From Antedon mediterranea (Eukaryota > Animalia > Echinodermata): 64,000 nt of DNA. The stretch spans positions 29,939,499 through 30,003,498 of the forward strand of contig NC_092676.1 of the NCBI RefSeq assembly GCF_964355755.1, given 5' to 3'. Positions within the stretch are counted from its first letter, which is position 1, and the number at the start of each line of letters is the position of its first letter. This document shows, one piece after another, positions 1 to 64,000 of this stretch. The notes beneath the pieces are model-generated. The model was given only the letters and a program-made list of their open reading frames with translations. It made no database searches and was not told where the DNA came from. Made by a program: the position numbers and the translations under genes.

Positions 1-120
1 GAAAGCAATTTCAATGGAGAATATGTCATTAGAAGAAGCTGTGGCAGAAGTCAATCAACTAAAAGAAGAAGTTAAAAAGAAGAATAACTCATATATTACA
101 GAAATACTCGCACAAATCTG
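1..120 (+). CDS. Terminal coding segment of an unidentified upstream gene (..MENMSLEEAVAEVNQLKEEVKKKNNSYITEILAQI*), truncated by the window edge
   Basis: Open frame from base 1 to TGA at 118-120, coiled-coil-like peptide; AATAAA-like signal near 283 before the PPIL4 promoter. Confidence 0.3.
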
Positions 121-329
121 AACTTTATTTTGTTTACCTGTAATTTTTGTTAGCGTACTATGGATACATTCGGTACTTGAAATACTGTCTCTTTTTTTTT
201 ATACACTGCTTACTGTATTATCAAAAGAATTACAGTATAGCAATATTGTATGTAGCGATTAAAAATCGCATTTATATTTAAAAATAAAATTTAAAAAAAA
301 TTGCCTTGCTGGTTTTGAGAACTTTGTGA

Positions 330-549
330 ACCTACGTCATTAGTGTCTCTTCATCATCATAATCCCTCTTCATCATCATAATCCCAATCAAAATTTCACG
401 AATAGCCTTTCGCGTACAGACGTGCTGTAGCTGAAAAGTCAACCATGCATGAAAAACATCGTTATTTCAACAACGACGCGCGATCGTCAAAATTTCAAAA
501 CAAAATTATTATTTTCTTAGTAGTATATTAATATCAGAAAAGTAGATTC
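330..549 (+). promoter_or_regulatory. PPIL4: Putative PPIL4 promoter / 5' region (CpG-containing island in an AT-rich context)
   Basis: CG-dense stretch cgcgtacagacgtgctg...caacgacgcgcgatcgtc directly upstream of the PPIL4 ATG at 550. Confidence 0.3.
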
Positions 550-619
550 ATGGCCGTTCTACTTGAAACAACACTTGGTGATATAGTGATTGATCTTTAT
601 CCCAAAGAAAGACCCAGGT
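550..619 (+). CDS. PPIL4: PPIL4 exon 1 (MAVLLETTLGDIVIDLYPKERPR)
   Basis: ATG at 550; N-terminus nearly identical to human PPIL4 MAVLLETTLGDLVIDLFTEERPR; donor gtaagt at 620. Confidence 0.85.
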
Positions 620-1181
620 GTAAGTATTTATTACGAACGATGTTTGCTAGGCTAGCTAGGTACAGAGAGGAAGAGACAGGAAAAAAGGTTTAGAGCAGAC
701 GATCTTTACCATGCGGACGATCGGGCCCAAAAAACCGTTCATAGTAATCTACGCCCGGTAGTGCCCGGTAGCCTTGCATGATATTTAAAGTAGATCTTAT
801 TAACAATTATTAGTGGTAAAGTTAACTAATATATATTTCTTTCCGGAAACAATTTAAAATCAGTTAAAATATACTTTTCATTCAAACGCTACAAATCATC
901 ACTTTTTATCACAGAGGGCGGTCTTCTGTTTCGGATTAAACTTACTATTTTGACAGTTTTTCACATTAAAAACGTATTTTCAAAAAACGTACTAAAACGT
1001 AATAAATTTCAAATTAGCATTAAATATAATTTTAGAATATACTTGAGACAATTTTATATCTATTCTTAATTATCATATCAGGTGTAGAATGACCCGCAAA
1101 AAATTGCATCAATAAAATCTAGGCCTACCTAGGCAATTTAAATGATCGTAAAAAATAATAACTATTTTTGTTTTGTTTTAG

Positions 1182-1249
1182 GTTGTTTAAACTTTCTGAA
1201 ACTCTGCAAACTCAAGTACTATAACTTTTGTTTATTTCATTCTGTACAG
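1182..1249 (+). CDS. PPIL4: PPIL4 exon 2 (CLNFLKLCKLKYYNFCLFHSVQ)
   Basis: Matches human ACLNFLKLCKIKYYNYCLIHNVQ; acceptor ag 1180-1181, donor gtaagt 1250. Confidence 0.8.
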
Positions 1250-1349
1250 GTAAGTCATTCAAAACTTTTACAGATTAATTTATTGTCCAATTCCTCGGTG
1301 TTCTGTGTCTTATTCTGTTTTTATTTATTTCTATTTTTATTTATGTTAG

Positions 1350-1414
1350 CGTAATTTCATCGCTCAAACTGGTGACCCAAGTGGATCTGGAAATGGCGGA
1401 GAGTCTGTATTTAG
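1350..1414 (+). CDS. PPIL4: PPIL4 exon 3 (RNFIAQTGDPSGSGNGGESVF)
   Basis: Matches human RDFIIQTGDPTGTGRGGESIFG; acceptor ttag|c, donor gtaggt 1415. Confidence 0.75.
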
Positions 1415-1507
1415 GTAGGTTAACACTCTATCCACAATTTATTTGTTAATGTAAAGAATTGGAATTTAAAAAACATAATTTTATAATTGGTTTATATTTT
1501 ATTGCAG

Positions 1508-1625
1508 GCAGCTGTATGGGGATCAAGCCCGTTATTTTGAAATGGAATCAACGCCACGCATCAAACATAAAAAACTGGGAGCAGTTTCTATGGTAAACAA
1601 TGGAGCTAACATGCATGGTTCTCAG
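1508..1625 (+). CDS. PPIL4: PPIL4 exon 4 (QLYGDQARYFEMESTPRIKHKKLGAVSMVNNGANMHGSQ)
   Basis: Cyclophilin-domain homology (human QLYGDQASFFEAEKVPRIKHKKKGTVSMVNNGSDQHGSQ); acceptor cag 1505-1507, donor gtagcc 1626. Confidence 0.8.
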
Positions 1626-1948
1626 GTAGCCCTAGACTTTTAGAGTTATACTACTTTTTAATTTTTTTATTTCATTTCCACAAACACAATCAATAGGCCA
1701 CCAGTTGTGGCGAAAATACAGAAATGAGGTTCTCAAATTTGAACATTGTTCAAATAACAAATATTATAAAGATCAATTAATTAATACTGTAATAATAATA
1801 AAGAAAATTATAATTATATAAGTGTGAGATTAATTGAATAAGTTCACATATACATTCGAACCACTTGATACTTTAATCTATTAGATTAAGTTTCAATATA
1901 ATTTACTGTATTTGGATCTATGCTTAACAATCTATGTTTTTGTCTTAG

Positions 1949-2091
1949 TTTTTTATTACGTTGTCTGAGAACGTTGATAGCTTGGATGGCATGCATACTG
2001 TGTTTGGAGAGGTATCAGAAGGCTTTGATATCATTACTAAACTCAGTGAGTCTTTCACAGACAAGGAGAATCGTCCTTATCAAGACATCAG
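1949..2091 (+). CDS. PPIL4: PPIL4 exon 5 (FFITLSENVDSLDGMHTVFGEVSEGFDIITKLSESFTDKENRPYQDI)
   Basis: Matches human [48 protein letters not shown]; acceptor ag 1947-1948, donor gtatgg 2092. Confidence 0.8.
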
Positions 2092-2273
2092 GTATGGCTT
2101 AGCTAAATCAATTATTCTTCATCTAATCAGACTTTTAACAACCATTGAGCCCTAGAATTACAAGGTTACCTCAAATGCAAGTCTCTTCCAGCTATTGACA
2201 AACATAATGCAGTGGCATCATTCATCATTAACAATATTTAAATTATTGTAATATTTTATTTTGTTTTCTTTAG

Positions 2274-2370
2274 AATTAATCATACTGTGGTTTTAGATGA
2301 CCCATTTGATGACCCTGATGGATTGACCTTTCCGGATCGGTCACCTGAGCCGACGAAAGAACAATTAGAC
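2274..2370 (+). CDS. PPIL4: PPIL4 exon 6 ([33 protein letters not shown])
   Basis: Matches human [32 protein letters not shown]; acceptor ttag 2270-2273, donor gtatga 2371. Confidence 0.8.
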
Positions 2371-2666
2371 GTATGAAATTCACTTTGTAAACTAAACTGT
2401 CCAATCATCAATATAAGCTACGTTTCTATAAACTTGTATTATATTGTATAATGTACTACTGTAGAAAATATAAAAGAAATTAAATAATAATATGGATAAA
2501 GTTCAAAGTTCAAATTTATTGTGAAATACATAGTAATTGAAATTTGTATTCCAAGGTTAAAAAACAAGAGGTTATATTCATTCAAGAAACAAAACAATAT
2601 TAAGATATATAAATTAAGATAATATAAAAGGTGAATACTAATGCTTTACATTTTTCTTGTATATAG

Positions 2667-2783
2667 AGTGGTCGAATAGCAGCTGATGAGGAAGTTGATA
2701 AAGACAAAGGCAAAACAGAAGAGGAATTGAAAGAAGAGTTGGAATCTAAAGAATCAAAAGCCAATGCACACATTTTAGAAATG
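2667..2783 (+). CDS. PPIL4: PPIL4 exon 7 (SGRIAADEEVDKDKGKTEEELKEELESKESKANAHILEM)
   Basis: Matches human SGRIGADEEIDDFKGRSAEEVEEIKAEKEAKTQAILLEM; acceptor atag 2663-2666, donor gtttga 2784. Confidence 0.8.
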
Positions 2784-3178
2784 GTTTGAATCCATTTTTG
2801 TATTATGAATCACTATTACTATATACCTTCAAGTATAGTCTCAACCTTAAGTATAATCCTACCATAATTTAGAAAAAATTCAGACACAAAACTTTAGTAA
2901 CCCATGGGTAATGCAATCCAAGTATAATCCCACCCACATTTTTTGCCAAATTTCGTACCCAGAGGACTAGTCAAATCAAATATTCTTTATTCATCAAACA
3001 TAAAAATATACAACAATATATGAATACATAATATAAAGATGAAAAGGAAACACACAAAAACTCAAAAGGGCTTGATAAGTTGTGTCCCCCTATACTTGTT
3101 TTTTTTTCACATTTTACTTGTATTAAGTACATTCTTATGATCTGCTCTGCACATTCATTCTTTTAATGTATTTTTCAG

Positions 3179-3303
3179 GTAGGAGACATACCAGACGCTG
3201 ATATTAAACCACCAGAGAATGTGCTCTTTGTTTGTAAATTAAATCCAGTGACAACTTCAGATGATTTGCAAATTATATTTTCCAGATTTGGACAAATTAA
3301 CAG
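3179..3303 (+). CDS. PPIL4: PPIL4 exon 8 ([41 protein letters not shown]; start of the RRM)
   Basis: Nearly identical to human [41 protein letters not shown]; acceptor cag 3176-3178, donor gtaaat 3304. Confidence 0.85.
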
Positions 3304-3726
3304 GTAAATCATTTTGCACATTTGCCAGATGTATGTAAACATTAAGCATTGTGTTTAAAAACAAAACTCTGTGAATTTTAAATCAAATTTGTTTTTTTTT
3401 TTATTTGTACAATTTTCTGTTTTAGTATGTTTTCTCGAAGGGAGGTGCATAAATTTGAATAGATTTTTTCGTTAATGAATGAATCAGCCTGCTTGTATTC
3501 ATGACATAACTATATTTCATTTAATCATGGCCAAACCATGGAGCTATAAAAATATAGCTCCATGGTCAAACACAGTAAAATATAGCACATGGTTTGAAAT
3601 TATTTTTGTTTTTTTTCAAAGTTACAGTAGTAGTACTAATTGCTTTGTTAATGATGTATGTACAGTAATTTTTAGTTTACCTTGCTATAAATAAGTGGAA
3701 AAATAAAATGTCTTTACCTTTCTCAG

Positions 3727-3793
3727 CTGTGAAGTAATCAAGGACATGAAAACAGAAGAATCTTTGCAATATGCATTCATAGAATTTGAAAGG
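3727..3793 (+). CDS. PPIL4: PPIL4 exon 9 (SCEVIKDMKTEESLQYAFIEFER)
   Basis: Matches human SCEVIRDWKTGESLCYAFIEFEK; acceptor cag 3724-3726, donor gtaaga 3794. Confidence 0.8.
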
Positions 3794-4042
3794 GTAAGAA
3801 CTAGACATTAGTAAAAATATATTAGTTTAAGTTCTATTTTAATTGTCATTTCAGTCTGGAGTCTAAATAAAATACAATTGACTTTTCCAGACTCTCTGAC
3901 AAACGGAACTCTCCTAAAACCAGACTTTCCATGAGGTGTAAAAGTTCCAAAATTCTGTTTTATAATTAAAAACACATTAAAAATTCAGACATTTAGATCA
4001 GCCCAAGACTGTCAGCTATTTTGCTTCTTATCATTTTCTTAG

Positions 4043-4154
4043 GTAGAGGATTGTGAGCAAGCATACTTCAAGATGGATAATGTGCTGATAGATGACAGGC
4101 GAATACATGTTGATTTTAGTCAGTCAGTTGCCAAATTGAACCAGAAACAAAAAT
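4043..4154 (+). CDS. PPIL4: PPIL4 exon 10 ([37 protein letters not shown])
   Basis: Matches human [37 protein letters not shown]; acceptor ag 4041-4042, donor gtaagc 4155. Confidence 0.85.
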
Positions 4155-4421
4155 GTAAGCTTGTTGAAATACCTTAGTTTGGAATAAATTTAGCAATTAA
4201 GGCCAACTCGGACAGCGTCGTACGACGAGTCATATCGTCAGGAGAAAAGTAAACATGTTTAAAGTTCTCCCGACGACCTAAAAACTATGGCTATCTCAAG
4301 ACGACTTATCTCGTCAGAATTCAACACAGACAGCACTGACAAGCCTTTCAATCTACCACTAAATATGGGTGTTTTTTTTTTGTGTTTTTTGCAGCTCAAT
4401 AACTGATCTTTTTCTTTGCAG

Positions 4422-4492
4422 TTGTTGGAAGTTTTCCAAGTTCTTCAAAAGATAAACCAAAGCCCAGACATGAAGAAGACAGACAACCAAAG
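4422..4492 (+). CDS. PPIL4: PPIL4 exon 11 (FVGSFPSSSKDKPKPRHEEDRQPK; basic linker)
   Basis: Phase-compatible lysine-rich linker; acceptor tttgcag 4415-4421, donor gtgagt 4493. Confidence 0.65.
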
Positions 4493-4589
4493 GTGAGTGT
4501 GTACTTACTAAATGGTTTGTGATGCGTGGAACGAGAGTGGAATACATTCAGAGATTAATGCTGTCAACACAAGATAACAGTAAATGAAA

Positions 4590-5370
4590 AACCGTAGCTT
4601 GTCCCACGTAGAATCTGAATCTATCCTCGGTAGAAACCGCCTGTCCCCTCCAAGTTTTGTGTAAATGGTCATAAGGAATTATATAGATTCTATATATATT
4701 GGTCGTATTGGTCGTATTCGCGGTAATCTTAACAAGAAAACAGCTGAATTGATTGTACACTCATTTGTCACTTCTAAAATTGACATTGGTAATGCCTTGT
4801 TGTTTGGCATACTAAAATCTCAAATACAACGTTTGCAGCGCTTGCAAAATATGGCAGCTAGAATTGTAACTTGTACAAAATCAAACGCTCACATAACTCC
4901 TGTCCTGATGGATTTGCATTGGTTGCCTGTTCAACAACGTATTAAGTACAAACTTGCGTTGTTTGTATTCAAGATCCTAAATGACAGTGCTCCTGCTTAT
5001 TTATCTGACCTTGTGGTTCGTTACGAATCATCCCGCAGAGGCCTACGATCATTGTCACAAAACCTTCTTCAAGAGCGTAGAGCGAAAAATCAGTGGGGTC
5101 AGAGATCTTTTTACGTTGCGGCCGCAAGTGTATGGAACAGCTTACCAGCAACAGTTAAATGCTCAACTAGTCTAAACAGTTTCAAGATCAACCTAAAGAC
5201 GTCGCTATTCGCTGATGTTCTCGCACATTGTTAATGCACAAAGCGCCATGAGCGCCACATGGGTGGATGATACCGGCGCTATATAAGTTTTCATTTATTA
5301 TTATTATATTATATTTTTATTAATGTTACTATTCGTCTGTGTAAATTGGCCTGACAGCTGCTCTTGATTC
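4590..5370 (+). mobile_element. 3' fragment of an L2/CR1-type LINE (RT C-terminal tail) inside PPIL4 intron 11
   Basis: ORF 4665-5234 encodes the characteristic LINE tail ...AARIVTCTKSNAHITPVLMDLHWLPVQQRIKYKLALFVFKILNDSAPAYLSDL...SFYVAAASVWNSLP...FKINLKTSLF. It shares 5' (ttgtcccacgtagaat..ctatcct) and 3' (gtgtaaatggtcataaggaat...ctgtgtaaattggcc) ends with the copy at 29700-30300. Confidence 0.75.
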
Positions 5371-5425
5371 TTACCAGTACTTGATTACAATTCATTCAAC
5401 CATTATTTTTGTTGTGATTTTACAG

Positions 5426-5899
5426 ATTTCGTTGAGAAAACACGAATTAAGTGAATCCGACTCATCATCTTCATCAGATGATGATAAACGCTTGAAAAGG
5501 AGACATAAGAAAGATAGAAAAGATAAACATAAGAAAAAGACGAAAAATGAAAACAGGGATTCTAAAAAGGAAAGAAGTCCTGATGATTATCAATACAGAA
5601 AAGAGAGGGATAGAAAACAGCAAAGAAGAAGGAGTAGGATTCGCAGTATGGATTATGAGAGAGGCCCTAGACACAGAAGCAGAGAAAAAGACCACGTCAA
5701 GTCAAGAAGAGACCGGAGTCGTGACCGTGAGACAAAAAGAGATCGAAGTAGGAGTCGTGATCGAAATTCAAAAAGAGATCGAAGCAGGAGTCATGACCGC
5801 AAGACAAAAAGAGACAGGAGTAGGAGTCGTGACCGCAAGACAAAAAGAGACCGGAGTAGGAGTCGTGACCGGCACATCAGATATCGTGATCGAAGGTGA
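5426..5899 (+). CDS. PPIL4: PPIL4 exon 12 (RS/RD-rich C-terminal tail, stop TGA 5897-5899)
   Basis: Long open frame with SDSSSSSDDDKRLKRRHKKDRKDKHKK...RDRSRSRDR repeats typical of the PPIL4 C-terminus; acceptor tacag 5421-5425. Confidence 0.8.
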   Translation: MSLRKHELSESDSSSSSDDDKRLKRRHKKDRKDKHKKKTKNENRDSKKERSPDDYQYRKERDRKQQRRRSRIRSMDYERGPRHRSREKDHVKSRRDRSRDRETKRDRSRSRDRNSKRDRSRSHDRKTKRDRSRSRDRKTKRDRSRSRDRHIRYRDRR

Positions 5900-6142
5900 T
5901 GTACTGGCAATTATAGATTAAGAGGGGAGGGGAATACAATCTAAGATTGTAATGCTATTTTTTATTTAATTATAGAATGACAAGGCTACAAAAAAACATC
6001 AAAATTAAATCATATTTATTTATTTTTATTTTTCTAATTGATAAAAAAATACACTACTAAAATTAAACACAGTACAGTACTTCCTTCCTGTTGAAGGAAT
6101 TGCAATTGTAATCACGAGATGATTACTTATATTTATAATGCA

Positions 6143-6148
6143 AATAAA
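6143..6148 (+). terminator. PPIL4: Candidate polyadenylation signal AATAAA for PPIL4
   Basis: caaataaaataaa about 245 bp downstream of the PPIL4 stop. Confidence 0.35.
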
Positions 6149-6640
6149 ATAAATTTACTGTTATCCATTTACCCTGAGAGTTATCGGTCCCATAGTCTAG
6201 GTTCTAAGACCGAAATCTATCAGTCCCCATATCACACCATATAAATTGATGGATATCGGAAATAAAAGTTGGTTAGATGCGGTCGGTATAAACCTAAATA
6301 TATCCATAACATGGATGAAATATAGGTTGTAACTTAGAAATTAGTGACGTACCCTGTACCTTTATAAAAATAAATAACTGCTTAATAAAAAATATTTACA
6401 AGAATTTTAGCACTGAAATTCTTTTAAAAAAAACAGCTATTAACAAGGCTTGCTACTACTGTCCAAATAAACTAATACAGTATAAAATACTGAATGACAA
6501 TACGTGAAAATATGTAAAATTATTTTTAATTCTCAAGGATTTTTTAAATAATTGATTTCCTGTAACAACTCTAACTGTCTAGCCACTTTTATATGAAATA
6601 AACACAATAACCCCTAGCCCCTTTTATATGAAATAAATTA

Positions 6641-6816
6641 CTATTTGGTCGTTCCAATACCAAGTTGACTTTTTAATTGTTCGAAGCGTTCCTTGATAAA
6701 ATGGTAAAATTCATATTCTAATGACATCTGCTGCATGAGTACAGCGTGCACCTCTGGAGACGGAGACTCTTTGTAATTTGTCATCGTTGATGAACGATTA
6801 CGTGAATATGTGTTAC
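6641..6816 (-). CDS. UST: UST exon 8 (terminal: NTYSRNRSSTMTNYKESPSPEVHAVLMQQMSLEYEFYHFIKERFEQLKSQLGIGTTK*)
   Basis: Matches human ..VPSPEAVQILYQRMRYEYEFYHYVKEQFHLLKRKFG; stop TAG is plus-strand cta 6641-6643. Confidence 0.8.
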
Positions 6817-7199
6817 CTAAATTTGAAAATGGATCATTGTTATAAATGTGTATTCAAAATATATACTTAAAGATATGTCTCCCTGGAAAGTTTTTTCTTT
6901 TTTTCAAATTTTTTTTTAATATGCTCTATAATAGTTGTTCACTTTCACCAAAAATTGGATGAAAAAAAAGTTCCTGTATTTTCCTGAAAAACTGTAATTT
7001 AAAGCAAAAAATGGTCAAATTGGCTGCCAGCCAACAGGTTCTTAATGATTCATTTTAATACATTGTTTTCCTTTTTTTCTACGGAGATGATTAACTTTAT
7101 TAAAACTACAAAATAACCTATTCAAAATCTGATTTTATTAATCGTCATTTTTCATGTTTTGTGGGACAATACACCTTTATAGTGAAACAAAGTTCTTAC

Positions 7200-7357
7200 C
7201 TGGAGCCCTCATGTAATCAACAGCACCTGCAAAAAAACGAGGCAGCATTTTTTCTAAGACTGCAAATGTGTTTTCTAATTCATCTAGAATTCCCACAACT
7301 ATAAAGTCACGTTCAACATTTTTCTTGGCAATTTCTAGGGGTGTTCTGTCTTGAAAT
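7200..7357 (-). CDS. UST: UST exon 7 (RFQDRTPLEIAKKNVERDFIVVGILDELENTFAVLEKMLPRFFAGAVDYMRAPG)
   Basis: Matches human ..NFLLVGILEELEDVLLLLERFLPHYFKGVLSIYK; donor gtaaga on the minus strand. Confidence 0.8.
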
Positions 7358-7744
7358 CTTAATTTAAAAAAAAAATACATTCAGATGTTTTAAAATGGTA
7401 CATTATACAAACTGTAAATAGAACACACTATGTCATTGGCAGTAGCAAATATACTGTACCCACTCCAGGGCACAAACTCTTTCTCTTATGATACTAAATT
7501 TACTATATATATATATATGTTCATTTATATATTTTATTGGTCCTTTTTCTTTCCTTCTTTTGTTATTTCTCATTTTTCGTATTTGTATCGTTCCCAGTTT
7601 TTAAATGTTGAGGGCCTCATGCATAACAGCCTCGGCTGTTTTGAGTCACCCTCATTAAACGAAGTTTAACAAAAATAAAAATTTGTGAAATATTCTTAAA
7701 TATGTGTAATTTATATGAAGGTATTATTTTATTTAACACATTAC

Positions 7745-7842
7745 CTGCATTGTGGACTTTGACCACAGAAAAATGGTATTATATATTGAAGCTTGTTACG
7801 AGAACATTCGAATTTCTTTCTCAGAACACATTCATTTATAGT
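7745..7842 (-). CDS. UST: UST exon 6 (TINECVLRKKFECSRNKLQYIIPFFCGQSPQC)
   Basis: Matches human YLDINECILENYPECSNPRLFYIIPYFCGQHPRC. Confidence 0.8.
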
Positions 7843-8064
7843 CTGAAAACAAGATAAAAATCATTTCATCTTACAGTGTGATTAGGCACTTAAAACTATT
7901 TCTATAACTAAAGTTTAGAGGGTTTTAATAGCGATCAAAATTAAATACAGTTTGAACAGGGAGATTTAATTTAATTTATGAATTATCAAAATACTAAAGT
8001 ATTCAATATAAAGCATAGTATAAATTATTTATTTCAATACATTGTACAATCCCTTCCCTGTACT

Positions 8065-8170
8065 AAAGCTCTGTCCACACTATCAAACGAAATATGATGT
8101 GCCCATATATGGACATGATGTTCCCATATCACTACCATATTTTTTTCTAGTTTGATAGTGTAGATAGATC
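8065..8170. mobile_element. MITE family 'ctgtctacactatcaaac' copy in UST intron 5-6
   Basis: Terminal inverted repeats aaagctctgtccacactatcaaac ... gtttgatagtgtagatagatct around an internal palindromic core (gtgatgtgcccatatatgg..). Confidence 0.75.
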
Positions 8171-8245
8171 TGTAGTGTACACCTTGCATTCTTTACTGTC
8201 TTTATGACAAAAAGCAATGACAAGGTACATAATGGCCACCCCACT

Positions 8246-8700
8246 GTTTACATTCTGAATGTAGCATTAAAATGCAAGTACAGCAACAAGCAATTGTTTA
8301 CATTCTGAATGTAGCATTAAAATGCAAGTACAGCAACAAGCAATTGTTTACATTCTGAATGTAGCATTAAAATGCAAGTACAGCAACAAGCAATTGTTTA
8401 CATTCTGAATGTAGCATTAAAATGCAAGTACAGCAACAAGCAATTGTTTACATTCTGAATGTAGCATTAAAATGCAAGTACAGCAACAAGCAATTGTTTA
8501 CATTCTGAATGTAGCATTAAAATGCAAGTACAGCAACAAGCAATTGTTTACATTCTGAATGTAGCATTAAAATGCAAGTACAGCAACAAGCAATTGTTTA
8601 CATTCTGAATGTAGCATTAAAATGCAAGTACAGCAACAAGCAATTGTTTACATTCTGAATGTAGCATTAAAATGCAAGTACAGCAACAAGCAATTGTTTA
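8246..8700. repeat. Tandem repeat, 50-bp unit x about 9 (caattgtttacattctgaatgtagcattaaaatgcaagtacagcaacaag) in UST intron 5
   Basis: Near-identical direct repeats visible in the sequence. Confidence 0.9.
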
Positions 8701-8718
8701 CGCCGTTTGTTTCATTAC

Positions 8719-8866
8719 CTGGTATTTTTCTTCTTCTGTACCCTTAAATGGACGGGTACTCTTATCGTTCTTGCCGTCACCAAATCGCCTAAAGTAATAT
8801 TGTGATGTAAATCTTTCAATAGGGTCACGAACTATGTTGATATATTTCACATATGAAGAGCTGAAT
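8719..8866 (-). CDS. UST: UST exon 5 (FSSSYVKYINIVRDPIERFTSQYYFRRFGDGKNDKSTRPFKGTEEEKYQ; 3'-PB motif)
   Basis: Matches human VYINIIRDPVNRFLSNYFFRRFGDWRGEQNH..; donor gtaatg on the minus strand. Confidence 0.8.
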
Positions 8867-9132
8867 CTATCGAAAAAAAGGGTTAAGAAAATTTAAATAA
8901 AATGTATTTGGATCTAGCGCCATAAGCAGATTCAGATTTGAATCAAATAACATTCAAACTTCTGTATCTTCCATTTGATATATTCCAATTTGTTTAACAA
9001 AACAGCATCATCTTTTATTCCCATCAAAAGGAACAAATGAAGTGAATGCAGCTTCAGCAAATTTTAAAAACACAAATTTCATTTACTTAGTTTACATTAA
9101 GTATTATTAATTGGCATTGGAAGAATACTTAC

Positions 9133-9212
9133 TTGGTAAAATCAATGTAATGCAAATGTCGCTGAAATAAGAATGGTGGGTCTACCTTCAAAAGAACACT
9201 CACAAGCAGATT
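9133..9212 (-). CDS. UST: UST exon 4 (NLLVSVLLKVDPPFLFQRHLHYIDFTK)
   Basis: Matches human ..QPYLFTRHVHFLNFSRFG; acceptor ttttag and donor gtaagt on the minus strand. Confidence 0.75.
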
Positions 9213-9557
9213 CTAAAAATAAATAAACAATTTCATTTTTGTCGGATGCCAGTGTGTATTATAATTTAACTTGTGGAAAAGTTTCATCGGATTTTAATAA
9301 AATATAAAAAGGGTTCAGCAACTCTTTGTTTCATTTTAATACCAATTTTGTTACCATTATCTAACAGGTAGACACTGAGCTTGCCTTGCCAAGATAGTAA
9401 AAGTCCTGTGATCTTATGTCTGGTCGCAACAAATACCAACAGTACTGTACATAATCTCTGCGGTGCACGGTGGCTGTTAAGGGGCTTGGCACTGATATCG
9501 CAGTCACATAAAGTTTGATAGTGTGGACAACAGGCGCGGATTTAGGCGGGGGCTAAA

Positions 9558-9838
9558 CAGGCTTCAGAATACAAACCTATTTAGCGCCCCCTAATGTCTA
9601 ACGCTGGATCTGCCCCTGGACAAGGCTTCAGAATACAAACCTATTTAGCGCCCCCTAATGTCTAACGCTGGATCTGTCCCTGGACAAGGCTTCAGAATAC
9701 AAACCTATTTAGCCCCCCTAATCTCTAACGCTGGATCTTCCCCTGGACAAGGCTTCAGAATACAAACCTATTTAGCCCCCCTAATCTCTAACGCTGGATC
9801 TGCCCCTGGACAAGGCTTCCGAATACAAACCTTCTTTT
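9558..9838. repeat. Tandem repeat, 63-bp unit x about 4.5 (caggcttcagaatacaaacctatttagcgccccctaatgtctaacgctggatctgcccctgga) in UST intron 3
   Basis: Direct repeats; the ORF-track ORF 9658-9864 is an artefact of the repeat. Confidence 0.9.
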
Positions 9839-9869
9839 CCTCTGATGTACGGGTTTGGTTATAAATAAC

Positions 9870-9974
9870 CGAGTTGATCATGTTGTATTTGTTAACCTTG
9901 GCTAAATGTTTGAAAACGTCCAACACTGACCGACTTCCACATTTACCAACACGATTAAAAATAATACGTTGAGC
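9870..9974 (-). CDS. UST: UST exon 3 (AQRIIFNRVGKCGSRSVLDVFKHLAKVNKYNMINS; 5'-PSB PAPS-binding motif)
   Basis: Matches human UST VVYNRVGKCGSRTVVLLLRILSEKHGFNLVTSD. Confidence 0.8.
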
Positions 9975-10664
9975 CTGAAAGGTGATAAAATATTAAGGAA
10001 TATGTTACAGTAAGTGTAGTGATGTTACATTACTTAATTCACTCAAACTTAGCAACTTTTGGTATTAATTATAGATAGTATAGAATCCAGTATAACCACA
10101 ATGTAAGTAGATAACTTAGTTTTCTATCTTGTTAATGATTTTACTTTTTGATTTAATAGAGTTGTTTTGATATTTGTGTTTCTGTTAATGTTTTATCTTT
10201 GTACGAGACAAGCACAATTATTTCCACTTGTTCTGTGCACGAAATAAATTGTAGAAATATCTGGTAGAACATTTGTTTTGTTGTCACAAGCACTTTACGT
10301 ATAACCCTTTCAAATCGTCTAGCAAAACATCTCAGGAGTTTACACACCATGGCCGCAACACTCTGGTATAATTATGCTAGATAGCATAATATTGACCCAT
10401 CTGCCATCTAGCATTTATGCTAGACATAATTTTAGAAAATCTGGCATAATTTTGTGCTGCCACCTAGCATAATTTAATTTCAAATGCTGGCCACACTGAT
10501 TACACCTGCATTTTGTATGGGGTGCACTCAGGTGTAAGTAAACTCCAGCGTTTCCCTAGGCATGTGACAGGGTATTTATTAGTTATAACATTATTTTATT
10601 CTAACTTTTTAAAAGTAAAACCAATAATTGAAAACAGATAACAATATCATAACAGCATCCTCAC

Positions 10665-10921
10665 CGTTGTATCTTCCCAGTTGCCATATAAGGGTAATTT
10701 TTCAACTCCTTCCTTAGTTTCGTTCCAGTCGTATAACCATTTCTTTTTTCCAACAATTACTTTATCTGGTTTACTTAGTATAGTGTTTACTGGTGGTTCA
10801 ACAACCTTTTTATTTTCATTTACAACGTTTCCAACTACTTCTGTTGACTTGTTTTGTGAAACTTTGTTAGTTTCTTCAAAAACATTCTTTCCTTCATCTT
10901 GAAAACCCATAATTTTTCGCT
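10665..10921 (-). CDS. UST: UST exon 2 (stem region ..KIMGFQDEGKNVFEETNKVSQNKSTEVVGNVVNENKKVVEPPVNTILSKPDKVIVGKKKWLYDWNETKEGVEKLPLYGNWEDTT)
   Basis: Open frame ending in strong donor gtgagg (plus-strand cctcac 10659-10664); phase-compatible with exons 1 and 3. Confidence 0.55.
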
Positions 10922-10990
10922 CTGAAAAAAAAATAATCTTCATTCGTTGAAAAATAAAATTCAGTAAATAGAGTACATTATTAGTAGATG

Positions 10991-11111
10991 GAGTGGAGTT
11001 GTAGCTTGGTGGTTATGATGCTTGGTTACCATTTCAAGGTCCTGGGTTCAAGTCCTGTCATGTGTCAGGATTTTTTATAATGACAAATTAAAACTCTACT
11101 TCCAAAGACTA
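10991..11111 (+). mobile_element. tRNA-derived SINE copy, 5' part, interrupted by the foldback insertion
   Basis: gagtggagttgtagcttggtgg...gggttcaagtcctgtc carries A-box and B-box like motifs; same family as 31071-31290. Confidence 0.7.
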
Positions 11112-12313
11112 CGAAAGCCCATTAATGCCATTTTAAGTATATGTTTTTCGAACGTAATCCGTTATAACGAATTAGTAATTCGTTTGAACGGATTAATAAT
11201 TCGTTTGAACGGATTAATAATCTGTTAATTACTAATTTGTTTAAACGGATTACTAATTTGTTCAAACGGATTACTAATCCGTTCAAACGAATTACTAATT
11301 TGTTTAAACGGATTACTAATTCGTTCAAACGAATTACTAATTTGTTTAAACGGATTACTAATTCGTTCAAACGAATTACTAATTTGTTTAAACGGATTAG
11401 TAATCCGTTCAAACGAATTACTAATTCATTCAAACGAATTAGTAATCCGTTTAAACGAATTAATAATTTGTTTAAACAAATTAATAATTTGTTTAAACGG
11501 ATTATTAATCTGTTTGAACAAATTAGTAATTCGTTTGAACGAATTAGTAATCCGTTTAAACAAATTATTAATTTGTTTAAACAAATTAATAATTTGTTCA
11601 AACGGATTACTAATTCGTTAGAACGAATTAGTAATTCGTTTGAACAAATTAGTAATCCGTTTAAACAAATTACTAATCCGTTTGTAACGGATTCCTAATT
11701 CGTTTTAACAGATTATTAATCTGTTTAAACAAATTAGTAATTCGTTTGAACAGATTAGTAATCCGTTCAAACGAATTACAACATATTCTTTAAATGGCAC
11801 TTGTTGTATATGTTGCAATTGGTTTGAACGGATTACTAATTCGTTTGAACAGATTACTAATCCGTTCAAACGAATTACTAATTCGTTCAAACAGATTAGT
11901 AATCCGTTTAAACAAATTATTAATTTGTTTAAACAAATTATTAATTTGTTTAAACGGATTACTAATTCGTTTGAACGAATTAGTAATCCGTTTAAACAAA
12001 TTAGTAATCCGTTTAAACAAATTAGTAATCCGTTTAAACAAATTAGTAATTCGTTTGAACGAATTAGTAATTCGTTTGAACAAATTAGTAATCCGTTTAA
12101 ACAAATTAGTAATTCGTTGGAACGGATTAGTAATCCGTTTAAACGAATTACAACATATACTTTAAATGGCACTTGTTGTATATGTTGCAATTCGTTTGAA
12201 CGGATTACTAATTCGTTTGAACAGATTATTAATCCGTTCAAACGAATTACTAATTCGTTATAACGGATTACGTTCGAAAAACATATACTTAAAATGGCAT
12301 TAATGGGCTTTCG
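11112..12313. mobile_element. Foldback-type DNA transposon: about 70-bp terminal inverted repeats (cgaaagcccattaatgccattttaagtatatgtttttcgaacgtaatccgttataacgaattagtaattcg) enclosing inverted arms of a 21-bp satellite (cgtttgaacggattaataatt family) plus small internal palindromes
   Basis: Left end 11112-11185 is the exact reverse complement of right end 12243-12313. The satellite reads FKRITN on the + strand in the left half and on the - strand in the right half. It is inserted into a SINE with a 6-7 bp target duplication (aaagac(t)). Confidence 0.8.
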
Positions 12314-12440
12314 TAAAAGACTTGTTATAAGACTTTGTTTATGTAGAGCATCTTATGTATATGTTTGTCTTGTGAACGGGATTGCTGCCTTTAAGGATAG
12401 TGAATGAATTCGCTTATGGTTATCCTTGGCAATTTGCCAA
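12314..12440 (+). mobile_element. tRNA-derived SINE copy, 3' part, after the foldback insertion
   Basis: aaagacttgtt...gtttatgtagagcatcttatgtatatgtttgtcttgtgaac...ggttatccttgg matches the 3' half of the solo SINE at 31190-31290. Confidence 0.7.
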
Positions 12441-12630
12441 AATATTCTTTACAATTGTCACCTCTACCATACAAATTATTTTTTGCTTTGTCGTCTTCAT
12501 GCTTCACTACACGCAACGAACCATCTATTTGATTGTTTGACCGACCCGGGTATACATTATTACATAACACAGTTATTTGCTCACAACAAAACCACGTTTT
12601 AAAGTTCCTGCTTAAATGTTATTTACTTAC

Positions 12631-12856
12631 CTTCTATATGTTTCCAATATTCCTTCCACTCTAGTTTCGGTTTTCTTGATGTAATCGGTTTTTTCTTAGG
12701 CCCAACTTTGTGTTTGCCGGCGATGGACAGTACTCCGCTTGCTGATGATGTACCTTCGCCATAAGATAAGCTCCCATTACTGCCAACATATACATAGCAG
12801 ATTATTAGAACACCAGTAATCAGAAATAAAGTTATCAATATTTTTTTGTTTGCCAT
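12631..12856 (-). CDS. UST: UST (uronyl 2-sulfotransferase) exon 1: type-II signal anchor MANKKILITLFLITGVLIICYVYVGSNGSL...EWKEYWKHIE
   Basis: ATG at 12856-12854 on the minus strand; N-terminal hydrophobic anchor typical of Golgi sulfotransferases; donor gtaagt (plus-strand acttac 12625-12630). Confidence 0.7.
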
Positions 12857-13565
12857 TTTAACTTAAAAGTCCGTCCATATAAATGTTAGATAATACTGGC
12901 CGACATGGAACTAGTTTTACAGTTTTATAAATGTTGACACGTCATAATATACAGCACAGGAAGACATGACACCCTTCTAAGCTGGTGCTCAAGCCGTGAT
13001 TTTAAGTACGCTCAAGTCTGGCCCTCGCTCGCTCGCTCACCAACAAAAGACTTCACAATTCCAACTTGTAACAGGTTGTGACTACAACGTCTTTCTACAT
13101 ATCGCCCTCTATAGTTTTGGACAAATCAAAGGCTGGAAGAAGCAGACGAACCTATTTAAATCACAGTTAATTAATCATAATTTAATCATGCAATTTTGTT
13201 TTGAATGATAACATATATTGAAGTATATATTTTTTAAACCAACATTTTAATTGTTATTGTATGAAAAAATATATGAAGAAAACCAATTTATCATGATATC
13301 AACAATATACATGATGACATTTTAACCAATTAATCATTGTTCTTTCAAAAATCTAAGTAATTACTTTGCAGTAATGAGAACGATTAGACTGCCCCTGGGG
13401 TTAAAATAAGCGTTATTTTGTCGAGATTTATAATTACTAATAATTACGTGGAGATGTCAACAAAGAGTTGAGTTGATTGACTAAAGGATGCTGGTGAATG
13501 ATATTCACTTTTATCTACGAAATCACTAAACAGAAGGTGTGTGGTGTTGACAGTCTTATCGGTAA

Positions 13566-13820
13566 AACGATTTATTCGATTTTACAAGTCAACCATTTGG
13601 ATTCTTGTCTTTAAAAAAGTAAATCCTATCCGGCGTGTTTTTCTCCATCTGAAAGATCGTCCATCAACTTGTCGTACCAAACAGTTCTTACGACGTCACA
13701 ATGCACAACGCTTCATCGATTTTACAAGTCAACTGTTTGAATTTTTGTGTTTAAAAAAGTAAATCGTATCCGGCGTGGTTTTCTCCATCTGCAAGGAGGA
13801 CCGTCCATCAACTTTTTTTG
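13566..13820. repeat. Direct tandem duplication of about 130 bp x 2 upstream of the GPCR gene
   Basis: caaccatttggattcttgtctttaaaaaagtaaatcctatccggcgtgtttttctccatctg... repeated with few changes. Confidence 0.8.
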
Positions 13821-13854
13821 TGGTACCATATTAATTTAATCTAACGGTTAGATT

Positions 13855-14775
13855 ATGAATGATTCAGTAGAAGAACAAGTAGACACAACGATGTTACTAG
13901 CGTCTAGATGGATTATATCCATAACTGGAATCGTCGCAAATTCTTTGGTCATCTTTGTATTTGTCTACAATAAATCATTTAAGAAGTCGCTTTCGTTAAA
14001 ATTACTTCTACATCAAACTGTGATTGATTTGATTGGATGTGTAATGTTTTTAATATTCTACAACTATGTTATTTATGCCGATAATGACAAGCCAACATTA
14101 TTATGCAAATTTCGTTCATTGTTTTGGTACATGACTGTGGCGTCTTCGTACAACTTGGTAGTCTTGACCGTCGAACGGTATATTGCTGTTATTCATCCGT
14201 TATTCTACCGAATGAAGTCATCAAGCGGGAATAAACTAATCATATACACTCTTCCTTTACTTATTCCACATATACCCGGTTTTCTGGCCGGAATTCGTAT
14301 ATTTGACATAATGGAGTATGATAACGGCGTATGCTATCTGAAAGATGAACACCCTATTTTTACAGGCGTTTATCAGCTTATCTTCAATGCACTTTTTCCT
14401 ATTAGCGTTATGTCCTATTGTTACGGCTGTATTCTGTGGAAGTTAAGCCAACGGTCTATAGTAGGAAGTTCTACTCCTCAACAGCCGGGCGCGCCAGGTT
14501 CCAACCTTAATGCGCATGCGCCGTGTTTTAAAACAAACCTGATATTAACACTCATGCAGTCGTCTGTCGTTTTTCTGGTAACAATCACGCCGAATTGTGT
14601 CTTTATTTTTGTGTATTGTCTGTGCACGTGTTTCGAGTATAACTCTGTTTTGCATAGAGTAACAGAATTATTAATAGCGTCTAATTTAACCATTAATCCG
14701 TTTATATATTGTATAACTTTAAAAGAATTTCAGCGCGGTATTTTGAAAATTAGAAATGCCGTCGTGAATTTGTAG
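13855..14775 (+). CDS. Intronless orphan rhodopsin-like (class A) GPCR, 306 aa
   Basis: Single 921-nt ORF with seven hydrophobic segments, E/DRY-type motif TVERYIAVIHP after TM3 and NPFIY in TM7. Confidence 0.75.
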   Translation: MNDSVEEQVDTTMLLASRWIISITGIVANSLVIFVFVYNKSFKKSLSLKLLLHQTVIDLIGCVMFLIFYNYVIYADNDKPTLLCKFRSLFWYMTVASSYNLVVLTVERYIAVIHPLFYRMKSSSGNKLIIYTLPLLIPHIPGFLAGIRIFDIMEYDNGVCYLKDEHPIFTGVYQLIFNALFPISVMSYCYGCILWKLSQRSIVGSSTPQQPGAPGSNLNAHAPCFKTNLILTLMQSSVVFLVTITPNCVFIFVYCLCTCFEYNSVLHRVTELLIASNLTINPFIYCITLKEFQRGILKIRNAVVNL

Positions 14776-15414
14776 TGTGTGTGTACCCCAAACATGGTTT
14801 ATTCATCTGAATTGGGTGTTTTGTAGTGGTATTACACTATTTTCTTGTTCATAGGCCTATTTTCATTATTTATTCGTAACAAAACAACTGAAATTGAGGA
14901 GACCAGGGTCAACCTAGAACTTAATCACTGTAGCTGAGCCGGTTGACCTATGCAACTGAACAAACCAATTGGAATTATTTAAAAAATGGCCTATAAAAAT
15001 GATTTTTTTTATAGATATTCAGTCTGTTTGTTAAAAATACATTTCTAAGAACATTGTGTTTATGGATGATTTTAATTAGAATGTTTAATTAAGATTGCAG
15101 TTTATGGCAAACAATCATCTTTATCTGATAAGTATTATTATCCGCGCACCCACGGACGAGACTCTGGATTTATTATCTGGATTATTAATAGACTGATGTT
15201 CAATAAGCATGGAGGTATAAAATTAGAAAATCTAATTTTATACCTCTATGGTAAAAGGAAGGAAATAAATGATGATGTTCGAAACTGTAGAGATTTGTTT
15301 TAATTTTTGTTTCACCCAAATAAATGTAAAATGGCGGGAAAAAGTGCTCAAGAAGTCATATTAGATTTGATCGCATAGTGTTGAGTCAATGGATATTACT
15401 ACCGTTATAATAAA

Positions 15415-15560
15415 CGCCGGTGTAAGATTTAAATGTGTCCGGTGTTTGAAAGTGTCCACTGGACAATTTTCAGCATTGAATAGTGTAATACCAGCTGTTG
15501 AAAATGGCTGCAACCACCCGGGCAGCTTTCATCGATAAAAAAGTAGGGACATCGACATCA
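15415..15560. repeat. Left copy of an inverted-repeat pair; its partner is at 21780-21960
   Basis: ccggtgtaagatttaaatgtgtccggtgtttgaaagtgtccactggacaattttcagcattgaatagtg is the reverse complement of 21882-21960. Confidence 0.7.
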
Positions 15561-16439
15561 TATTAACCCCGTAAAAACTAGGGCACTGGAAGGTCACCAA
15601 CTCCCGTTAGGGTAATTATAATTCCTTAGAATACCAACTTGAATCGCAAAATATCAAGTCGATTGAAATAAATATTACTATTATTATATCTGGAGACATA
15701 TAGTCTAATCAAATTAAATTGTTTGTTTTTGATTGAGTATATACAACCTGTTGTCAATTTGAAGTAAATCTGATAACTTGAAAAAATATATAGCCTACCG
15801 GTACTGTATTATTATTTCTAGGGAATGAATATCACTAAATCATATAGGCATAGGGCCTACCTATTTTCGTTCTCTCGAAATATTATTTCATTGGAATTCG
15901 AATTACTAATTCGCGAGAGAACGAAATAATTTCCCTCGAAATTATTTCGTTCTCTCGATCATTCCTTGTCTCGAAGTAGTAATTCATTTTTTATATTGTT
16001 CAGTTCTTGAAATCTTATTTTGTTCTCCCTAAATATATTTGTTCCCTCAAAATATTTTTCAGTTCTCAAAATATTATTTTGTAATATTCATAATACTGTT
16101 ACTAATTTAATAATATTAACTGATAACAAAAGTGCTTTAAACAAGTAAGTTCGTCATTGTTAAAGTGAGTTCTTTTTCATTATATTTTTTTTCACAGATG
16201 CCTGATTTTTGGTTTTATTTAATAAAACATTGAATTGGTTAGTCACAATATTTTTTTGTTTCGAGATTTTACATTATTTATTTATTTATCTAAAATACAT
16301 TTGAAAAATATTGTTGATGCATATTACCAAAAAATATTTATTTTTTTATATTTTATATGGCAAAATAAACACCTTAATTGCGCATCATAATTATTCGTTC
16401 ACTCAAGGGTATTTCGGTTTTTTGTATTTTTCGAATAAT

Positions 16440-16760
16440 CTCTAAAAAAAAAACGTCCACCTCTCCTAAGGGACCACTTCTCATAAACGACCACCTTTCG
16501 CAAATTACCACCTCTATTGAGGTGGTCACTTACGGGAGGTGTAGTCGGTAAAAGAAGTGGTCGTCTACGAGCGGTGGTAGTTTATGAAAGCAGTCCGTTA
16601 TGAGAGGTGGTTACCCCTTCAGGAGGTTGTCCATTGTGAGAAGCGGTCCTTTAACAGAGGTAGTCCCTTTTAAATATTAAAGGTGGTCGCTAACAAGGGT
16701 GGTTGCTTACGATCAGAGTGCTAAGTTTTGAAAGCCGATCACTTACGAGAGGTGGATAGA
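16440..16760. repeat. Degenerate 11-22-bp minisatellite whose polarity switches (gaccacc/accacct on the left, gaggtggtc on the right), a small foldback-like palindrome
   Basis: cgtccacctctc, ggaccacttctc, cgaccacctttcg .. then gaggtggtcac, gaagtggtcgtc, gaggtggttac .. Confidence 0.6.
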
Positions 16761-17189
16761 CTGACGGCAAGTAGAGAAATACATTTGCACATGATTTAGA
16801 CATTTAGGTTTGTAAAATATATAATATTTTATTAGCTGGCGATATTAACTACATTAGCTGTGAGGCAATTTTCGTTACTACATTACCTGTTGAGTTGTAC
16901 ATGAGTATAATGTTGATTTTTATTTGATAAATAAGCTGTTGGTGTTTCTACATCATTAGCTAGTTCTAGGTTTTATTATATGGGTGGATTTGACTTTTCT
17001 ACACTAGCAGTTTTGAACAGAGCCTACTGTGTTTAAATGGAATGCTACAAGTTGTATTATTTTTTTTTATTTATCGTTTTGTGTACTAAAGTGGCAGCAT
17101 AATCAGTATTTATTTTTACCAGATGTCCAACAAGGGTAATGTCCCAATTGGTAATTGCCACAATTGTCAGGTCAACCTCAAAACAGCGG

Positions 17190-18472
17190 CTCTCGGGACG
17201 CGATTTTTTTTTCCGTACGAGAGTTCCTCCATCGGTGAGTCGGGTTGGTGAACATCAGTCCAAAATACGCAGAATTTTTTCCAAAATACGTCAAGTTGAG
17301 GGCGCTATACTAATCCAAAATACGCGAGTCTTTCCAAAATACGTCAACTTGAGGGCGCTATTCATTTTCCAAAATACGCAAATTGTCCAAAATACGTCAA
17401 ATTGAGGGCGCTATTCATTTCCAAAATACGCGATTTGTCCAAAATACGTCAATTTGCAATTTGGGACCGCTAGTAATTTTCCAAAATACGTCAACTTGAG
17501 GGCGGCAAACTTTTTTCCAAAATACGAGAGCCTTTCCAAATGTATCATATTGAAAGTGTAAGGTAGAATTACAGTTTAATGTATTAAAAAAAAGTTTCTT
17601 AGAGTAAAAAACAAACAAGTACATTTTAGTTATAAATGAAAGTATTGGAAGGCAGAATTTTTTGTAAATAAAATGTCATAGAGTAGCCAATTATTATTTT
17701 TCAATGTAATCATTTATTACTGAATAAAAACAAATATGTGCCAACATCAGTCAATAGACAGTGCCTATAATATACATTAATAATGTCTGAACGATGTACG
17801 ATTGCATTGCCAGACGTAGCTAGTTTAAATGAGGCATAAACCGGCTACAAAAGCAGCATGTACGTATAGTATTTAAGCATAGTCATGGGCATGTGTTATA
17901 TATTTGGTGATCTACAAAATCGATATTTTTCCCGAGCTCGACAGACCAACATCGCTTTCAATTTAATGTACAGTACTTATGGTCAAATAAGTTACCTAAT
18001 CTGAAATCTAACATAATAGTTATTTCATATAATATATAATAATAATAAAAAGCATATGGTATTGTAATTAAAATAATATCAATAATTGGTTAGAAGAAGT
18101 AAAGTAATTATTTAAATCGCGTATTTTGGAAAATGAATAGCGCTCTCAAGTTGACGTATTTTGGAAAATTACAAGCGGTTCCAAATTGACGTATTTTGGA
18201 CAAATCGCGTATTTTGGAAAATGACTAGCGCCCTCAACTTTACGTATTTTGGACAATTCGCGTATTTTGGAAAATGAATAGCGCCCTCAAGTCGACGTAT
18301 TTTGGAAAGACTCGCGTATTTTGGATTAGTATAGCGCCCTCAACTTTACGTATTTTGGAAAAAATTCTGCGTATTTTGGACTGAATTTCACCAACCCTAT
18401 TGCCATCGGTTCGTTTCGGACTCAATCGACTCTCTTCGGTATTCGGTAAAGTCAGCTCACTGATGCGTGACA
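17190..18472. mobile_element. Foldback-type element: two inverted arms of a 45-bp satellite (ccaaaatacgtcaacttgagggcgctattcattttccaaaatacgc) at 17245-17560 (+) and 18117-18390 (-) around a 550-bp spacer, inserted into a copy of an A-B repeat with target duplication ccatcgg(t)
   Basis: The host sequence A-ccatcgg-B is intact, inverted, at 19840-19945. Here A (17190-17245) and B (18392-18472) are separated by the element, flanked by ccatcgg on both sides; element ends are gagtcgggttggtgaa / ttcaccaaccctattg. Confidence 0.7.
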
Positions 18473-19839
18473 ATATAATACAATTTACATTTACAAACCG
18501 CGAGCTAATACTTTCACACAGGCTCTCTAATAGTAAAATGAATCTACACTAATACGAGTTTTGATGACATTAATTAATAAATACTAGGCCTACTTAGTAA
18601 TTACATTAAGAACCCAATAGCATATTGAAGATATTTAGGTCTACGACCCAATAATAGGTCGTATCAGATATTATTTGTTGAAGTTGAACGACCTTTTGTC
18701 ACGAACGAAAGGCTCTTTTCTTATCGTTTATGGTATTGTAGCTAGCCCATGGCTAGCCTAGCCAAGCTTGTGTAAGCCTATGCAAGGTATTACTTTTGAA
18801 TTTAAAATGATTATGTACAGTAGGAATTCCTATGCACAGTGTATGTTTTTTATACCTTTTAAAATAATATTATTAAATTAATATTTATATTGTAAGGTAA
18901 TGGAAATTTTACGTTAAAGGTGTACGTATTAATTATCCCCAATCTTGAAAAATAAAGATTTCAGACTTTTAATATAGGCAATTTTGGAGTTTTAATTAAG
19001 TTATAGGCCTACAACTAATATTATTGTTTATTATGTGTATATGTAATTTGGAAAATCATAAAAAATACATGCAAAGTAAAAAACATTCAATTACGGTACT
19101 GACACGACTGCAATAGTACAAATACATTTAATAATACTGCAACACATTTTCCAGGAAGCTTTAATAATTATATGTGATACTATCATCTTGTCATGAAGAT
19201 CGGTTTCTGTATTCCATATTCTTGATTTTATTTTTTTTATTATGGTTTCTGAAATAAATTTTTAAAAAAAATTGTTCATTTTAATTCAAAATTTCCACCG
19301 GCCAAGATATCAATAATTATAAATTAACACAATATTAAACGCTTTATAAGCAAGCATGTGTTTTTCTATACATTACAACTTACAAGAATACAATTACTAC
19401 TAGGCCTATATGTATACAATTTTTCAAATGTTACACTTAAAAACCTGAAGAAAATTGTAATTTTCTTGATAAAAACATCTGTATTTCTAACCTACTACTT
19501 CATTTTATTAAAATAAAAAATAGTACTGTAGATGGAAATGTACTACATTGAAGCACACGCACGTAGGGCTAGTTAGGCTAGCTAGGCCTTGCTTGTGACG
19601 ACCAACAAAGTGCTGCTGCTGTGTGTGTGTTACTGTTTGTGAATCTGATGGTACATACATTGGTTTGTGGCTGCCTATACAGTATTATATTATTAAAATT
19701 CTAGGCCTATTATTATTATTACAATGACGTTCAGTACTACTACTAATATTTATTATTATATATACAGTGAGTATAGTATTAGGCCTAAATTATGTATAAA
19801 TCTGTCACTCGTGCAAAAAAACTGCTCACGTTTTGTCTT

Positions 19840-19945
19840 GTCACGCATCAGTGAGCATCGGTGACTTACCGAAGAGTCGATTGAGTCCGAAACGAACCGA
19901 TGGAGGAACTCTCGTACGGAAAAAAAAATCGCTCTCGGGACCGGG
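19840..19945. repeat. Intact inverted copy of the A-B repeat that hosts the 17190-18472 foldback
   Basis: ttgtcacgcatcagtgagc..gagtcgattgagtccgaaacgaaccgatggaggaactctcgtacggaaaaaaaaatcgctctcgggacc is the reverse complement of A+B. Confidence 0.7.
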
Positions 19946-20039
19946 AGAGTTGTATGATTTGTTTTTATTATTTTTTTTTTTAATGCGCCTTGAGCACTCT
20001 GTGGTATGTGTGCTATAAAAATCCTGTTATTATTATTTG

Positions 20040-21640
20040 TTATTCTTACAGTAAAGTGATCTTTAATTGGAAGAGGACCAGTACAATTACTTGTTTTTAA
20101 TCACATGATTATAAACTATTTATTCCTCTTGTCTGTGCTCGTACAAAATAATAAAACGGTCGCTAATTGGAAGTGTATTAAAGTAAAGTGATCTTTAATT
20201 GGAAGAGGACCAGTACAATTACTTGTTTTTTATCACATGATTATAAACTATTTATTCCTCTTGTCTGTACTCATACAAAATAATAAAACGGTCGCTAAAT
20301 GGAAGTGTTTAAATTGAAGTGATCTTTAATTGGAAGAGGACCAGTACAATTACTTGTTTTTTATCACATGATTATAAACTATTTATTCCTCTTGTCTGTA
20401 CTCATACAAAATAATAAAACGGTCGCTAAATGGAAGTGTTTAAATTGAAGTGATCTTTAATTGGAAGAGGACCAGTACAATTACTTGTTTTTTATCACAT
20501 GATTATAAACTATTTCTTCTTCTTGTCTTTATTCATACAAAATAATATAACGGTCGCTAATTAGAGGTGTCTTAAAGTAAAGTGACCTTTAATTGGAAGC
20601 GGACCAGTACATTTACTTAATTTTGTCACATAATTAAACTATTAATTATTCTTGCCTTTACTCATACCAATTGATAAAAATGGTCACTAATTAGAGGTGT
20701 CTTAAAGTAAAGTGATCTTTAATTGGAAGCGGACCAGTCAGTACAGTTACTTAATTTTGTCACATAATTAAAACTATTAATTATTATTGTCTTTACTCAT
20801 ACCAATTAATAAAATGGTCGCTAATTGGAGGTGTTTTAAGTAAAGTGGTCCTTTATTGAAAGAGGGCCAGTACAATTACTTGTTTTTGTCACATAATTAA
20901 TAACTATATATTCTTCTTGCTTTATTAATACTAAATAATATAATGGTCGCTAATTGGAGGTTTCTTTAAGTAAAGTGATCTATAACTGGAAGAGGACTAG
21001 TACAGTTACTTAATTTTGTCACTATCATAATTAAAACTATGTATTCTTCTTGTATTTACTTCTACCAATTAATAAAAATGGTCGCTAATTAGAGGTGTCT
21101 TAAAGTAAAGTGACCTTTAATTGGAAGCGGACCAGTACATTTACTTAATTTTGTCACATAATTAAACTATTAATTAATCTTGCCTTTACTCATACCAATT
21201 AATAAAAATGGTCATTAATTTGAGGTGTCTTAAAGTAAAGTGATCTTTAATTGGAAGCGGACCAGTCAGTACAGTTACTTAATTTTGTCACATAATTAAA
21301 ACTATTAATTATTATTGTCTTTACTCATACCAATTAATAAAATGGTCGCTAATTGGAGGTGTTTTAAGTAAAGTGGTCCTTTATTGAAAGAGGTCCAGTA
21401 CAATTACTTGTTTTTTGTCACATAATTAAAAACTATATATTCTTCTTGCTTTATTAATACTAAATAATATAATGGTCGCTAATTGGAGGTGTTTTAGGTA
21501 AAGTGATTTTTAATTGGAAGAGGAACACTTCATTTACTTGTTTTTGTCACATACTTAACAATTATTTATTCTTCTTGTCTTTTCACATACCATATAATAT
21601 AATGGTCCCTAATTGGAGGTGTTTAGGCAAAGCGATCTTT
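20040..21640. repeat. Satellite array, about 121-bp unit x about 13 (..aagtgatctttaattggaagaggaccagtacaattacttgttttttatcacatgattataaactatttattcctcttgtctgtactcatacaaaataataaaacggtcgctaaatggaagtgtt..) with higher-order variants
   Basis: Direct repeats visible across 1.6 kb. Confidence 0.9.
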
Positions 21641-21779
21641 AATTAGAAAAAAAAAATTGTTTGGCATCATTAAGTATTATTGGTTATTAAAAGAAGACAA
21701 GACAAGTGCAGGCGTGATAAAAACAACCACCTATCATAAAACGTATGATACAGTATTTAATAGTGGACGCATTTCAATC

Positions 21780-21960
21780 CATGGGTCATACATTATTAAA
21801 CGGGCCGGACAGCATTAAATTGTTGAAAAACGCCCACGAACCCGTTGAAACATGCAACTGGACACTATCCAATGCTGAAAAGTGTCCACCCGGACACTTT
21901 TGAATGCTGGACACAATTCAATCTTACACCGGCCGCGCTTTGAATTATCCCCCCCCCCCC
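21780..21960. repeat. Right copy of the inverted-repeat pair; its partner is at 15415-15560
   Basis: Reverse complement of 15415-15560, with about 80 bp of near-identity plus a further diverged extension. Confidence 0.7.
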
Positions 21961-23134
21961 CCCACGCCCCGTAAACATCTTTTGGAATAAACGCCCCGCC
22001 ACATGCATTGAATAACATATTTCTATGTGTAGTATTTCATTGAAGTTCATTGATCTCACTGATTGGGAAATGTTACTGTATTTTATCACTTCTTGATATA
22101 AATTCTTTTTTATTTGTTCATATCTAAGTATGAATATATTTTTTTCTACACCTTCCTCGAATAAACGCCGCCCCCCCCCCCCCCTTCTTCTTAAAAACAC
22201 TCCAAAACAACAGGTTAAATTGTTAAATTGTAAATTAACTCTTTCCTAGGAACAATAACGCCCAGTAAACAATTAATAAAGCTGTTTTATATGAGGGCGC
22301 AAGACTAATAATTTTCAGGACTTGCAGTTACGTAACTTCTATTTTTAGAAAGTTACAAATCAAAACAAACTAGCCTACTAGGCCTAAACCCGGACGGCCA
22401 GACCAGGAAGGACATTAGGCTTGGCCTACTTGCCCGTTAGTTGCTACAAAAATATTATATTTTTAAGATTAACGGAAACATGCAGTAGCTAGGCCTAGTA
22501 CCAATTAAGGTTAAAGGCTAGGCTAGCCTACCTAGCTAGGCTAGTCTTATTAGTTAGAGGAATATAACAATACTCTTCTTCTCTAGCTAATAGGTAGGCC
22601 TAACCGGCGCTAGCTAATTCCAATTCGCACCTAGAGTAGTAGTGGGTGTAGTAGGCCTAGGATAGTAGAGACTGATATGAGCTAGTCTCGCCCAGCAGGA
22701 ATGAAGTGGAGATAGGATAATAGGGTAGAATTCTTCTAGTTCTAATCTACTATAGAACAAGGCTTACCTACCATAGATATAATATTTTTTTAGAAAATTG
22801 ATGGGGGTAACGGTATGCGGTCAAATGCGGAAAGTTTCCCATTCGACTGGCGATAATCAAATCTCCAAAACTTCCCTTATAAACTTAGACCTTGCAAATA
22901 TAACTTTCGAGCCCTGGCGAAACCAATTGACTGTCCTTCGTCGAGTGCAGACGTGTTTGAGCGGAGCTCTCACACGTATACGTTTTTAGATACAGTACTC
23001 GCTTACCTGTGATAGCATGTTGCAAGGATAAGCTACTAGCTGCATGAGACCTGTATACCTACCTGGATAGTGAACGTATCGGTTGCATTAAATATAGGTA
23101 CACTTTTGTTATTTATTCTAACTAAACATCTACA

Positions 23135-23983
23135 ATGGCCAACGTGGAAAACAAAGAGCCAAATATTTCTAATTTAAATATTAGCGCCGCTGAACCGAAC
23201 ACCTGGCTGTCGACTCTCATCAAGTCAATCATGGGCTGCAAAACCATTGCTGATATTAAATCTACATTATGCGACGCAGTCACCAAGATTGTCTCCTTGG
23301 AAAAAGACATTACCATCCTCAATCTTGAAATCACCGGTTTACAAAAAGAACTGAGGAATTTGCACGCCGATATGCAGGAAAATTCTGATTTCATGGATGT
23401 TAAGCTGAAGGATATTGCCGAGGATACGCAGCAATCCACTACGGAATGCATAGAAGAGATACGCGACAAAATCGACAACCTAGAAGGACGTCAACGCCGT
23501 AACAATCTGAGGTTTACTGGCATGCCCGAACAAGCGGAGGATAGTGAAGGTACTGTTAATTTCCTTTCCTCATTTATTTCCAATACCACCGGCATCAAAA
23601 TCGCTAATGATGATATACAACGAGCCCATCGAGTTGGACCACGTAATACCACCAGGGATAAACCGAGACCACTTGTTGCATACTTTCTCAGATATTCCAC
23701 TAAAGAAAGAGTACGCAAGGCAGCTCCAAAAGTGAGACCTAAATTTAAAGATAATAACATCTACGTAAATAATGATTTTACCAGCAGAGTGATAAGTAGA
23801 AGAAAGGCATTATACTCATCGATGAAATACCTGCATTCCAACAAAGTAAAGGCCTGGCTCCACCTTGACAAATTGCGTTACATAGATGCAAATGGTTATG
23901 TTCGCACATTCATCGACATGGATCATCTTGCCAAATACTACCCGTACCTCAAGGAAGCACATGCCCCCGTAGCTACTGAGTAA
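23135..23983 (+). CDS. LINE ORF1p (coiled-coil + RRM + CTD, Transposase_22-like)
   Basis: ..LQKELRNLHADMQE..EGRQRRNNLRFTGMPEQAEDSEGTVNFLSSFI..IQRAHRVGPRN..KPRPLVAYFLRYSTKERVRKAAPK..NNIYVNNDFTSRVISRRKAL matches L1/Tx1-type ORF1 motifs. Confidence 0.8.
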   Translation: MANVENKEPNISNLNISAAEPNTWLSTLIKSIMGCKTIADIKSTLCDAVTKIVSLEKDITILNLEITGLQKELRNLHADMQENSDFMDVKLKDIAEDTQQSTTECIEEIRDKIDNLEGRQRRNNLRFTGMPEQAEDSEGTVNFLSSFISNTTGIKIANDDIQRAHRVGPRNTTRDKPRPLVAYFLRYSTKERVRKAAPKVRPKFKDNNIYVNNDFTSRVISRRKALYSSMKYLHSNKVKAWLHLDKLRYIDANGYVRTFIDMDHLAKYYPYLKEAHAPVATE

Positions 23984-24167
23984 TTCTAGTCGTCGCAATA
24001 ATTTAACTTTACTTTGACTCTACTTACCGTCAACCGAAATATTACCTATAATATATTTTTATTTCAAGAATTGTTTATTTTGCTTCTCATTAATTATGTA
24101 TTAATGTATACAGTCTCATGCATGCTTATTGCTGTATTTCTTTTTTAGATAACGCTATACGCAGCTA

Positions 24168-26786
24168 TTGTTAATGAATGTTAATTATCTTCACTTACTT
24201 CCTTTTTATGACTTTAATGTGAACTCTGAACTTACTAACAACAATGATATTTCTAACATAACCTTTAATCCAGTTAATTACAATGAAAATGACAAATATG
24301 ATGAATCTTTTGATCAACTAATTAATAACCTCAATTCACAGTCAGTTACCCTAGATGAATGCAGCTTTTATGATTATTCACAATTTAATTCTAAGTTTAA
24401 TACATCCTTTAATACTAAACTATCTCTCCTGCATCTTAATATTAGAAGTATTACGCATAAAGTTAATGATCTCGAATGCCTTTTGAATTCAATTAATAAC
24501 AAATTTTCCATAATCGGTATCAGTGAAACATGGCTTAATGAAAACTCCCCTATTCCTTTCATTAATAACTACTCCTTCTTTGCAAGCAATAGAAGCAATA
24601 ATCAAATTGGCGGAGGAGTTGCATTTTTTATACGTAATGATATTAGCATTACAATTCGAAATGACTTAAAATTACCAGACGACCTTTCCGAATCACTTTT
24701 TGTTGAGATTGAAAATTCAAAGACAAAAAATGATATTATAGGCATTATTTACAGAGCCCCCTGTGGAGGGCTAGATTCTTTTACTAAATCCGTCGATAAT
24801 GTATTAACCCAAATTAACAATGAAAACAAAAATTGTCATCTCATGGGAGACTTCAATATTGATTTATTAAAATTCCATAACCATAAATTAACAAACACCT
24901 ACCTAAATACCTTAATTTCCCATTCTTTTTTTCCAACTATTTCAAAACCAACTAGGATTACCTCAACTTCGGCCACCTTGATTGATCATTTTTATTCCAA
25001 ACAATCTAACTATAAAATAGTTGCTGGTGTTTTACTTAATGATATCTCCGACCACCTTCCTATATTTCAGTTCATTGATCAAGAAATTAATGATCAAAAC
25101 CTTGATGATAATAGCGCCAACTATTCATTTCGTATAAACGACCTAAATGCCTTATCGATTGATTTAGAAGGTGAAGACTGGTCTATGATATTTGATTGTG
25201 ACCCAAGATTGAGTTTTGATATATTTATTGAAAAATTTACAAATATCCACTCCAGACACTTGGTTAAAAGTAGTATAAAATCAAATAAAACGTTTAAACA
25301 ACCATGGATGTCATCTGCTCTCTTAAAATGTAGTTCTCGGAAACATAAACTTTATAACAAATATATGCACACACGTAGTAATAATGACAAATTAAACTAT
25401 ACAAAATATAATAATATTTTCACTAATCTTTGTCGCACTGCTAAAAAGAATTATTATACTTCCCAGTTTGATAGATATAAAGGTAATCTGAAGAACACAT
25501 GGCTTGTAATAAATTCTGTTTTAAATAAAGGTAATAATAATAACAAGCACCCGAATCTAATTAAAGACGGTGATAATATTTACAAAACTCAAAAAGAGAT
25601 ATGTGAATCGTTTAACAACTATTTTTCTACAATTGGTCCTAATCTTATTAATAGTATGCCAACTAATATAACTGATCCATTATCTTATCTTCATTCTGCG
25701 TTTGCCAACTCATTTTATATTAGCCCAGTTTCAATTGATGATGTTAACCTAACTATATACAATCTAAATTCTAATAAAGGGTCTGGATCTGACGGTATTA
25801 CTGCTCGTGTCTTAAAATCTGTATCTCCCTTAATCATCCACCAACTTACCCATTGTATAAATTCATCTTTTTTATCTGGCACTTTTCCAACACACTTAAA
25901 ACTAGCTAAAGTTGTGCCCATTTTCAAGAAAGGTGAACGAAGTCAATTATCTAATTACCGGCCAATATCACTACTTTCAGTGTTTTCCAAAATTATTGAA
26001 AAACTCATGTATTCTAAACTTTCTGATTATCTCACAAAATTTGATATACTTAATAAACGCCAATATGGTTTTCGAAAAAATCACTCTACATCCCATGCCG
26101 TTTTAGATCTTATTAATAATATTACAAATTCATTTGAATCAAAAGAAAATTTATTAAGTTTATTTATTGATCTTTCAAAGGCCTTCGATGTTATTAATCA
26201 CGATAATTTAATTAAAAAACTTGAGTGCTATGGAATTAGAGGTATTTCATTGAATTGGTTTAATAGTTATTTGAAAGATAGAAAACAATATGTTGCATTA
26301 GGATCTTGTACATCGTCGACGATGGATATTACTTGCGGAGTGCCACAGGGATCTGTGCTTGGGCCATTGCTCTTCCTTATTTATGTTAATGATCTGGCTA
26401 ATGTCAGTAACAAATTGCAAGTAATATCCTTCGCCGACGACACCACCTTATTTTACTCTAATTCCAATATTGATTTATTATTTACTACATTCAATGATGA
26501 ATTAACAAAATTTTGTGACTGGTTTATTTCAAACAAATTACTTATTAATACTCTTAAAACAAATTATTTAATTTTTCACAATTCTCAACGTAAACTAAAA
26601 GTTGATGACCTAAATATACTTCTTGGCGGAATTCAAATTGAACGCAAAACTGAAACACTTTTTTTAGGTGTATATATTCATGAAAACCTCAAATGGACCA
26701 GTCATCAAAATTACGTTTCGAAAAAAATATCAAGATCTATTAGTATTATTAACAGACTTAAGCACTTCTTCCCTCTAATATTTTAA
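24168..26786 (+). CDS. LINE ORF2p: apurinic-like endonuclease + reverse transcriptase, 872 aa to the frameshift
   Basis: EN motifs LNIRSI..IIGISETWL..GGGVAFFIRND..GDFNID; RT motifs FRKNHSTSHAVLDL..LFIDLSKAFDVINHD..GVPQGSVLGPLLFLIYVNDL..FADDTTLF. Confidence 0.85.
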   Translation: MLMNVNYLHLLPFYDFNVNSELTNNNDISNITFNPVNYNENDKYDESFDQLINNLNSQSVTLDECSFYDYSQFNSKFNTSFNTKLSLLHLNIRSITHKVNDLECLLNSINNKFSIIGISETWLNENSPIPFINNYSFFASNRSNNQIGGGVAFFIRNDISITIRNDLKLPDDLSESLFVEIENSKTKNDIIGIIYRAPCGGLDSFTKSVDNVLTQINNENKNCHLMGDFNIDLLKFHNHKLTNTYLNTLISHSFFPTISKPTRITSTSATLIDHFYSKQSNYKIVAGVLLNDISDHLPIFQFIDQEINDQNLDDNSANYSFRINDLNALSIDLEGEDWSMIFDCDPRLSFDIFIEKFTNIHSRHLVKSSIKSNKTFKQPWMSSALLKCSSRKHKLYNKYMHTRSNNDKLNYTKYNNIFTNLCRTAKKNYYTSQFDRYKGNLKNTWLVINSVLNKGNNNNKHPNLIKDGDNIYKTQKEICESFNNYFSTIGPNLINSMPTNITDPLSYLHSAFANSFYISPVSIDDVNLTIYNLNSNKGSGSDGITARVLKSVSPLIIHQLTHCINSSFLSGTFPTHLKLAKVVPIFKKGERSQLSNYRPISLLSVFSKIIEKLMYSKLSDYLTKFDILNKRQYGFRKNHSTSHAVLDLINNITNSFESKENLLSLFIDLSKAFDVINHDNLIKKLECYGIRGISLNWFNSYLKDRKQYVALGSCTSSTMDITCGVPQGSVLGPLLFLIYVNDLANVSNKLQVISFADDTTLFYSNSNIDLLFTTFNDELTKFCDWFISNKLLINTLKTNYLIFHNSQRKLKVDDLNILLGGIQIERKTETLFLGVYIHENLKWTSHQNYVSKKISRSISIINRLKHFFPLIF

Positions 26787-27265
26787 TTTCTCTTTATAAC
26801 ACACTTGTACTTCCTTATTTCCAGTATTGTAACATTATTTGGGCTGCAGATTACTCTTCTAATATTGATAGATTAACTAAATTACAAAAACGTGCAGCTA
26901 GAATTATTACTTTTTCACCATATAGAACCTCATCTGAACCCCTTTTTAAACGTCTTGGTATATTAAAATTAACGGATATCCACAATGTTCAAGTTGCCAG
27001 TTTTATGTTTAATTATTTTAAAAACCAACTTCCTATTTCTATGATTGATATGCTCTGTAAACGTACCAAATTTCACAATTACAAATTAAGAACTTCTCAT
27101 TTAAACATTCCTTTTGCTAGACTTACAAAAACTAAATTTTTTATAACTATATCAGGTCCTAATTTGTGGAATCATATCCCACCAAATATCAAAACGTCAA
27201 TATCATTATTTACTTTCCGAAAAAAGTTAAAGAATCATTATATATCTAAATATTATACTGCTTAG
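26785..27265 (+). CDS. LINE ORF2 C-terminal tail in the +1 frame (LISLYNTLVLPYFQYCNIIW..LQKRAARIITFSPYRTSSEPLFKRLGILKL..ISGPNLWNHIPPNIKTSISLFTFRKKLKNHY..)
   Basis: Canonical CR1/L2/Jockey-superfamily tail. It is joined to ORF2 by a 1-nt frameshift in the T-run at about 26781-26784. Confidence 0.75.
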
Positions 27266-27829
27266 TTAATATGCTTATTATCATTATTTATACTCATATA
27301 CTATTTATGTCTTACACAAAATATTAGTTGTTGTTTATTATTGCAATCTTTAATCTATACTATGTATAATGACTGTATATATAGTATATACTATATATAT
27401 ACTGGAATAATAATTTATGTATACATATTTTTTTTTCATTTACCAATATCGGTAGTTATTTCATTTATAATTATCATGAAACTATTGAAATATAATTTAA
27501 ATAATTTTTATAAAGAAGATGTTAGTTATGTTATTATACTGTAATTTTTTATCCTAAATTATATAATTATATATTCTAGGTTATTTTTATTTTTTTAGTA
27601 ATGTGTTTTGTTATGGGTCCCTACGAGACAAGTTTTTAACTTCTAGAAGGGATCCATGATAATAATGACTACCAATTACTGCTTTATCTATGTTCACTTT
27701 AATATCTTTTTTCTATTTTGTATATATTCATTCATTATTATCTAAATAAATATTATCTGAATTATCTGAAAACTTTTGTTTGTGTTTTGTTACTTTTCAG
27801 ATCGATGACTTACCACGTCTGACATAAAA

Positions 27830-27961
27830 ATGTCTAATATTTTTAAAGGATACCAATTTGTACTAGATCTTGACCCAAATTTCAATTTTAAACAAAAGAA
27901 AGAATTTCAGAAGAAAATAACTAACAATGGAGGAACAATTAATGCTGCTCTCACAAATGAG
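27830..27961 (+). CDS. PARP4: PARP4 (vault PARP) exon 1: MSNIFKGYQFVLDLDPNFNFKQKKEFQKKITNNGGTINAALTNE (BRCT start)
   Basis: Aligns with human MVMGIFANCIFCLKVKYLPQQQKKKLQTDIKENGGKFSFSLNPQ; donor gtaaat 27962. Confidence 0.7.
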
Positions 27962-27989
27962 GTAAATAAGGGGTTCAAAGAGGTTGCAG

Positions 27990-28175
27990 ATGATTTATGT
28001 ATTTTCATGGGGGGTTTTCAAGGAGTTGTCATGGAGGTTTCCAGGAGTTTTCATGGGGGTTTTCCAGTAGTTTTCATGGGTTTTTCCAGGAGTTGTCATG
28101 GGGGTTTCCAGGAGTTTTTATGGGGGTTTTCCAGGAGTTTTCATGGGGGTTTTCCAGGGATGTTTTCAAATCTTG
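27990..28175. repeat. Minisatellite, about 24-bp unit (ggggttttccaggagttttcatgg) x about 7 in PARP4 intron 1
   Basis: Direct repeats. Confidence 0.85.
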
Positions 28176-28605
28176 GGATTCAAAGAGGTTCGAGATTCAT
28201 GCATTTTCTATCTATTCATTTATTTGTTTAAATTTAATTTCAATAAATGCAAATTAAAAATAATTTGGCTTTATTTTTGCTACACACAGAAATACATGCA
28301 AGATCTGTGCTACACAGACAGAGCAACATAACCCTGGAAAATAAAAATAAATAATGATAATAAATAAATAAAATAAAATATAAAAGATAGAAATGGTTGT
28401 TATGGGATGAAAATAAACAAGAAGTAGAAAAGACCACAAAAATGAATTTATTTATAAAATACAGTGATTACAAAAAGTGTAGTAATTCTTTTGTTGGAAA
28501 TGTAGAATTCTCAGCAGAAACAGTGTTTAAATTGTCACAATTTGTGTATGTATTATAATAGCATTGCAATAATTGTCATCACTTCATCGGAAATGTTTTT
28601 CTTAG

Positions 28606-28792
28606 ACAAACTTTTTAATTGTAAGCAACACAAGAAAAACCAAACTATCATACAAAGGTCGAACCGCACAGAAGAACAGCACTCCTATAGTTTCTACAGA
28701 TTTTGTTAAAAGATGTTTGAAAGAAAAACGTGTTGTAGATACCAGAGTGTTTATGACTTTAGGCTCAGAATTTGAAGAAGGCAAAATAAAAG
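28606..28792 (+). CDS. PARP4: PARP4 exon 2 (TNFLIVSNTRKTKLSYKGRTAQKNSTPIVSTDFVKRCLKEKRVVDTRVFMTLGSEFEEGKIK)
   Basis: Aligns with human CTHIILDNADVLSQYQLNSIQKNHVHIANPDFIWKSIREKRLLDVKNY (BRCT). Confidence 0.65.
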
Positions 28793-28965
28793 GTAATTTC
28801 AATACAGATAATATTGTATTTATTCTTAATTCAAGCAACTGTAAATTTGTCAAATTAGCAAAAGAATTTTATAATCCAGCGCTTTTAATAATAGATTTGA
28901 TTTTTAAAATTATAACCCCTGATGTCTCTATAAAGTAAGTTAAATATTTACATTTTTGAAAACAG

Positions 28966-29029
28966 GAAAATTATCCTCCAGAAAACTGAGCAGTGTAAAG
29001 GAACCAAAGTTTAATTTCCAGGAAATCAG
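28966..29029 (+). CDS. PARP4: PARP4 exon 3 (GKLSSRKLSSVKEPKFNFQEI)
   Basis: Phase-compatible short exon between ag 28964-28965 and gtatgt 29030. Confidence 0.5.
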
Positions 29030-29210
29030 GTATGTAACCATGCTATACAAATTACTAGTTGTATTAATGATCTAGATTATGAAATCTGGATACAAATATT
29101 TAGATATCTCTAAGATACGTAATAAACAGTTGCAAAAAGACAATTGTACTTTTAAAATTAAATGTTACTGTACTTCTGTTTAAATATATCATTATAATTT
29201 TTCTTTTTAG

Positions 29211-29286
29211 AGTGTGGAAATGGGGTGACAATAAGGCACCAGAATTTGATGAGGACAATTATGAAGTTGCAAAAAGTTATCTTCTG
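29211..29286 (+). CDS. PARP4: PARP4 exon 4 (RVWKWGDNKAPEFDEDNYEVAKSYLL)
   Basis: Aligns with human ..LPQDFEVAKYNTL. Confidence 0.55.
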
Positions 29287-29324
29287 GTAAATAGTTATTT
29301 CTGTTAATTGATCTAAAACTCTGT

Positions 29325-29435
29325 CTACACTATCAAACTAATTTGACAAAAAATGATGTACTCAAATATGGTAGTGATATGACATCATCATGTCCATTAT
29401 GGTCACATTACATAAAGTTTGATAGTGTAGACAGA
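29325..29435. mobile_element. MITE family copy in PARP4 intron 4
   Basis: ctctgtctacactatcaaac...gtttgatagtgtagacagaatc. Confidence 0.8.
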
Positions 29436-29521
29436 ATCCTGATTCTTTTTACACTAACCATTTCATTGACACTAGAATTTTAAGTAGAGGAAGTTAATGT
29501 TATTATTGGTTGTTTTTAAAG

Positions 29522-29650
29522 CAATCGAACCCATTTGAAGCTCTATTTTACCAGCTTGAACTTCATGTCATAGCAAAAGCCAGAAGGTCAAAGGGCAAGC
29601 ATTTTAACTTCCGTGTTTTCTGTCACTATGGAAACGGAGATCAACTCAAG
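29522..29650 (+). CDS. PARP4: PARP4 exon 5 (QSNPFEALFYQLELHVIAKARRSKGKHFNFRVFCHYGNGDQLK)
   Basis: Phase-0 open exon, acceptor ag 29520-29521, donor gtaaat 29651. Confidence 0.5.
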
Positions 29651-29699
29651 GTAAATTCATATAAACTTATATAATACTTAATTAATAATTTTAGTTTGT

Positions 29700-30300
29700 A
29701 AATTGTCAATTTAAACCACATAGCTTGTCCCACGTAGAATATGTATCTATCCTGAGCGATAACCACATAGCTTGTCCCACGTAGAATATGTATCTATCCT
29801 GAGCAATAACCACATAGCTTTTCCCACGTAGAATATGTATCTATCCTGAGCAATAACCACATAGCTTGTCCCACGTAGAATATGTATCTATCCTGAGCAA
29901 TAACCACATAGCTTGTCCCACGTAGAATATGTATCTATCCTGAGCGATAACCACATAGCTTGTCCCACGTAGAATATGTATCTATCCTGAGCAAAAACCA
30001 CATAGCTTGTCCCACGTAGAATATGTATCTATCCTGAGCAATAACCACATAGCTTGTCCCACGTAGAATATGTATCTATCCTGAGCAATAACCACATAGC
30101 TTGTCCCACATAGAATATGTATCTATCCTGAGCGATAACCACATAGCTTGTCCCACGTAGAATATGTATCTATCCTGAGTGAAAACCACCCATCCGCTTC
30201 GTGTTGTGTGTAAATGGTCATAAGGAATAACATAGATTCTAATTTTTATTACCGTTACCGCTTGTCTGTGTAAATTGGCCTTTAGTCTTTCTTTCTTTTT
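29700..30300 (+). mobile_element. Internally deleted relative of the 4590-5370 LINE fragment, carrying a 47-bp tandem array x about 10 (ccacatagcttgtcccacgtagaatatgtatctatcctgagcaataa) at 29700-30180
   Basis: Shares the 5' motif ttgtcccacgtagaat..ctatcct and the 3' motif gtgtaaatggtcataaggaat..ctgtgtaaattggcc with the copy in PPIL4 intron 11. Confidence 0.7.
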
Positions 30301-30471
30301 ATCTATAGACATTAAGCCTGTATCGATCAGACTGTTTAAAGCACTTGTGCTTATTTTGTATCCCATTCCGTTATCATGCTTATTGTATTTGTATATGTTT
30401 TATTTTGATCTTCGAATAAAAAATGTCGATGAATGAAAATGAAAACTTTTTTACAAATTATTTTTGTAAAG

Positions 30472-30633
30472 GATGCAAGCAGTGGTACAAAAGAATGTCG
30501 TTATTTGCAATGTAGTTCCGATGCTCTTGAAGTTTACAAATACTTATTCAACTTGTATCGTGATGCACCGCACAATTACATCAAATCTGACCAGTTCATC
30601 TCAAGATGGATTGGATCTGATAAACAGAGAAAG
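30472..30633 (+). CDS. PARP4: PARP4 exon 6 (DASSGTKECRYLQCSSDALEVYKYLFNLYRDAPHNYIKSDQFISRWIGSDKQRK)
   Basis: Phase-0 exon, acceptor ag 30470-30471, donor gtaaat 30634. Confidence 0.6.
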
Positions 30634-30911
30634 GTAAATACTGCTTATAATACATTTATACTTCATAGAAATTGATTTGATAACTTTATTTGCCCTTCTA
30701 GTTGTAGTATCAAGACACTTATTACTAGCTCTTCTGATAGAGGGCTGTATAACATATACTGTACCTCAGACATTACTGTACACTGAATTTTATTTAATAT
30801 TTCTTAATAAATATTAATACATTTGATTTTCATTATCCAGATGGCATTATGTGCTCTCACACATTGTGCCAGTGCTAGACCACATACAGCAATTGTTATT
30901 CTCTCATTTAG

Positions 30912-31049
30912 ATATCAATGGAGTCTAGTTTAGAGTCAGGTGCTGTATCAAAGCAAGTGATAGAGTTGATAGAACACATCTGGCAAGAGGCTTATGAACA
31001 GCTGAATGCCCTCATCTCTCTACCAGATTCAAATATCAACAAAACAAAA
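30912..31049 (+). CDS. PARP4: PARP4 exon 7 (ISMESSLESGAVSKQVIELIEHIWQEAYEQLNALISLPDSNINKTK; PARP helical regulatory domain)
   Basis: Aligns with human ..SQEVSDLVEMIWAEALGHLEHMLLKPVNRISLNDVSKAEG. Confidence 0.7.
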
Positions 31050-31070
31050 GTAAATATTAGTTCTATGTTT

Positions 31071-31290
31071 GAGTGGAGTTGTGGCTTGGTGATTTAGATG
31101 CTTGGCTACCAATCCAAGGATCATGGGTTGAAGTCCAGTCATGTCAGAATTTCTTCTAATGACAAATTACAACTCCACTCTCCCAAAGACTTGTTTATGT
31201 AGAGCATCTTGTTTATATGTTTGTATTGTGAACAAGATTGCCACCTTTAAAAAGGATAGTGAATAACTTCGCTTATGGTTATCCTTGGAA
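31071..31290 (+). mobile_element. Solo tRNA-derived SINE copy in PARP4 intron 7
   Basis: gagtggagttgtggcttggtgatttagatgcttggctaccaatccaaggatcatgggttgaagtccagtc (tRNA-like head) + ..ccaaagacttgtttatgtagagc..ggttatccttgg tail. Confidence 0.75.
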
Positions 31291-31385
31291 ATATATAAAC
31301 AAAACAAAAACAATTTCAAAATGAACCAGCATGGAGCACCATCTAATGATCTATGCAAAGCATCAACATTTTGACTCTCTTTTAG

Positions 31386-31562
31386 GTAGACAAAGCTGAA
31401 GCAGTACTACTGCAAATTAGACACATTCTTGACACAAACACCAGTGTAATGGAACTCAAACAACTTAGTGAGCAATTCTTCAGTTTAATTCATCTTGATA
31501 AAGATCGCATCGGTACAATTCAAGACAAAGCAACACTTGCCAAAGTACATGACATTTGTCAA
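31386..31562 (+). CDS. PARP4: PARP4 exon 8 (VDKAEAVLLQIRHILDTNTSVMELKQLSEQFFSLIHLDKDRIGTIQDKATLAKVHDICQ)
   Basis: Aligns with human ILLLVKAALKNGETAEQLQKMMTEFYRLIPHKGTMPKEVNLGLLAKKADLCQ. Confidence 0.75.
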
Positions 31563-32407
31563 GTGAGTTTTTATTTTCTTGAAATCAAATAAAAATGAGA
31601 ATTGGTTTTATGTCATTTTACCTACTAATTTGCTAACTTTGTTTATAAATTGTTAACGTTGAGAGCAGCTAACTCTATTCCTTCTTTTTACTTTTTTTTT
31701 ATGAAGTTTCTTTTTTTTTTAAGCCAAAAAAGTATTGTTACATACCACTACATACCACCACTACTACTACTACCACTACAGTTTCAACAATTTTGGCTTA
31801 GAAAAAAAGAAACTTCATCAAAAGTAATCATACAAAGCCAAATGAAATTATTTGAACATTTCTATTCCTTCTCCTGTCAAGATTGTGCTTGATATAACAT
31901 GCTGAATAAATATTATTATATAATAATAGCATCCTGAATTTATAAAGCGCTTCATGTTGTGAAACTGTACATACAAACCGAGAGAGAAAAAAGAAGCGAA
32001 ACCCAAACCGAAATATAATGAGTTGGTTGACATACAGGTCACAAGCTACCAAGTAGTATTTGCAGGCTTTTTCCTGGGTTGACACAAAGCTCTAAAAACT
32101 TAAAAACATTCAGTTAGATGAACACTTAAAACTGACATTATTCAAGCTAATGACTATCACAGCTTGAGAAAATCTTAAAATTCTATCATTTGTTGTCATT
32201 TTAATATAATTATAGTTAATTAAAGAAGGTGGTTGACATAGTAACAAGCTACCTACTACCTATAGTATTTGTCTTGGGTTGACACTAAGCTCTAAAAAAC
32301 GTAAAAACGTTTCGTTATGTTAACATTTAGAGCCTACTTTGCTCCAGCCAATTACTTTTCCAGCTTGAGAAAATCTTAAATTTTGTTGTGATTTATTATA
32401 ATTATAG

Positions 32408-32568
32408 CTAATCAAAGACATAGAATGTTTAAGTGAAGCGACTAATTTCTCACCACGTAACACGATGCAGGCAAAGGTCCGTGCTCTACACTGTCACGTT
32501 GAACACTTGCCAAGCTCGTCACCAGAATACAAGACCATTTCTGATTTAGTAAGATCCAGCACTGAAAG
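32408..32568 (+). CDS. PARP4: PARP4 exon 9 (LIKDIECLSEATNFSPRNTMQAKVRALHCHVEHLPSSSPEYKTISDLVRSSTE)
   Basis: Aligns with human LIRDMVNVCETNLSKPNPPSLAKYRALRCKIEHVEQNTEEFLRVRKEV. Confidence 0.75.
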
Positions 32569-32734
32569 GTAAACTATTTGATTTCACATTCTATTGTAAG
32601 TAATACTTACTTAGTCCAGTTCCTCTCTCTCGATACCAGTATCCGTCTCTAGTACAAGTATATAATACTTTACTTATTTAGTCAGGGACATACACAAATA
32701 TGTATGACCAGATTCCTTCATAATTTCCTATCTG

Positions 32735-32925
32735 TGGGCCATTGTGACAGTCGGTTCATCTCTCTGCATACCAGTACCAGCTCTAGTAGAGCTAGTATTA
32801 CTCTAGTACATCAATGTAAGTAAGTAACCTACAGTCGGTTCATCTCTCTGCATACCAGTACCAGCTCTAGTAGAGCTAGTATTACTCTAGTACATCAATG
32901 TAAGTAAGTATTATAGCTCATAAAT
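32735..32925. repeat. Tandem duplication of about 75 bp x 2 (cagtcggttcatctctctgcataccagtaccagctctagtagagctagtattactctagtacatcaatgtaagtaag) in PARP4 intron 9
   Basis: Direct repeat. Confidence 0.8.
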
Positions 32926-32951
32926 AAATGTAACTCCTTTGATTTTTTTAG

Positions 32952-33092
32952 TGGTAGAAACAAGTTTGACATAAAGAATATCTTTGCTGTTAATCGAGCA
33001 ATTGAAGCGACAAACTTTACACATCATCTGGGAAATAAAAGGCTTTTGTTTCATGCATCCCGGCCAGCAAACTTTGTTGGCATACTCACAAG
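32952..33092 (+). CDS. PARP4: PARP4 exon 10 (SGRNKFDIKNIFAVNRAIEATNFTHHLGNKRLLFHASRPANFVGILT; PARP catalytic domain)
   Basis: Aligns with human SPVDVLQIFRVGRVNETTEFLSKLGNVRPLLHGSPVQNIVGILC. Confidence 0.8.
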
Positions 33093-33384
33093 GTCAGTTT
33101 CCATTTGCATTATTATTCACTGATCATATCTGGGGCCTCTGTGAGACACCAGTCTTTGACTGAAAAGTAACCAAGTTTAAATAAATACTAAATGAATAAA
33201 TGATGTAAAGGCATGTCTCCTTATGCAAGTTGTAACTCTTGTTGCCTCATCCTTCGAATGGGATATGAAGGTATACTAAGATAGGACATAGTATGCATTG
33301 CACTTTCACTGCTGTAGGTCTTTACCAAATGTCATCATTTAAAGATGAATAATAATAATAATATATTTTTTGTGTTGTTTGCAG

Positions 33385-33483
33385 AGGTCTTCTTCTACCT
33401 AAGATTGTAGTGGATGATTTTGGTGGACAGCTGACCGATCCTGGAAACCTAGGAAGTGGAATTTATTTTACAGACAGTGCCAG
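33385..33483 (+). CDS. PARP4: PARP4 exon 11 (RGLLLPKIVVDDFGGQLTDPGNLGSGIYFTDSA)
   Basis: Aligns with human RGLLLPKVVEDRGVQRTDVGNLGSGIYFSDSL. Confidence 0.85.
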
Positions 33484-33594
33484 GTACTGTAGGAAATGTA
33501 TACAGATTGTTAAATTGTACTTTTTTGATTGACTTTTTGTTCTTCATATTGGCAATTCAGACTTACAGATATTAATTACATTTATTTCTTCTAG

Positions 33595-33778
33595 TACAAG
33601 TGGAAAGTATTCATCTCGAAGTAAAGTTAAAGGATCTCGCTTCATGCTCGTAAATGAAGTTGCTCTTGGGAAGTGTCTGGATATGAAGTCTAAAAATTAC
33701 ACACTCTCAGCAGCTCCAGAGGGTTATGACAGTGTCCATGGTGTAAAGAAGACGCATGGAATGAGAACCCAATTTGTG
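33595..33778 (+). CDS. PARP4: PARP4 exon 12 (RTSGKYSSRSKVKGSRFMLVNEVALGKCLDMKSKNYTLSAAPEGYDSVHGVKKTHGMRTQFV)
   Basis: Aligns with human STSIKYSHPGETDGTRLLLICDVALGKCMDLHEKDFSLTEAPPGYDSVHGV. Confidence 0.85.
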
Positions 33779-33906
33779 GTAATAAAATCAAAATCATTGT
33801 TATGCTAATTGTCTGATTGTTGATTTTGTCTTTGTTACAAGAAGAATGAAATACAGATTTAAAAAAAATACAATTTAACTATTTTGTGAATTGTTGTTTT
33901 TTGCAG

Positions 33907-34063
33907 GATGATGAATTTGTTGTGTATAATAAGAATCAACAACGTATTCGCTATCTGGTTGAATTTAAACTTCCTAACGATGCAATCAAAGACATTATAC
34001 AAATGTCACTGCAAGAAATACGACCCAGTCAAGATTCAAGTCATTCACGCCCTGTAGATATTA
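33907..34063 (+). CDS. PARP4: PARP4 exon 13 (DDEFVVYNKNQQRIRYLVEFKLPNDAIKDIIQMSLQEIRPSQDSSHSRPVDI)
   Basis: Aligns with human DDEFVVYKTNQVKMKYIIKFSMPGDQIKDF; donor gtaagt 34064. Confidence 0.8.
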
Positions 34064-34513
34064 GTAAGTACCGTGTCTTGTCATGCAAGTCCTGTGTTAG
34101 TACGTATCTAAGTGTCTATTATATCTTTAAATAAAGCAGTAGTAGTCACTACTCTTTGGTCCTACAAATTTAAATGTGTTTATTCTGCTGTAACAGAAGT
34201 TATTATAATATTATTTTTTGACATATCAAGCAAAAAATTACCAGGAGTAATCAATAAGCATAGACCTGAACAGATTTCATCGCTCTTCCTCCAACATTGT
34301 TGCGATACATTACAAAAATACTTGATTACAAATCTGTATACAATACAAAATTTAATAATAATAATAATAATATGCTACAGAAAAAAAAGTGTGTGCCTAA
34401 AAAAGGTCTCGGACAAATGAGACAGAAAACAAATGTAAAAAAATTATTACTTCAATAACAAGTTTAGAGCTTATTTATAAAAGTATTTTCATTGATATAT
34501 TAAAACATTTCAG

Positions 34514-34644
34514 ATCTCAATACCATTGAGTCACTCAAGAATCCTATGGATAATCTACAAGCAGGTTTACAGTCAAAGAGTAATAATTCAGTTCCACTCA
34601 CAGCAGTCCACATCAGAGCACAGCTAATAGATCTTACAGCACAG
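34514..34644 (+). CDS. PARP4: PARP4 exon 14 (NLNTIESLKNPMDNLQAGLQSKSNNSVPLTAVHIRAQLIDLTAQ)
   Basis: Aligns with human ..GNLVPLEDVHIKGRIIDTVAQ. Confidence 0.7.
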
Positions 34645-34941
34645 GTCAGAGTTCAACTCATTTATGCATCATTTTGACTTTTTGCAGATCAATCACTTTG
34701 TTTGGCCCTTTCCTTTTTTTGTGTGTATCTTTTAGCATAAAATAACCATTGAATTACTTCAAGTTGTGGTTGTAACAAAACATCTCAACTTTACTGTCCT
34801 TTTAGAAACCCAGAGTGTATTGCAAACCTTATGCAAACCATTAAATAGAATTGGTAAACCAGAGGTTCCACTAATAAGTTTGATATATTATAATATAAAA
34901 CAAACTCCTATACTAGTATAATGTAAACTTTGTTTGAATAG

Positions 34942-35160
34942 GTTGTAGTACTACAGGCCTATAGGAATGACAGCAACGTTCCGATTGAAGCCAAGTATGT
35001 ATTCCCTCTGGATGACATGGCAGCAGTGTGTGGCTTTGAGGCTTTCATTGACGGTAAACACATCATTGGTGAAGTTAAAGATAAAGAGGTTGCTCATCAC
35101 GAATACAAAGAGGCCATCAGAAAAGGACATGGGGCTTACTTAATGGACGAGGAAACACCT
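34942..35160 (+). CDS. PARP4: PARP4 exon 15 (VVVLQAYRNDSNVPIEAKYVFPLDDMAAVCGFEAFIDGKHIIGEVKDKEVAHHEYKEAIRKGHGAYLMDEETP; VIT domain)
   Basis: Aligns with human VIVFQTYTNKSHVPIEAKYIFPLDDKAAVCGFEAFINGKHIVGEIKEKEEAQQEYLEAVTQGHGAYLMSQDAP. Confidence 0.85.
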
Positions 35161-35446
35161 GTAAGTAACACAAGATGTTTATGCATGACATTAAGCAGAT
35201 TTGAATATCAATTGCAAAGATTGTGACTAACTATGTCACTCAAACTTCAAATTCACTTTTAAATTTAAACTTAATTACCGAAATTCAAATAAGAATAGTT
35301 ATTGTATCATTCCAATATTGTAGAAGCTAGATTTTGTACAAACAATTAATTTATTTTAATTTTTTTTCTATCGAAGAGATACTCATTGCATAAATTTTAA
35401 ATTCACTATAATTCTTTTTTTTACATTTTTTTTTATACATTATAAG

Positions 35447-35652
35447 GATGTTTTCACAGTGAGTGTAGGTAACTTACCTCCAAATTCAGATGTGTTGATA
35501 AAAATCACCTATGTAGCTGAGCTTGGTGTTGAATCTGGCAAAGTTATGTTTAGTCTGCCTGGCAGTGTAGCTCCGTGGAAAAAAGACAGCGCCCTCTCGC
35601 AGACTACTCAGGAACAGATGGAAACATTAAAAGTTTCAGGCCAGCCAACAGG
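35447..35652 (+). CDS. PARP4: PARP4 exon 16 (DVFTVSVGNLPPNSDVLIKITYVAELGVESGKVMFSLPGSVAPWKKDSALSQTTQEQMETLKVSGQPT)
   Basis: Aligns with human DVFTVSVGNLPPKAKVLIKITYITELSILGTVGVFFMPATVAPWQQDKALNE. Confidence 0.85.
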
Positions 35653-35848
35653 GTAAATACTAAGCATGTTTATTGAGGATGTATAAGCCAATAGTATCAG
35701 AAGGAATCTTAAGATTCTATTTGACTTCATATACTCGGTTTTTACCTATACATTGGGACTATAGAAATTTAAAACAGTTCATTGTATAAAAATATTATCT
35801 ATAGGAACAAAATATAGTGAATACTTGTTTACTGTTTTTTTATTTCAG

Positions 35849-35930
35849 AAGAACTTCAATCCAGATTTCCATATTGATGCCATATGACATTTGTTTGATT
35901 GAGTCTCCAACTCATCCAATCAGATTTAAG
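35849..35930 (+). CDS. PARP4: PARP4 exon 17 (GRTSIQISILMPYDICLIESPTHPIRFK)
   Basis: Aligns with human SFSLTMSIEMPYVIEFIFSDTHELKQK. Confidence 0.75.
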
Positions 35931-36029
35931 GTAACACATTTACAAACACGACGTCTAACCAGTGTTCTGTTAATGCTATCCAATAATGGTGATGTTGAGA
36001 ATTTTACACAAATATGATCTTTATTTTAG

Positions 36030-36170
36030 AAATCATCAACAAATGCAACGGTTGAATTAAGAAAGAATACACGATTGGAAGGGAGTGGATTTCAGCTGTT
36101 GATTCAACTTGCTGAAATACATGTACCAAGAATGTGGATTGAGAGACATCCAGATAAGACTAACTCACAG
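36030..36170 (+). CDS. PARP4: PARP4 exon 18 (KSSTNATVELRKNTRLEGSGFQLLIQLAEIHVPRMWIERHPDKTNSQ)
   Basis: Aligns with human RTDCKAVISTMEGSSLDSSGFSLHIGLSAAYLPRMWVEKHPEKESEA. Confidence 0.8.
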
Positions 36171-36194
36171 GTATGGAGTGAATCAAAAGACTGA

Positions 36195-36335
36195 AAACAA
36201 AAGACTTATGTGTATGTGTGACTTCTAGAGTAATGCTGGTGGTATATTGGACACTAATACTGATGTTAAGTGTGTATGTGTGACTTCTAGAGTAATGCTG
36301 GTGGTATATTGGACACCAATACTGATGTTAAGGGT
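36195..36335. repeat. Tandem duplication of about 62 bp x 2 in PARP4 intron 18
   Basis: gtgtgtatgtgtgacttctagagtaatgctggtggtatattggacac.aatactgatgttaag repeated. Confidence 0.8.
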
Positions 36336-36439
36336 TCTTCTTTCATGGTTCTAGTAGTAAAAATGTTCTCAGATAAAAGACTATAATCCACAGATCCAGT
36401 GATTATTTGCTCTTATCCTAGAGTTTATCCTTGTGATGC

Positions 36440-36905
36440 ACTCCGGTGTATTCACACTGATGATAGTATACTTAAGCTGCTGAAGTCACCATTCACACTG
36501 ATGCTAGTATACTTAAGCTGCTGAAGTCACCATTCACACTGATGCTAGTATACTTAAGCTGCTGAAGTCACCATTCACACTGATGCTAGTATACTTAAGC
36601 TGCTGAAGTCACCATTCACACTGATGCTAGTATACTTAAGCTGCTGAAGTCACCATTCACACTGATGCTAGTATACTTAAGCTGCTGAAGTCACCATTCA
36701 CACTGATGCTAGTATACTTAAGCTGCTGAAGTCACCATTCACACTGATGCTAGTATACTTAAGCTGCTGAAGTCACCATTCACACTGATGATAGTATACT
36801 TAAGCTGCTGAAGTCACCATTCACACTGATGGTAGTATACTTAAGCTGCTGAAGTCACCATTCACACTGATGATAGTATACTTAAGCTGCTGAAGTCACC
36901 ATTCA
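36440..36905. repeat. Tandem repeat, 41-bp unit x about 11 (cattcacactgatgctagtatacttaagctgctgaagtcac) in PARP4 intron 18
   Basis: Direct repeats. Confidence 0.9.
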
Positions 36906-37190
36906 CACTTAGGCTGAACAAAAATACCCTTAAAATAAAAAAATCTATTTAGATGAATATAATTTTAAGGGAAAAATTTGAATATTTATTGAGTTAGTGA
37001 AATTTATTATATAATTTAAAGAAAATATCTCACTTAAGTGTGATTGGTGAATATGCGGGCACTGACCCTTCAATCAATGTTTTTGATAGGTTCAATTTAA
37101 TTTAATTTTGGATTATTCGGTCATTGTTTAATACAGAACTATTATGAACATTTGTTCTTTCAATGTTACCATTATTATTTCATTTTCTAG

Positions 37191-37377
37191 GCATGTATGC
37201 TAACGTTTTATCCTGATTTTGAAAGTAAAGAAGATGCATCGCCAGAAATTCTCTTCTTTCTTGATATGTCAAACTCAATGGATGTAAAGAACCAGATGCA
37301 AGCTCAAACAATTGTAATGCTGATCCTTAAACATCTTCCTAAACAAGCAACTTTCAACATTATTACGTTTGGAACAA
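37191..37377 (+). CDS. PARP4: PARP4 exon 19 (ACMLTFYPDFESKEDASPEILFFLDMSNSMDVKNQMQAQTIVMLILKHLPKQATFNIITFGT; start of the vWA domain with DxSxS MIDAS motif)
   Basis: Aligns with human ACMLVFQPDLDVDLPDLASESEVIICLDCSSSMEGVTFLQAKQIALHALSLVGEKQKVNIIQFGT. Confidence 0.85.
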
Positions 37378-37665
37378 GTAAGTTTTTACTGAAGATAACA
37401 GTTAAAATAATTTAATGGTTTAATGGTTTTAAATTTATATAGCGCAAAATACAAATAGTCTCTTTGCGTGCGCTGTTAGCACAAGTTAAAAAATGAAAAA
37501 GTTGATAAAAGTAAGCCAGGAAAAAGCCTAATAAATAGTATATTTAACAGTGGGTTTGATCTGATTAACTGACTGACAAATTAAAATGAAATAAGAGAAA
37601 AAGGTGGAAAGAGAAAAAAGTAAAGAATGGGTAACAGGATTTAAAAGTTTTTAAAATAGCGTTTA

Positions 37666-37790
37666 AAGCTCTGTCTACTCTATCAAACTATATGTTTCAA
37701 AAAAATGTGATGTGGCTATATATGGACATGATGATGTCATATTACCACCATAAGTAAGCATATCGCTACCATATTTGGGCATTTTATATC
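37666..37790. mobile_element. MITE family copy in PARP4 intron 19 (left end and core; the right end is degenerate)
   Basis: aagctctgtctactctatcaaac...gtgatgtggctatatatggacatgatgatgtcat. Confidence 0.6.
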
Positions 37791-37918
37791 CAGTTTATGA
37801 ATGAAACAGATATTCATACCTGTGTGCAAGTACACATTCCATCACATGTGAGGAAGAATGATGTCATCTTTGGCCGCCAGTTGATGTTAATTTTCAACAT
37901 TTATGTTCTTTTATCAAG

Positions 37919-38180
37919 GTTTTAATGAGCTGTTTCCTGTTTGCCAACCTGCCACTACAGCCAACATTAAGTCTGCTAGGTCATTTGTTGCATGTGCTAA
38001 AGCCAATATGGGTAATACAGATCTGTGGCGCCCTCTAAACAGCTATTTCTTGCTGAGTGACGAAACTTGTGTTCGAAATATCTTTCTTATTTCTGATGGA
38101 CACATTAATAATGAGGAATCTACTCTTGCAGCGATTCAACTCAATGCAAATTGTAATAGAGTTTTTACGTTTGGGATTAG
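37919..38180 (+). CDS. PARP4: PARP4 exon 20 (SFNELFPVCQPATTANIKSARSFVACAKANMGNTDLWRPLNSYFLLSDETCVRNIFLISDGHINNEESTLAAIQLNANCNRVFTFGI)
   Basis: Aligns with human GYKELFSYPKHITSNTMAAEFIMSATPTMGNTDFWKTLRYLSLLYPARGSRNILLVSDGHLQDESLTLQLVKRSRPHTRLFACGI. Confidence 0.85.
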
Positions 38181-38378
38181 GTAGGTAAAACACTTTTATG
38201 TTATTTTTATTTCAGTTGCTGTCAACCCTCCCAATAAATGCTGGAAACTTATATACTTATATACTTCTGGTTTTCCAGAAAAGTTGGTATTCCAAAAATG
38301 AAAAAAAAAATATATATCTTTGGACCTCAAAAAAAGGGAATTTATTTTGTTAATATTTGATGTAAATTTTATTTTTAG

Positions 38379-38478
38379 CGCAACAGCCAACAAACATTTG
38401 TTAAAATCCATTGCTCGTGTGGGAACAGGAGCTTTTGAGTTTTTTGATACAAGTTTAAAGTCAAGATGGGCAAAAAAG
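38379..38478 (+). CDS. PARP4: PARP4 exon 21 (SATANKHLLKSIARVGTGAFEFFDTSLKSRWAKK)
   Basis: Aligns with human GSTANRHVLRILSQCGAGVFEYFNAKSKHSWRKQ. Confidence 0.8.
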
Positions 38479-38815
38479 GTTAGATAAACATTTTATATGT
38501 TGTTTATTATATCATTATGTTATGTAATTGTCATTTAACTCCAATTAATTATCTTTAAAGGTTAGTTAAACATTTTATATGTTATTTATTATATCATTAT
38601 GTTATGTAATTGTCATTTAACTCCAATTAATTATCTTTAAAGGTTAGATAAACATTTGATATGTTGTTTATTATATCATTATGTTATGTAATTGTCATTT
38701 AACTCCAATTAATTATCTTTAAAGGTTAGATAAACATTTTATATGTTGTTTATTATATCATTATGTTATGTAATTGTCATTTAACTCCAATTAATTATCT
38801 TTAAATGCCAAAATT
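38479..38815. repeat. Tandem repeat, 82-bp unit x 4, in PARP4 intron 21
   Basis: gttagataaacattttatatgttgtttattatatcattatgttatgtaattgtcatttaactccaattaattatctttaaag repeated. Every unit recreates the donor context aaag|gttag. Confidence 0.85.
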
Positions 38816-38818
38816 TAG

Positions 38819-38989
38819 ATTAAAAGTCAGTTGTTGAAAGCAATGCAACCAGTGTTAAGCAACGTGAACGTTGAGTGGGAACAGTTAGAAGACAGCGCCC
38901 CCAAACCAATCCAAGCACCGAGTCAGATAACATCGTTATTCAGTGGATCACGTCAAGTTGTGTATGGATACGTTCCATGCTGTCGACAG
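38819..38989 (+). CDS. PARP4: PARP4 exon 22 (IKSQLLKAMQPVLSNVNVEWEQLEDSAPKPIQAPSQITSLFSGSRQVVYGYVPCCRQ)
   Basis: Aligns with human IEDQMTRLCSPSCHSVSVKWQQLNPDVPEALQAPAQVPSLFLNDRLLVYGFIPHCTQ. Confidence 0.8.
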
Positions 38990-39373
38990 GTAAATGCCTT
39001 CAGTTTGGTCGACTTTGAATAAAAAAGTGATACTAGAGATTCCCAAGTTCATTACATCATACATTCACTGGCATGTCAACATAAATGTCCACTTAATCTA
39101 AACATTCATATATCTGTCGACGAGAACAGCCGACTACGACCCATGTTGAAGTGGTCTTCGTTTACGTTCACTCAAATCTAAAAACTCCTATTAACAAGGA
39201 AAAGTGAAATTCGCTCTTCCCTTATTGATTGTTACTCATAAACTTATTTTATTTTTATTTTATTATTTTAAGGATTGTTTTCTTAATACACTTAAGTACA
39301 TACTCAAAATTTATAATCTCCACATTTTTGTATGTATTTTTTGTTATTTACTGTTATTGCCATTGTATTTAAG

Positions 39374-39454
39374 GCAACTTTAAAAGCTGAAATTAATGGT
39401 GAGGAGATTTCAACAAAGGTATCCACAAATGAACTTAACATCACAAGGGGTAAG
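39374..39454 (+). CDS. PARP4: PARP4 exon 23 (ATLKAEINGEEISTKVSTNELNITRGK)
   Basis: Aligns with human ATLCALIQEKEFRTMVSTTELQKTTGTM. Confidence 0.75.
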
Positions 39455-39830
39455 GTAAGTTTATGAATGGAATTTCTTTATTATCACAATTGATTCTTGT
39501 TCATTTGAGCGACGTTGGTGAGATTGGCTATGCGTTGCTTTTGTGTAATTTGTTGATATAAAGTTCGCGGTATAACACGAATATTTGATTTCGCCATGCA
39601 AACCTTCAAACAATGTAATTATTTCATATCAAGAATCGGGGGAAAATGTTACTTCTTTTTCCTCCTTCTTTTCATTTATTGCAATTTATTAATTATGTGA
39701 TTCTTTATTGTTTATTGGTTAGACTGAAAAATTGACCAAAACATTTTTTTTTAAATAGGAGAATAAATAAATAAAATTAAATCATTCTAAATTGACTTAT
39801 GATGGATTTAATATTTTTATGCTTGCGTAG

Positions 39831-40013
39831 ATATTGCACCAACTAACAGCCAGAGCAATTATCCGTGACTGGGAGGACGGAACGTTGGATGTTGACCCGG
39901 TAGAGCATGACATTAAGAAAGAAGCTCAGAAATCTTACATCATTGACCTGAGTAAAGAGTATTCTATAGTGACACAGTTTACAAGTTTCATCGCCGTAGA
40001 AGAACGAAATAAG
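39831..40013 (+). CDS. PARP4: PARP4 exon 24 (ILHQLTARAIIRDWEDGTLDVDPVEHDIKKEAQKSYIIDLSKEYSIVTQFTSFIAVEERNK)
   Basis: Aligns with human IHKLAARALIRDYEDGILHENETSHEMKKQTLKSLIIKLSKENSLITQFTSFVAVEKRDE. Confidence 0.85.
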
Positions 40014-40417
40014 GTAAAATTAACAATAATCATAAAATTTTAATGATTTTATATAGTGATAATAAAATGATATGTCTGTCGTTTGTGGGGCATCCCATGG
40101 TGGTGAAATTAGGTGGTATCTCTCTCTCATCTAATTGGTGCCGATTTATTAGCACCTTTCGGGGTCCCCCCGATCAAGACGCAGCAGTCTATGAGGTAAA
40201 TCTTTAGTATTCAACATTTCCATATACCTGTTTGTAGAGACTTGTAGAGAAATTGCATCGCCACCACAGCATTTCTTGTGTTGTCAATGGTTTGTTTGAT
40301 TTTTGTAATGATTTTACTTTAAAATATTTCCAGTGAAGCAACATGTTGATTTGATTCATTTGGTAAAAGCATAAATGTACTTCTATGTTATATTCATTGT
40401 TTGTATTTATTATTTAG

Positions 40418-40600
40418 ACTGATTTTGTGGACGCTATTTTTAAGCCAAGTATCAACGACCTTGTCGCAAAAGAGGATGTAGATACTATTCCTTATGTTTC
40501 ATGGGAAGACACGCTTAAAATTGAAGATGTTGAATCAGATTTGCAAATACCTCCAGAAAAAACAACTGAAGATAATTTATGTTACTCTGCTATGGAAATG
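40418..40600 (+). CDS. PARP4: PARP4 exon 25 (TDFVDAIFKPSINDLVAKEDVDTIPYVSWEDTLKIEDVESDLQIPPEKTTEDNLCYSAMEM)
   Basis: Aligns with human ..PDIPKVSELIAKEDVDFLPYMSWQGEP. Confidence 0.8.
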
Positions 40601-40741
40601 GTAAGTAATAAATAAATGATGTAATCAATACAAATTTCACCTGGCCACTTTCATTCAAATATTACATGGCCACCTTCACTACATTTTATATTATACTATT
40701 TCCATTACTAATGTACTTTTTTTGTTCTTTTTTTATTTAAG

Positions 40742-40764
40742 AAAATTTACAGTTTGGATCCAAT
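40742..40764 (+). CDS. PARP4: PARP4 candidate micro-exon (23 nt; KIYSLDP..)
   Basis: Strong acceptor ttttatttaag and donor gtgagt; needed to carry the frame from exon 25 (phase 0) into the phase-1 exon series. Tentative. Confidence 0.3.
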
Positions 40765-41424
40765 GTGAGTCATATTACTATAATATTATTATTATTACCA
40801 ACTTAATTATTATTATTAAACTTTGATTTAGTCTTTATTCTAACTTCCTATGTCGTATGATTACAGTGGTCGTATTCACATGCTAAGGCAAACACTTTTA
40901 CCCTTAAAATAATCTCATATCTAAGTGAATGCAATTTAGGGAAATATTTCTTGAGTTAAGTGAAATACTTAATATTTACTGGAAATATCTCAGTGTGTAT
41001 ACGGCCATTTTACTCTAGAACCTATTCGGGGGACACCCCTATAAAAGGGAAATACACACTCCCATGAAATGAACAAGGGGCAATATATATTTTAAAACTA
41101 AAGCCAACACCTATTTAGAGAACACTCCTACGCAGGTGAACTTTGTTAGACCCCAATGATGTCCATTTAATACAAACTATTTTGTACTGACAACTTACAG
41201 TAGTAGTCAAAATACTGAAATGTTATGTTGTTTACTGCGGCAACGAGGCAGATTTGTTTTCAAAATCCAAGATTATTGACATAACTTCTACCTAAGTCTT
41301 GTTTTCATAGCGATTTAGATAAAGTTTATTTTGTTTAGGCGCTATACAAAAAACAATTATTATTATTATTTTGTTGATTTCATAATGTACATGCATAACA
41401 AGTTTTTTTTTTTTTTTTTTTCAG

Positions 41425-41435
41425 GGAATTTGCCT
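41425..41435 (+). CDS. PARP4: PARP4 candidate micro-exon (11 nt; ggaatttgcct)
   Basis: 20-nt poly-T tract + cag acceptor and a consensus gtaagt donor only 11 nt later; phase-compatible. Tentative. Confidence 0.3.
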
Positions 41436-41845
41436 GTAAGTTATTCTTTTACTAACATTAACACAGTGTTGTTATGAGAATCAGTTAATGTACACTTGTG
41501 TGGGTATTAATTAGTTGCACCATCCGTCGTTTATGATCAAAACAAGTCTTGTGATTGTTATTAAAAGCTAAAATAATGTAATATTTGTACAATAGAAAGA
41601 ATAGAATACAATAGACAATATATAATTAAAAAAAATAATACAATAATTGATTTCAATACAATGAACGTCAAAATGTGGTAGTTTTTTTAAGGGTGCATTA
41701 TTAGCATAAAGATTTGTGCTGTGCAAAGCACAAATCTTAAAACATGCATCCTCCATGTACTATGTATTGTGGGTGGTGTATGTGGAAATAAAGAATTGAA
41801 TTGAATATAAAAAATCAATAATTAAAATAACAATAATTTTACTGT

Positions 41846-41990
41846 AAAGCTCTGTCTACACTATCAAACTTTATGTGACAAAAAATGTGATATGCCCAAA
41901 TATGGAAGTGATATGCACAAATATAGTAGTGATATGACATGTCCATATATGGGCAAATTCAGATAAAGTTTGAGAGTGTAGACAGAGCTT
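41846..41990. mobile_element. MITE family copy, complete, in a PARP4 intron
   Basis: aaagctctgtctacactatcaaactttatgtgacaaaaaatgtgatatgcccaaatatgg...gataaagtttgagagtgtagacagagcttt. Confidence 0.85.
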
Positions 41991-42013
41991 TAAGTTTCCT
42001 TGATTATTTATAG

Positions 42014-42076
42014 ATATGGGTATTCCTGAATCAGTAAAGATTAAGAGTAGTAGATACAGACAATTAAGACAAGCAG
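42014..42076 (+). CDS. PARP4: PARP4 C-terminal exon (YMGIPESVKIKSSRYRQLRQA)
   Basis: Acceptor tatag 42009-42013, donor gtttgt 42077; phase 1 in, phase 1 out. Confidence 0.45.
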
Positions 42077-42258
42077 GTTTGTATGAAACATCATTATTAT
42101 TAATATTTCAATTTGTTATTAATAAAACAAATCATTTTTAAACTCATAAAAATACTGTGTTTACTCACTCTCAGGTTGTTATACAAATTATATATTACAT
42201 ATAATCCCTCAAGAAAAATATAATTATGTCTCTTTTTTTGGTAAAACCTGTTTTATAG

Positions 42259-42366
42259 CTTGTTATGATTTCGGTTTAGAACATCAAAAGATAGCTCCAG
42301 ATTTAAGTGGAGTAGGTTGCATGGGAATAGATATTCGACCACGACGAGGAGGATTAAATATTAAAG
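42259..42366 (+). CDS. PARP4: PARP4 C-terminal exon (ACYDFGLEHQKIAPDLSGVGCMGIDIRPRRGGLNIK)
   Basis: Acceptor ttttatag, donor gtatgt 42367; phase 1-1. Confidence 0.5.
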
Positions 42367-42633
42367 GTATGTTTTCACATAGAAAATTAGACTTAAAATA
42401 TGCCCATCTATGCTGTGTGTTTTTCACTGTTTTAGTTAAAATTTAAGTTATGATTAAGTGTTAAAGTTAAGATCCTTCTTGCTTTCTTTTGTTTTTATTT
42501 TGTTTATGTATTTAAGAATTTATTTATTTTATATATACTAGGAGTTGCTGGCTTATTTAAGCCTAGTATGATGTATGTATCTTATTTAGCTGGTCAAAAT
42601 CAATCCTAGTAATTTCTTTTTCTTTTTTATTAG

Positions 42634-42669
42634 CAAAGAAGAGTGAAAAGCCAGTGAGATTTTCACCAG
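42634..42669 (+). CDS. PARP4: PARP4 C-terminal module exon (AKKSEKPVRFSP)
   Basis: Phase 1-1 36-nt exon between ttattag and gtaatc; paralogous to 43502-43537. Confidence 0.45.
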
Positions 42670-43019
42670 GTAATCTCTTTGAGACACATGGTGATTGTCT
42701 GAGTATCTTATTTTATATTTGAATATACAAGCAGTTTTTGGTTCTCTAAGAAACTTTTATTAAAACTTTTTATTGAAAACTTCATATGCTTTCACTTTCG
42801 TTAAAGGTGTATCCCCAAAACATGAATAAAATCTGACTTTTAATAGGCCATTTTGCAGTTTTAATAAAGTTATTCACTTCTATAGAAAATGAAAACCAAA
42901 CAAAATTATTATTTCACTTATAAAAAGACAAAATAAACAGTTTATTTTAACCAAAAACTCTGACATATAATTTGAGTATTTGTTGCTTTAAATTACATTT
43001 TTTTCAGGTAAATCATTTT

Positions 43020-43165
43020 TTTCATATGCGATTCAAAGTGAATAACTATTATGCGACATTAAAATATGCCATTTAATGTCGACATTGAAATATGCTATTT
43101 AATGTTGACATTAAAATATGCCATTTAATGTCGCATAATAGTTATTTACTTTGAATTGCAAAAAA
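43020..43165. mobile_element. MITE-like hairpin in a PARP4 intron: inverted ends (cgattcaaagtgaataactattatgcgacatt / aatgtcgcataatagttatttactttgaattgc) enclosing 4 tandem 26-bp units (taaaatatgccatttaatgtcgaca)
   Basis: The terminal segments are exact reverse complements. Confidence 0.6.
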
Positions 43166-43212
43166 AAATATGCATGTTCAACAAAAAATGTTTTAAATAA
43201 TTATTTTTTCAG

Positions 43213-43281
43213 AGGGACAATATATGCTTCTAAAACAGTATGCCTTAGGCGATTGCAGTGTCCCTGCACCAACAGCTAAAG
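43213..43281 (+). CDS. PARP4: PARP4 C-terminal module exon (EGQYMLLKQYALGDCSVPAPTAK)
   Basis: Phase 1-1, acceptor tttttcag, donor gtttga. Confidence 0.45.
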
Positions 43282-43501
43282 GTTTGATTTTCTTTCTATT
43301 TAGGAGCTAATTACTTAATTAGCCCTCAGTAGCATTTCCTGTCACCAACTTTGGTGCTTAGTGCACATAATTATTATTCTTTTGTATTCACTTGATCTTG
43401 AAAATGGTTCTATGATGGTACCGAAATGTCCATCTCTCTTTTTTTCATTAAATTTATATTCAATCCTACTAATTTCTAATCCTACTTTTTGTTTTTATTA
43501 G

Positions 43502-43537
43502 CATTAAAGAGTGAAAAGATAGCGAGACGTAGAAAAG
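43502..43537 (+). CDS. PARP4: PARP4 C-terminal module exon (ALKSEKIARRRK)
   Basis: Phase 1-1; paralog of 42634-42669 with similar flanking intron sequence. Confidence 0.45.
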
Positions 43538-44017
43538 GTAATTAATCTCTTAAAAGACCCATTTATGTTTAAGATTTAGTCTTTCAGTTTTATTGTTCTT
43601 ATGAATGTTACATGAGTGATTGATTCTGTCTGTATTTTGATAATCAGAAGTTGGGTTCAAACAATAAAAAGTGTGTCAACGTCCTTACTGTATGAAACTG
43701 TATAACGAGCAAAATGGTATTGCACCACAAAAGATCAATGTTTACTTTATTGTTTATCTAATGGCGATACCTTTTTTCCACTAATAGCATCTTATTTAAT
43801 GTTTGAATATACAAAAAAGTTTTTGGTTCTTTAAGAAACTTGTTTGATTAAACTTTCTTTCTTTCACTTTTAATTAGCTCTACTTCTAGATTGTTTTGAT
43901 TTGCTGTTACTATGTCAGTGTATGATTAAAAATGATCCAGCATAGTACAGTGTCAATAGTATGTAATTAGAGTGGCAAACTTGTTATATTTATATACTGT
44001 TATCATATACATTTCAG

Positions 44018-44107
44018 CAGCCGCAGCCCCAGAATATATTGGCAGCTTTGTAGGAAGCTGCAATTTAGAAGCATTGGAAAGTTGTCCTCGTGTCCAAACA
44101 GGTTCAG
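44018..44107 (+). CDS. PARP4: PARP4 C-terminal module exon (AAAPEYIGSFVGSCNLEALESCPRVQTGS)
   Basis: Phase 1-1; paralog of 47484-47555 (intragenic segmental duplication). Confidence 0.45.
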
Positions 44108-44347
44108 GTAGTGTTCAAATTATTCATTGATTGCTTTAAATAAGTTTACAAGTTATCAAAAATGACATTAAAGGTAGAAAATCTGTAATACCAAGAAGAA
44201 TATTAATCTCAGTTTTTTTTTCTAATTAGCAATACCTTTTTTCCACTAATAGCATCTTATCTTATCTTAATATTTGAAAATACAAAAAGTTTTTGGTTCT
44301 TAAGAAACTTGTTTGATTAAACTTTCTTTCTTTCACTTTTGTTAAAG

Positions 44348-44395
44348 AATTAAATTGTTTTGATTTGGACAGTGTATCAGCACCAAGAGCTAAAG
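44348..44395 (+). CDS. PARP4: PARP4 C-terminal module exon (ELNCFDLDSVSAPRAK)
   Basis: Phase 1-1, ends ..aaag|gtatg. Confidence 0.45.
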
Positions 44396-44862
44396 GTATG
44401 TTTTTTGATAAAACAAAATGCAAAACATGTATGTATCTATTGTACTGTTTCAGATTAGAATTTGTTTGTGTGCCAATGTGCTTATACTTAAGGTCCATTT
44501 ACACTAGGACGATCTGCATTTTTCAAACATAATCAAAAGAAATGTAAATAGTTTTCATTCTAGAACTATAAGATAACCATCCATGCTTTAATGAAAATGA
44601 TACTTTCACAGCAACATTTTTATTTATCGTGACGCCTTGATTGGATTTTTAACAATAATATTTTTATCAAAGACAGCATAAATGATTATTCTGTAGTTCT
44701 TCTAGAACGAAAACCTTTCTAATTTCTTTTTTTTTATCTAAGAAAAATGCATGCTTATTTATCGTCAATCGTTATCATCCTAATGTAAATGGGCCTTTAT
44801 GTATTTGGATATCCAATTATCTTTATTATGATTAATATTATAATGATTTTTTTTTTTATCAG

Positions 44863-44910
44863 CATTTTCTAACAGTAAAAGAAAAATTTATACTAAGTCA
44901 TTTTCTAAAG
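44863..44910 (+). CDS. PARP4: PARP4 C-terminal module exon (AFSNSKRKIYTKSFSK)
   Basis: Phase 1-1, ends ..aaag|gtatg. Confidence 0.4.
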
Positions 44911-45435
44911 GTATGATGTTAACTTATTATTCATGTATGTTGGTATAGTATCTTCATAAGCATGATTAATTATTTAAAAAATCAACTGGACTGGCTATTA
45001 AATCAGCTCTCATGCTATTGGCATCATTGAACATTCCAGAAAAGAATTTGTTGATTAAACCATTTTATTTGTTTATCACATGCAATTTTTATTCGTACTC
45101 TAAATGAAGACATGATTATTGTAGTATTCAGTATTATGGTGATTACTGTAAAGACAGTACAGTAATGGTGATATACATAATCACTGTACAGTACAGTCCT
45201 TTCATTATCATTGTCTTTATAATTTATCTAAAATAAATTGGACGTTATCGTACCTAAAGTTATGGATTAAACCATTTGTTTATTCCATGATATTTTCGTT
45301 TATATTTGAATGTCGATACTTCAAATGTAGATAATTCAAATGAAGAAATTGTGGTATACCTCATTGAATAAAGTAATTTTTTAAGAGACTTGTTTAATGA
45401 CTTTTGATATGCTTTCAATTTGTGTGTGTGTTTAG

Positions 45436-45522
45436 AAGCCAGTTGTTTTGATATTATTGAGGCTCAATCACCACCACCACTGCCGCCAAAGCTAAAACTT
45501 GCCAGTATGAACAACAGATCAG
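45436..45522 (+). CDS. PARP4: PARP4 C-terminal module exon (EASCFDIIEAQSPPPLPPKLKLASMNNRS)
   Basis: Phase 1-1, acceptor tttag, donor gtaatt. Confidence 0.45.
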
Positions 45523-45589
45523 GTAATTTTAAAGTCACACGACAGCATCTTTTATTTTTCTATAAGACATTCTATTAGTGATACAGTCA

Positions 45590-45745
45590 CTCAGGGAGAG
45601 ACCTCTTGGGTTGAGCAGGAGAGACTCATGTTGTGTAGTGTTGACTCAATCCAATAAAGTAGTATTAGTGATACAGTCACTCAGGGAGAGACCTCTTGGG
45701 TTGAGCAGGAGAGATTCCTGTTGTGTAGTGTTGACTCAATCCAAT
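45590..45745. repeat. Tandem duplication of about 74 bp x 2 in a PARP4 intron
   Basis: tattagtgatacagtcactcagggagagacctcttgggttgagcaggagaga.tc.tgttgtgtagtgttgactcaatccaataaagtag. Confidence 0.8.
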
Positions 45746-45771
45746 AAAGTAGTATTTGTAGCTAGCTACTG

Positions 45772-45880
45772 TAAAGTTCTGTTTACACTATCAAACTAGT
45801 TTGACAAAAAAAGTGTAATGTGCCCAAATATGGTAGTGATATGCTTAAATATGGTAGTGATATATCATCATCATGTGCCA
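45772..45880. mobile_element. MITE family copy, partial, in a PARP4 intron
   Basis: aaagttctgtttacactatcaaactagtttgacaaaaaaagtgtaatgtgcccaaatatggtagtgatatg.. Confidence 0.6.
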
Positions 45881-46062
45881 TAACTAATCCGTTTTTGTTG
45901 TCCATCATTCGAAACAGTAATGGTGATATACAATATAATGGTGTTCTTTAATTATCATTGTTTTTATTATTTACTTAAAATAAATTTGAAGTTACCATAC
46001 CTAAAGTTATGCATTAAAGCATTTGTTTATGCCATGATATTTTCATTTATATTTGAATGTAG

Positions 46063-46134
46063 ATACTTCATGTGATGACATGGGTAGTTTATGTGGAATG
46101 GATTTCAAAAGCATGGTAAACTTCTCGGATTTAG
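46063..46134 (+). CDS. PARP4: PARP4 C-terminal module exon (DTSCDDMGSLCGMDFKSMVNFSDL)
   Basis: Phase 1-1; the upstream intron duplicates 45100-45330. Confidence 0.4.
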
Positions 46135-46558
46135 GTAAGTTATTTCACCATATTAGATAACATAATTTAAAAATAAGAAAACTGGAAAAAGATGGTAAAC
46201 CAAGAAGAAAATTTGTTTTAACCAGTAATTCTGATTCTTTGGAATTGTTACAATAGAACAGTATTTATATACTTAATGTTGTACACGTGTCTAGCTTTCT
46301 CAAAGTGAACTGAATGTTTACCTAATGTTGTACACGTGTCTAGCTTTCTCAAAGTGAACTGAATGTTTGCAAAACGTTTTAAGTACCATTTTAGTACTTT
46401 TAATCTTTTGAATCAACAAAAAAGAAACCTTCTCTTCTTTTCATTATACTACACAATATATACTTTTACACGTAATATACTGAGAATTAAATAATTCATT
46501 TATAACAGTGAGGACAAGGAATTATAATTACTCTAGCAATGTTTCCTTTTTTTTTCAG

Positions 46559-46603
46559 TGGAAAGAGGCGGTGTATTATCTGGTGAAAAACAGTTGAAAA
46601 GGG
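46559..46603 (+). CDS. PARP4: PARP4 C-terminal module exon (VERGGVLSGEKQLKR)
   Basis: Phase 1-1, donor gtaggt. Confidence 0.4.
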
Positions 46604-46826
46604 GTAGGTGCTGGATTTTAGCAGCATATGTATATTTATTTGCATATATATTTATGTAATGCTACAATTGTTGCTAGGTTATTATTAAGAATATCAAAAT
46701 AATGTAAAGCTTGTAACACCATCAATGATGTCATTTATTTGTATTGTTCATTTGGAGTTCTCGCTTTTGAATGTTGTTACTGAAATGTAGAATATAATTA
46801 TTCTGTTTTTTTTATAATATTTTTAG

Positions 46827-46850
46827 CAACGATATTCAAGAAAAAAAAAG
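46827..46850 (+). CDS. PARP4: PARP4 C-terminal module exon (ATIFKKKK)
   Basis: Phase 1-1, donor gtaagt. Confidence 0.35.
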
Positions 46851-47297
46851 GTAAGTTTCTTGTGATTGGAAGTCAAAAATATTCAAATTAGAAACAAGTT
46901 AATAATCAGGTAGAATTAAAAGCTCTGGTATCCTTAGGCAAGATACAATTTTGGGTGTAGGTGTAGAAATGGGTACCAAGTTAGATCAAGACACAACTTT
47001 GCGCTGATTACTAGCTGCATTATGGGAGTATGTTTCCATACATGTTTGATAAAAAAAAGTGATCAGGTTAATAATGTGAAGTGCTTAGAAGCATTGTGCA
47101 AAGCGCTATATAAGAACAATTATTATTATAGATGATTTGAAATAGTGGGTGGGCTTAAGGGCTGAACTGCTGAACTTAACCTACTGCTTTATCTTTACAT
47201 TGTCATTTTCAAAACTTTGGAGCCAGTTGCCTGTTTTTTTGGTTGTTTTTTTTTAAATTGTTAAACAATTAATAAATTATACTGCTTTATTTATCAG

Positions 47298-47333
47298 GAT
47301 TTTCACTTGGTTTTCCTAAACGCAAAACAAATG
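47298..47333 (+). CDS. PARP4: PARP4 C-terminal module exon (GFSLGFPKRKTN)
   Basis: Phase 1-1, donor gtaaat. Confidence 0.4.
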
Positions 47334-47483
47334 GTAAATATGTTTTCATTTTGTTTAGCTTATTTTGTTGTTCAGAATTACTGTCAATGTATGATTAAAA
47401 ATGATCCAGCATAGTACAGTGACAATAGTATGTATTTAAAGTTGCAAACTTGTTATAATTGATGATATTATATACAGTTTCAG

Positions 47484-47555
47484 CAGCCACAGCACATTTC
47501 TCACTAGAAAGCTGCAATTCAGAGGCATTTGAAAATCGTTGTCATTTCCAAACAG
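47484..47555 (+). CDS. PARP4: PARP4 C-terminal module exon (AATAHFSLESCNSEAFENRCHFQT)
   Basis: Phase 1-1; paralog of 44018-44107. Confidence 0.45.
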
Positions 47556-47918
47556 GTAGTGTTCAAATTATTCATTGTCTACTTTAAATAAGTTATCGAA
47601 AATGACATTAAAAGGTAGAAAATCTTTAATAATACCAGGAAGAGTATTAATGTCACTCTCTCCTGGTATTACTTGGTAACTAAGTTTGTCAAAATCCGGG
47701 AGAATGATCTTAATGAATTCTGCACAATTATACTACCATAAACTAAATTATTATTTTGGATTATGTTGATAGTTTTTGCCTTGAGTAAATTACTGTTATG
47801 TTTATCTATTTTTCCACTTTTATAGATACAGTAACAATATTTATTTAAATCAATGAAGTCAATACCAACTCTCCAGATATGAAATTTCATCAATATTGTC
47901 AATATATTTTTCCCCTAG

Positions 47919-47969
47919 ATATGAAGAGTGATGATGAACTTGATTTTGATTTACTGTCTTACTATCAGA
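47919..47969 (+). CDS. PARP4: PARP4 C-terminal exon (DMKSDDELDFDLLSYYQ)
   Basis: Phase 1 in; donor gtaagt at 47970, which is the first unit of the 41-bp tandem array. Confidence 0.45.
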
Positions 47970-48410
47970 GTAAGTAAATACTTTGGTTTAGTACTGTCTT
48001 ACTATCAGAGTAAGTAAATACTTTGGTTTAGTACTGTCTTACTATCAGAGTAAGTAAATACTTTAGTACTGTCTTACTATCAGAGTAAGTAAATACTTTG
48101 GTTTAGTACTGTCTTACTATCAGAGTAAGTAAATACTTTAGTACTGTCTTACTATCAGAGTAAGTAAATACTTTGGTTTAGTACTGTCTTACTATCAGAG
48201 TAAGTAAATACTTTAGTACTGTCTTACTATCAGAGTAAGTAAATACTTTAGTTTAGTACTGTCTTACTATCCGAGTAAGTAAATACTTTGGTTTAGTACT
48301 GTCTTACTATCAGAGTAAGTAGATACTTTGGTTTAGTACTGTCTTACTATCAGAGTAAGTAAATACTTTAGTACTGTCTTACTATCAGAGTAAGTAAATA
48401 CTTTTTTTTA
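47950..48410. repeat. Tandem repeat, 41-bp unit x about 11 (gtactgtcttactatcagagtaagtaaatactttggtttag) spanning a PARP4 exon-intron junction
   Basis: Each unit contains the last 14 nt of the exon plus the gtaagt donor. Confidence 0.9.
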
Positions 48411-48417
48411 TTTTCAG

Positions 48418-48503
48418 TGGAGAATAATGAATTGGCACTTACTTCTGCTGAAAGTGATGCCATCTACCATTCTGTACAAAGAGTCTCTTCAGCTCAACAC
48501 AAG
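48418..48503 (+). CDS. PARP4: PARP4 C-terminal exon (MENNELALTSAESDAIYHSVQRVSSAQHK)
   Basis: Acceptor ttttcag 48411-48417, donor gtagta; phase 1 in, phase 0 out. Confidence 0.5.
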
Positions 48504-48716
48504 GTAGTATACAAGTACTATTTAACGAGCGCTAAATAGTGCGTACTATTGCACGCCATGTGACCCACAATCGTCCAATCAAATGACAGGAATTTATTTA
48601 GGTGTTATAAAATAACAAATATCAAACAGGTTATTGAAGCATTTGAGCAGATATGTTTATCTTATAAAATGTGAATAATCTTAATTAATTGACATATTTT
48701 GTTTGTTGATCTTTAG

Positions 48717-48810
48717 CACAATAAATCATGGAGGATACCATGTCTACGTGAATTATTAAAACTTGAAAAATTGATTGAAGAACATGCTCAAATTATTTCA
48801 CAAACGCATG
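48717..48810 (+). CDS. PARP4: PARP4 C-terminal exon (HNKSWRIPCLRELLKLEKLIEEHAQIISQTH)
   Basis: Acceptor ctttag, donor gtaaga; phase 0 in, phase 1 out. Confidence 0.5.
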
Positions 48811-48879
48811 GTAAGATTTAAGAGTTTCAATTATTAGTACCACATATATGTAATATTAAATACAGTACTTAAAACTCTT

Positions 48880-50105
48880 AAAAGAGTTTTAAGTACTGTA
48901 CTGTATACTCAATTTGTACTGTATACTCAATCTGTACTGTATACTCAATTTGTACTGTACACTCAATCTGTACTGTATACTCAATTTGTACTGTATACGC
49001 AATTTGTACTGTATACTCAATTTGTACTGTATACTCAATGTGTACTGTATACTCAATTTGTACTGTATACTCAATTTGTACTGTATACTCAATTTGTACT
49101 GTATACTCAATCTGTACTGTATACTCAATCTGTACTGTATACTCAATTTGTACTGTATACTCAATTTGTACTGTATACTCAATCTGTACTGTAGTACTCA
49201 ATTTGTACTGTATACTCAATTTGTACTGTATACTCAATCTGTACTGTATACTCAATTTGTACTGTATACTCAATCTGTACTGTAGTACTCAATCTGTACT
49301 GTAGTACTCAATTTGTACTGTATACTCAATTTGTACTGTATACTCAATTTGTACTGTATACTCAATTTGTACTGTATACTCAATCTCTACTGTATACTCA
49401 ATTTGTACTGTATACTCAATTTGTACTGTAGTACTCAATTTGTACTGTATACTCAATTTGTACTGTATACTCAATCTGTACTGTAGTACTCAATTTGTAC
49501 TGTAGTACTCAATTTGTACTGTATACTCAATTTGTACTGTATATTCAATCTGTACTGTATACTCAATTTGTACTGTATACTCAATTTGTACTGTAGTACT
49601 CAATTTGTACTGTATACTCAATCTGTACTGTAGTACTCAATCTGTACTGTATACTCAATTTGTACTGTATACTCAATCTGTACTGTAGTACTCAATTTGT
49701 ACTGTAGTACTCAATTTGTACTGTATACTCAATCTGTACTGTATACTCAATTTGTACTGTATACTCAATTTGTGCTGTATACTCAATTTGTACTGTATAC
49801 TCAATCTGTACTGTATACTCAATCTGTACTGTATACTCAATCTGTACTGTAGTACTCAATTTGTACTGTAGTACTCAATTTGTACTGTATACTCAATCTG
49901 TACTGTATACTCAATTTGTGCTGTATACTCAATTTGTGCTGTATACTCAATTTGTACTGTATACTCAATTTGTACTGTAGTACTCAATTTGTACTGTATA
50001 CTCAATTTGTACTGTACACTCAATCTGTACTGTATACTCAATTTTTACTGTAGTACTCAATTTGTACTGTATACTCAATTTGTACTATATACTCACATTT
50101 TTTTA
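48880..50105. repeat. Satellite, 18-bp unit (actcaatttgtactgtat and variants ctg/gta) x about 68, 1.2 kb, in a PARP4 intron
   Basis: Direct repeats; the ORF-track ORFs 48878-50041 on both strands are artefacts. Confidence 0.95.
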
Positions 50106-50202
50106 TCACATAAACTTTGATAGTGTAGACAGAGCTTTATACGTGAGCAGTTATTCTGGCCTATGCCTATTGAGTTTGCTAAATAAATATTATTATTGTT
50201 AG

Positions 50203-50502
50203 ATGAAATTGAGACCTGCAAGAGCATCTTAAGTACAGCAGTAGTGGTATGTTTGCTGGAGTATTTACTTGTGAATCTGGTAAAGGTTTGTCAAAATGGA
50301 ACAAGGATTTGGACACGAACGGTTTACAGAACTGCATTTTATTCACTTTGGGAAGGTGAAAGTTATATGGACAAAAAATCAAAAATGTCAAAAAAGCCTG
50401 ACTGTGTATCGATGCAATTACTAAGGAAGCTTACACTGACTGGACTAACTCTTACAGAGTATGTTGAAAAACATATATTAGGGGCTTGGCAGCATGTACC
50501 AG
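50203..50502 (+). CDS. PARP4: PARP4 penultimate exon (DEIETCKSILSTAVVVCLLEYLLVNLVKVCQNGTRIWTRTVYRTAFYSLWEGESYMDKKSKMSKKPDCVSMQLLRKLTLTGLTLTEYVEKHILGAWQHVP)
   Basis: 300-nt open frame, phase-compatible with both neighbours; loosely aligns with the human MVP-interaction region ..ECLLDLIATMLVLQFIRTRLEKEGIVFKSLMKMDD. Confidence 0.55.
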
Positions 50503-51419
50503 GTATTTTTGAATTTCTTTTATTTAGAATCATTTTAATTATGGATAATAATAATAATGGGGCTAAGATGTAAGCAAGAGCTTTAGACGCAAAGTCGCTT
50601 TAAATGAATAAATATAAAATAAATAAATAAATGAATAAATTTAAAATAAATAAATAATTGAATAAATTCAAAATAAATAAATAAATAAAATCAATAAAAT
50701 GTACCATTGTAACGATAATAATAATACTAACAATAGAAATATGCAGTGTTATGTCTAGAATTCACTAGCCCCCTTCAACAAACCACACATAATACATAAG
50801 ATATACAATTTCATTCAACAGTTTTTTTAGTAACACTAATGCTTGGTTCCCACTAGAGACGCAACACAAGGACGTAACGCAACGAAATGAGTTAACGAAT
50901 CACAAGCGATTGGATATTTGAACTGTAGCCTGTCCTTGGTCAACACGCTTGCATTGTTTCTAGGTCCTTGCGTTGCGTCCAAAGCTTAAGTGTCAAGATT
51001 ACCGTGTCATCATCTTAAAATTTAAAAAAAAATTATTTTAAAATATAAACCAGTTCTATACAGATTATAATGTATCATTTTTGAATTAACGTTTTTACTT
51101 ATACATACTTATATGTAGATTTAGATATCAGAAGTTTCAATTTTGCTGGTTCTGAAGTGAATTTGTCTGCATATATATTAAAACTGTTGTGGTCTGAATT
51201 TGATTGGGAAAGTGTAAGTTGATAGTACTTGTAATCATTATAAAACACTGAATTATAATGTGAAGTAAACATTAGTGTGAGTTAATTAGTTGTTTAACTA
51301 TAAAGTACATTTTTTTTGTATAACAACAGTAGACAATATACATTTAACATGTCCAACTGCATTCATGAGGCACTCTTATAATAAGACACTTTGTTGGGTC
51401 AGAAATGTGTCCTCTTAAT

Positions 51420-51660
51420 GGGAGTTCTACTGATTACCTGTATGTATGTATCATTTAATTATCTTATAGAAAACATACATGAGTCACTCGAGGTATATGA
51501 AGTATAAGCTGGTTACATTTGTATGTGGCCAGTAATGTAACCATTTAATTACCTTATAGAAAACATACATGAGTCACTCAAGGTTGTACTGTATATAAAG
51601 TATAAGCTGGTTACATTTGTATGTGGCCAGTAATGTAACCATTTAATTATCTTATAGAAA
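51420..51660. repeat. Tandem duplication of about 120 bp x 2 in the last PARP4 intron
   Basis: ..atttaattatcttatagaaaacatacatgagtcactc.aggt...agtataagctggttacatttgtatgtggccagtaatgtaacc.. repeated. Confidence 0.8.
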
Positions 51661-52112
51661 AGATTTTGGAAATTGTCTGCAACATTTGCTGTAATATTTG
51701 CCATCAAACGGAGATTTGTTGTTGCTTTGCTGGAACGTGCTGGTATCAAGGCACTAGGTAATCCATTTGACATTTTTGGGAATGACTCTTGTAGTTAAAG
51801 TAATCTTATTTACTTTAGCAGCCCCTGACCCATTTATCCCTGTAGGCCTATATTTTACATTATGTTGGTCAAATAAATTAATGAAATGAACATTAATGGA
51901 CCATAGTAGTAATGGTAAAACACAAAGAACAATACAAGACAATTTGGAGAATGAGTTTAAAATAATTTGCTGTGACAATAATTATTATGTAATATTATTA
52001 TTTATTTTTAAAAAGGCTTCTTAATTCTTAACAGCACTTGATTAAACAATCTCTGATTATTCTTGAATATTGAAAAGGTTATTTTTTTATTTTATAATTT
52101 TTTTTTTTGTAG

Positions 52113-52333
52113 ATTTAACACTGCAGAAGAAAGTTCACTTCATGCTAGCTATTGCCATTGCTCTTGAAAGATTCCAGTCTTCAAAGAATTTAAGAGAAAT
52201 AAAAAAACAACCAATAAAACAGCTGAATGCATGGTTAGATGAGAGTGAAAATGATAACTATGGACTTGCCTCACATCTAGAACTTGGCCAAGACTGGCGC
52301 GATGTGGCATCTAAGTTGTGTACAAATAAGTAA
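52113..52333 (+). CDS. PARP4: PARP4 terminal exon (DLTLQKKVHFMLAIAIALERFQSSKNLREIKKQPIKQLNAWLDESENDNYGLASHLELGQDWRDVASKLCTNK*)
   Basis: Aligns with the human PARP4 C-terminus ..WAFEAIKQASEWVRRTEGQYPSICPRLELGNDWDSATKQLLG; stop TAA 52331-52333. Confidence 0.7.
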
Positions 52334-52420
52334 TAGCTTAAAGACTCACTGGTATCTAGAACTTGGCCAAGACTGGTGTGATGTGGCATCTTAGTTGTGT
52401 ACAAATAAGTGATACTGTCG
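52265..52420. repeat. Tandem duplication of about 77 bp x 2 spanning the PARP4 stop codon
   Basis: ctagaacttggccaagactggcgcgatgtggcatctaagttgtgtacaaataagtaatag.. followed by ctagaacttggccaagactggtgtgatgtggcatcttagttgtgtacaaataagtgatac. Confidence 0.85.
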
Positions 52421-53739
52421 CTTAAGTATAAAGACTCACTGGTATCTGAACCTTTACTGATTTATGCTGTATATGTGGCAGCAGATACATATAGTTTTGT
52501 CCAAGATGAGAGTTTTGTGAAAGGGCCATAATTACATTTTGTATAGTTTAGTATAGGGCATGTGTGTTATTAGTACTGTACATAAATTACATAAATTACA
52601 TAAATTACATTTTTAAAGTTTTGTAATGTGAATGTTGTCATACAGAATTTACAGTACTGAAAAATGAAAAAACTTAAGTTTGCACTTAAATAGTGTGCAT
52701 AGATATATAATATATATTATAGGAGTATAACTTTTTTGTGAGCCACTTTATTAACTATGTTACAAATTGTATACATAGTCATTTATTTTTTATGAATTAA
52801 TCATTTCATCAGATATTCTACCTTTATTTATATTTTTAATTTTTGCAATGTAAACAAACATTTTTGCAATGTAAACAAATAAATGTATATAATCATAATT
52901 ATATTATTAATTATTATAATAATGTTGATGTTTAATTAAGTTAAGTATGTTAAATATGTTTTGTCAAAAACATGAAAAATGAAGAATAATAAATCAGACT
53001 TTTAAGAATAGTTTTAAAGAAGTTACAAAAAGGTAGAAAAAACACAAAAAAAAAATATTTTCACTTTTAAAAAGAGAAAATAAACAGTTAAACCAAAAAC
53101 CTATAGGCTGACAGGTAAATATATATTTTGTGAATAACTATAATATGTGACATTAAAATGGAATATTCAGGGACAATTAATATATCTTTTGGAAATGCTA
53201 TAGATTGAGAAATAAATGTAATCAACTTATAAAATATTGTTTCCTGAATAATGTTTATTTTTATATTTATTATACAGTAATTAGAAACTAACATTCGTGG
53301 TGTTCCGCACCATTCAGTACATTACTACAGCAAAATACTCTTGAATGTTGTTTGACTATTAAACAACAATTAAACAAGGTTAAATAGACAGACATGCTGA
53401 GAATGTTGTGTTTTTTTTTTTATCTCGGATTGATTGTCTTAAAAAGTCACACTTGACGTCCACCCTCTATTTTCGATTATCCAATCAGAATTCCGTTATC
53501 ACAATGAACCCCCTAAGGTAACGAAGAATAGAATGTGTGTATTGATTATTGACGAATGGCGAGTCAAAAAGTGGTGGAGTTTCCAAAACAACCACAAACA
53601 TGACTGACCACAGATAATACATCTGTCTGTTAAAGTTTAATAAAACATCTAAAAGGTAAGTAAATGGAGAAAAATGAAGAAATAAAATGTTTGTCAATAA
53701 GCAGTGTACTGTCTAAGTATTTCAATTACTAGATGATAC

Positions 53740-54086
53740 AGTATACTGGCTATTTAGTAGGTAGCCTAGCAGCTCCTCCTCTAGGCCTCCTACACGCTCT
53801 AAACAGGTCGCAACTTAAATCCAGAGGCTCCGGGCCAGGCTGGCTAGGTACATGATTCAAGGCTAACTTGGCCTATTTGTTGGTAGTACATTGCAGTAGC
53901 CTAGGTAGATTTAGTTGGGTTTAATAATAATAAGGCTTATTACTAGTATGATTATCTACAGTTCTAAATACTAACACTACTAAAAAAGGTCTCACTAGAG
54001 CCTAGCTCACCCAACAGTTGGGTGAGCTAGGCTCTAGAAACAGGAGAAATTAATAAATGATATCGCTTTGTTTTTGACAGAAAAAA
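53740..54086 (+). promoter_or_regulatory. UBE3A: Putative UBE3A promoter: CpG/GC-rich island plus a perfect 44-bp palindrome (53999-54042) ending about 45 bp upstream of the ATG
   Basis: ccgggccaggctggctagg.. is GC-rich in an AT-rich genome. ctagagcctagctcacccaactgttgggtgagctaggctctag is an exact reverse-complement palindrome. Confidence 0.35.
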
Positions 54087-54229
54087 ATGAGTAACGGTGG
54101 AACTTTCGCAGTTCCTGGGAAGCCGCCCCCACGACCTGGTGGCCGAAAAGCAACAAAATTTGCAGAAAGAAAAGGATCATTACCAGCAAGTATTATTAAG
54201 ACTGACTTGAGCAGACTAAAACTTGAAAG
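54087..54229 (+). CDS. UBE3A: UBE3A (E6AP) first coding exon (MSNGGTFAVPGKPPPRPGGRKATKFAERKGSLPASIIKTDLSRLKLE)
   Basis: ATG 54087 after acceptor-like tttttgacag (an upstream 5'UTR exon is possible); donor gtagag 54230; phase-compatible with exon 2. Confidence 0.55.
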
Positions 54230-54400
54230 GTAGAGCAAGCGGTCTACATGCACCAATCAATATGCATGTAGTAGTGTGAAAATGAAACATTGATGTTTGA
54301 TTTGCCATCTTCAGACCGGAACAGCTAGTGTGAAAGACTCTAGTTTATATATTAATTTGTTGTTGTTTTACAGTTACATTTTATTTTAAATTTTTATAGA

Positions 54401-54511
54401 CATCAATCGCAACCAAAACTCTCAAGAGATGAAGGTGGTGGCTCGATGAACAATATATTATTTCAACGAGGGCGCTCTAATAGTTTGACACCGCTAGATA
54501 GTTTTAAAAAG
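54401..54511 (+). CDS. UBE3A: UBE3A exon 2 (RHQSQPKLSRDEGGGSMNNILFQRGRSNSLTPLDSFK)
   Basis: Acceptor ttttatag, donor gtgagt 54512. Confidence 0.55.
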
Positions 54512-54637
54512 TGAGTTAAATAGTTGTTTTTTCAATATCTGTGTTGCATACTATAATATTTAACTCTTTTTATAATTAAAATCTGACTCAACTTGGTTGC
54601 CTGTTATTTTGTTTGTAACTTTTTAAAATGTATACAG

Positions 54638-54846
54638 GACCTTAAGTGCCAGCAACCTTGCCGCTTTGTCAGACAGTAATCTATCAATCACGAGAGCATT
54701 GCCGTTTAAAAGCTATGATAAACCAAACACGATGAGCAGTGCCCTCAAAGACCAATGGCAACGGCTAGTCAAGCGATATTATTTTCAAATAACCAATGGT
54801 TGTGGCAATGAGCAATGCAGAAATAAGTTTTGTGCTTCATGTAAAG
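54638..54846 (+). CDS. UBE3A: UBE3A exon 3 (AZUL zinc-binding domain: ..ALKDQWQRLVKRYYFQITNGCGNEQCRNKFCASCK)
   Basis: Matches human [31 protein letters not shown]. Confidence 0.85.
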
Positions 54847-55054
54847 GTATTTTGAAATTTATAATTTGTTTTCTCATTTCTGTTTTGATTTATTTAGATA
54901 GCATACAGGAATATTTAATAGAGACAAAAACAAACATGAAACTCATTTGCATGGTACAAGGGATAGCCTTCTAAATCCCCAAAAGGTAGTCCCCTTTATT
55001 TTATTAATAAGAAATAAACAATTGTTTTATCTAATTACATTCTGGTTTTCACAG

Positions 55055-55118
55055 ATCATGTGATTGTAAATGGAGGCAATGCTGTCATAGTTTGTATACA
55101 TCTTGCTTCCCATCAAAA
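55055..55118 (+). CDS. UBE3A: UBE3A exon 4 (DHVIVNGGNAVIVCIHLASHQ)
   Basis: Phase-compatible, acceptor cacag, donor gtaagt 55119. Confidence 0.6.
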
Positions 55119-55239
55119 GTAAGTGGAAGTATTTTGATTTTGCTGTACCTTTTTTATTTATAACTATATTATTAACTATTTAAAGCTCTCTCTACACTAT
55201 CAAACTTTATGTAGTAAAAAATTGTTTTGTTTTTCATAG

Positions 55240-55743
55240 GCAATATATTTGTTCATCAGAGAATTTGATTGGTTGTTCCTTGCCAAAAGATGTCTTCCAG
55301 CCAGAAGAAGGCCAATCAAAACCTTTCTTATATTCATTATACTCTTGTACACCATTTGCATCATTGTTTGTTGATAAAGGCAATCCAGATGAAACAGACT
55401 CTATTAGTCGAATGGATAAAAGAAACACTCTAAAAGCATCTAGTCTTGATAATGTTATATCCACCAATAAAAAACAGCAGTTCAAAGTTCAAGAAAGAGA
55501 TAAAAAATCATTGGCTGATCCAAGGCAGCTAGTGACCAACAAAACTGATGTCATTGACGTGCCTTCCCAGCATTCATCATCAACACAACGTCATGATGAG
55601 TTAAAAAATGAAGAACTTTTACCTAACAAATTAAAAAGCTTGTCCATTGATTTAAGCAAAGTTGGCGTGGGTACTATTTCAAATGTCCACTCTTCAATTG
55701 ACTTGGATCATCATCACCATGGCTACGATACGTTATCATTGAG
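55240..55743 (+). CDS. UBE3A: UBE3A exon 5: long low-complexity linker exon (KQYICSSENLIGCSLPKDVFQPEEGQSKPFLYSLYSCTPFASLFVDKGNPDETDS...IDLDHHHHGYDTLSL)
   Basis: 504-nt open frame between ag 55238-55239 and gtaagt 55744. Confidence 0.6.
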
Positions 55744-55852
55744 GTAAGTAATATTACAATATAAATATATTATTTATAAATTTGGACAAATAAAAATAAT
55801 ATACAGTAGTTATACCTTAATTATGTTTATATATATTTTTTTTACTATTTAG

Positions 55853-56105
55853 GTCTGTTAGTGACCACCAGCTTCCTAATAGATACCATACTAATTTATC
55901 ATGTTCTCAAGTTAGTCTACACTCAAATCAATCATTAAGTTCTCTCTCCAACACGTTACCTTTTACTCAAAGTCCAATACCAAGCCATGAAGCTTTAGTG
56001 GAGACGGAAGACTTAGTTGCCTTTGAACGATCGTTGTCCTGTGAAATGTCGCTAGAAATACCATCCGAGTTTTCACTGACACACTTGACCTTTGACATGT
56101 TACAG
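55853..56105 (+). CDS. UBE3A: UBE3A exon 6 (RSVSDHQLPNRYHTNLSCSQVSLHSNQSLSSLSNTLPFTQSPIPSHEALVETEDLVAFERSLSCEMSLEIPSEFSLTHLTFDMLQ)
   Basis: Open 253-nt exon, acceptor ctatttag, donor gtactg. Confidence 0.6.
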
Positions 56106-56410
56106 GTACTGTATGTAGTATAGATTTCCAATGTTACTTAGTATATATTAGTATTGTTAGTGATTGGTGTACATTCTTAAACAATCGACTAGATTAGTAA
56201 CAATTAGTGAATTTTATTTTATATATTTTACATATACTCTACCAATACTCTCTGAAATTCTCCCAAAACCTGCTTGACATCCCAAATCTCTTTATTACAT
56301 TTACCAGAATTTATGGAATATCATTAACAATTCTGTACCAGAATTTATGGAAAACCAGACAAGATATGGTGGTATACTGTACTAATGTTGACTGGATATT
56401 TATTTCTTAG

Positions 56411-56512
56411 GCACCTGTTGATCACTATAAGCTATGTTCTGATCCATCATTCCTGATCAACACAATAAGAACTGTGTTCACTTCATCAGATGCTCTCAAT
56501 TCCAGCTTCCTT
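56411..56512 (+). CDS. UBE3A: UBE3A exon 7 (APVDHYKLCSDPSFLINTIRTVFTSSDALNSSFL)
   Basis: Phase 0-0, acceptor tttcttag, donor gtaagt. Confidence 0.65.
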
Positions 56513-56535
56513 GTAAGTTTTTTGTTATGTATTGT

Positions 56536-56665
56536 AAAGCTCTGTCTAAACTACCAAACTTTAGTATGACAAAAAATGTGATGTGCCCATATATGGACAT
56601 GTTGATGTCCATATTTCAGCACAGCACACTTTTTTGTCAAACTAGTTTCATAGTGTAGACAGCTT
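56536..56665. mobile_element. MITE family copy in UBE3A intron 7
   Basis: aaagctctgtctaaactaccaaac...tttcatagtgtagacagctt. Confidence 0.8.
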
Positions 56666-56733
56666 AATGGTTACTGTATATAAAAGGGTGATAAGAACAA
56701 ATTAACTGATGTTTTTTATCTATTTTTATGAAG

Positions 56734-56907
56734 GTAAAAGAAGATGACTTTAGTAGTGGGGTTGACCTGGAAGCAGTTAGTAAAGCATATGACCTTTTGT
56801 TGAATCTTTATCCATGCGATGTCTTTCAGTCAACAATGAATAATTCACTTGAGATTCTTATGTCTTCTATCCATCCTGCATCTGTTCAAAATGATGATAT
56901 TAATCAG
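56734..56907 (+). CDS. UBE3A: UBE3A exon 8 (VKEDDFSSGVDLEAVSKAYDLLLNLYPCDVFQSTMNNSLEILMSSIHPASVQNDDINQ)
   Basis: Phase 0-0, donor gtaaaa 56908. Confidence 0.65.
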
Positions 56908-56980
56908 GTAAAAAAACTCACAAAATAATAAACATTTAAACCAAACAGTGAAAGTGTAAATCTAAGCAAATAAATGTATA

Positions 56981-57147
56981 AAGCCCTTTCTACACTATCA
57001 AACTAGTTTGACAAAAAAAAGTGTGATGTGCCCAAATATGGTAGTGATATGCTTAAATATGGTAGTGATATGACATCATCATGTCCATATATATGTGCAC
57101 ATCACACTTTTCTTGTCACATAAAGTTTGATAGTGTAGACAGAGCTT
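56981..57147. mobile_element. MITE family copy in UBE3A intron 8
   Basis: aagccctttctacactatcaaactagtttgacaaaaaaaagtgtgatgtgcccaaatatggtagtgatatg...cacataaagtttgatagtgtagacagagctt. Confidence 0.85.
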
Positions 57148-57185
57148 AACAATGTTATCACTATATAATCTATTTTTAGTTTCAG

Positions 57186-57379
57186 ATATTGCTTGCAAAT
57201 CCCTTATTTGTTAGTAACCATGAACTATTATGCAAATTGTCTGCAATATTGGGGGCTCTGTCTACATCTACGAAGAATGCTTTAGTGAAAATATTAAGCA
57301 CCTATGAACGAACGAGCTTCCAAAAACTGATCACCATGTTTAAGACTCATTTATCTGCAATGCTGCATCCACAACAAGG
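57186..57379 (+). CDS. UBE3A: UBE3A exon 9 (ILLANPLFVSNHELLCKLSAILGALSTSTKNALVKILSTYERTSFQKLITMFKTHLSAMLHPQQ)
   Basis: Matches human ..ADQIRRMMETFQQLITYKV. Confidence 0.7.
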
Positions 57380-57539
57380 GTTTGTAAGATTCAACGTTTA
57401 CTTGTGGAGGGTGTTGGCAATTTAGTAAAATTGTATTCACCATAAAATAATATGTGTTAAGATCCTGCTAACATATGGTTTTATTCTATTAAGGTCAGAT
57501 GAAACAAAGTCAGCTTGTGTTTTTTTAATTTATTTACAG

Positions 57540-57656
57540 TTCTGAGGACAATCTAATTGATGTTGCAGAAGTTCTTGAAATCCTTTATGACGCCAACACA
57601 TTATCTGAAAAGACCTTAGCATCATGTGAACAATTTTACTCTGACGAAGTATCAAG
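57540..57656 (+). CDS. UBE3A: UBE3A exon 10 (GSEDNLIDVAEVLEILYDANTLSEKTLASCEQFYSDEVS)
   Basis: Matches human [20 protein letters not shown]..; acceptor tttacag, donor gtaaat. Confidence 0.7.
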
Positions 57657-58071
57657 GTAAATTAAGGAACTTCATGGTATTCACCATTTATTGTACCTAC
57701 TGTATGGTAGAATACCGTAAGCACTAAGTCAGTCAAGAAGATACATCTAACTCACTCTTAATACTTTATATTAAATTGATAACTTTATTTAGAATCATTA
57801 ATGATATTATATTGATGTTGCAAAAGTTCTTGATATCCTTTATGATGGCAACACACTATCTGAATTGAGAAACTTTAAGTCAGTCAAGAAGATACATCTA
57901 ACTAACTAAATGAATACAACATACAAGATAAATTTATTGTCAAATAATTCAACGAAAGATTTGGTTTTTCTCATGGCAACTTAATATAACAATAGAATAA
58001 AATCATTAAAATGTTTAGAACACAAAGTAAAATAAACAGTACAGTATGATTGTTTTTTATTTTGAAAATAG

Positions 58072-58177
58072 AAATCTTGATTACAAAACGGAATATAATA
58101 AGTGGAGGCTAAGCCAAGAAAGCAAGTCAGTAAGAAGCAAGTCTTTACTCAACTATCCATTTCTTCTTAATCCAGCA
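58072..58177 (+). CDS. UBE3A: UBE3A exon 11 (RNLDYKTEYNKWRLSQESKSVRSKSLLNYPFLLNPA)
   Basis: 3' part matches human KFSFMTCPFILNAV; the acceptor position is uncertain (three candidates: 58072, about 58100, about 58112), the donor gtaagt is firm. Confidence 0.5.
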
Positions 58178-58261
58178 GTAAGTCACTGTATTCATTAAAT
58201 AAACTTGTACTTGTTTTCATTATTTTCGTAGGGATTAACCGATTCTGTATTTGTGTTTTTA

Positions 58262-58339
58262 GTCCAAAGTACTTGTTCTCCATTTTGATGCTGTCATTCA
58301 GATGAGAAAGGAATATCAGTCTGCTATTTTACATCAAGC
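58262..58339 (+). CDS. UBE3A: UBE3A exon 12 (SKVLVLHFDAVIQMRKEYQSAILHQA)
   Basis: Matches human [28 protein letters not shown]. Confidence 0.75.
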
Positions 58340-58867
58340 AGTGAGTTACTTAAATCAAACTTAGTCTATGCTTGAAAAAATATCCACTTTTATCCAGCTG
58401 CCTTTCAGGCACTGAATGCTTGTCAGTATACCATGAGTGATGGAGTGTAAAGTGATGTGACACTTTGAGCACATTTGGACGGAATAAATTTACATGTGTA
58501 ATGGTCGCGTGTGGTGTAAATTGCTGTTGCTTTTACACCTTAAACTGCAAGCTGATTAACCGCAAGATAAGGAGCAATTTGACCTTATGCATGAAATATG
58601 ACCCTGCTGGGTATTTTTTTGTTAGTTTACACGTGTTTATTGGTCATCGTCCGAACGATCACTAATTATACATGTAAAGTTACACATGTAACTGATTTTA
58701 CGTCCGAACACAGCCTAAGTTGTTGTTCTTGTTAGTTTTTCATTTCATAATTTCTATATATTTTAAATGCAAATGACAATAAATGGAAGTAATTTTTTCA
58801 TTGATGAATGAACAAAATTCATCCATAAATGATTTTGTTTGTGTAAAATCCAATTATGTTTTTATAG

Positions 58868-59071
58868 CGTGTAAACCAAGCGCAGAAATACATTCAAGAA
58901 GGAAGTCGTTTTAAGAACATCTCAGACAGCGTTAAGTCAGCCATCTGTCCCTTTCTGGTGCTAGAAATTCGTAGGGATCATCTTATAGCAGACACCATGG
59001 CTCAAATCAGAGGCAAACAAGTTGACCTTAAGAAACCGCTTAAAATTAAGTACATAGGCGGTGGTGAGCAG
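58868..59071 (+). CDS. UBE3A: UBE3A exon 13 (start of the HECT domain: RVNQAQKYIQEGSRFKNISDSVKSAICPFLVLEIRRDHLIADTMAQIRGKQVDLKKPLKIKYIGGGEQ)
   Basis: Matches human [44 protein letters not shown]. Confidence 0.85.
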
Positions 59072-59270
59072 GTATGTGTAAGATTTTGTGTATCAAATAT
59101 GAATCATATTATTTGTTTTGTTTATACAGTGTATTTAGGCAAACTGCCAATGATAACCATAAAGTGAGATCATTCCACTATCTTTCTTAAAGTTGGAAAT
59201 CCTGTTCACTAGACAAACATATACACAAGATGCTTTACATACTGTAAACACAGACTTATTACAAGTCTTT

Positions 59271-59385
59271 GGGAGTGGAGTTGTAATTTGTCATTAGAAA
59301 AAATCTTGGCACTGACAGCATTTAAACACCAGAACCTTAGATTGGTAGCCAAGCATCATAACGACTCTACATTTGTTAAAAAAAT
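59271..59385 (-). mobile_element. Fragment of the tRNA-derived SINE in minus orientation in a UBE3A intron
   Basis: gggagtggagttgtaatttgtcattagaa..ccttagattggtagccaagcatc is the reverse complement of the SINE body. Confidence 0.65.
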
Positions 59386-59428
59386 CATATACGCTTATAT
59401 CAAAATAAATAAATTTAATTGGCTGTAG

Positions 59429-59546
59429 GGATTGGACATGGGAGGCTTGCAAAAGGAGTTTTTTCAATTGCTGACAGCGTCAATCTTTGAGCCTAGCTAT
59501 GGCATGTTTCTAGAGACTGACGAAACCAGGCTTTTGTGGATAAATG
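59429..59546 (+). CDS. UBE3A: UBE3A exon 14 (GLDMGGLQKEFFQLLTASIFEPSYGMFLETDETRLLWIN)
   Basis: Matches human [39 protein letters not shown]. Confidence 0.85.
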
Positions 59547-59755
59547 GTGAGGTTTTATTTTCTTTTCTTTCTACTTGTTACTTTGGCTAATCAAATCAAA
59601 TATTTATTTGTTCCATATAAAAAAATGTGAACACTGGAAAAATTGTTTTCCTCGACAGAACAAAAAATTCACAATCATCATACATTAGATAAAATTACAA
59701 TTGGGACCCATCAATGAATGATAAAATTAGCCCCGAGTTTATAATTTTATTTTAG

Positions 59756-59991
59756 GTGGATCTTTAGAATCAGACGATGAATTTGAATTAGTTGGAATCA
59801 TCCTAGGCCTAGCAATCTACAATGGTATAATACTTGACGTCCACTTTCCGAACCTGATCTATAAGAAGCTTCATGGTGTCAAGCTAAGCCTAGAAGATCT
59901 GAAAGAAGTCCAGCCTACATTAGCCAAAAGCCTGCAAGAGTTACTAGAGTTTGATGGTGATGTTGAAGAAGTGTTCTGTCAGACATTTCAG
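59756..59991 (+). CDS. UBE3A: UBE3A exon 15 (GGSLESDDEFELVGIILGLAIYNGIILDVHFPNLIYKKLHGVKLSLEDLKEVQPTLAKSLQELLEFDGDVEEVFCQTFQ)
   Basis: Matches human ..[70 protein letters not shown]. Confidence 0.9.
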
Positions 59992-60197
59992 GTAATGTGA
60001 TTTTTATTATGTTTTGTCCACAAAGTGATGGCTGTATTGTATGTTAATTATTGTAGCGATGTTGGTTGTTGAAAGCTTTGTCTACACTATCAAAATTTAT
60101 GTGACAAAAAATGTGATTTAGATTATGTTTTGATGGCTGTATGATAATTATTGTATCTATGTTTGTTGTTGACATCTTTCTCACAGATTCTTATTTT

Positions 60198-60310
60198 AAA
60201 ACTCCATCTACACTATCAAACTTTATGTGACAAAAAAATGTTATGTGCCCATATATGGATACGATGATGCTATATCACACTTTTTTTGTCAAACTAGTAG
60301 ACATAGCTTT
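60198..60310. mobile_element. MITE family copy in UBE3A intron 15 (a partial copy also lies at 60072-60120)
   Basis: ctccatctacactatcaaactttatgtgacaaaaaaatgttatgtgcccatatatgg...gtcaaactagtagacatagcttta. Confidence 0.8.
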
Positions 60311-60363
60311 ATCCTTTCCAGCCACAGATTATTAATTAAATGAACTTAACATTTTTTTTACAG

Positions 60364-60441
60364 ATTTCCATAAACTGCTTTAGTCAGGTGATCACAGTTG
60401 ATCTTATTCCAAATGGTTCACAGGTGCCGGTTACAAGCAAG
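60364..60441 (+). CDS. UBE3A: UBE3A exon 16 (ISINCFSQVITVDLIPNGSQVPVTSK)
   Basis: Matches human [27 protein letters not shown]. Confidence 0.8.
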
Positions 60442-60629
60442 GTAAGAAATTACTTTTTAAATTTTTTTAATTTTTATTCGCCAATAACAGGAGGGTAACA
60501 TTTTTAATTACTGTATTTGTAATTCTTTGTGTCCATATATGGGTACATCATATAAATAGGCTGTTCTAAAGTGAATACCAGGAATTGTTTTTACAAGGCC
60601 TTGTATCTTTAAGTTGTTTTTTTTTTCAG

Positions 60630-60698
60630 AACCGACAAATTTATGTTGATTGTTATGTCCAGTACTTTCTTACAACCAGTGTGTCAAAGCAATTTGAG
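60630..60698 (+). CDS. UBE3A: UBE3A exon 17 (NRQIYVDCYVQYFLTTSVSKQFE)
   Basis: Matches human [23 protein letters not shown]. Confidence 0.85.
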
Positions 60699-60861
60699 GT
60701 ACATTCTCTTTCAGTTCTGTTTGTGTAATTTTGTTTCTGTAATTATCCTCTCCTCATATTGCATGGAATATTTTAGATACTAATGGTAGTAACATTTTAA
60801 ATGTTGTTAAACATTGTACAACATTTATTAATATATTATGTTTTGGTTGTTTTTTTATCAG

Positions 60862-61010
60862 GCCTTTTCTCATGGTTTTCACTTGATGTGTGGTGGTCCC
60901 GCATTGAAACTGTTTCAAGCTGAGGAAACAGAACTACTTGTGTGTGGTAATCCTGACTTAGATTTCATAGCTCTAGAATCTTGTACTACATATGAAGATG
61001 GCTTCACCAG
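60862..61010 (+). CDS. UBE3A: UBE3A exon 18 (AFSHGFHLMCGGPALKLFQAEETELLVCGNPDLDFIALESCTTYEDGFT)
   Basis: Matches human [50 protein letters not shown]. Confidence 0.9.
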
Positions 61011-61444
61011 GTTAGCTTGAATAAATTGATAGTTGAAATGAGGTTTTGGCCCTCCCCACAGAACATTGCAAAATGTTCAATTTAAAAGTTGAGTTTCTGC
61101 TATTCTTTTAAAATTATGGTGATAAAATTGAGTACCACCACCACTATATTTAACCAGCTTTAAAAAACTCACCTTTTCAACAAATATGTCGATAAACCAT
61201 ATTCAATTCAGTTGAGATCCATTTATATTTTATGGTCTGTCACTCATTTTTATTTCTCTTTTTTATTTATTTCATGGATTACTTTTATTTTTATGAAGGA
61301 CATAGAGGCTTTATGCATTATGCGCTTAAAAGTCCAAATTTATTGTTGTTGTTAATATTATTATTTAAGTTACTTATTCTTACATAATAAGGCTCAATTT
61401 TGTATTGTTTTGTTATGAATTTGGTTGTATACATTTTTCCCCAG

Positions 61445-61541
61445 ACACCATCGAACTATTAAAGCTTTCTGGAGTGTTGTTCACAGCTTAGATGAAACAC
61501 AGAAAAAGAAGTTGCTGAATTTTATAACTGGAAGTGACAGG
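61445..61541 (+). CDS. UBE3A: UBE3A exon 19 (RHHRTIKAFWSVVHSLDETQKKKLLNFITGSDR)
   Basis: Matches human [33 protein letters not shown]. Confidence 0.85.
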
Positions 61542-61867
61542 GTAAGGTTTTCTATCTCTATTTATTTTGAGTAAAATAATAACTAAAAATCTGGTTTCCA
61601 TATAGCAAGTAGGGCGACATTGGACAATGTAGTCAATGGTATGTCTCCTAATACTTAAATTTATTATTATTTGTCTGTGATAGAATAAACCTATTGGGAC
61701 AGGTGTATTTTTCATTTCATTTGTCGTAAATGAGTTGAAAACATATTGCAAAGCAAATGTGTGTATGTGCATTTCATGACAATATAACAATAATAAACTG
61801 AACAACTAAACCGCCCAGTGATATGTTGAAAATGAATTGATTAATTTAGAAACGATAACGATGAGGG

Positions 61868-62013
61868 AAGCTCTATCAAACTAATTTGACAAAAAAAGTA
61901 TTATGTGTCCAAATATGGTAGTAATATGACCAAAGATGGTTGTGATATGGTCCATAACATGGCACATCACATTTTTTTTGTCACATAAAGTTTGATAGTG
62001 TAGACAGAACTTA
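61868..62013. mobile_element. MITE family copy in UBE3A intron 19
   Basis: aagctctatcaaactaatttgacaaaaaaagtattatgtgtccaaatatggtagtaatatg...cacataaagtttgatagtgtagacagaactt. Confidence 0.8.
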
Positions 62014-62256
62014 AGAATGAGAAACTGCATTGTAAATTCATTTTTTGTAATGACCTTATTTATTTTATATACTTATATAATTATATACAAATATATTTTT
62101 GTCTCGTCGTTTATGGGTGACAAGAAATCTCTTCTTGCAAGATCCTCTATTAATGGTATTTTGTATTTTCTCATTATAAATGACCACTCTTTTTTATTGC
62201 ATTGCTTTTACCATTGATAGAAACTAATAAATGTTGAATCATTATTATTATTTCAG

Positions 62257-62442
62257 GTGCCTGTAAAGGGGTTATCAAGTCTTCCAATAGTGATCCAACG
62301 ACATGGACCAGATAGTGACCGCCTTCCTACTGCTATGACGTGCTTTAATCGTCTGCTTCTTCCATCTTACGCTTCCAAAGACAAACTCAGAAATCGTTTA
62401 ACAATTGCACTGGAAAATGGAAAAGGCTTTGGCCTTACATAA
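62257..62442 (+). CDS. UBE3A: UBE3A terminal exon (VPVKGLSSLPIVIQRHGPDSDRLPTAMTCFNRLLLPSYASKDKLRNRLTIALENGKGFGLT*; catalytic Cys in TCFN)
   Basis: Matches human [61 protein letters not shown]; stop TAA 62440-62442. Confidence 0.9.
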   Translation: MPVKGLSSLPIVIQRHGPDSDRLPTAMTCFNRLLLPSYASKDKLRNRLTIALENGKGFGLT

Positions 62443-63135
62443 CTATCAATTATAATAGTTATAGAGTTGATATACAAATAGCATATGGCAAATACATGTT
62501 TATACAGCCGAAATGAATTAAACAAAAAAAAAAAGAAAAAAGTCTTATACAATCCACTACTTATCTATTGTATATCAAATGTATGGAAATGTTTTATTTT
62601 TTATATTAATGAAATGTATTTATTTTGTATTGATTGCAATAAAAAACAGTTTATAGAAATGATTTTAAATGTGTTCTTTGTATTGCTAATTATAAATAAT
62701 TGATAATAACAAAACATTCATCAAAACTGTGAAATTTAGAAGACTTTATTAGCAACTCATCTATTTTTACTATCATTCGTTGATGAAGTTTTGAAGCCCC
62801 GCCTCCATGACTAAAGCCTCCCTGGCTTTCTATAAAACTTGTAAAATGAAAAATAATTCACCGTATTCGTCGGGTCAGTTAAATTTGTCAATATAATTTT
62901 AAACGCGTTTTATTAGTCAAACGTTACACTGCTTCGTTATTTTAGCATAGAGTGTGCTGCCTTTGTTGACGCGAAAACAATATGTTTGACGTATATGAGC
63001 AGACTGCGCTTTCACACGCATAACTCTCAAATGATCTGTTTACATGTGAAACGGCGGTTTACTTAAAAATGTTTTTTTGTTTGCAGTTACTTAGCTATTT
63101 ATTTTACCAAAATACTTTATCTTGTATTGGTTATA

Positions 63136-63399
63136 ATGTCGTATAAGCCCTCTAGAGTGTATGCATCGCTTTTAGACCAGTCAAATACCCCTACTAATAA
63201 TAAAAATCAAGGTAATCCTAGGCCTAAAACGTCAACAGAAATCGAGGTGACAGCGACAGCAGAAGCCAGGCAAGTGCCGAATAGAGCCAATGTAACCGTG
63301 GTTGTTAGTAGTCGTAAAGAGGTAGCTGCTGAGGCTAAGAACAGTGTGGCAAGACGAACAGATTATATTTTTCAAGCTCTACATACATTCCAAGTAAAG
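63136..63399 (+). CDS. First coding exon of an unidentified gene (MSYKPSRVYASLLDQSNTPTNNKNQGNPRPKTSTEIEVTATAEARQVPNRANVTVVVSSRKEVAAEAKNSVARRTDYIFQALHTFQVK)
   Basis: ATG 63136 in an open frame; donor gtatat at 63400 (alternative gtaaag at 63394). Confidence 0.35.
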
Positions 63400-63525
63400 G
63401 TATATATAGCTTAACCGTTCGTTCACACATTTTCCATATTATTACATTACATATTTTACATTACATATTTTACATTTGCACAAATACAAATAGGTTTATG
63501 CCCTTTTTATTACAATTTTTTGTAG

Positions 63526-63722
63526 GAAGGAGATGTTTCAAGAACTGATTCATTACAAAGAGAGGATGGCTTGTATGTAATGACTACGGAACTTTTAGTC
63601 ACATTTGTAGACATTGAGAAATGCTTAGCTGTTACTAATCTTCTGGTAGAAAAGTTAGATGATTCTGTTATTATAACTCAACCAGAATTTCACCATACAC
63701 CTCACAGTGTAGAAGAACTAAG
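63526..63722 (+). CDS. Second exon of the unidentified gene (EGDVSRTDSLQREDGLYVMTTELLVTFVDIEKCLAVTNLLVEKLDDSVIITQPEFHHTPHSVEEL)
   Basis: Acceptor ttttttgtag 63516-63525, donor gtcagt 63723; open frame in phase with exon 1. Confidence 0.35.
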
Positions 63723-64000
63723 GTCAGTTATAAATACAATAAGTACATAATAATTTCAAACTCTAACCCATCTTGTTTAAGCTCTGAACCCCAATTAGAA
63801 ACTTTCATGCAAAATAGACTGTGTGCCTCATCACTATATTTTGATCCTCTTGAATAAATAACTAAATTTGATTACATTTTATAAAAGAGTGCACTTTTAC
63901 ATGAATTTGTACAATTACCATTTGATATTGAATTTAAATGTTTCTTTTTGAATCCTAGAAAACAAGTTTTAATAAAAGCAGTCTCCAACTGTCGCCAAAA

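What the first reader, a model, noticed from the sequence alone, without database searches (positions are those of the whole stretch)
8065..62013. Highly abundant hairpin MITE family (TIR agctctgtctacactatcaaac), about 13 copies in 64 kb, all intronic
Complete copies at about 8065-8170, 29325-29435, 41846-41990, 56536-56665, 56981-57147, 60198-60310 and 61868-62013. Partial copies at about 9495-9530, 37666-37790, 45772-45880, 50107-50140, 55187-55230 and 60072-60120. Elements are about 110-165 bp with about 22-bp TIRs and an internally palindromic core (gtgatatgcccaaatatgg .. ccatatatgggcacatcac), so each copy can fold into a long hairpin. The density, about one per 5 kb, and the exclusively intronic placement in PPIL4/UST/PARP4/UBE3A make it a dominant intron-sculpting element here. 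Several copies lie within 100-250 bp of splice sites (e.g. 56981-57147 ends 39 bp before the acceptor of UBE3A exon 9).
Basis: seen in the sequence. Interest (0 to 1): 0.6.

Follow-up and report, generated by a model that had tools for sequence, protein, structure and literature searches.

The report
Hairpin MITE family in crinoid introns
The repeats are real copies of a small, non-coding "cut-and-paste" mobile element (a MITE) scattered through the introns of a feather-star (Antedon) genome; this is an ordinary kind of genomic parasite, not a new type of element.

Summary
The 22-nt terminal motif occurs 16 times at up to 3 mismatches, against 0 expected by chance. Complete copies are 107-167 nt, almost fully palindromic, non-coding and AT-rich. 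They fold into long hairpins (z -6 to -12). Length varies through a 21-bp internal subrepeat.

Similarity stops at a conserved T-A-A just outside AGCTC. No longer flanking duplication exists. This fits a 2-bp TA target duplication plus a terminal A (Tc1/mariner or Stowaway-like). A 3-bp TAA/TTA duplication (PIF/Harbinger or Tourist-like) is less likely but not excluded. TTAA and 4-10-bp duplications are rejected.

The window comes from a crinoid: exons are about 98% identical to Antedon mediterranea. Related elements sit at other intron positions of the orthologous gene in Anneissia japonica.

It is a MITE family, and three copies lie 13-38 nt from splice sites. However, no copy is in PPIL4, and three copies may be intergenic. 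The family covers 2.1% of the window, against 12.1% for tandem arrays. No autonomous partner, empty site or small-RNA evidence could be obtained. Verdict: a new member of a known kind, of low interest.

The parts
8066..8172 (.). Complete short-form copy (107 nt), both terminal repeats present, subterminal parts deleted. Lies in an intron of the minus-strand UST-like gene. Flanks are TA / (G)TA.
   Evidence: (hairpin -34.4 kcal/mol, z -6.4)
9497..9529 (+). Fragment: inner part of the B arm (GTCACATAAAGTTTGATAGTGTGGACA), with the outer 8 nt missing. Lies in a UST-like intron next to a 63-bp tandem array.
   Evidence: (E 6.8e-5)
29316..29439 (+). Complete copy (124 nt) with the A arm on the left and the B arm on the right. 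Lies in a PARP4 intron. The right flank is degenerate (CTG).
   Evidence: E 2.8e-30; z -7.4
37666..37783 (-). Partial copy: B arm plus interior with 21-bp subrepeats; the other terminal repeat is lost. Lies in a PARP4 intron between the vWA exons.
   Evidence: (E 2.1e-21)
41847..41990 (.). Best-preserved complete copy (144 nt). Both arms are of B type. Terminal repeats have 0 and 1 mismatch. Flanks are TA|A...T|TA. It lies downstream of the last recognisable PARP4 exon, so intron or intergenic is unresolved.
   Evidence: (-67.4 kcal/mol, z -12.0)
45774..45902 (+). Partial long-form copy: A arm plus two 21-bp subrepeats, with the right arm lost. Its interior is 96% identical to the interior of the 56981 copy. 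Intron or intergenic is unresolved.
   Evidence: (family D20)
50093..50137 (+). Fragment: B arm only, directly abutting the end of the 18-bp x66 tandem array (48897-50100). The right flank is T|TA.
   Evidence: (E 3.4e-9)
55183..55226 (-). Fragment: B arm only. Lies in the 120-nt intron 4 of the UBE3A-like gene and ends 13 nt before the acceptor AG of exon 5, so it covers the usual branch-point zone.
56537..56667 (-). Complete short-form copy (131 nt). Starts 23 nt after the donor of exon 7 and makes up 60% of the 220-nt intron 7 of the UBE3A-like gene. Has a 2-nt deletion in one terminal repeat. Flanks are TAA/TAA.
   Evidence: E 2.1e-33; -55.1 kcal/mol, z -9.3
56981..57147 (+). Complete long-form copy (167 nt) with two 21-bp subrepeats. 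Makes up 60% of the 278-nt intron 8 and ends 38 nt before exon 9. Flanks are TAA/TAA.
   Evidence: (-71.7 kcal/mol, z -10.3)
60073..60117 (-). Fragment: B arm only, in intron 15 of the UBE3A-like gene. It sits between two copies of a duplicated intron segment. The junction is at the octamer AATGTGAT, which the MITE interior and the intron start share.
60199..60310 (-). Complete copy with a 10-nt deletion inside the A-arm terminal repeat. Lies in intron 15 and ends 53 nt before exon 16. Flanks are TA|A...T|TA. The hairpin is weakened.
   Evidence: E 8.2e-24; z -1.0
61866..62012 (+). Long-form copy whose left terminal repeat seems to have lost 9 nt (AAGCTCT/ATCAAAC). Lies in the 712-nt intron 19 of the UBE3A-like gene.
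   Evidence: E 1.2e-32; z -7.1

Best explanation
[quoted passage not shown] MITEs are short, non-coding deletion derivatives of a DNA transposon.

Consensus, oriented: TA | AAGCTCTGTCTACACTATCAAAC-TAGTTTGAC-A7-GTGTGATGTGCCCAAATATGG ... one to three 21-bp units AAATATGGTAGTGATATGnnn ... CCATATATGGGCACATCACA-T7-GTCACATAAAG-GTTTGATAGTGTAGACAGAGCTT | TA.

Inferred mechanism. A transposase encoded elsewhere in the genome binds the roughly 23-nt terminal repeats. It excises the element and reinserts it at a TA dinucleotide, which is duplicated. This is the Tc1/mariner-type, Stowaway-like pattern. The element carries no gene and is propagated only in trans.

Its near-perfect palindromy lets either DNA strand, or an intronic transcript, fold into one long hairpin. 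Length differences between copies come from slippage of the internal 21-bp unit and from deletions.

Copies persist where insertion is tolerated, which means introns and spacers. In a compact gene with introns of about 100 nt they inevitably end up next to splice sites.

Shown here: repetition, terminal repeats, homology boundaries, lack of coding capacity, hairpin potential, dispersal with unrelated flanks, and presence of related elements in a second crinoid genus.

Inferred, not shown: transposase-mediated mobility, the TA (rather than TAA/TTA) duplication, and the superfamily.
For: - Repetition far beyond chance: 16 ends at up to 3 mismatches against 0 expected, and 13 loci by profile search.
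- Terminal repeats average 92% identity to the consensus over the first 24 nt across 17 arms. Similarity then ends abruptly. Flank positions -4 and beyond are random (T at -4 in 6 of 17, p = 0.57), while -3 to -1 read TAA in most ends.
- No 4-10-bp flanking direct repeat appears under any choice of boundary. With the right boundary of copy 60200 corrected by hand, exact TA/TA duplications occur in 3 of 6 well-defined copies, and TAA/TAA in 2 of 6.
- A simple likelihood comparison favours 'TA plus terminal A' over a 3-bp TWA duplication by about 2,000-13,000 to 1 using all ends.
- No coding capacity. All reading frames are broken or at most about 45 codons, and MITE-derived peptides have no homologue among 5.8 billion proteins.
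- Hairpins have z -6.4 to -12 in six of seven complete copies.
- The two arms differ subterminally (TAGTTTGAC against TTTATGTGAC), and copies occur in both orientations, as expected for transposed units rather than local duplications.
- Related elements (nhmmer E down to 2.8e-18) lie in other introns of the orthologous gene of Anneissia japonica, so these are independent insertions in a second genus.
- Crinoid genomes are rich in DNA transposons: 34.7% in Glyptometra (PMC13079724).
Against: - No autonomous element with the same terminal repeats is in the window, and no crinoid genome could be searched.
- No empty (pre-insertion) site was available, so mobility and the target-site duplication are inferred from flanks only.
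- Among the four best-preserved complete copies, two show TAA/TAA direct repeats (56537, 56981) and two show TA|A...T|TA (41847, 60199). For these four alone the likelihood ratio for TA is only about 4.
- The terminal sequence AAGCTCTGTC does not resemble the classical Tc1, mariner or Stowaway ends that I recall (memory, not tested).
- Copies are about 8% diverged from the consensus in the terminal repeats and many are truncated, so current activity is not shown.
Confidence: 0.62

Rival explanations
1. Same kind of element (a MITE), but of the PIF/Harbinger (Tourist-like) type. The element proper begins at AGCTCTGTC, and insertion duplicates a 3-bp TWA target (TAA or TTA).
For: - Copies 56537-56667 and 56981-57147 are flanked by exact TAA...TAA direct repeats.
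- All three ends that deviate from TAA read TTA, which is the reverse complement expected at the far end of a TAA duplication.
- The core TCTGTnT near the terminus is reminiscent of PIF/Harbinger ends. This is recalled from memory and was not tested.
Against: - A direct 3-bp duplication forces TAA and TTA to be equally frequent when every end is read towards the element. Observed: TTA at only 3 of the 15 TAA/TTA ends tested (binomial p = 0.018).
- Copies 41847 and 60199 have TAA at both ends, which is incompatible with a 3-bp direct repeat unless a mutation occurred.
- The likelihood ratio is about 2,000-13,000 against this model using all ends, though only about 4 against it for the four best copies.
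Confidence: 0.25
2. The copies are MITE-derived, but some have been recruited for function. They could act as intronic hairpins processed into small RNAs (as human MADE1 elements gave the miR-548 family). Alternatively they could act as RNA structures that loop out most of a small intron, or supply a branch point, and so affect splicing of the UBE3A-like gene.
For: - Long, stable hairpins occupy 60% of introns 7 and 8 and sit 23-38 nt from splice sites.
- The fragment at 55183-55226 covers positions -57 to -14 upstream of exon 5, i.e. the branch-point zone of intron 4.
- There is a precedent for MITE-derived miRNAs (PMC1784062).
Against: - No Rfam family matches anywhere in the window.
- Insertion positions are not shared with Anneissia.
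- Copies are decaying: terminal-repeat deletions, truncations, and a lost hairpin in the 60199 copy.
- Proximity to splice sites is expected from intron size alone.
- No expression or small-RNA data were available.
Confidence: 0.07
3. The elements are not terminal-repeat (TIR) transposon derivatives. They would instead be another class of short interspersed repeat that contains tandem units. The example is non-autonomous Helentron/DINE-1-like elements, which were long mistaken for MITEs.
For: - The family has internal tandem subrepeats. In Anneissia these expand into an array of more than 12 units. DINE-1-like and bivalve 'tandem-repeat MITE' elements show the same feature (PMC4067079, PMC3879986).
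Against: - The element is symmetric over its whole length, with terminal repeats of about 23 nt and both arms nearly identical.
- It lacks the asymmetric ends and 3' subterminal hairpin that, as I recall without having checked here, characterise Helentron derivatives.
- The flanks are T-A, not the T-T insertion site I recall for Helentrons.
Confidence: 0.03

Closest known systems
Stowaway-like / Tc1-mariner-derived MITEs, e.g. human MADE1 (derived from Hsmar1)
   Same: Short, non-coding and AT-rich. Almost the whole element is a palindrome formed by two long terminal repeats. TA at both flanks. High copy number in and near genes. Hairpin-forming transcripts; MADE1 gave rise to miR-548 (PMC1784062).
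   Different: The terminal sequence AAGCTCTGTCTACAC is unrelated to the MADE1 or Stowaway ends as I recall them. The TA duplication is favoured here but not proven. No mariner-type partner was identified. This family also has variable 21-bp internal subrepeats. No small-RNA evidence is available.
Tourist-like / PIF-Harbinger-derived MITEs
   Same: Size, terminal repeats, AT-richness, genic location, and TAA/TTA flanks in some copies.
   Different: TAA and TTA are not balanced at the ends (TTA at only 3 of 15), and two good copies contradict a 3-bp direct repeat.
Tandem-repeat-containing MITEs of bivalves (DTC84 of Donax trunculus; pearl/CvA-type elements)
   Same: A MITE-sized element with a central block of short tandem units whose number varies between copies. 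The block can expand into satellite-like arrays, as seen here in Anneissia at L002:15740-16170 (PMC3879986).
   Different: The bivalve elements have short inverted repeats and an attached microsatellite, and are now often linked to Helentrons. The crinoid element is a full-length palindrome with terminal repeats of about 23 nt and only 1-3 units in Antedon.

Membership tests
MITE (generic definition) | Short element (under about 800 bp) with terminal inverted repeats | tested here: met
   Copies are 107-167 nt. The two terminal repeats of about 23 nt are 92% identical to the consensus across 17 arms.
MITE (generic definition) | No coding capacity | tested here: met
   All six frames of nine copies are broken or at most about 45 codons. 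Concatenated MITE peptides have no homologue.
MITE (generic definition) | Many dispersed copies with unrelated flanking sequence | tested here: met
   13 loci in 64 kb, in both orientations. Flank positions -12 to -4 are random. The genome-wide copy number is not testable here.
MITE (generic definition) | Short target-site duplication of fixed length | tested here: inconclusive
   Flanks are compatible with TA (3 of 6 exact) or TAA (2 of 6 exact). No 4-10-bp duplication is present. No empty site was available.
MITE (generic definition) | Autonomous partner with matching terminal repeats that supplies the transposase | not testable with these tools
   No transposase gene with these ends is in the window. 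The TIR 20-mer scans of the viral, metagenome and prokaryotic collections returned only one chance hit. No crinoid genome is searchable.
Tc1/mariner-derived (Stowaway-like) MITE | TA target-site duplication | tested here: inconclusive
   Favoured: most ends read TA + A, and the likelihood ratio over TWA is about 2,000-13,000 using all ends. It is only about 4 for the four best copies.
Tc1/mariner-derived (Stowaway-like) MITE | Terminal repeats matching those of a Tc1/mariner transposase-encoding element | not testable with these tools
   No repeat library (Repbase/Dfam) or crinoid genome is available.
PIF/Harbinger-derived (Tourist-like) MITE | 3-bp TWA (TAA/TTA) target-site duplication as a direct repeat | tested here: inconclusive
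   Two copies show TAA/TAA. Two others contradict it, and the TAA/TTA imbalance at the ends (TTA at 3 of 15) has p = 0.018.
piggyBac-derived MITE | TTAA target-site duplication | tested here: not met
   The base at -4 is T in only 6 of 17 ends, which is the background frequency. No exact 4-bp direct repeat is present.
hAT / Mutator / Transib / P / Merlin-derived MITE | 5- to 10-bp target-site duplication | tested here: not met
   0 of 6 complete copies have identical 5-10-mers at the two flanks under any of four boundary choices.
Helentron-derived (DINE-1-like) element | Asymmetric ends, short terminal repeats, 3' subterminal hairpin and insertion between T and T without duplication (these features are recalled from memory, not checked against the paper) | tested here: not met
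   The element is symmetric over its full length and its flanks are T-A.
Known RNA families (e.g. miRNA precursors) | Match to a curated covariance model | tested here: not met
   0 Rfam matches at gathering threshold in the whole window.

The most novel reading that the evidence does not exclude
Some of these intronic hairpins are no longer junk. They could be processed into small RNAs, giving a crinoid analogue of MADE1 and miR-548. Alternatively they could act as structural modules that fold away 60% of introns 7 and 8, or supply the branch point of intron 4, of the UBE3A-like gene. In either case MITE insertion would have rewired splicing or regulation of a conserved ubiquitin ligase gene.
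Probability: 0.06. Interest if true: 0.5.

Novelty: new member of a known kind. Interest (0 to 1): 0.2.

Why it matters
This result mainly helps annotation. The family should be masked or labelled in crinoid genomes, and its consensus is given here. It accounts for about 13% of the intron sequence of one compact gene.

It also gives a small, clean example of two known processes:
- MITE insertions more than doubling the size of mini-introns.
- A MITE-internal 21-bp unit seeding a minisatellite array in a related genus.

It does not open a new biological question. MITEs in introns, hairpin-forming MITEs and tandem-repeat MITEs are all well documented, and crinoid genomes are already known to be rich in DNA transposons.

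Tried and rejected
1. Searching for more copies outside the window. Exact scans with the 20-mer CTCTGTCTACACTATCAAAC gave 0 hits in viral contigs and 0 in prokaryotic genome contigs. The single metagenome hit (L001) shows no similarity beyond the 20-mer, so it is a chance match.

2. Locating the window itself or the Antedon orthologue.
- The intronless GPCR protein of the window is not on record.
- The A. mediterranea UBE3A-like protein P0121 is not on record either.
- Only the Anneissia japonica orthologue could be fetched (L002).
- As a result, no empty-site or haplotype comparison was possible.

3. A protein search with concatenated stop-free translations of MITE copies. I hoped to find exonised copies or spurious ORF calls on other crinoid contigs. 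It returned 0 hits.

4. Rfam scan of the window: 0 matches.

5. Pfam on open reading frames between 40.6 and 54 kb, to decide whether copies 41847, 45774 and 50093 are intronic. Nothing was found, so their status stays open.

6. Apparent tblastn extensions of P0121 into the MITEs (56596-56907 and 57069-57422). I judged these spurious. They are low-identity run-ons through open frames, and the Anneissia protein and the splice sites place the exon starts at 56734 and 57186. There is therefore no evidence of exonisation.

7. Ideas considered and rejected:
- TTAA and 4-10-bp target duplications.
- A SINE origin: the elements have terminal repeats and, by eye, no poly-A or other simple-repeat tail at either end. 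No tRNA scan was run.
- Segmental or local duplication as the source of the copies, because the flanks are unrelated.
- A link between the MITE and the neighbouring tandem arrays. Only the 50093 fragment directly abuts one, and the array units are unrelated in sequence.

Full report

Yes. The 22-mer AGCTCTGTCTACACTATCAAAC has 16 matches at up to 3 mismatches on the two strands of the window. None of 100 dinucleotide-preserving shuffles gave a single match. Relaxing to 5 mismatches adds one more end.

A profile HMM built from seven copies and run with nhmmer finds 13 loci and no other significant hit.

- Seven are complete or nearly so: 8066-8172, 29316-29439, 41847-41990, 56537-56667, 56981-57147, 60199-60310 and 61866-62012.
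- Six are fragments: 9497-9529, 37666-37783, 45774-45902, 50093-50137, 55183-55226 and 60073-60117.

**2. Anatomy**

Complete copies are 107-167 nt long. The outer 23 nt or so form terminal inverted repeats that average 92% identity to the consensus over 17 arms.

The palindrome continues inwards through a subterminal block, an A7/T7 run and a core, GTGATGTGCCCA(A/T)ATATGG ... CCATATATGGGCACATCAC. Almost the whole element is therefore self-complementary.

- As RNA, six of seven complete copies fold into a single long hairpin of -34 to -72 kcal/mol, with z -6.4 to -12.0 against shuffles.
- The exception is 60199-60310, which has lost 10 nt of one terminal repeat (z -1.0).

The two arms are not identical. 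One carries CAAAC-TAGTTTGAC (arm A) and the other CAAAC-TTTATGTGAC (arm B). Copies can therefore be oriented, and they occur in both orientations. Copy 41847 has two B-type arms.

Length variation has two sources:
- One to three copies of a 21-bp internal unit (AAATATGGTAGTGATATGnnn), giving the long forms 41847, 45774, 56981 and 61866.
- Internal deletions.

There is no coding capacity. Every frame is interrupted or at most about 45 codons. A protein search with the stop-free translations found nothing in 5.8 billion sequences. No Rfam family matches anywhere in the window.

**3. Ends and target site**

When every end is read towards the element, similarity stops sharply.

- Positions -12 to -4 are random. 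T at -4 occurs in 6 of 17 ends, which is the background frequency.
- Positions -3 to -1 read TAA in most ends. Three ends read TTA (57146, 62011 and 56666, the last after allowing for its 2-nt deletion), and the rest are degenerate.
- No identical 4-10-mers flank any of six complete copies under four alternative boundary choices. This rejects piggyBac (TTAA), hAT, Mutator, Transib, P and Merlin-type duplications.

Two readings remain.

- (A) The element begins with A (AAGCTC...GAGCTT) and duplicates TA. With the right boundary of copy 60200 corrected by hand, three of six copies (8066, 41847, 60199) show this exactly.
- (B) The element begins at AGCTC and duplicates TAA or TTA. Two copies (56537, 56981) show exact TAA...TAA.

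Reading B forces TAA and TTA to be equally common at ends. In the tally tested, TTA accounts for only 3 of 15 TAA/TTA ends (p = 0.018).

A simple substitution model gives a likelihood ratio of about 2,000-13,000 for A over B using all ends. The ratio is only about 4 if restricted to the four best copies.

I therefore favour a TA duplication (Tc1/mariner type, Stowaway-like) at roughly 2.5 to 1 over TWA (PIF/Harbinger type, Tourist-like). The question is open until many more ends or an empty site are examined.

**4. Where the window comes from, and the gene context**

The plus-strand HECT/AZUL gene at 54087-62442 has 20 exons. They are 97-100% identical at the protein level to the 'HECTD2/UBE3A-like' protein of the feather star Antedon mediterranea (P0121). 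They are clearly less similar to that of Anneissia japonica. PARP4 exons are also closest to Anneissia. The window is thus from Antedon or a very close relative.

Other genes:
- A cyclophilin (PPIL4-like) exon lies at 1949-2152.
- A minus-strand 2-O-sulfotransferase gene (UST-like) spans about 6644-12862. It matches HS2ST1 structures at E = 1e-11.
- An intronless GPCR lies at 13855-14775.
- A non-LTR retrotransposon lies at 23.1-27.3 kb.
- PARP4 runs from the BRCT exon near 27.8 kb to at least 40579.

Placement of the 13 loci:
- Two are in UST-like introns.
- Two are in PARP4 introns (29316 and 37666).
- Six are in UBE3A-like introns.
- Three (41847, 45774, 50093) lie between the last recognisable PARP4 exon and UBE3A-like exon 1. 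I could not decide whether this stretch is PARP4 3' intron or spacer.
- None is in the PPIL4 part.

**5. Relation to splice sites**

- The fragment 55183-55226 ends 13 nt before the acceptor of exon 5, in a 120-nt intron. It thus covers the usual branch-point zone.
- Copy 56537-56667 begins 23 nt after the donor of exon 7 and makes up 60% of a 220-nt intron.
- Copy 56981-57147 ends 38 nt before exon 9 and makes up 60% of a 278-nt intron.

Without the inserts these introns would be about 75-110 nt long, so any insertion must lie close to a splice site. Proximity is geometry, not evidence of function.

Overall the family covers 1346 bp, or 2.1% of the window. Tandem arrays cover 12.1%. The family makes up 12.8% of UBE3A-like intron bases. 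'Dominant intron-sculpting element' is therefore too strong for the window, though fair for two or three mini-introns.

**6. Relatives elsewhere**

- Scans of viral contigs, metagenome contigs and prokaryotic genome contigs with the 20-mer found only one chance hit.
- The window and the A. mediterranea gene are not in the contig index.
- The Anneissia japonica orthologue could be fetched (L002).

L002 contains related elements (nhmmer E down to 2.8e-18) at two places.
- L002:22579-22710 starts about 12 nt after the donor of the exon ending ...KIKYIGGGEQ.
- L002:15700-16235 lies in the intron before the exon corresponding to window exon 7.

Their terminal repeats are diverged (TTTGATAGTCTGGACAG...). 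In the second locus the internal 21-bp unit CATATCAAGACCATATATAGG is expanded to more than 12 tandem copies.

The positions differ from those in Antedon. The family, or a group of related families, is therefore present in two comatulid lineages and has inserted independently in each.

**7. Mechanism and rivals**

The best explanation is a non-autonomous cut-and-paste DNA transposon family, mobilised in trans by a transposase that recognises the terminal repeats.

- Repetition, terminal repeats, sharp boundaries, non-coding nature and dispersal are shown here.
- Mobility, the duplication length and the superfamily are inferred.

Rivals:
- The same kind of element but of PIF/Harbinger type (about 0.25).
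- Exaptation of some hairpins as small-RNA precursors or splicing structures (about 0.07). This is not exclusive of a MITE origin. The MADE1/miR-548 precedent is PMC1784062.
- A Helentron/DINE-1-like repeat (about 0.03). I reject this because the element is symmetric end to end and flanked by T-A.
- Chance or low complexity, excluded.

**8. Comparison with known elements, and novelty**

The element works like a Stowaway-type or MADE1-type palindromic MITE. Its variable internal tandem units resemble the tandem-repeat MITEs of bivalves (PMC3879986).

- Membership of 'MITE' in the descriptive sense is met on four of six defining features.
- The target duplication is inconclusive between 2 and 3 bp.
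- The autonomous partner is untestable here.

I found no description of this family in the searchable literature. However, crinoid genomes are reported to be about one-third DNA transposons (PMC13079724), and de novo repeat libraries of those assemblies very likely already contain it.

I rate it a new member of a known kind, interest 0.2.

**9. Dead ends**

See the Tried and rejected section. In short, no additional copies, no empty sites, no exonised copies and no RNA-family matches could be obtained with the available collections.

Noticed in passing
window 11110-12315: A foldback-like block of about 1.2 kb in a UST-like intron. The 91-nt ends are perfectly complementary (11110-11200 against 12225-12315). 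They enclose arrays of a 21-bp unit that is itself a palindrome (AATTCGTTTAAACGAATTACT). Arms of more than 300 nt are 92% complementary.
   Followed up: partly
window 17242-17426 and 18213-18397: A second long inverted-repeat (foldback or long-TIR) structure. The 185-nt arms are 95% complementary, lie 786 nt apart, and are built from 53-bp subrepeats.
   Followed up: partly
window 8245-8701, 29714-30179, 36450-36909, 38475-38805, 47952-48404, 48897-50100, 20046-21648: Unusually many minisatellite arrays with very high unit identity: 50 bp x9.1 at 100%, 41 bp x11.2 at 99%, 47 bp x9.9 at 97%, 18 bp x66 at 94%, and 130 bp x12. Together with the other arrays they cover 12.1% of the window, far more than the MITE family.
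   Followed up: partly
window 23126-27262 (+): An apparently intact non-LTR retrotransposon between the GPCR gene and PARP4. It has a 285-aa ORF1-like frame followed by an 877-aa ORF with endonuclease (Exo_endo_phos) and reverse transcriptase (RVT_1) domains. A separate RT-tail fragment lies at 4665-5231.
   Followed up: partly
window 13855-14775 (+): An intronless 306-aa rhodopsin-family GPCR ORF (7tm_1, E = 1.5e-25) between the UST-like gene and the retrotransposon. The exact protein is not in the public contig index.
   Followed up: partly
L002 (Anneissia japonica VUNX01005450.1) 15740-16170: The 21-bp internal unit of the MITE relative (CATATCAAGACCATATATAGG) is expanded to more than 12 tandem copies inside an intron of the UBE3A-like orthologue. 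This is an example of a MITE seeding a minisatellite.
   Followed up: partly
window 59996-60172: In intron 15 of the UBE3A-like gene, a 65-75-nt segment that starts 4 nt after the donor (59996-60071) is repeated at 60111-60172, with the MITE fragment in between. The junction falls in the octamer AATGTGAT, shared by the MITE interior and the intron start. This suggests a microhomology-mediated rearrangement that truncated the MITE.
   Followed up: partly
window 54087-62442 against L002 10001-28783: The UBE3A-like gene has the same 20 coding exons in both crinoids. It spans 8.4 kb in the Antedon window and 18.8 kb in Anneissia, so intron size differs more than two-fold between the genera.
   Followed up: no

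Follow-up and report, generated by a model that had tools for sequence, protein, structure and literature searches.

Tandem-repeat MITEs of marine invertebrates, such as pearl in oysters and DTC84 in the clam Donax, are short, non-autonomous elements with a tandem core between terminal repeats and are common in gene introns. Their core is a direct repeat between short terminal repeats, not a palindromic unit forming inverted arms, and their superfamily is mostly unassigned. Composite inverted arms of short tandem repeats, mostly ORF-less copies and a possible long hairpin are found in Drosophila FB and Meloidogyne Tm1 (PMC3169594), which resemble the element described here in these respects but differ in their 9-bp target-site duplications, other terminal motifs and Mutator-like transposase. 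Elements of the Galileo/Tetris type of Drosophila (P superfamily or related) are described as sharing long internally repetitive terminal repeats and a capacity to seed satellites (PMC3573991; PMC4079207); Galileo differs by its 7-bp duplication and P-type transposase (PMC3573991). The IS3EU/GingerRoot superfamily is recognized by TA..TA ends and a 6-bp, occasionally 7-8 bp, duplication (Kojima and Bao 2023, PMC10045372; PMC6839031). For GingerRoot, TA..TA ends were reported in 72/77 elements, with duplications of mostly 6 bp and terminal repeats of 100-150 bp (2019, PMC6839031). The same paper does not mention tandem repeats within the terminal repeats, and the word "Echinoderm" is absent from its main text (PMC6839031); the host of the element described here appears to be a crinoid, the best relatives of a GPCR ORF being those of Anneissia and Antedon, with 44-47% identity.

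This element occupies positions 11110-12315 (1206 bp, no strand assigned) of the window, the whole 64-kb stretch of DNA that was analysed. It is an ORF-less DNA transposon of foldback shape with termini 5'-TACG...CGTA-3' (TACGAAAG...CTTTCGTA), and thus has the 5'-TA...TA-3' ends of IS3EU/GingerRoot. Its left terminal inverted repeat (11110-11200, +) consists of ~45 bp of unique sequence and the first two 21-bp units; over its 91 bp it agrees without a single mismatch with the reverse complement of the right one (12225-12315, -). The initial annotation had described a terminal repeat of ~70 bp and had proposed reverse complementarity as the test; computation confirmed the repeat and extended it, the ranges given earlier (11112-11185 and 12243-12313) lying inside it but being of unequal length. 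Terminal repeats of about 100 bp or more are expected of IS3EU/GingerRoot, and here 91 perfect base pairs are followed by imperfect symmetry through arms of ~590 bp. As single-stranded DNA the element is predicted to fold into one long hairpin (-497 kcal/mol). Its ~160 sub-threshold Rfam matches, mostly to miRNA-precursor families and all far below the gathering scores, were dismissed as generic matches of an AT-rich hairpin. Inside the element, all ORFs follow the period of the array, and tblastn with 15 IS3EU cores detected no IS3EU transposase anywhere in the 64-kb window, in agreement with the ORF-less foldback architecture claimed earlier. A second copy of the family was not found within the window, and the exact 23-nt terminus had no match in metagenome or genome contigs.

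The element is flanked by a perfect 6-bp target-site duplication, AAAGAC (11104-11109 on the left, 12316-12321 on the right; no strand assigned), which is the length typical of IS3EU/GingerRoot and which occurs singly in uninterrupted copies of the host repeat. Insertion took place at ..CCCAAAGAC|TTGT.. of an older SINE-like repeat. The 5' half of this repeat (10991-11109, +) is 83% identical to 31071-31190 and 59365-59265, and its 3' half (12316-12445, +) is 81-87% identical to 31186-31292 and 59270-59132. In both uninterrupted copies in the window, 31071-31292 (+) and 59132-59365 (-), which served as empty-site references, the empty site ..CCCAAAGACTTGT.. is unbroken. The earlier reconstruction of the empty site from the copy at 31071-31290 is thus upheld, the second copy being in agreement, and so is the nesting in an older interspersed repeat, since the flanks align to two uninterrupted copies. 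A duplication of 6-7 bp had been suggested; with symmetric TA..TA ends, the filled and empty repeat copies within the window give 6 bp, AAAGAC. The host repeat measures ~230-330 bp, and its three dispersed copies in the window, at 81-87% identity, support on sequence grounds its designation as an interspersed repeat. The tRNA derivation proposed for it earlier was not confirmed: ARAGORN identified no tRNA in the window and Rfam gave no tRNA match at E <= 1 on either host-repeat head; a box-A-like TAGCTTGGTGG and a box-B-like GGTTCAAGTCC were seen by eye only.

Host repeat and element together lie in an intron at 10922-12630 on the minus strand, with a GT donor at 12630-12629 and an AG acceptor at 10923-10922, and the reading frame, as read from the sequence, is kept across the junction. 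It is the first intron after the ATG-containing exon of a 2-O-sulfotransferase-family (UST/HS2ST-family) gene. Downstream exons match Pfam Sulfotransfer_2 (PF03567) with E = 1.2e-9, and the closest protein of solved structure is heparan sulfate 2-O-sulfotransferase 1 (PDB HS2ST1; E = 1e-31). Splice sites, frame and PF03567 exons support the location in intron 1 of a sulfotransferase gene that had been proposed.

The interior of the element is made up of about 49-50 copies of a 21-bp unit, of which 43-44 unit centres are recognizable. The unit consensus TAATTCGTTTAAACGAATTA is a perfect 20-bp palindrome, to which one spacer base (N) is added. Array limits, as determined by TRF (no strand assigned), are 11154-11778 for the left arm and centre (about 30 units), 11817-12151 (16 units) and 12189-12271 (4 units, continuing into the right terminal repeat). 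The arrays are separated by two 38-nt modules on the plus strand, 11778-11815 (ACAACATATTCTTTAAATGGCACTTGTTGTATATGTTG) and 12150-12187, the second 97% identical to the first; both carry a copy of terminal-repeat bases ~17-36. These modules had been noted before as two small hairpins; they are present as described, but they fold weakly, at -4.0 kcal/mol (z = -0.8) and -6.5 kcal/mol (z = -2.5). A single flip of the array midway, with an FKRITN-periodic ORF on the plus strand in the left half and on the minus strand in the right half, had also been proposed. FKRITN-type ORFs were found on both strands in both halves (+ at 11237-11698 and 11925-12263; - at 11426-11584 and 11790-12104), because the unit consensus is a perfect palindrome, and the array ORFs that reach 45 aa number at least 8 instead of the four spurious ones counted. 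The orientation markers (central CA/TG, spacer C/G) change several times along the array; the single flip over-reads a palindromic unit. Long-range mirror symmetry about ~11702 is real: 11254-11587 and 11817-12150 are 91.6% complementary, the former being the best inverted partner of the second array, while all other registers are less alike (inverted all <=87.4%, direct all <=86.2%).

Elements of foldback shape that lack ORFs usually stay unclassified because no protein is encoded in them. Here, the combination of the 6-bp duplication, TA..TA ends and a 22-nt terminal motif makes assignment to a superfamily possible. The motif, TACGAAAGCCCATTAATGCCAT at 11110-11131 (+) and again at 12294-12315, follows the pattern TACG....C........G.CAT and has two matches in the 64-kb window, one at each element end, against 0.09 expected by chance for a motif that was defined after the data were seen. 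In 12 termini from 6 families the positions that it specifies do not vary, and it keeps the same register in the fetched loci. Elements encoding the IS3EU transposase share it. A complete transposase-encoding IS3EU element (L017, 8927-12805) carries TACGGTGGCCGGTAAGGGCCAT with the motif at both ends, is flanked by CCCCGGG|...|CCCCGGG, and has arms of 616 bp at 83% with a PF24764 transposase between them; in each arm, about 48 bp of unique terminal sequence precede ~27 tandem units of 21 bp. A second complete element around a PF24764 gene (L019, 9365-17893) has the motif at its left end (TACGGTGCTTTAGAAGGGACAT), whereas its right end reads TATG (TATGG...GGGACAT); its terminal repeats are 137 bp at 95%, its flanks are CTATTA/CAATTA, and it contains only 2-3 short subterminal repeats. 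In L014 and L012/L013, motif, 20-22-bp array and transposase gene follow each other in this order, the L012 array being palindromic. These loci are one-ended, no matching right end being present within 10 kb. Three other IS3EU loci (L010, L011 and L018) have no recognizable ends, and L015/L016 show ~20-bp subterminal repeats with no recognizable terminus.

ORF-less relatives were found as well. Using an array ORF as protein query, most matches were unrelated periodic peptides, but true relatives (L007-L009) were reached through three of them, P0002, P0005 and P0007. Two of these relatives, the ENA contigs L007 and L009, contain TAATTCGTTTGAACGAATTA arrays (>700 bp and up to ~650 bp, respectively) that terminate in ..GGGGCTCCGTA and adjoin unrelated flanks; L006 has a related TAATCCGTTCGAACGAATTA array without recognizable ends. 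A group of ~290-bp JGI elements combines TACGGAGCCCCGCAGAGGACAT ends with AATTTGTTCAAACAAATT arrays; one of them (L004) is flanked by the duplication CTCTTT, and the flanks of another (L001) do not match. Neither genome contigs nor viral contigs contained the two-unit pattern. Across the three ORF-less families (window, JGI, L007/L009) the unit consensus agrees at 17-19/20 positions, whereas the first 34-45 terminal nucleotides of the window element and the JGI family match at only ~47-49%. Conservation of units while termini diverged is what functional binding sites would predict.

Taken together, positions 11110-12315 probably represent a non-autonomous IS3EU/GingerRoot transposon of the cut-and-paste kind that inserted recently and is reduced to two long inverted arms. 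It shares with this superfamily the TA..TA termini, the 6-bp duplication and a terminal motif found on elements encoding an rva_4/rve-like DDE transposase, and it differs by having no transposase and by its ~590-bp arms, made up nearly entirely of palindromic 21-bp units in tandem, compared to the published 100-150 bp. It is suggested that an autonomous relative at another place in the host genome supplies a DDE integrase-like (Pfam rva_4) transposase, which would recognize the motif at the termini, cleave at the TA ends and insert the element with a stagger of 6 bp; mobilization in trans by an IS3EU partner in the host species would follow this route. The ~49 palindromic 20-bp units are putative accessory binding sites for dimers of the N-terminal DNA-binding region of the transposase, and their 21-bp spacing, equal to two helical turns, would turn all sites towards one face of the helix. 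The element may have originated when an autonomous transposon lost its coding centre and its two arms became joined, after which unit number would be altered by slippage and unequal exchange and the outer 91 bp would be held identical by intra-element conversion. More tentatively, and with the balance tipping slightly against it, a wider hypothesis holds that in one clade of IS3EU/GingerRoot transposons, autonomous and non-autonomous members alike, arms are arrays of 20-22-bp, often palindromic units directly inside the conserved 22-nt terminus, and that these units are arrayed putative transposase-binding sites, better conserved between hosts than the remainder of the terminal repeat.

The many other tandem arrays in the window could indicate that the structure is not mobile but a local satellite expansion, or a palindrome formed in place within the host repeat. 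This is extremely improbable: the structure is sharply bounded and flanked by a direct target duplication of 6 bp, relatives with the same terminal motif adjoin unrelated flanks in other samples, and the empty-site comparison refutes it, the target being intact in two paralogous copies. The initial annotation filed the element with Foldback (FB)-like elements, and long inverted arms made of short tandem repeats, with little or no middle and no ORF, do match that architecture; foldback elements are moreover known in echinoderms, namely the TU elements of sea urchins. It is nevertheless very unlikely that the element belongs to the Mutator-related Drosophila FB/nematode Tm1 lineage or the Galileo type (P superfamily) and is mobilized by such a transposase. 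The 6-bp duplication disagrees with the 9 bp (8-10 bp) of FB/Tm1 (PMC3169594) and with the 7 bp of Galileo (PMC3573991), and the TA..TA termini carry a motif common to PF24764-encoding elements. None of the fetched loci links this motif to a Mutator or P transposase, and membership in the FB family is not supported. Equally little probability is given to a miniature derivative of Polinton/Maverick, Ginger2/TDD, Dada or an atypical hAT, as the terminal motif bounds rva_4 genes. Transposons of the hAT superfamily have an 8-bp duplication and YARNG ends, and TACGA falls outside the latter pattern. Duplications of 6 bp have also been reported for Polinton and Ginger2, but Polinton ends read AG..TC and Ginger ends TG..CA (PMC6839031). 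Dada duplications are 6-7 bp, but these elements are without terminal inverted repeats and target small-RNA genes (PMC3706591); the window element has a 91-bp perfect terminal repeat and its target lies in a non-tRNA-like part of the SINE-like repeat. The rejection of hAT, Dada, Polinton, Ginger, P and Mutator was based on the length of the duplication and on the termini.

A more serious alternative, though still rather unlikely, accepts the same superfamily but regards the 21-bp arrays as idle in transposition, that is, as a satellite seed generated neutrally by slippage and unequal exchange, with only the outer ~45 bp recognized. The wide variation in unit number among relatives (~9 in the JGI elements, ~49 in the window element, 80 or more in L007), the different unit sequences of the autonomous families and the existence of the autonomous L019 with so few subterminal repeats are in line with such neutrality. 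Against it stand the similarity of the 20-bp palindrome in three ORF-less families with termini that are now only ~50% alike, the 20-22-bp period directly inside the terminus in four independent IS3EU families, and the dyad symmetry and two-turn spacing, features expected under selection by a dimeric DNA-binding protein.

As a transposon, the probable IS3EU/GingerRoot element in the sulfotransferase intron is genuine but rather ordinary, and its structure is new to a modest degree. Because a complete transposase-encoding IS3EU element has the same satellite-built arms, the comparison suggests that such arms are a lineage trait and not an accident of decay. For annotation, the element accounts for a cluster of spurious periodic ORFs; for the host gene, the pre-mRNA gains a potential hairpin of ~550 bp. 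If the clade-wide reading is true, IS3EU would be an origin, so far unrecognized, of foldback elements and of seeds for short-period satellites in the genomes of marine invertebrates. Should the palindromic 21-bp units bind transposase, the element would provide a ready substrate for studying how integrase-like eukaryotic transposases assemble on their ends, and a concrete path from transposon arm to dispersed satellite.

The two ends of the element are exact reverse complements, as the initial annotation had claimed: computational extension gave 91 bp with no mismatches (11110-11200 and 12225-12315). The element is 1206 bp long with termini 5'-TACG...CGTA-3', and AAAGAC lies directly outside each end (11104-11109 and 12316-12321). 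Its flanks align at 81-87% identity to two further copies of an interspersed repeat at 31071-31292 (plus strand) and 59132-59365 (minus strand), both of which read ..CCCAAAGACTTGT.. across the insertion point in the alignment. AAAGAC thus occurs once in the empty site, which these uninterrupted copies display as had been proposed, and twice around the element, so that the insertion is proven inside the window itself. The duplication had been given as 6-7 bp because a T follows it; the symmetric TA..TA ends exclude this seventh base and leave 6 bp. The copies of the host repeat differ by 13-19% among themselves, whereas the arms match perfectly over their outer 91 bp, so the insertion is much younger than the host repeat. 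The tRNA origin assigned to this repeat was not confirmed (no tRNA found by ARAGORN in the window or by Rfam in the repeat heads).

The element lies in an intron (10922-12630) that measures ~497 bp once the element and the extra duplication copy are removed. One minus-strand exon encodes MANKKILITLFL..., a signal-anchor-like N-terminus, and runs to 12631, where GTAAGT follows; the next exon starts at 10921, preceded by a pyrimidine tract and CAG, and the reading frame is preserved across this junction. The joined downstream minus-strand exons matched Pfam Sulfotransfer_2 (E = 1.2e-9), with heparan sulfate 2-O-sulfotransferase 1 as closest solved relative (E = 1e-31). These matches identify the predicted gene as a member of the UST/HS2ST family, which supports its earlier naming as UST at family level only; a GKCGSR motif in the gene is in line with UST. 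The window also holds an intact intronless ORF (13855-14775, plus strand) for a 306-aa rhodopsin-type GPCR, with closest relatives (44-47% identity) in a family that has expanded in two crinoids, Anneissia japonica and Antedon mediterranea, which points to a probable crinoid host.

TRF detected 21-bp arrays at 11154-11778, 11817-12151 and 12189-12271, interrupted by two 38-nt modules (11778-11815 and 12150-12187). Anchoring on GTTYRAAC centres gave 43-44 units. Their consensus, TAATTCGTTTAAACGAATTA plus one spacer base, is a perfect 20-bp palindrome, and single units are symmetric at 12-20 of the 20 positions. Because the unit is palindromic, the same periodic peptides can be read from either strand throughout. 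FKRITN-type ORFs, initially placed on the plus strand in the left half and on the minus strand in the right, occur on both strands in each half (plus, 11237-11698 and 11925-12263; minus, 11426-11584 and 11790-12104). Nor does the array flip once midway, since asymmetric marks (central CA vs TG, spacer C vs G) switch orientation several times along the element; the apparent flip mostly stems from the symmetry of the unit. On the large scale the element is still a genuine palindrome, and this part of the earlier description holds: 11254-11587 and 11817-12150 are 91.6% complementary, while other registers reach at most 87.4% (inverted) or 86.2% (direct). The symmetry axis lies near 11702, ~10 bp off the geometric centre. 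The modules, first described as two copies of a small hairpin, are indeed near-identical (97%), with marginal folding (-4.0 and -6.5 kcal/mol; z = -0.8 and -2.5). Each carries a copy of terminal-repeat bases 17-36, oriented like the right end. In the left arm no mirror partners of the modules were found, only a 15-bp irregularity (~11218-11235) at the counterpart position of module 2. As single-stranded DNA the whole element folds into one long hairpin (-497 kcal/mol). Rfam at relaxed thresholds gave ~160 matches over the array (11150-12270), mainly to miRNA-precursor families (MIR4380, MIR4227 and others) and all far under gathering scores, an example of palindromic transposon arrays mimicking miRNA hairpins.

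Target duplications of 6 bp are uncommon among DNA transposons. Together with TA..TA ends they are the signature of the IS3EU/GingerRoot superfamily (PMC10045372, PMC6839031); in GingerRoot, TA..TA ends are seen in 72 of 77 elements, most duplications are 6 bp long and the terminal repeats span 100-150 bp (PMC6839031). Other families were rejected on their ends or duplication length: Dada is without terminal repeats (PMC3706591), whereas the element has perfect ones of 91 bp, Polinton and Ginger end in AG..TC and TG..CA (PMC6839031) instead of TA..TA, and duplications of 9 bp in Mutator/Foldback (PMC3169594) and 7 bp in Galileo (PMC3573991) differ from the 6 bp found here.

The exact terminus was absent from public metagenome and prokaryote-genome collections, and a degenerate two-unit pattern led to six metagenome contigs. 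Four JGI contigs (L001-L004) carry ~290-bp elements at unrelated loci, with ends reading TACGGAGCCCCGCAGAGGACATGCG... and an interior of 20/21-bp AATTTGTTCAAACAAATT units reversing orientation at the centre. The L004 copy is flanked on both sides by CTCTTT; matching flanks were not found for L001, and recombinant Galileo copies likewise lack them (PMC3573991). A protein search with an array ORF reached three contigs of one ENA assembly (ERZ25070167; L007-L009), in which TAATTCGTTTGAACGAATTA arrays of ~650 bp at most (L009) and >700 bp (L007) terminate in ...AATGTCACCTTAGGGGCTCCGTA and adjoin two different flanks. The ENA unit matches the window consensus at 19/20 positions, and agreement of the unit across the window, JGI and ENA families is 17-19/20, while the first 34-45 terminal bases match by only ~47-49% between window and JGI family. 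At L007 9700-13954 and L009 1-1607 the palindromic 21-bp unit alternates with a ~130-bp G-rich satellite; short inverted GCATGCAACAACTATTTC sequences delimit the sub-arrays, and the whole block closes in one IS3EU-type terminus, its left end not being found in the fetched DNA. In contig JACSEG010036310.1 (263-433) the related unit TAATCCGTTCGAACGAATTA forms a short array, with an IS3EU terminus recognisable on neither side.

With 15 IS3EU/GingerRoot transposase cores (PMC10045372 supplement) as queries, neither the window nor the first nine loci gave an IS3EU transposase by tblastn. The aligned cores gave 3822 matches with Pfam PF24764, the integrase-like DDE transposase domain, in the protein collection, and the DNA around eight was fetched. 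L017 harbours a complete element (8927-12805, 3879 bp) with both ends TACGGTGGCC(G/T)GTAAGGGCCAT and CCCCGGG on each side. Its inverted arms (616 bp, 83% identity) each begin with ~48 unique bp and continue as ~27 copies of the 21-bp unit GAATCGCGACTTCAAAGTGGA, and the PF24764 transposase sits between them. The second complete element, in L019 (9365-17893), has terminal repeats of 137 bp (95%), ends TACGGTGCTTTAGAAGGGACAT and TATGGTGGTTTAGAAGGGACAT, and flanks CTATTA and CAATTA. In L014 and L012/L013, terminus-like sequence is followed by a 20-bp array or a palindromic 22-bp array and then the transposase gene, with no right end within 10 kb; L012 and L013 are 99% identical over 13.5 kb and thus haplotigs or a segmental duplication. 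Their array (9382-9963, ENA ERZ25072999), directly upstream of the transposase gene, consists of the perfect 22-bp palindrome TTATCTTGCCCGGGCAAGATAA. Ends were not found in L010, L011 and L018, and L015/L016 have ~20-bp subterminal repeats with no recognisable terminus.

Across 12 aligned termini, which represent six families, T1 A2 C3 G4 C9 G18 C20 A21 T22 are invariant. The pattern TACG....C........G.CAT (nine specified bases) matches only the two element ends in the window (0.09 expected; no shuffle reached two), and also both JGI element ends, the ENA array ends, sites upstream of the L012, L013 and L014 transposase genes, and both ends of L017. The window terminus is identical to those of L014 and L012 at 20/34 and 19/34 positions (ungapped, TACG fixed; shuffle p = 0.0009 and 0.006). 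Derivation of the pattern post hoc from the same comparisons is a weakness. L017 and L019 were retrieved only afterwards, so its presence at both ends of the former and, in relaxed form, at the latter confirms it independently.

The window contains a second foldback-like structure (17240-18400), in which 53-bp tandem repeats carrying a TCCAAAATACG motif (17259-17456) reappear in reverse complement at 18155-18380. Its outer inverted match (17242-17278/18361-18397, 95%) extends further outward as similarity (GGGTTGGTGAA/TTCACCAACCC); the IS3EU terminal motif is absent. Six further tandem arrays (periods 18-82 bp), near-perfect at 8245-8701, 29714-30179, 36450-36909 and 38475-38805 (97-100%) and less uniform at 47952-48404 and 48897-50100 (90-94%), lack inverted repeats in the 700 bp to either side and may each represent the array inside another non-autonomous element, e.g. 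a Helitron-type carrier. Inspection of the translations by eye suggested ORFs of non-LTR retrotransposons at 23135-26786 and 4665-5234 (both plus strand): a 282-aa ORF1-like protein, an ORF of 872 aa similar to endonuclease/reverse-transcriptase proteins, and a separate 189-aa fragment resembling a reverse-transcriptase C-terminus.

The element inserted precisely, with a 6-bp duplication and TA..TA ends. By sequence comparison, it has its terminus in common with elements encoding an integrase-like DDE transposase and its arm architecture with one of them, the autonomous L017. It may be an ORF-less remnant of an L017-like element in which the two arms became joined, and an IS3EU transposase would move it in trans, recognising the outer motif and cutting at TA. 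The arrayed 20-bp palindromes, two helical turns apart, are putative accessory sites at which an N-terminal DNA-binding region would bind as a dimer. The main competing view of these arrays is that they arose neutrally by slippage, and L019, with few short subterminal repeats only, shows that long arrays are not obligatory. The unit is more strongly conserved than the remainder of the terminal repeat, and a 20-22-bp period recurs directly inside the terminus in four IS3EU families, which argues for binding sites.

The IS3EU/GingerRoot superfamily and foldback architecture are each already known. The GingerRoot paper makes no mention of tandem or subterminal repeats (PMC6839031), and other papers note only in passing that a few satellite or dispersed tandem-repeat families of oysters and beetles resemble IS3EU entries. 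No description of the combination was found in published papers, and the find is therefore rated as a structurally new variant or a new family within a known superfamily, not as a new type of system. It is of interest chiefly to transposon specialists and annotators.

Follow-up and report, generated by a model that had tools for sequence, protein, structure and literature searches.

A stretch of the genome of the crinoid Antedon mediterranea, positions 27830-52333 (+) of the 64,000-nucleotide window analysed here, most likely forms a single PARP4 gene. We hold it to be quite probable that the linker of this one gene is encoded by an array of mini-exons and grew by repeated local segmental duplication. 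The whole gene would comprise about 48 coding exons for roughly 1857 amino acids, namely 25 body exons, two micro-exons, 15 mini-exons and six distal exons (Table 1). An earlier note on this DNA had described the array as the C-terminal region of PARP4. Its observation holds and the core of its interpretation was right, although the interpretation as a whole is only partly supported. As for the gene's identity, the array does follow a gene with BRCT, PARP, VIT and VWA domains and leads into an MVP-interaction domain (MVP-ID), whereas RefSeq annotates two genes; against this annotation, we infer that the PARP4 reading is correct.

Gene layout and C-terminal domain

The PARP4 body has mixed intron phases and contains BRCT, PARP regulatory and catalytic, VIT and VWA domains (Pfam: PARP 2.9e-37, VIT 4.9e-37, VWA_3 6.5e-17 and BRCT_2). 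Its exon sizes and phases agree almost one for one with those of starfish PARP4. Exon 25 (40418-40600), the last of the body, exits in phase 0, and the phase 1 of the array is reached via the two micro-exons of 23 and 11 nt.

Downstream of the array, three exons encode a segment known from crinoids alone (48418-48503, phase 1 to 0; 48717-48810, 0 to 1; 50203-50502, 1 to 1), and three further exons (51119-51213, 51658-51757 and 52113-52333, stop included) encode the MVP-ID. Judged by sequence profile, predicted fold and intron positions, the last 100 residues of XP_071957036.1 are this PARP4 domain. A profile built from 13 full-length PARP4 C-termini matched them (E=1.8e-7 at Z=1e6); truncated PARP4 models gave no match to it. 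In the reverse search of the PDB, residues 1585-1699 of human PARP4 were the sole match, the human domain being bounded by residues 1562/1570-1724. An AF2 model of the domain (pLDDT 81.5) had the vault-PARP4 structure 9bw6_B as its top match (probability 1.0, TM 0.63), with the next matches at E>5; this fold match is partly circular, because the AF2 alignment held PARP4 MVP-ID sequences. Exon 51658-51757 shares end position and phases with the goby exon ending ..GITSL, and the first MVP-ID exon agrees with that of goby in its phases and end position, its start lying within one codon. Compared with human PARP4, the Antedon domain lacks about 35 middle residues, and the MVP-contacting residues S1614, K1618 and R1689 (PMC12280208) are not conserved, A, T and H standing in their places in the alignment. 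The C-terminal MVP-ID would dock PARP4 inside the vault.

Table 1. Features of the PARP4 locus and its mini-exon array (positions in the window)
Feature	Position	Strand	Size, phase, peptide	Remarks
PARP4 body	27830..40600	+	25 coding exons	exact splice map of RefSeq PARP4-like X1
Micro-exon	40742..40764	+	23 nt, phase 0 to 2, KIYSLDP(M)	in RefSeq PARP4-like X1/X2
Micro-exon	41425..41435	+	11 nt, phase 2 to 1	splice map
E1	42014..42076	+	63 nt, phase 1-1, YMGIPESVKIKSSRYRQLRQA	CDS in RefSeq from ATG 42016
E2	42259..42366	+	108 nt, phase 1-1	RefSeq splice map
E3	42634..42669	+	36 nt, phase 1-1, AKKSEKPVRFSP	paralogue of E5
Intron unit of E7, copy 1	42702..42806	+		AG acceptor kept; exon body lost, stop 6 codons in
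E4	43213..43281	+	69 nt, phase 1-1	RefSeq splice map
E5	43502..43537	+	36 nt, phase 1-1, ALKSEKIARRRK	paralogue of E3
Decaying E7-type exon	43878..43919	+	ALLLDCFDLLLLCQ	open, multiple of three; absent from RefSeq model
E6	44018..44107	+	90 nt, phase 1-1	paralogue of E14
E7	44348..44395	+	48 nt, phase 1-1, ELNCFDLDSVSAPRAK	live member of three-copy unit
E8	44863..44910	+	48 nt, phase 1-1	RefSeq splice map
Dead copy of E10	45316..45372	+		acceptor AG changed to CG; in-frame TAA 45369-45371
E9	45436..45522	+	87 nt, phase 1-1, EASCFDIIEAQSPPPLPPK..	RefSeq splice map
E10	46063..46134	+	72 nt, phase 1-1	dead copy at 45316..45372
E11	46559..46603	+	45 nt, phase 1-1	RefSeq splice map
E12	46827..46850	+	24 nt, phase 1-1, ATIFKKKK	RefSeq splice map
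E13	47298..47333	+	36 nt, phase 1-1	RefSeq splice map
E7-type exon remnant, upstream of E14	47376..47388	+	open candidate 47359-47388, multiple of three	decayed; outside RefSeq model
E14	47478..47555	+	78 nt, phase 1-1	paralogue of E6
E15	47919..47969	+	51 nt, phase 1-1	RefSeq splice map
Crinoid-only segment	48418..50502	+	3 exons	XP_071957036.1 aa 296-455
PARP4 MVP-interaction (MINT/MVP-ID) domain	51119..52333	+	3 exons	profile search, predicted fold, introns

One gene or two

In RefSeq, the PARP4-like models X1/X2 read on through the donor at 41436 and stop at the TAA 41453-41455, and the ATG at 42016 opens a second gene, for an "uncharacterized protein". Splicing from 41435 to 42014 is in frame (..MEFA-Y-MGIPES..), and this frame compatibility, together with domain logic and conserved introns, suggests that both models belong to one transcript and that RefSeq has probably split one gene into two. 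It is rather unlikely that two genes really exist here, whether by fission or by an internal promoter combined with intronic polyadenylation. In that case, an enzyme of 1267-1268 aa lacking the vault-docking domain and a separate 594 aa protein of linker and MVP-ID would be made independently of each other. Besides the split RefSeq models themselves, the ATG lying 2 nt into exon 42014 and an ATTAAA about 100 nt past the X1/X2 stop fit such an arrangement. None of the three listed RefSeq isoforms joins both parts, and no protein spanning the 41435/42014 junction was found in a collection of 5.8 billion sequences. However, exon 42014 directly follows a normal internal-exon acceptor (pyrimidine tract and AG), and the 11-nt exon, preceded by a T17-CAG acceptor, has a perfect consensus GTAAGT donor and leaves in precisely the phase required for entry into exon 42014. 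Exons of 11 nt are easily missed by short-read aligners, which would alone yield a gene split of the RefSeq type. In Anneissia, a second crinoid, a PARP4-like gene and an MVP-ID-bearing model lie on one contig in the same order and on the same strand. This locus is likewise annotated in pieces, but the models are visibly truncated: the coding exon of P0002 continues upstream of its ATG, and P0005 ends in a junk-like C-terminal tail. Moreover, all other full-length PARP4s are single polypeptides, and each carries the MVP-ID.

The mini-exon array

Within the single PARP4 gene that we favour, the exact splice map of XP_071957036.1, a RefSeq "uncharacterized protein" of Antedon mediterranea, on the window shows 15 consecutive exons at 42014-47969, each 24-108 nt long, a multiple of three in length and in phase 1 on entry and exit. 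The symmetric phase-1 exons of this size range that had been proposed from the DNA alone thus match the RefSeq protein exactly, although their number had been put at about 17; 43878-43919 and 47359-47388 are decayed paralogues outside RefSeq. Also the chain without stops and its return to phase 0 at exon 48418-48503 were borne out by the splice map. In contrast, the exon ends ..aaa g|gt had been misread as Lys-Gly, because the codon split after ...AAA G| encodes Ala, Glu, Asp or Val in all instances but one, which has Gly.

It is most improbable that the mini-exons are prediction artefacts or unused pseudo-exons, with the mRNA skipping from the body to the distal exons. A skip from 40600 to 48717 would also be in frame, the cluster of XP_071957036.1 has one member, with no independent transcript-derived protein covering the exons, orthologous mini-exons are not recognisable in Anneissia, and dead copies attest to exon decay at this locus. 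Nevertheless, all 15 exons lack stops in the phase-1 frame, no other frame is open in ten of them, and the chance probability of 297 open codons is about 2.5e-10, given the intron stop-triplet frequency of 0.072. Lengths divisible by three in 15 of 15 exons would arise with a probability of (1/3)^15, about 7e-8 (hand calculation). Exon GC exceeds intron GC by ten points (37.8% vs 27.3%), and a pyrimidine tract with AG precedes and a GT donor follows every exon. AG..GT candidates with good sites and a length divisible by three that are open in frame number 24 here, compared with 1-8 in 6-kb stretches elsewhere in the window, on either strand. Finally, paralogous exons differ by indels divisible by three in length, in contrast to those of the introns, as seen for E6/E14 (12 and 6 nt in the exon; 4, 1, 8, 1, 3 and 1 nt in the introns).

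The array encodes a rapidly evolving, Ser/Lys/Ala-rich linker of about 297 residues, in which basic modules (KSEK, KRK, KKKK) alternate with acidic, Cys- and aromatic-containing ones (CFD, SCNxEA). It presumably serves as a flexible tether. By charge-hydropathy the linker is borderline and not clearly among disordered proteins; disorder is possible by positional equivalence with the human linker, which is described as an intrinsically disordered stretch that evolves fast, positive selection acting around residues 1504-1521 (PMC10450202). Because every exon is a multiple of three and in phase 1-1, any subset can be skipped without frameshift, and the array might thus give rise to exon-skipping isoforms. 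E6 has tandem donors at 44101 and 44107, and an alternative acceptor at 47484 would shorten E14 to 72 nt. A tandem array occupies 47952-48404; its first unit consists of the last 18 nt of E15 plus the E15 donor.

Duplication and decay of exon blocks

Self-alignment recovered the three intron/exon paralogies listed in the earlier note, which are real and local with 76-83% identity: 42702-42806 ~ 43786-43856 ~ 44258-44347 (76-83%), 43887-44211 ~ 47356-47655 (76% over 332 nt, including the 6-nt GTTCAG insertion noted before) and 45159-45323 ~ 45914-46070 (83%). A fourth pair, 42600-42674 ~ 43460-43542, came in addition. Several mini-exons are recently made local copies of others in the array; nucleotide-level paralogy is seen in six of the 15 exons (E3/E5, E6/E14, E7 and E10), and for none of the other nine could a paralogue be detected. 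Tandem exon and intron duplication, as originally suggested, is hence supported for part of the array by local copies but not by a clean tandem unit; the pattern is one of overlapping segmental copies with decay.

Four decayed exon copies lie in the array region. The intron unit of E7 recurs in copy 2 (43731-43903), where the decaying exon 43878-43919 lies, and in copy 3 (44193-44367). The intron before the dead E10 copy (45159-45323) is 83% identical to that before E10. In the duplicated pair E6/E14, the exon has diverged faster than the adjoining introns (74% identity vs 90% in the flanks, p=0.0015).

A separate, dispersed MITE-like family (41786-41993, 45735-45882) has more than 10 copies in the window. 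Its presence and the better conserved E6/E14 flanks would suit independent insertions of a transposable element carrying an exonised segment, but this is highly doubtful, as the 64-kb window contains no additional copy of the blocks and no terminal inverted repeats shared by them, and the copies all lie in the same orientation within one gene and overlap at their boundaries like nested segmental copies (B+A and A+C units).

Under local segmental duplication, blocks of one or two exons would be copied repeatedly together with their introns, each new copy being immediately in frame because every unit is a multiple of three and in phase 1-1. Part of the copies would then decay as their acceptor is lost or a stop arises, and the survivors would diverge quickly with the frame kept. 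The array thus appears to evolve by exon birth and death.

Comparison with other species and systems

The Antedon gene resembles vertebrate PARP4 in its order of BRCT, catalytic, VIT and VWA domains, a long non-conserved linker and a C-terminal helical MVP-ID. In vertebrate PARP4 (vault PARP), this linker lies between the ITIH-like region and the MVP-ID. The Antedon gene differs by about 130 additional residues ahead of the MVP-ID, a segment known from crinoids alone, and by a linker of 15 mini-exons and two micro-exons. The linker is a single exon in starfish (989 nt) and goby (1383 nt), and the mini-exon array is therefore derived and lineage-specific. Even between the two crinoids the linker is unalignable.

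The titin PEVK region consists of many small exons of one phase with lengths divisible by three, encodes repetitive flexible segments, and has grown by tandem duplication of exons with their introns, with modular inclusion or skipping. The Antedon array shares with it the small one-phase exons, block duplication and modular design, but it is far smaller (15 exons), its repeats have drifted much further apart, and instead of one recurring repeat type there is an alternation of basic and acidic/Cys modules. Tandem exon duplication and phase 1-1 exon shuffling are reportedly general mechanisms (Patthy; Letunic, Copley and Bork). The array shares with them paralogous neighbouring exons and intron flanks, 1-1 symmetry and copy birth and death. 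Classical 1-1 shuffling transfers folded extracellular modules from gene to gene, whereas in Antedon short non-domain segments were copied inside one intracellular gene. The array adds a new, clear but ordinary instance to the known cases of genes growing by exon duplication.

Linkers of other PARP4s contain repeats as well. In the sponge Ephydatia, a pair of exons is duplicated (KSESEEEEDENMGFSLFDDVITSEK.. twice), and repeated peptide blocks occur in Mytilus, Rhopilema, Saccostrea and a cnidarian-like sequence. Their units differ and have no sequence similarity to the Antedon modules, and an actin-N-terminal-like stretch is present in many of these linkers but absent from that of Antedon. From repeats in several animals it follows that the PARP4 linker expands by duplication in several lineages.

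The mini-exon array and its reading frame

When the candidate exons downstream of the PARP4-like gene were joined, they yielded a peptide with 99% identity to a single database protein, XP_071957036.1 (594 aa; P0001), annotated in RefSeq as an uncharacterized protein. Exact spliced mapping of P0001 placed all 595 codons on the + strand with zero mismatches. As the earlier note had claimed, every exon from 42014 to 47969 enters and leaves in phase 1, and the frame returns to phase 0 at exon 48418-48503. All 15 mini-exons (E1-E15) thus have lengths of 3n and flanking introns of the same phase; the 27 coding exons upstream of the array are of mixed phases. The exon number given in that note, about 17, must be lowered to 15, since the surplus two are decayed paralogues, i.e., open 3n candidates outside the RefSeq model. 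Nor do the split codons at the ..AAA G| ends generally complete a Lys-Gly pair, as had been proposed; they mostly encode Ala, Glu or Asp. The hand-derived exon set, made from sequence before P0001 was known, equals the RefSeq exons except at the tandem acceptor of E14, where RefSeq uses position 47478 and the hand-derived version 47484. E6 likewise has tandem donors (44101/44107), and in both exons the paired sites lie 6 nt apart. Switching between the paired sites could lengthen or shorten the protein by two residues (Gly-Ser or Val-Ser).

All 15 mini-exons are open in the phase-1 frame, which is the sole open frame in 10 of them, in a window that is AT-rich (GC about 30%). Given how often stop triplets occur in the local introns, 297 codons without a stop would have a probability of ~2.5e-10. 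The mini-exons have a GC content of 37.8% vs 27.3% in the introns, and open 3n candidates with good splice sites in the array frame are at least three times as frequent in the array as elsewhere in the window. The phase-1 exon pattern is not due to chance. A single RefSeq product includes the array, and the uniform 1-1 phase would permit exon skipping.

Features of the locus (window positions)
Feature	Positions	Description
Mini-exons E1-E15	42014-47969 (+)	63, 108, 36, 69, 36, 90, 48, 48, 87, 72, 45, 24, 36, 78, 51 nt
Decayed paralogues	43878-43919; 47359-47388	open 3n candidates
Family 1	42600-42674; 43460-43542	holds E3 (AKKSEKPVRFSP) and E5 (ALKSEKIARRRK)
Family 2	42702-42806; 43731-43903; 44193-44367	intron unit, three copies, 76-83%
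Family 3	43887-44211; 47356-47655	76% over 332 nt; holds E6 and E14
Family 4	45159-45380; 45914-46134	83%; downstream copy is E10
Intronic tandem duplication	45573-45756	90-nt unit x2, 97%
Intronic tandem duplication	46270-46368	49-nt unit x2, 98%
Intronic tandem duplication	43054-43133	26-nt unit, about three copies
Tandem array after E15	47952-48404	unit about 35-40 nt, about 12 copies
Segment between array and MVP-ID	48717-50502	P0001 aa 326-455
18-nt satellite	48897-50100	TGTACTGTATACTCAATT, about 66 copies, 94% match
MITE-like copies at the array	41786-41993; 45735-45882	
Other MITE-like copies, e.g.	29314-29435; 37663-37810; 50054-50139; 56530-56662; 56927-57209; 60045-60289; 61873-62065	
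LINE-type ORFs	23126-27262 (+)	285-aa ORF1-like, then 877-aa endonuclease/reverse-transcriptase

The vault-docking domain of P0001

No Pfam domain was found in P0001 with a Pfam set that lacks PF26156 (PARP4_MVP-ID). In place of this family we used our own profile of the MVP-ID, the C-terminal PARP4 domain also called MINT, which docks onto repeats 3-5 of the vault protein MVP (PMC12280208). The profile was built from the C-terminal 190 residues in each of 13 full-length PARP4s from vertebrates, starfish, bivalve, cnidarians and sponge. It matched P0001 at residues 491-590 (E=1.8e-7 at Z=1e6) and also the relative of P0001 in Anneissia, a second crinoid, but none of the truncated PARP4 models. 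In the reverse direction, a profile of three crinoid-type C-termini found human PARP4 1585-1699 as its sole match among 177,635 PDB sequences (E=0.022). The AlphaFold model of P0001 residues 456-594 has a pLDDT of 81.5. Its best fold match is 9bw6_B, the MINT chain of the human vault-PARP4 structure 9BW6 (TM 0.63; all others at E>5), a match that is partly circular as PARP4 sequences were in the input alignment.

Intron positions are conserved as well. Exon 51658-51757 is 100 nt long, runs from phase 0 to 1 and ends ..GIKAL, and the first MVP-ID exon of the goby is 103 nt long, runs from phase 0 to 1 and ends ..GITSL; the two end at the identical position and start at most one codon apart. Their starfish counterpart agrees with them in its phases and is of similar size. 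From profile searches, predicted fold and conserved introns together we conclude that P0001 ends in the PARP4 vault-docking domain. The human MVP-contact residues S1614, K1618 and R1689 (PMC12280208) align with A, T and H in Antedon. A crinoid "uncharacterized protein" downstream of PARP4-like hence bears a vault-docking domain, in Antedon and apparently in Anneissia, which calls for a correction of the annotation. Otherwise, crinoid PARP4 would falsely seem devoid of vault targeting.

One PARP4 gene or two

The translation of 27830-40600 contains the N-terminal PARP4 domains (Pfam PARP, 2.9e-37; PARP_reg, 5.6e-6; BRCT_2, 5.6e-5) and the ITIH-like region (VIT, 4.9e-37; VWA_3, 6.5e-17). In RefSeq, the product is called PARP4-like (XP_071956344/5) and has three isoforms, 1268, 1267 and 1046 aa long. 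The isoforms X1 and X2 take exon 25 (40418-40600, phase 0-0), then a 23-nt exon (40742-40764) and then the exon at 41425, where they read through a consensus GTAAGT donor 11 nt downstream to the TAA at 41453-41455. If this donor were used, the splice from 41435 to 42014 would arrive in phase 1, as exon 42014 needs, with the junction ..MEFA-Y-MGIPES... The second RefSeq gene begins at an ATG two bases into exon 42014.

From the sequence, 27830-52333 is thus probably a single PARP4 gene, encoding about 1857 aa, which the pipeline split at the 11-nt exon. Besides the in-frame junction, this reading rests on the MVP-ID of P0001, which in all other full-length PARP4s lies on the same polypeptide, and on the order of the corresponding models in Anneissia. 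There, contig VUNX01044782.1 of A. japonica carries a PARP4-like model, an intermediate model of 237 aa and an MVP-ID-bearing model, in matching order on a single strand; these three fragments are visibly truncated. Alternatively, PARP4-like might be a genuine short isoform followed by an independent downstream transcript, in agreement with the two genes in RefSeq and with the protein databases, where no protein spanning the 41435/42014 junction is on record. The earlier view of the array as part of the PARP4 C-terminal region stands insofar as the MVP-ID follows the array and the junction is in frame, although its certainty about a single transcript was overstated given two RefSeq genes. For a single split gene, the 11-nt micro-exon is the likely cause of the split, and the split annotation in Antedon, and likewise in Anneissia, looks like an artefact. 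Micro-exons of this kind are a general pitfall for annotation pipelines.

Local duplication, decay and divergence of mini-exons

Self-comparison of 40600-48500 with the whole window at sensitive settings recovered all three intron/exon paralogies proposed earlier and added a fourth pair. In family 2, copy 3 alone is still followed by an exon in use (E7, ELNCFDLDSVSAPRAK); copy 1 retains the acceptor alone, and copy 2 an open but unused remnant, ALLLDCFDLLLLCQ. As a remnant of an E7-type exon precedes both E6 and E14, the block copied in family 3 contained two exons. The upstream copy of family 4 is dead, its acceptor AG having changed to CG and its frame being interrupted by a TAA. For 6 of the 15 exons, similarity between neighbours continues past the exon into the adjoining introns, and the copies are local and share one orientation, as in tandem exon duplication. 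An origin of the array by joint exon and intron duplication is therefore backed by nucleotide paralogy for these six exons, and its proposed extent was too wide. Among the remaining nine, alternating basic and acidic/Cys modules hint at older duplications.

No further copies of the four blocks occur within the 64-kb window, and the E6/E14 copies have no terminal inverted repeats, a hallmark of transposable elements, in common. We hence conclude that the region has grown by overlapping local segmental copies, some of which then died. The small intronic tandem duplications in the array suggest that small-scale duplication is still ongoing there. Duplication and loss of units are tolerated owing to their uniform 1-1 phase. 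The locus is a snapshot of linker growth and turnover by symmetric mini-exon duplication, in which live, diverging and dead copies adjoin. It is one more case of a familiar evolutionary mechanism, together with a probable annotation error, and not a system of a new kind.

In the duplicated pairs, exons have diverged 2.5-3 times as much as the adjacent introns, with the frame kept. E6 and E14 are 74% identical in the exon vs 90% in the ~100 nt of intron flanking either end (p=0.0015), with indels of 12 and 6 nt in the exon and of 4, 1, 8, 1, 3 and 1 nt in the introns. E3 and E5 show a similar trend, 67% in the exon vs 91% in the flank, which is the T-rich acceptor region and whose extents were set by where similarity persists. 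The contrast is compatible with rapid divergence that preserves the frame, in a sample too small for a claim of positive selection.

Character and origin of the linker

The mini-exon array most likely encodes the stretch that tethers the enzyme body to its vault anchor. An exhaustive phmmer search found only two short crinoid-type relatives and, for this linker, no homologues beyond crinoids. In the starfish Asterias, exon sizes and phases of the PARP4 body correspond nearly one for one to Antedon; its linker, in contrast, is encoded by one 989-nt exon, and that of the goby by one 1383-nt exon. The sponge Ephydatia muelleri has a large exon and a duplicated exon pair of its own, unlike the Antedon array, from which it follows that duplication in the PARP4 linker recurs across animals. 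Read as ORFs, this pair lies at 14159-14431 and 14601-15068 of the sponge locus (L006) and contains KSESEEEEDENMGFSLFDDVITSEK.. twice. In Anneissia, blastn and scans for motifs and for splice-filtered ORFs, covering all but ~2.5 kb between the sequence pieces L003 and L001, recognised no orthologous mini-exons. Since the linker differs completely from those of other species and lacks homologues outside crinoids, the array is a derived, lineage-specific encoding of a universally variable segment. It adds a data point for the PARP4 linker as a fast-evolving segment, and for intron-rich vs intron-poor encoding of non-domain regions.

The human PARP4 linker was described as disordered and under positive selection in primates (PMC10450202). 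From its position and absence of conservation, the Antedon linker may be disordered; a simple and borderline charge-hydropathy estimate (mean hydropathy 0.447, net charge 0.044) puts it close to the Uversky line, narrowly on the folded side. It is unusually Cys-rich, with 11 Cys in 295 aa. The linker of this crinoid lineage may be continually rebuilt by in-frame birth of mini-exons, fast diversification and death under positive selection, which together with the selection on the primate linker would suggest that the vault tether bears an ancient and conserved interface for conflict or recognition; alternatively or additionally, catalytic body and vault-docking part could be made as separate crinoid proteins. 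We regard all this as quite improbable speculation.

A motif C-[FY]-[DEG] occurs in the PARP4 linkers of Mytilus (three times), coelacanth, tuna, mackerel and goby and is absent from most of 70 orthologues; as a conserved linear motif common to PARP4 linkers it is no more than a weak lead. A 14-3-3-like helical segment and an actin-like stretch, both frequent in invertebrate PARP4 linkers, are absent from that of Antedon. The latter stretch resembles the actin N-terminus (Pfam Actin positions 4-61) and is well conserved in sponge, cnidarians, bivalves, hemichordate and brittle star (P0006, P0008, P0012, P0013, P0018, P0020, P0022, P0024, P0030, P0034 and P0036), and not found in starfish or vertebrates. 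E2 (CYDFGLEHQKIAP..RPRRGG) was considered as its remnant and rejected, as an HMM of 11 such stretches gave zero match in P0001. The ~130 residues between array and MVP-ID have a counterpart at L001 9881-10111 in Anneissia; they are 37% identical between the two crinoids and match nothing else. By eye they resemble the start of an MVP-ID, but a second MVP-ID copy was not supported, at an hhalign probability of 0.3%.

Repeats and mobile elements around the array

Scans of 40000-53000 detected neither Rfam families nor tRNAs. The tandem array after E15 fills nearly all of the following intron. It begins within exon 47919-47969, repeating its last 18 nt and the GTAAGT donor, and thereby presents about 12 competing donors, each followed by an in-frame TAA. 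Its units end in ..TTTAG, so each is formally an 18-nt phase 1-1 mini-exon (ILSYYQ). Further downstream, the 18-nt satellite makes up most of intron 48810-50203. Copies of a dispersed MITE-like element that has terminal inverted repeats (..ctgtctacactatcaaac..) lie on both strands, at two positions by the array and at more than 10 other sites; one copy stops 20 nt short of the acceptor of exon 42014. The LINE-type ORFs adjoin the PARP4 start codon at 27830 on its upstream side.

Follow-up and report, generated by a model that had tools for sequence, protein, structure and literature searches.

In the crinoid Antedon mediterranea, intron 15 of an uncharacterized gene consists almost entirely of a minisatellite whose first unit spans the exon-intron junction. 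The repeat presents a strong 5′ splice site 12 times ahead of one acceptor. The explanation that we find probable is that a young, essentially neutral junction-spanning minisatellite has lengthened this intron, and that the reiterated donors are mostly ignored while the most upstream site is chosen. Judged from its DNA sequence, the architecture is the same as that of the F7 IVS7 VNTR and of the amphioxus 'mirages'. All positions given below are those of the window, which is the whole 64,000-nucleotide stretch of DNA that was analysed, and a slash denotes a splice junction.

The assignment of the exon follows from an independent gene model. An exon chain was derived from open reading frames and splice phases before the RefSeq model was known. 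This chain (47919-47969, 48418-48503, 48717-48810, an exon beginning at 50203, 51658-51757 and 52113-52333) has canonical AG/GT borders and is open to a TAA stop codon. An exhaustive HMMER search with the chain peptide returned a 594-aa protein at 98% identity. The protein is RefSeq XP_071957036.1, 'uncharacterized protein [Antedon mediterranea]', and contains HFQTDMKSDDELDFDLLSYYQMENNELALTS. Exact spliced mapping places it on the window at 100% identity in 21 GT-AG exons (42016-52333), between a PARP4-like gene and UBE3A. When joined, the 21 exons translate to XP_071957036.1 plus a stop, with consistent phases and one open frame of 594 codons.

Both routes lead to the same exon 15-16 junction. 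A sequence-only reading of this DNA had proposed an exon at 47919-47969 and an acceptor at 48417/48418, and these are exactly the boundaries of the RefSeq model and of the open 21-exon chain. Exon 15 is preceded by a strong acceptor (tttttcccctag/ATA) and ends at the donor AGA/gtaagtaa. Met297 is encoded by a codon that is split A/TG across exons 15 and 16, and the YYQ/M(A/TG)ENNE junction of the protein is reproduced only if 47969/47970 is joined to 48417/48418. The use of the first donor by the RefSeq model is to be read with the possibility in mind that this model may be partly ab initio; an ORF-maximizing predictor would pick the same site anyway.

Searches for the identity of the protein revealed no Pfam domain in XP_071957036.1 and no relative in the PDB. 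The proposals that the gene encodes a PARP4 C-terminus or a death domain are unsupported, as neither the Pfam nor the PDB search gave an identity. A word-indexed protein search with the peptide of exons 15-17 likewise produced no match. That search missed the exact 76-aa RefSeq match that HMMER found, and negative results from indexed searches are therefore weak evidence. The N-terminal half of the protein is encoded by exons of 24-108 nt, most of them 24-90 nt and in phase 1-1. Exons 3 and 5 are paralogous together with both splice sites (42618-42674 and 43486-43542), and exons 6 and 14 are paralogous together with their splice sites and upstream intron sequence (43887-44103 and 47356-47557). 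These mini-exons look like products of internal segmental duplication.

The features of the junction region are collected in Table 1. TRF describes the repeat as a head-to-tail array with a period of 40, 11.8 copies and a score of 745, and finds a second period of 75 bp (94% matches) that scores above the 40-bp period. When read copy by copy, the array is made up of seven units of 40 bp, four units of 35 bp and a terminal partial copy of 33 nt, which passes into the unique sequence TTTTTATTTTCAG/TGG. The 40-bp unit is TACTGTCTTACTATCAGA/GTAAGTAAATACTTTGGTTTAG, and the 35-bp unit is the same without GGTTT. Within each unit, 18 nt of exon-derived sequence precede a stretch of 22 or 17 nt that begins with GT and ends with AG. 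A 30-nt core of the repeat is matched 12 times at no more than one mismatch, compared with 0 matches expected in shuffles, and has no match in the rest of the 64-kb window. The TRF score and this comparison confirm that a tandem array straddles the junction far beyond chance, as had been noticed from the sequence. The repeat had been described with units of 41 and 34 nt that include the last 14 nt of the exon. That a repeat exists and includes part of the exon is correct, but the lengths are not: the units are 40 and 35 bp, because a flanking g had been counted twice, and the exon contributes 18 nt (47952-47969).

Table 1. Features at the exon 15-intron 15 junction and the following acceptor (window positions)
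Feature	Position	Strand	Description
Exon 15	47919..47969	+	51 nt, phase 1; (D)MKSDDELDFDLLSYYQ plus first base of Met297
Minisatellite	47952..48404	+	unit TACTGTCTTACTATCAGA/GTAAGTAAATACTTT(GGTTT)AG; unit 1 spans the exon 15/intron 15 boundary
Intron 15	47970..48417	+	448 nt
Authentic 5′ splice site GTAAGT	47970..47975	+	first of 12; donor used by the RefSeq model
11 reiterated pseudo-donors	48010..48395	+	same as authentic site over -18 to +15, except copies 9 and 10
Best branch-point candidate	48377..48383	+	CTTAC at 48378-48382, A at 48381; from YTNAY motif scan
Polypyrimidine tract and acceptor TTTTTATTTTCAG	48405..48417	+	unique sequence outside the repeat
Exon 16	48418..48503	+	86 nt; (M)ENNELALTSAESDAIYHSVQRVSSAQHK

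Array sequence fills 97% of intron 15 (435 of 448 nt), which bears out the description of this intron as essentially an array of donor sites. GTAAGT occurs at 47970, 48010, 48050, 48085, 48125, 48160, 48200, 48235, 48275, 48315, 48355 and 48390, compared with a density of about 0.4 per kb on the + strand outside the array. The reiteration of the donor is thus as reported, but the earlier count of about 11 copies with about 10 decoys is slightly low, since the 12 occurrences comprise one authentic site and 11 others. This copy number is that of one haplotype of one individual. The two pseudo-donors that differ from the authentic site do so at single positions (copy 9, A>C at -3; copy 10, A>G at +8). 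No special RNA structure that might mark out the first donor was found when exon 15 and the first copies were folded and compared with shuffles (z = -0.45).

Very little variation is present within the repeat. There are three substitutions in the full array, in copies 8, 9 and 10, plus one recurrent 5-bp indel, and the variant copies are grouped toward the 3′ end of the array. Three 75-bp dimers (40+35), identical to one another, make up copies 2-7. The 97.5-100% identity between copies and the 75-bp higher-order pattern lead us to judge that the array is young.

The coding consequence of each donor can be read from the sequence. Donor 1 gives an intron of 448 nt and the reading frame carries on. 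Donors 2-12 add 40-420 nt and leave introns of 408 down to 28 nt, and every one of them yields a product that ends ...LLSYYQSK-stop, because the retained GTAAGTAA reads AGT AAG TAA in frame. Only the inserts of 345 and 420 nt are divisible by 3, and both still encounter the in-frame TAA. The original proposal that any later donor would shift the frame is therefore right in that the message is ruined each time, but a frameshift does not occur in all cases. Taking in one 18-mer as an exon would keep the frame and add ILSYYQ, an outcome that is conceivable on paper.

Not all of the reiterated donors are expected to be equally serviceable. The predicted branch-point candidate has its A 36 nt from the acceptor, within the segment of the last copy that derives from the exon. 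Donor 11 would define an intron of 63 nt and is located 26 nt upstream of this candidate, and donor 12 would define an intron of 28 nt and is located downstream of it. Given these short introns and their placement near or past the candidate branch point, donors 11 and 12 are probably unusable, which would leave about nine feasible decoys. The donors here are strong, as GTAAGTA can form seven contiguous pairs with U1. When strong 5′ splice sites are duplicated in classical cis-competition, the site nearest the 3′ splice site is often favoured.

Several human genes carry arrays of comparable design. According to the report on the F7 IVS7 minisatellite, this repeat has a 37-bp unit in 5-9 copies, its first monomer spans the exon-intron boundary, and only the most upstream donor is used; the identical pseudo-sites are described there as never used while the upstream site is intact (Borensztajn et al. 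2006, PMC1557585). In F7 constructs, only pseudo-sites with perfect consensus are reported to shift splicing (Borensztajn et al., PMC1557585). The Antedon array resembles the F7 repeat in its boundary-spanning first monomer, its identical pseudo-donors, its unit length (40 bp versus 37 bp) and the fact that most pseudo-sites are out of frame. The two differ in copy number (12 versus 5-9) and in the amount of exon in the unit (18 nt versus 4 nt). Moreover, the F7 donor is weak (UGG/gugggu), whereas the Antedon donor is the near-consensus GTAAGTA. Usage and polymorphism were measured in the human gene, whereas the crinoid array is known from its sequence. The structural features of the class are all present in Antedon, namely a tandem 40/35-bp array, near-identical copies and a first unit that spans the boundary, with the boundary taken from the gene model and the ORF/phase chain.

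Other human examples are mentioned in PMC1557585. These include IFI6 6-16, with a 12-nt unit and 25 pseudo-sites, and CBS IVS13, with a 31-bp unit and 15-20 repeats or pseudo-sites (both cited in PMC1557585), as well as LMNB2 (100 bp, 10-15 repeats) and PDGFA intron 4 (81 bp, 16-18 repeats). In the IFI6 and CBS minisatellites, the first one or two pseudo-sites are reportedly used (PMC1557585). As in Antedon, each of these two minisatellites begins at an exon boundary and repeats the donor many times over. However, the IFI6 unit is a multiple of 3, its first two pseudo-sites are constitutive and the resulting isoforms are in frame. The Antedon units of 40 and 35 nt each include an in-frame TAA, and donor choice alone would not give a productive isoform. 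The array is therefore not of the IFI6 type, because its unit is not a multiple of 3 and there is a stop in every unit.

A parallel from an invertebrate deuterostome is provided by amphioxus. Two papers describe mirages as tandem duplications of exon-intron boundaries, both 5′ and 3′, in Adh3, the globins BflGb6/9, troponin C and PGBD5 (Canestro et al. 2002 as cited in PMC3087553 and PMC3902484). Their units are 10-160 bp with 81-100% identity, several can occur per gene, copy number varies between haplotypes, and no aberrant mRNAs are reported to arise (PMC3087553, PMC3902484). Experiments on mirages have shown that splicing is normal and that their length is unstable, allelically or somatically (PMC3087553, PMC3902484), whereas for the Antedon array such behaviour would be an extrapolation from sequence. 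Both are minisatellite-like boundary duplications in invertebrate deuterostomes that affect 5′ and 3′ boundaries and occur several close together. In the literature searched, no mirages are reported outside cephalochordates.

We infer that tandem duplication first affected a 40-bp segment with 18 nt from the end of exon 15 and 22 nt from the start of the intron. Amplification by slippage or unequal exchange would have followed, with a 35-bp variant created by a 5-bp deletion and a 75-bp dimer involved as well, until the repeat made up 97% of the intron. The expansion would have been tolerated as a near-neutral lengthening of the intron. Because all additional copies lie downstream of the first donor, they leave with the intron and the mRNA is unchanged if the most upstream donor is chosen, as we infer that it is. 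By analogy with the 5′-to-3′ selection of identical sites in F7 and with the amphioxus mirages, the 11 copies would be mostly silent, and any leakage would lead to the premature TAA and probably to nonsense-mediated decay. If the intron is collapsed to a single unit, only 28 nt are left, compared with a minimum of 144 nt among the other introns of this gene. The ancestral intron was therefore not just one unit plus the tail, and some sequence must have been lost.

The chief alternative is that the reiterated donors do compete, and that a sizeable share of the transcripts uses a downstream copy, gains the TAA and is degraded or truncated. The array would then act as a splicing sink that lowers the output of the gene, perhaps with a mildly deleterious effect. 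As the array is young, it may so far have escaped selection. The properties of the sites fit this reading, and equally count against the neutral one: apart from copies 9 and 10, the copies are the same as the authentic site over positions -18 to +15, all are strong matches to U1, at least nine pseudo-donors leave introns of 103 nt or more, and cis-competition tends to favour 3′-proximal sites. Among the human precedents, use of the first pseudo-sites in IFI6 and CBS and the shifted splicing of F7 constructs with consensus-strength pseudo-sites (Borensztajn et al., PMC1557585) point in the same direction. Nevertheless, we regard substantial competition as unlikely. The first donor is the one chosen in the RefSeq model, with the qualification given above for that model. 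The F7 and amphioxus reports describe identical pseudo-sites that are never used while the upstream site is intact and mirages free of aberrant mRNAs. Finally, the same architecture is present in a conserved PARP4-like gene nearby, which suggests that it is routinely tolerated. The sequence-only reading, in which about 10 decoys compete with the authentic donor, would thus appear overstated, since the F7 and mirage precedents are contrary to it and the last two copies are probably unusable.

A different type of objection is that exon 15 is not real or has its 3′ end elsewhere. The model would then be an ab initio artefact, the array would be intronic or intergenic, and the GTAAGT motifs would be incidental. 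Comparison with another crinoid, Anneissia japonica, bears on this question. XP_033113009.1 of this species is a clear homolog of XP_071957036.1, but of its C-terminal part only. Clear orthologs of exons 18, 20 and 21 are present in the Anneissia locus (L001), together with a weak ortholog of exon 17 (SWSFSSIQELTRLDNII). A permissive tblastn search of the locus gave no credible match to exons 15 and 16, which are short and belong to a protein with 36-48% identity even in the conserved part. An assembly gap in the locus (14430-15715) lies downstream and does not explain the missing exons. When the UBE3A N-terminus was used to look for a syntenic scaffold in crinoids, a 623-bp ENA fragment was the sole hit.

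Thus, no homolog spans exons 15-16, the upstream half of the model consists of tiny repetitive exons of which some are paralogous to each other, and the protein is uncharacterized and devoid of Pfam domains, all of which would suit an artefact. Yet we consider it very unlikely that the exon is spurious. The 21 canonical GT-AG exons have consistent phases and form one frame of 594 codons, the independent ORF/phase chain arrives at the same junction, and the acceptor tttttcccctag is strong. At a GTAAGT density of about 0.4 per kb, it is also improbable that a 40-nt unit would by chance carry this motif exactly at the end of an open exon. The conservation of exons 17 (weakly), 18, 20 and 21 in Anneissia japonica indicates that the gene itself is real.

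It is also hardly credible that intron 15 was newly gained through the duplication itself (Rogers-type or mirage-to-intron) instead of being an old intron that expanded: the 97% array content, the mere 28 nt left on collapse, the 18-nt exon-derived segment flanked by GT...AG in each unit, whose inclusion would be in frame (+ILSYYQ), and the proposal of Ebner et al. that mirages can create introns would all suit such an origin, but the repeat includes neither the acceptor nor the polypyrimidine tract, both of which are unique sequence, exon 16 does not begin with a copy of the end of exon 15, and an exonic origin of the 22 intronic nt of the unit is not convincing. In the Rogers model, as discussed in PMC3087553, tandem duplication of an AGGT proto-splice site gives rise to an intron. 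As in Antedon, a splice signal is duplicated, the resulting sequence is spliced out and the mRNA stays intact. However, both intron ends in that model derive from a duplicated exon segment, whereas in Antedon only the donor side does. The array thus does not fit Rogers-type intron gain, because the acceptor TTTTTATTTTCAG/TGG lies outside the repeat. An origin as an introner or transposon-borne intron was examined within the 64-kb window, where no further copy of the unit exists.

The expansion of an existing intron, which we favour, is in keeping with other differences between the two crinoid loci. The intron between exons 17 and 18 is about 96 nt long and free of arrays in Anneissia (L001 9774-9869), compared with 1392 nt in Antedon. 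The Antedon intron 17 holds an 18 bp x 66 array (TGTACTGTATACTCAATT) at 48897-50100, about 1200 of its 1392 nt. No large minisatellites were found in the 23-kb Anneissia locus. Since that locus lacks such arrays and its intron is about 96 nt as opposed to 1392 nt, array-driven intron growth looks specific to the Antedon lineage, on the small sample of one locus.

Other splice junctions in the window have been duplicated as well. The intron at 38479-38818 of the PARP4-like gene consists of four 82-bp units, each of which opens with AAAG/GTTAG followed by A or T, and constitutes a second donor-reiterating array. The protein junction at this site, RWAKK/IKSQLL, is collinear with KWERK/VKGQLL of the Anneissia PARP4-like protein, and the later donors lead to an in-frame stop. 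On the acceptor side, the exon 20 acceptor CATTTAATTA(T or C)CTTATAG/AAAA is present three times, at 51452, 51542 and 51640, with a period of 90-98 bp (51452-51682). The model uses the last of the three copies (exon 20 begins at 51658), making this a 3′-boundary mirage. Two donor cases and one acceptor case therefore occur within 14 kb of the window.

A third donor mirage was considered at 32747, where an 84 bp x 2 repeat carries GTAAGTAAGT, and was rejected. The true donor of the PARP4-like gene is GAAAG/GTAAAC at 32568/32569, and the repeat is therefore purely intronic. It belongs to an intronic family at 32597-32910 made up of one diverged copy and the two 84-bp copies at 100% identity, each with GTAAGTAA(G)T. 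These decoy-like donors are 28-330 nt downstream of the true PARP4 donor and are not junction duplications. A further duplication affects the end of the uncharacterized gene, where a 79-bp tandem duplication of 93% identity (52275-52454) has copied the last ~56 nt of the coding sequence and the stop codon into the 3′ UTR.

The number of junction-spanning events does not call for a special mechanism. The seven duplicated units of the gene (18-94 bp) were compared with randomly placed segments, and a junction was counted as spanned if at least 4 nt lay on each side. The gene has 40 junctions in 10.3 kb; if placed at random, 1.24 of the seven would be expected to span one of them, and 2 do. The suggestion that the expansion was seeded on the junction holds insofar as a junction segment has been expanded in tandem, but junction-specific seeding is rejected because random placement accounts for the count. 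In a minisatellite-prone genome with small, dense exons, some duplications are expected to fall on junctions, and those that leave splicing undisturbed persist.

The locus can be viewed as a natural experiment in 5′ splice-site choice, in which 12 near-identical strong donors face one acceptor and all but the first are lethal to the message. Human F7, IFI6 and CBS and the amphioxus mirages have already established the phenomenon, and the locus opens no new question. Its value is comparative, as the phenomenon is now placed in an echinoderm. With its array of 12 consensus-strength sites, it could test the rule that the most upstream site wins harder than F7 does. Exclusive use of the first donor would mean that this rule of oriented selection also holds in an invertebrate whose decoys are strong. 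If there is leakage, the locus would be a natural case of unproductive splicing that depends on repeat length. It also draws attention to loci of a kind at which the junctions assigned by gene predictors and splice-aware aligners can be ambiguous.

Together with the 82-bp donor array, the triplicated acceptor and the 18 bp x 66 array, the intron 15 repeat identifies minisatellite expansion as a major way, apparently a recent one, in which introns of this genome have grown longer. Whether junction-spanning minisatellites, described until now as a peculiarity of amphioxus and in a few human genes, commonly lengthen introns in Antedon mediterranea as a lineage-specific process is a more tentative matter; we see this as possible but would not presume it, on the basis of at least three such arrays in 14 kb (two at donors, one at an acceptor) as opposed to 0 in the orthologous Anneissia locus. 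If it is true, the genome of this crinoid would offer a natural library in which identical splice sites compete.

The window as a whole is eukaryotic in character, has a GC content of ~31% and is rich in minisatellites. Arrays are located at 8245-8701 (50 bp x 9, 100% identity), 29714-30179 (47 bp x 10), 36450-36909 (41 bp x 11) and 20046-21648 (130 bp x 12), and an array of ~1.1 kb at 11154-12271 has a palindromic 21-bp unit (AATTCGTTTAAACGAATTACT). By a rough sum of the TRF table, as distinct from a computed union, the larger arrays together occupy about one-tenth of the window. Two 53-bp arrays (17259-17456 and 18155-18380) are reverse complements of each other, separated by ~0.7 kb, and may be the terminal arrays of a transposable element. 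The remaining genes comprise a PPIL4-like gene (1-6000) with an RS-rich tail that includes a 36-nt coding repeat (5715-5871), a single-exon GPCR-like ORF of 307 aa (13852-14772), a LINE with ORF1 and an RT-containing ORF2 (23126-27262), the PARP4-like gene (27809-40612), which has 79% identity to that of Anneissia, and a UBE3A-like HECT ligase (54088-62440) with an AZUL domain (Pfam E = 4.5e-12).
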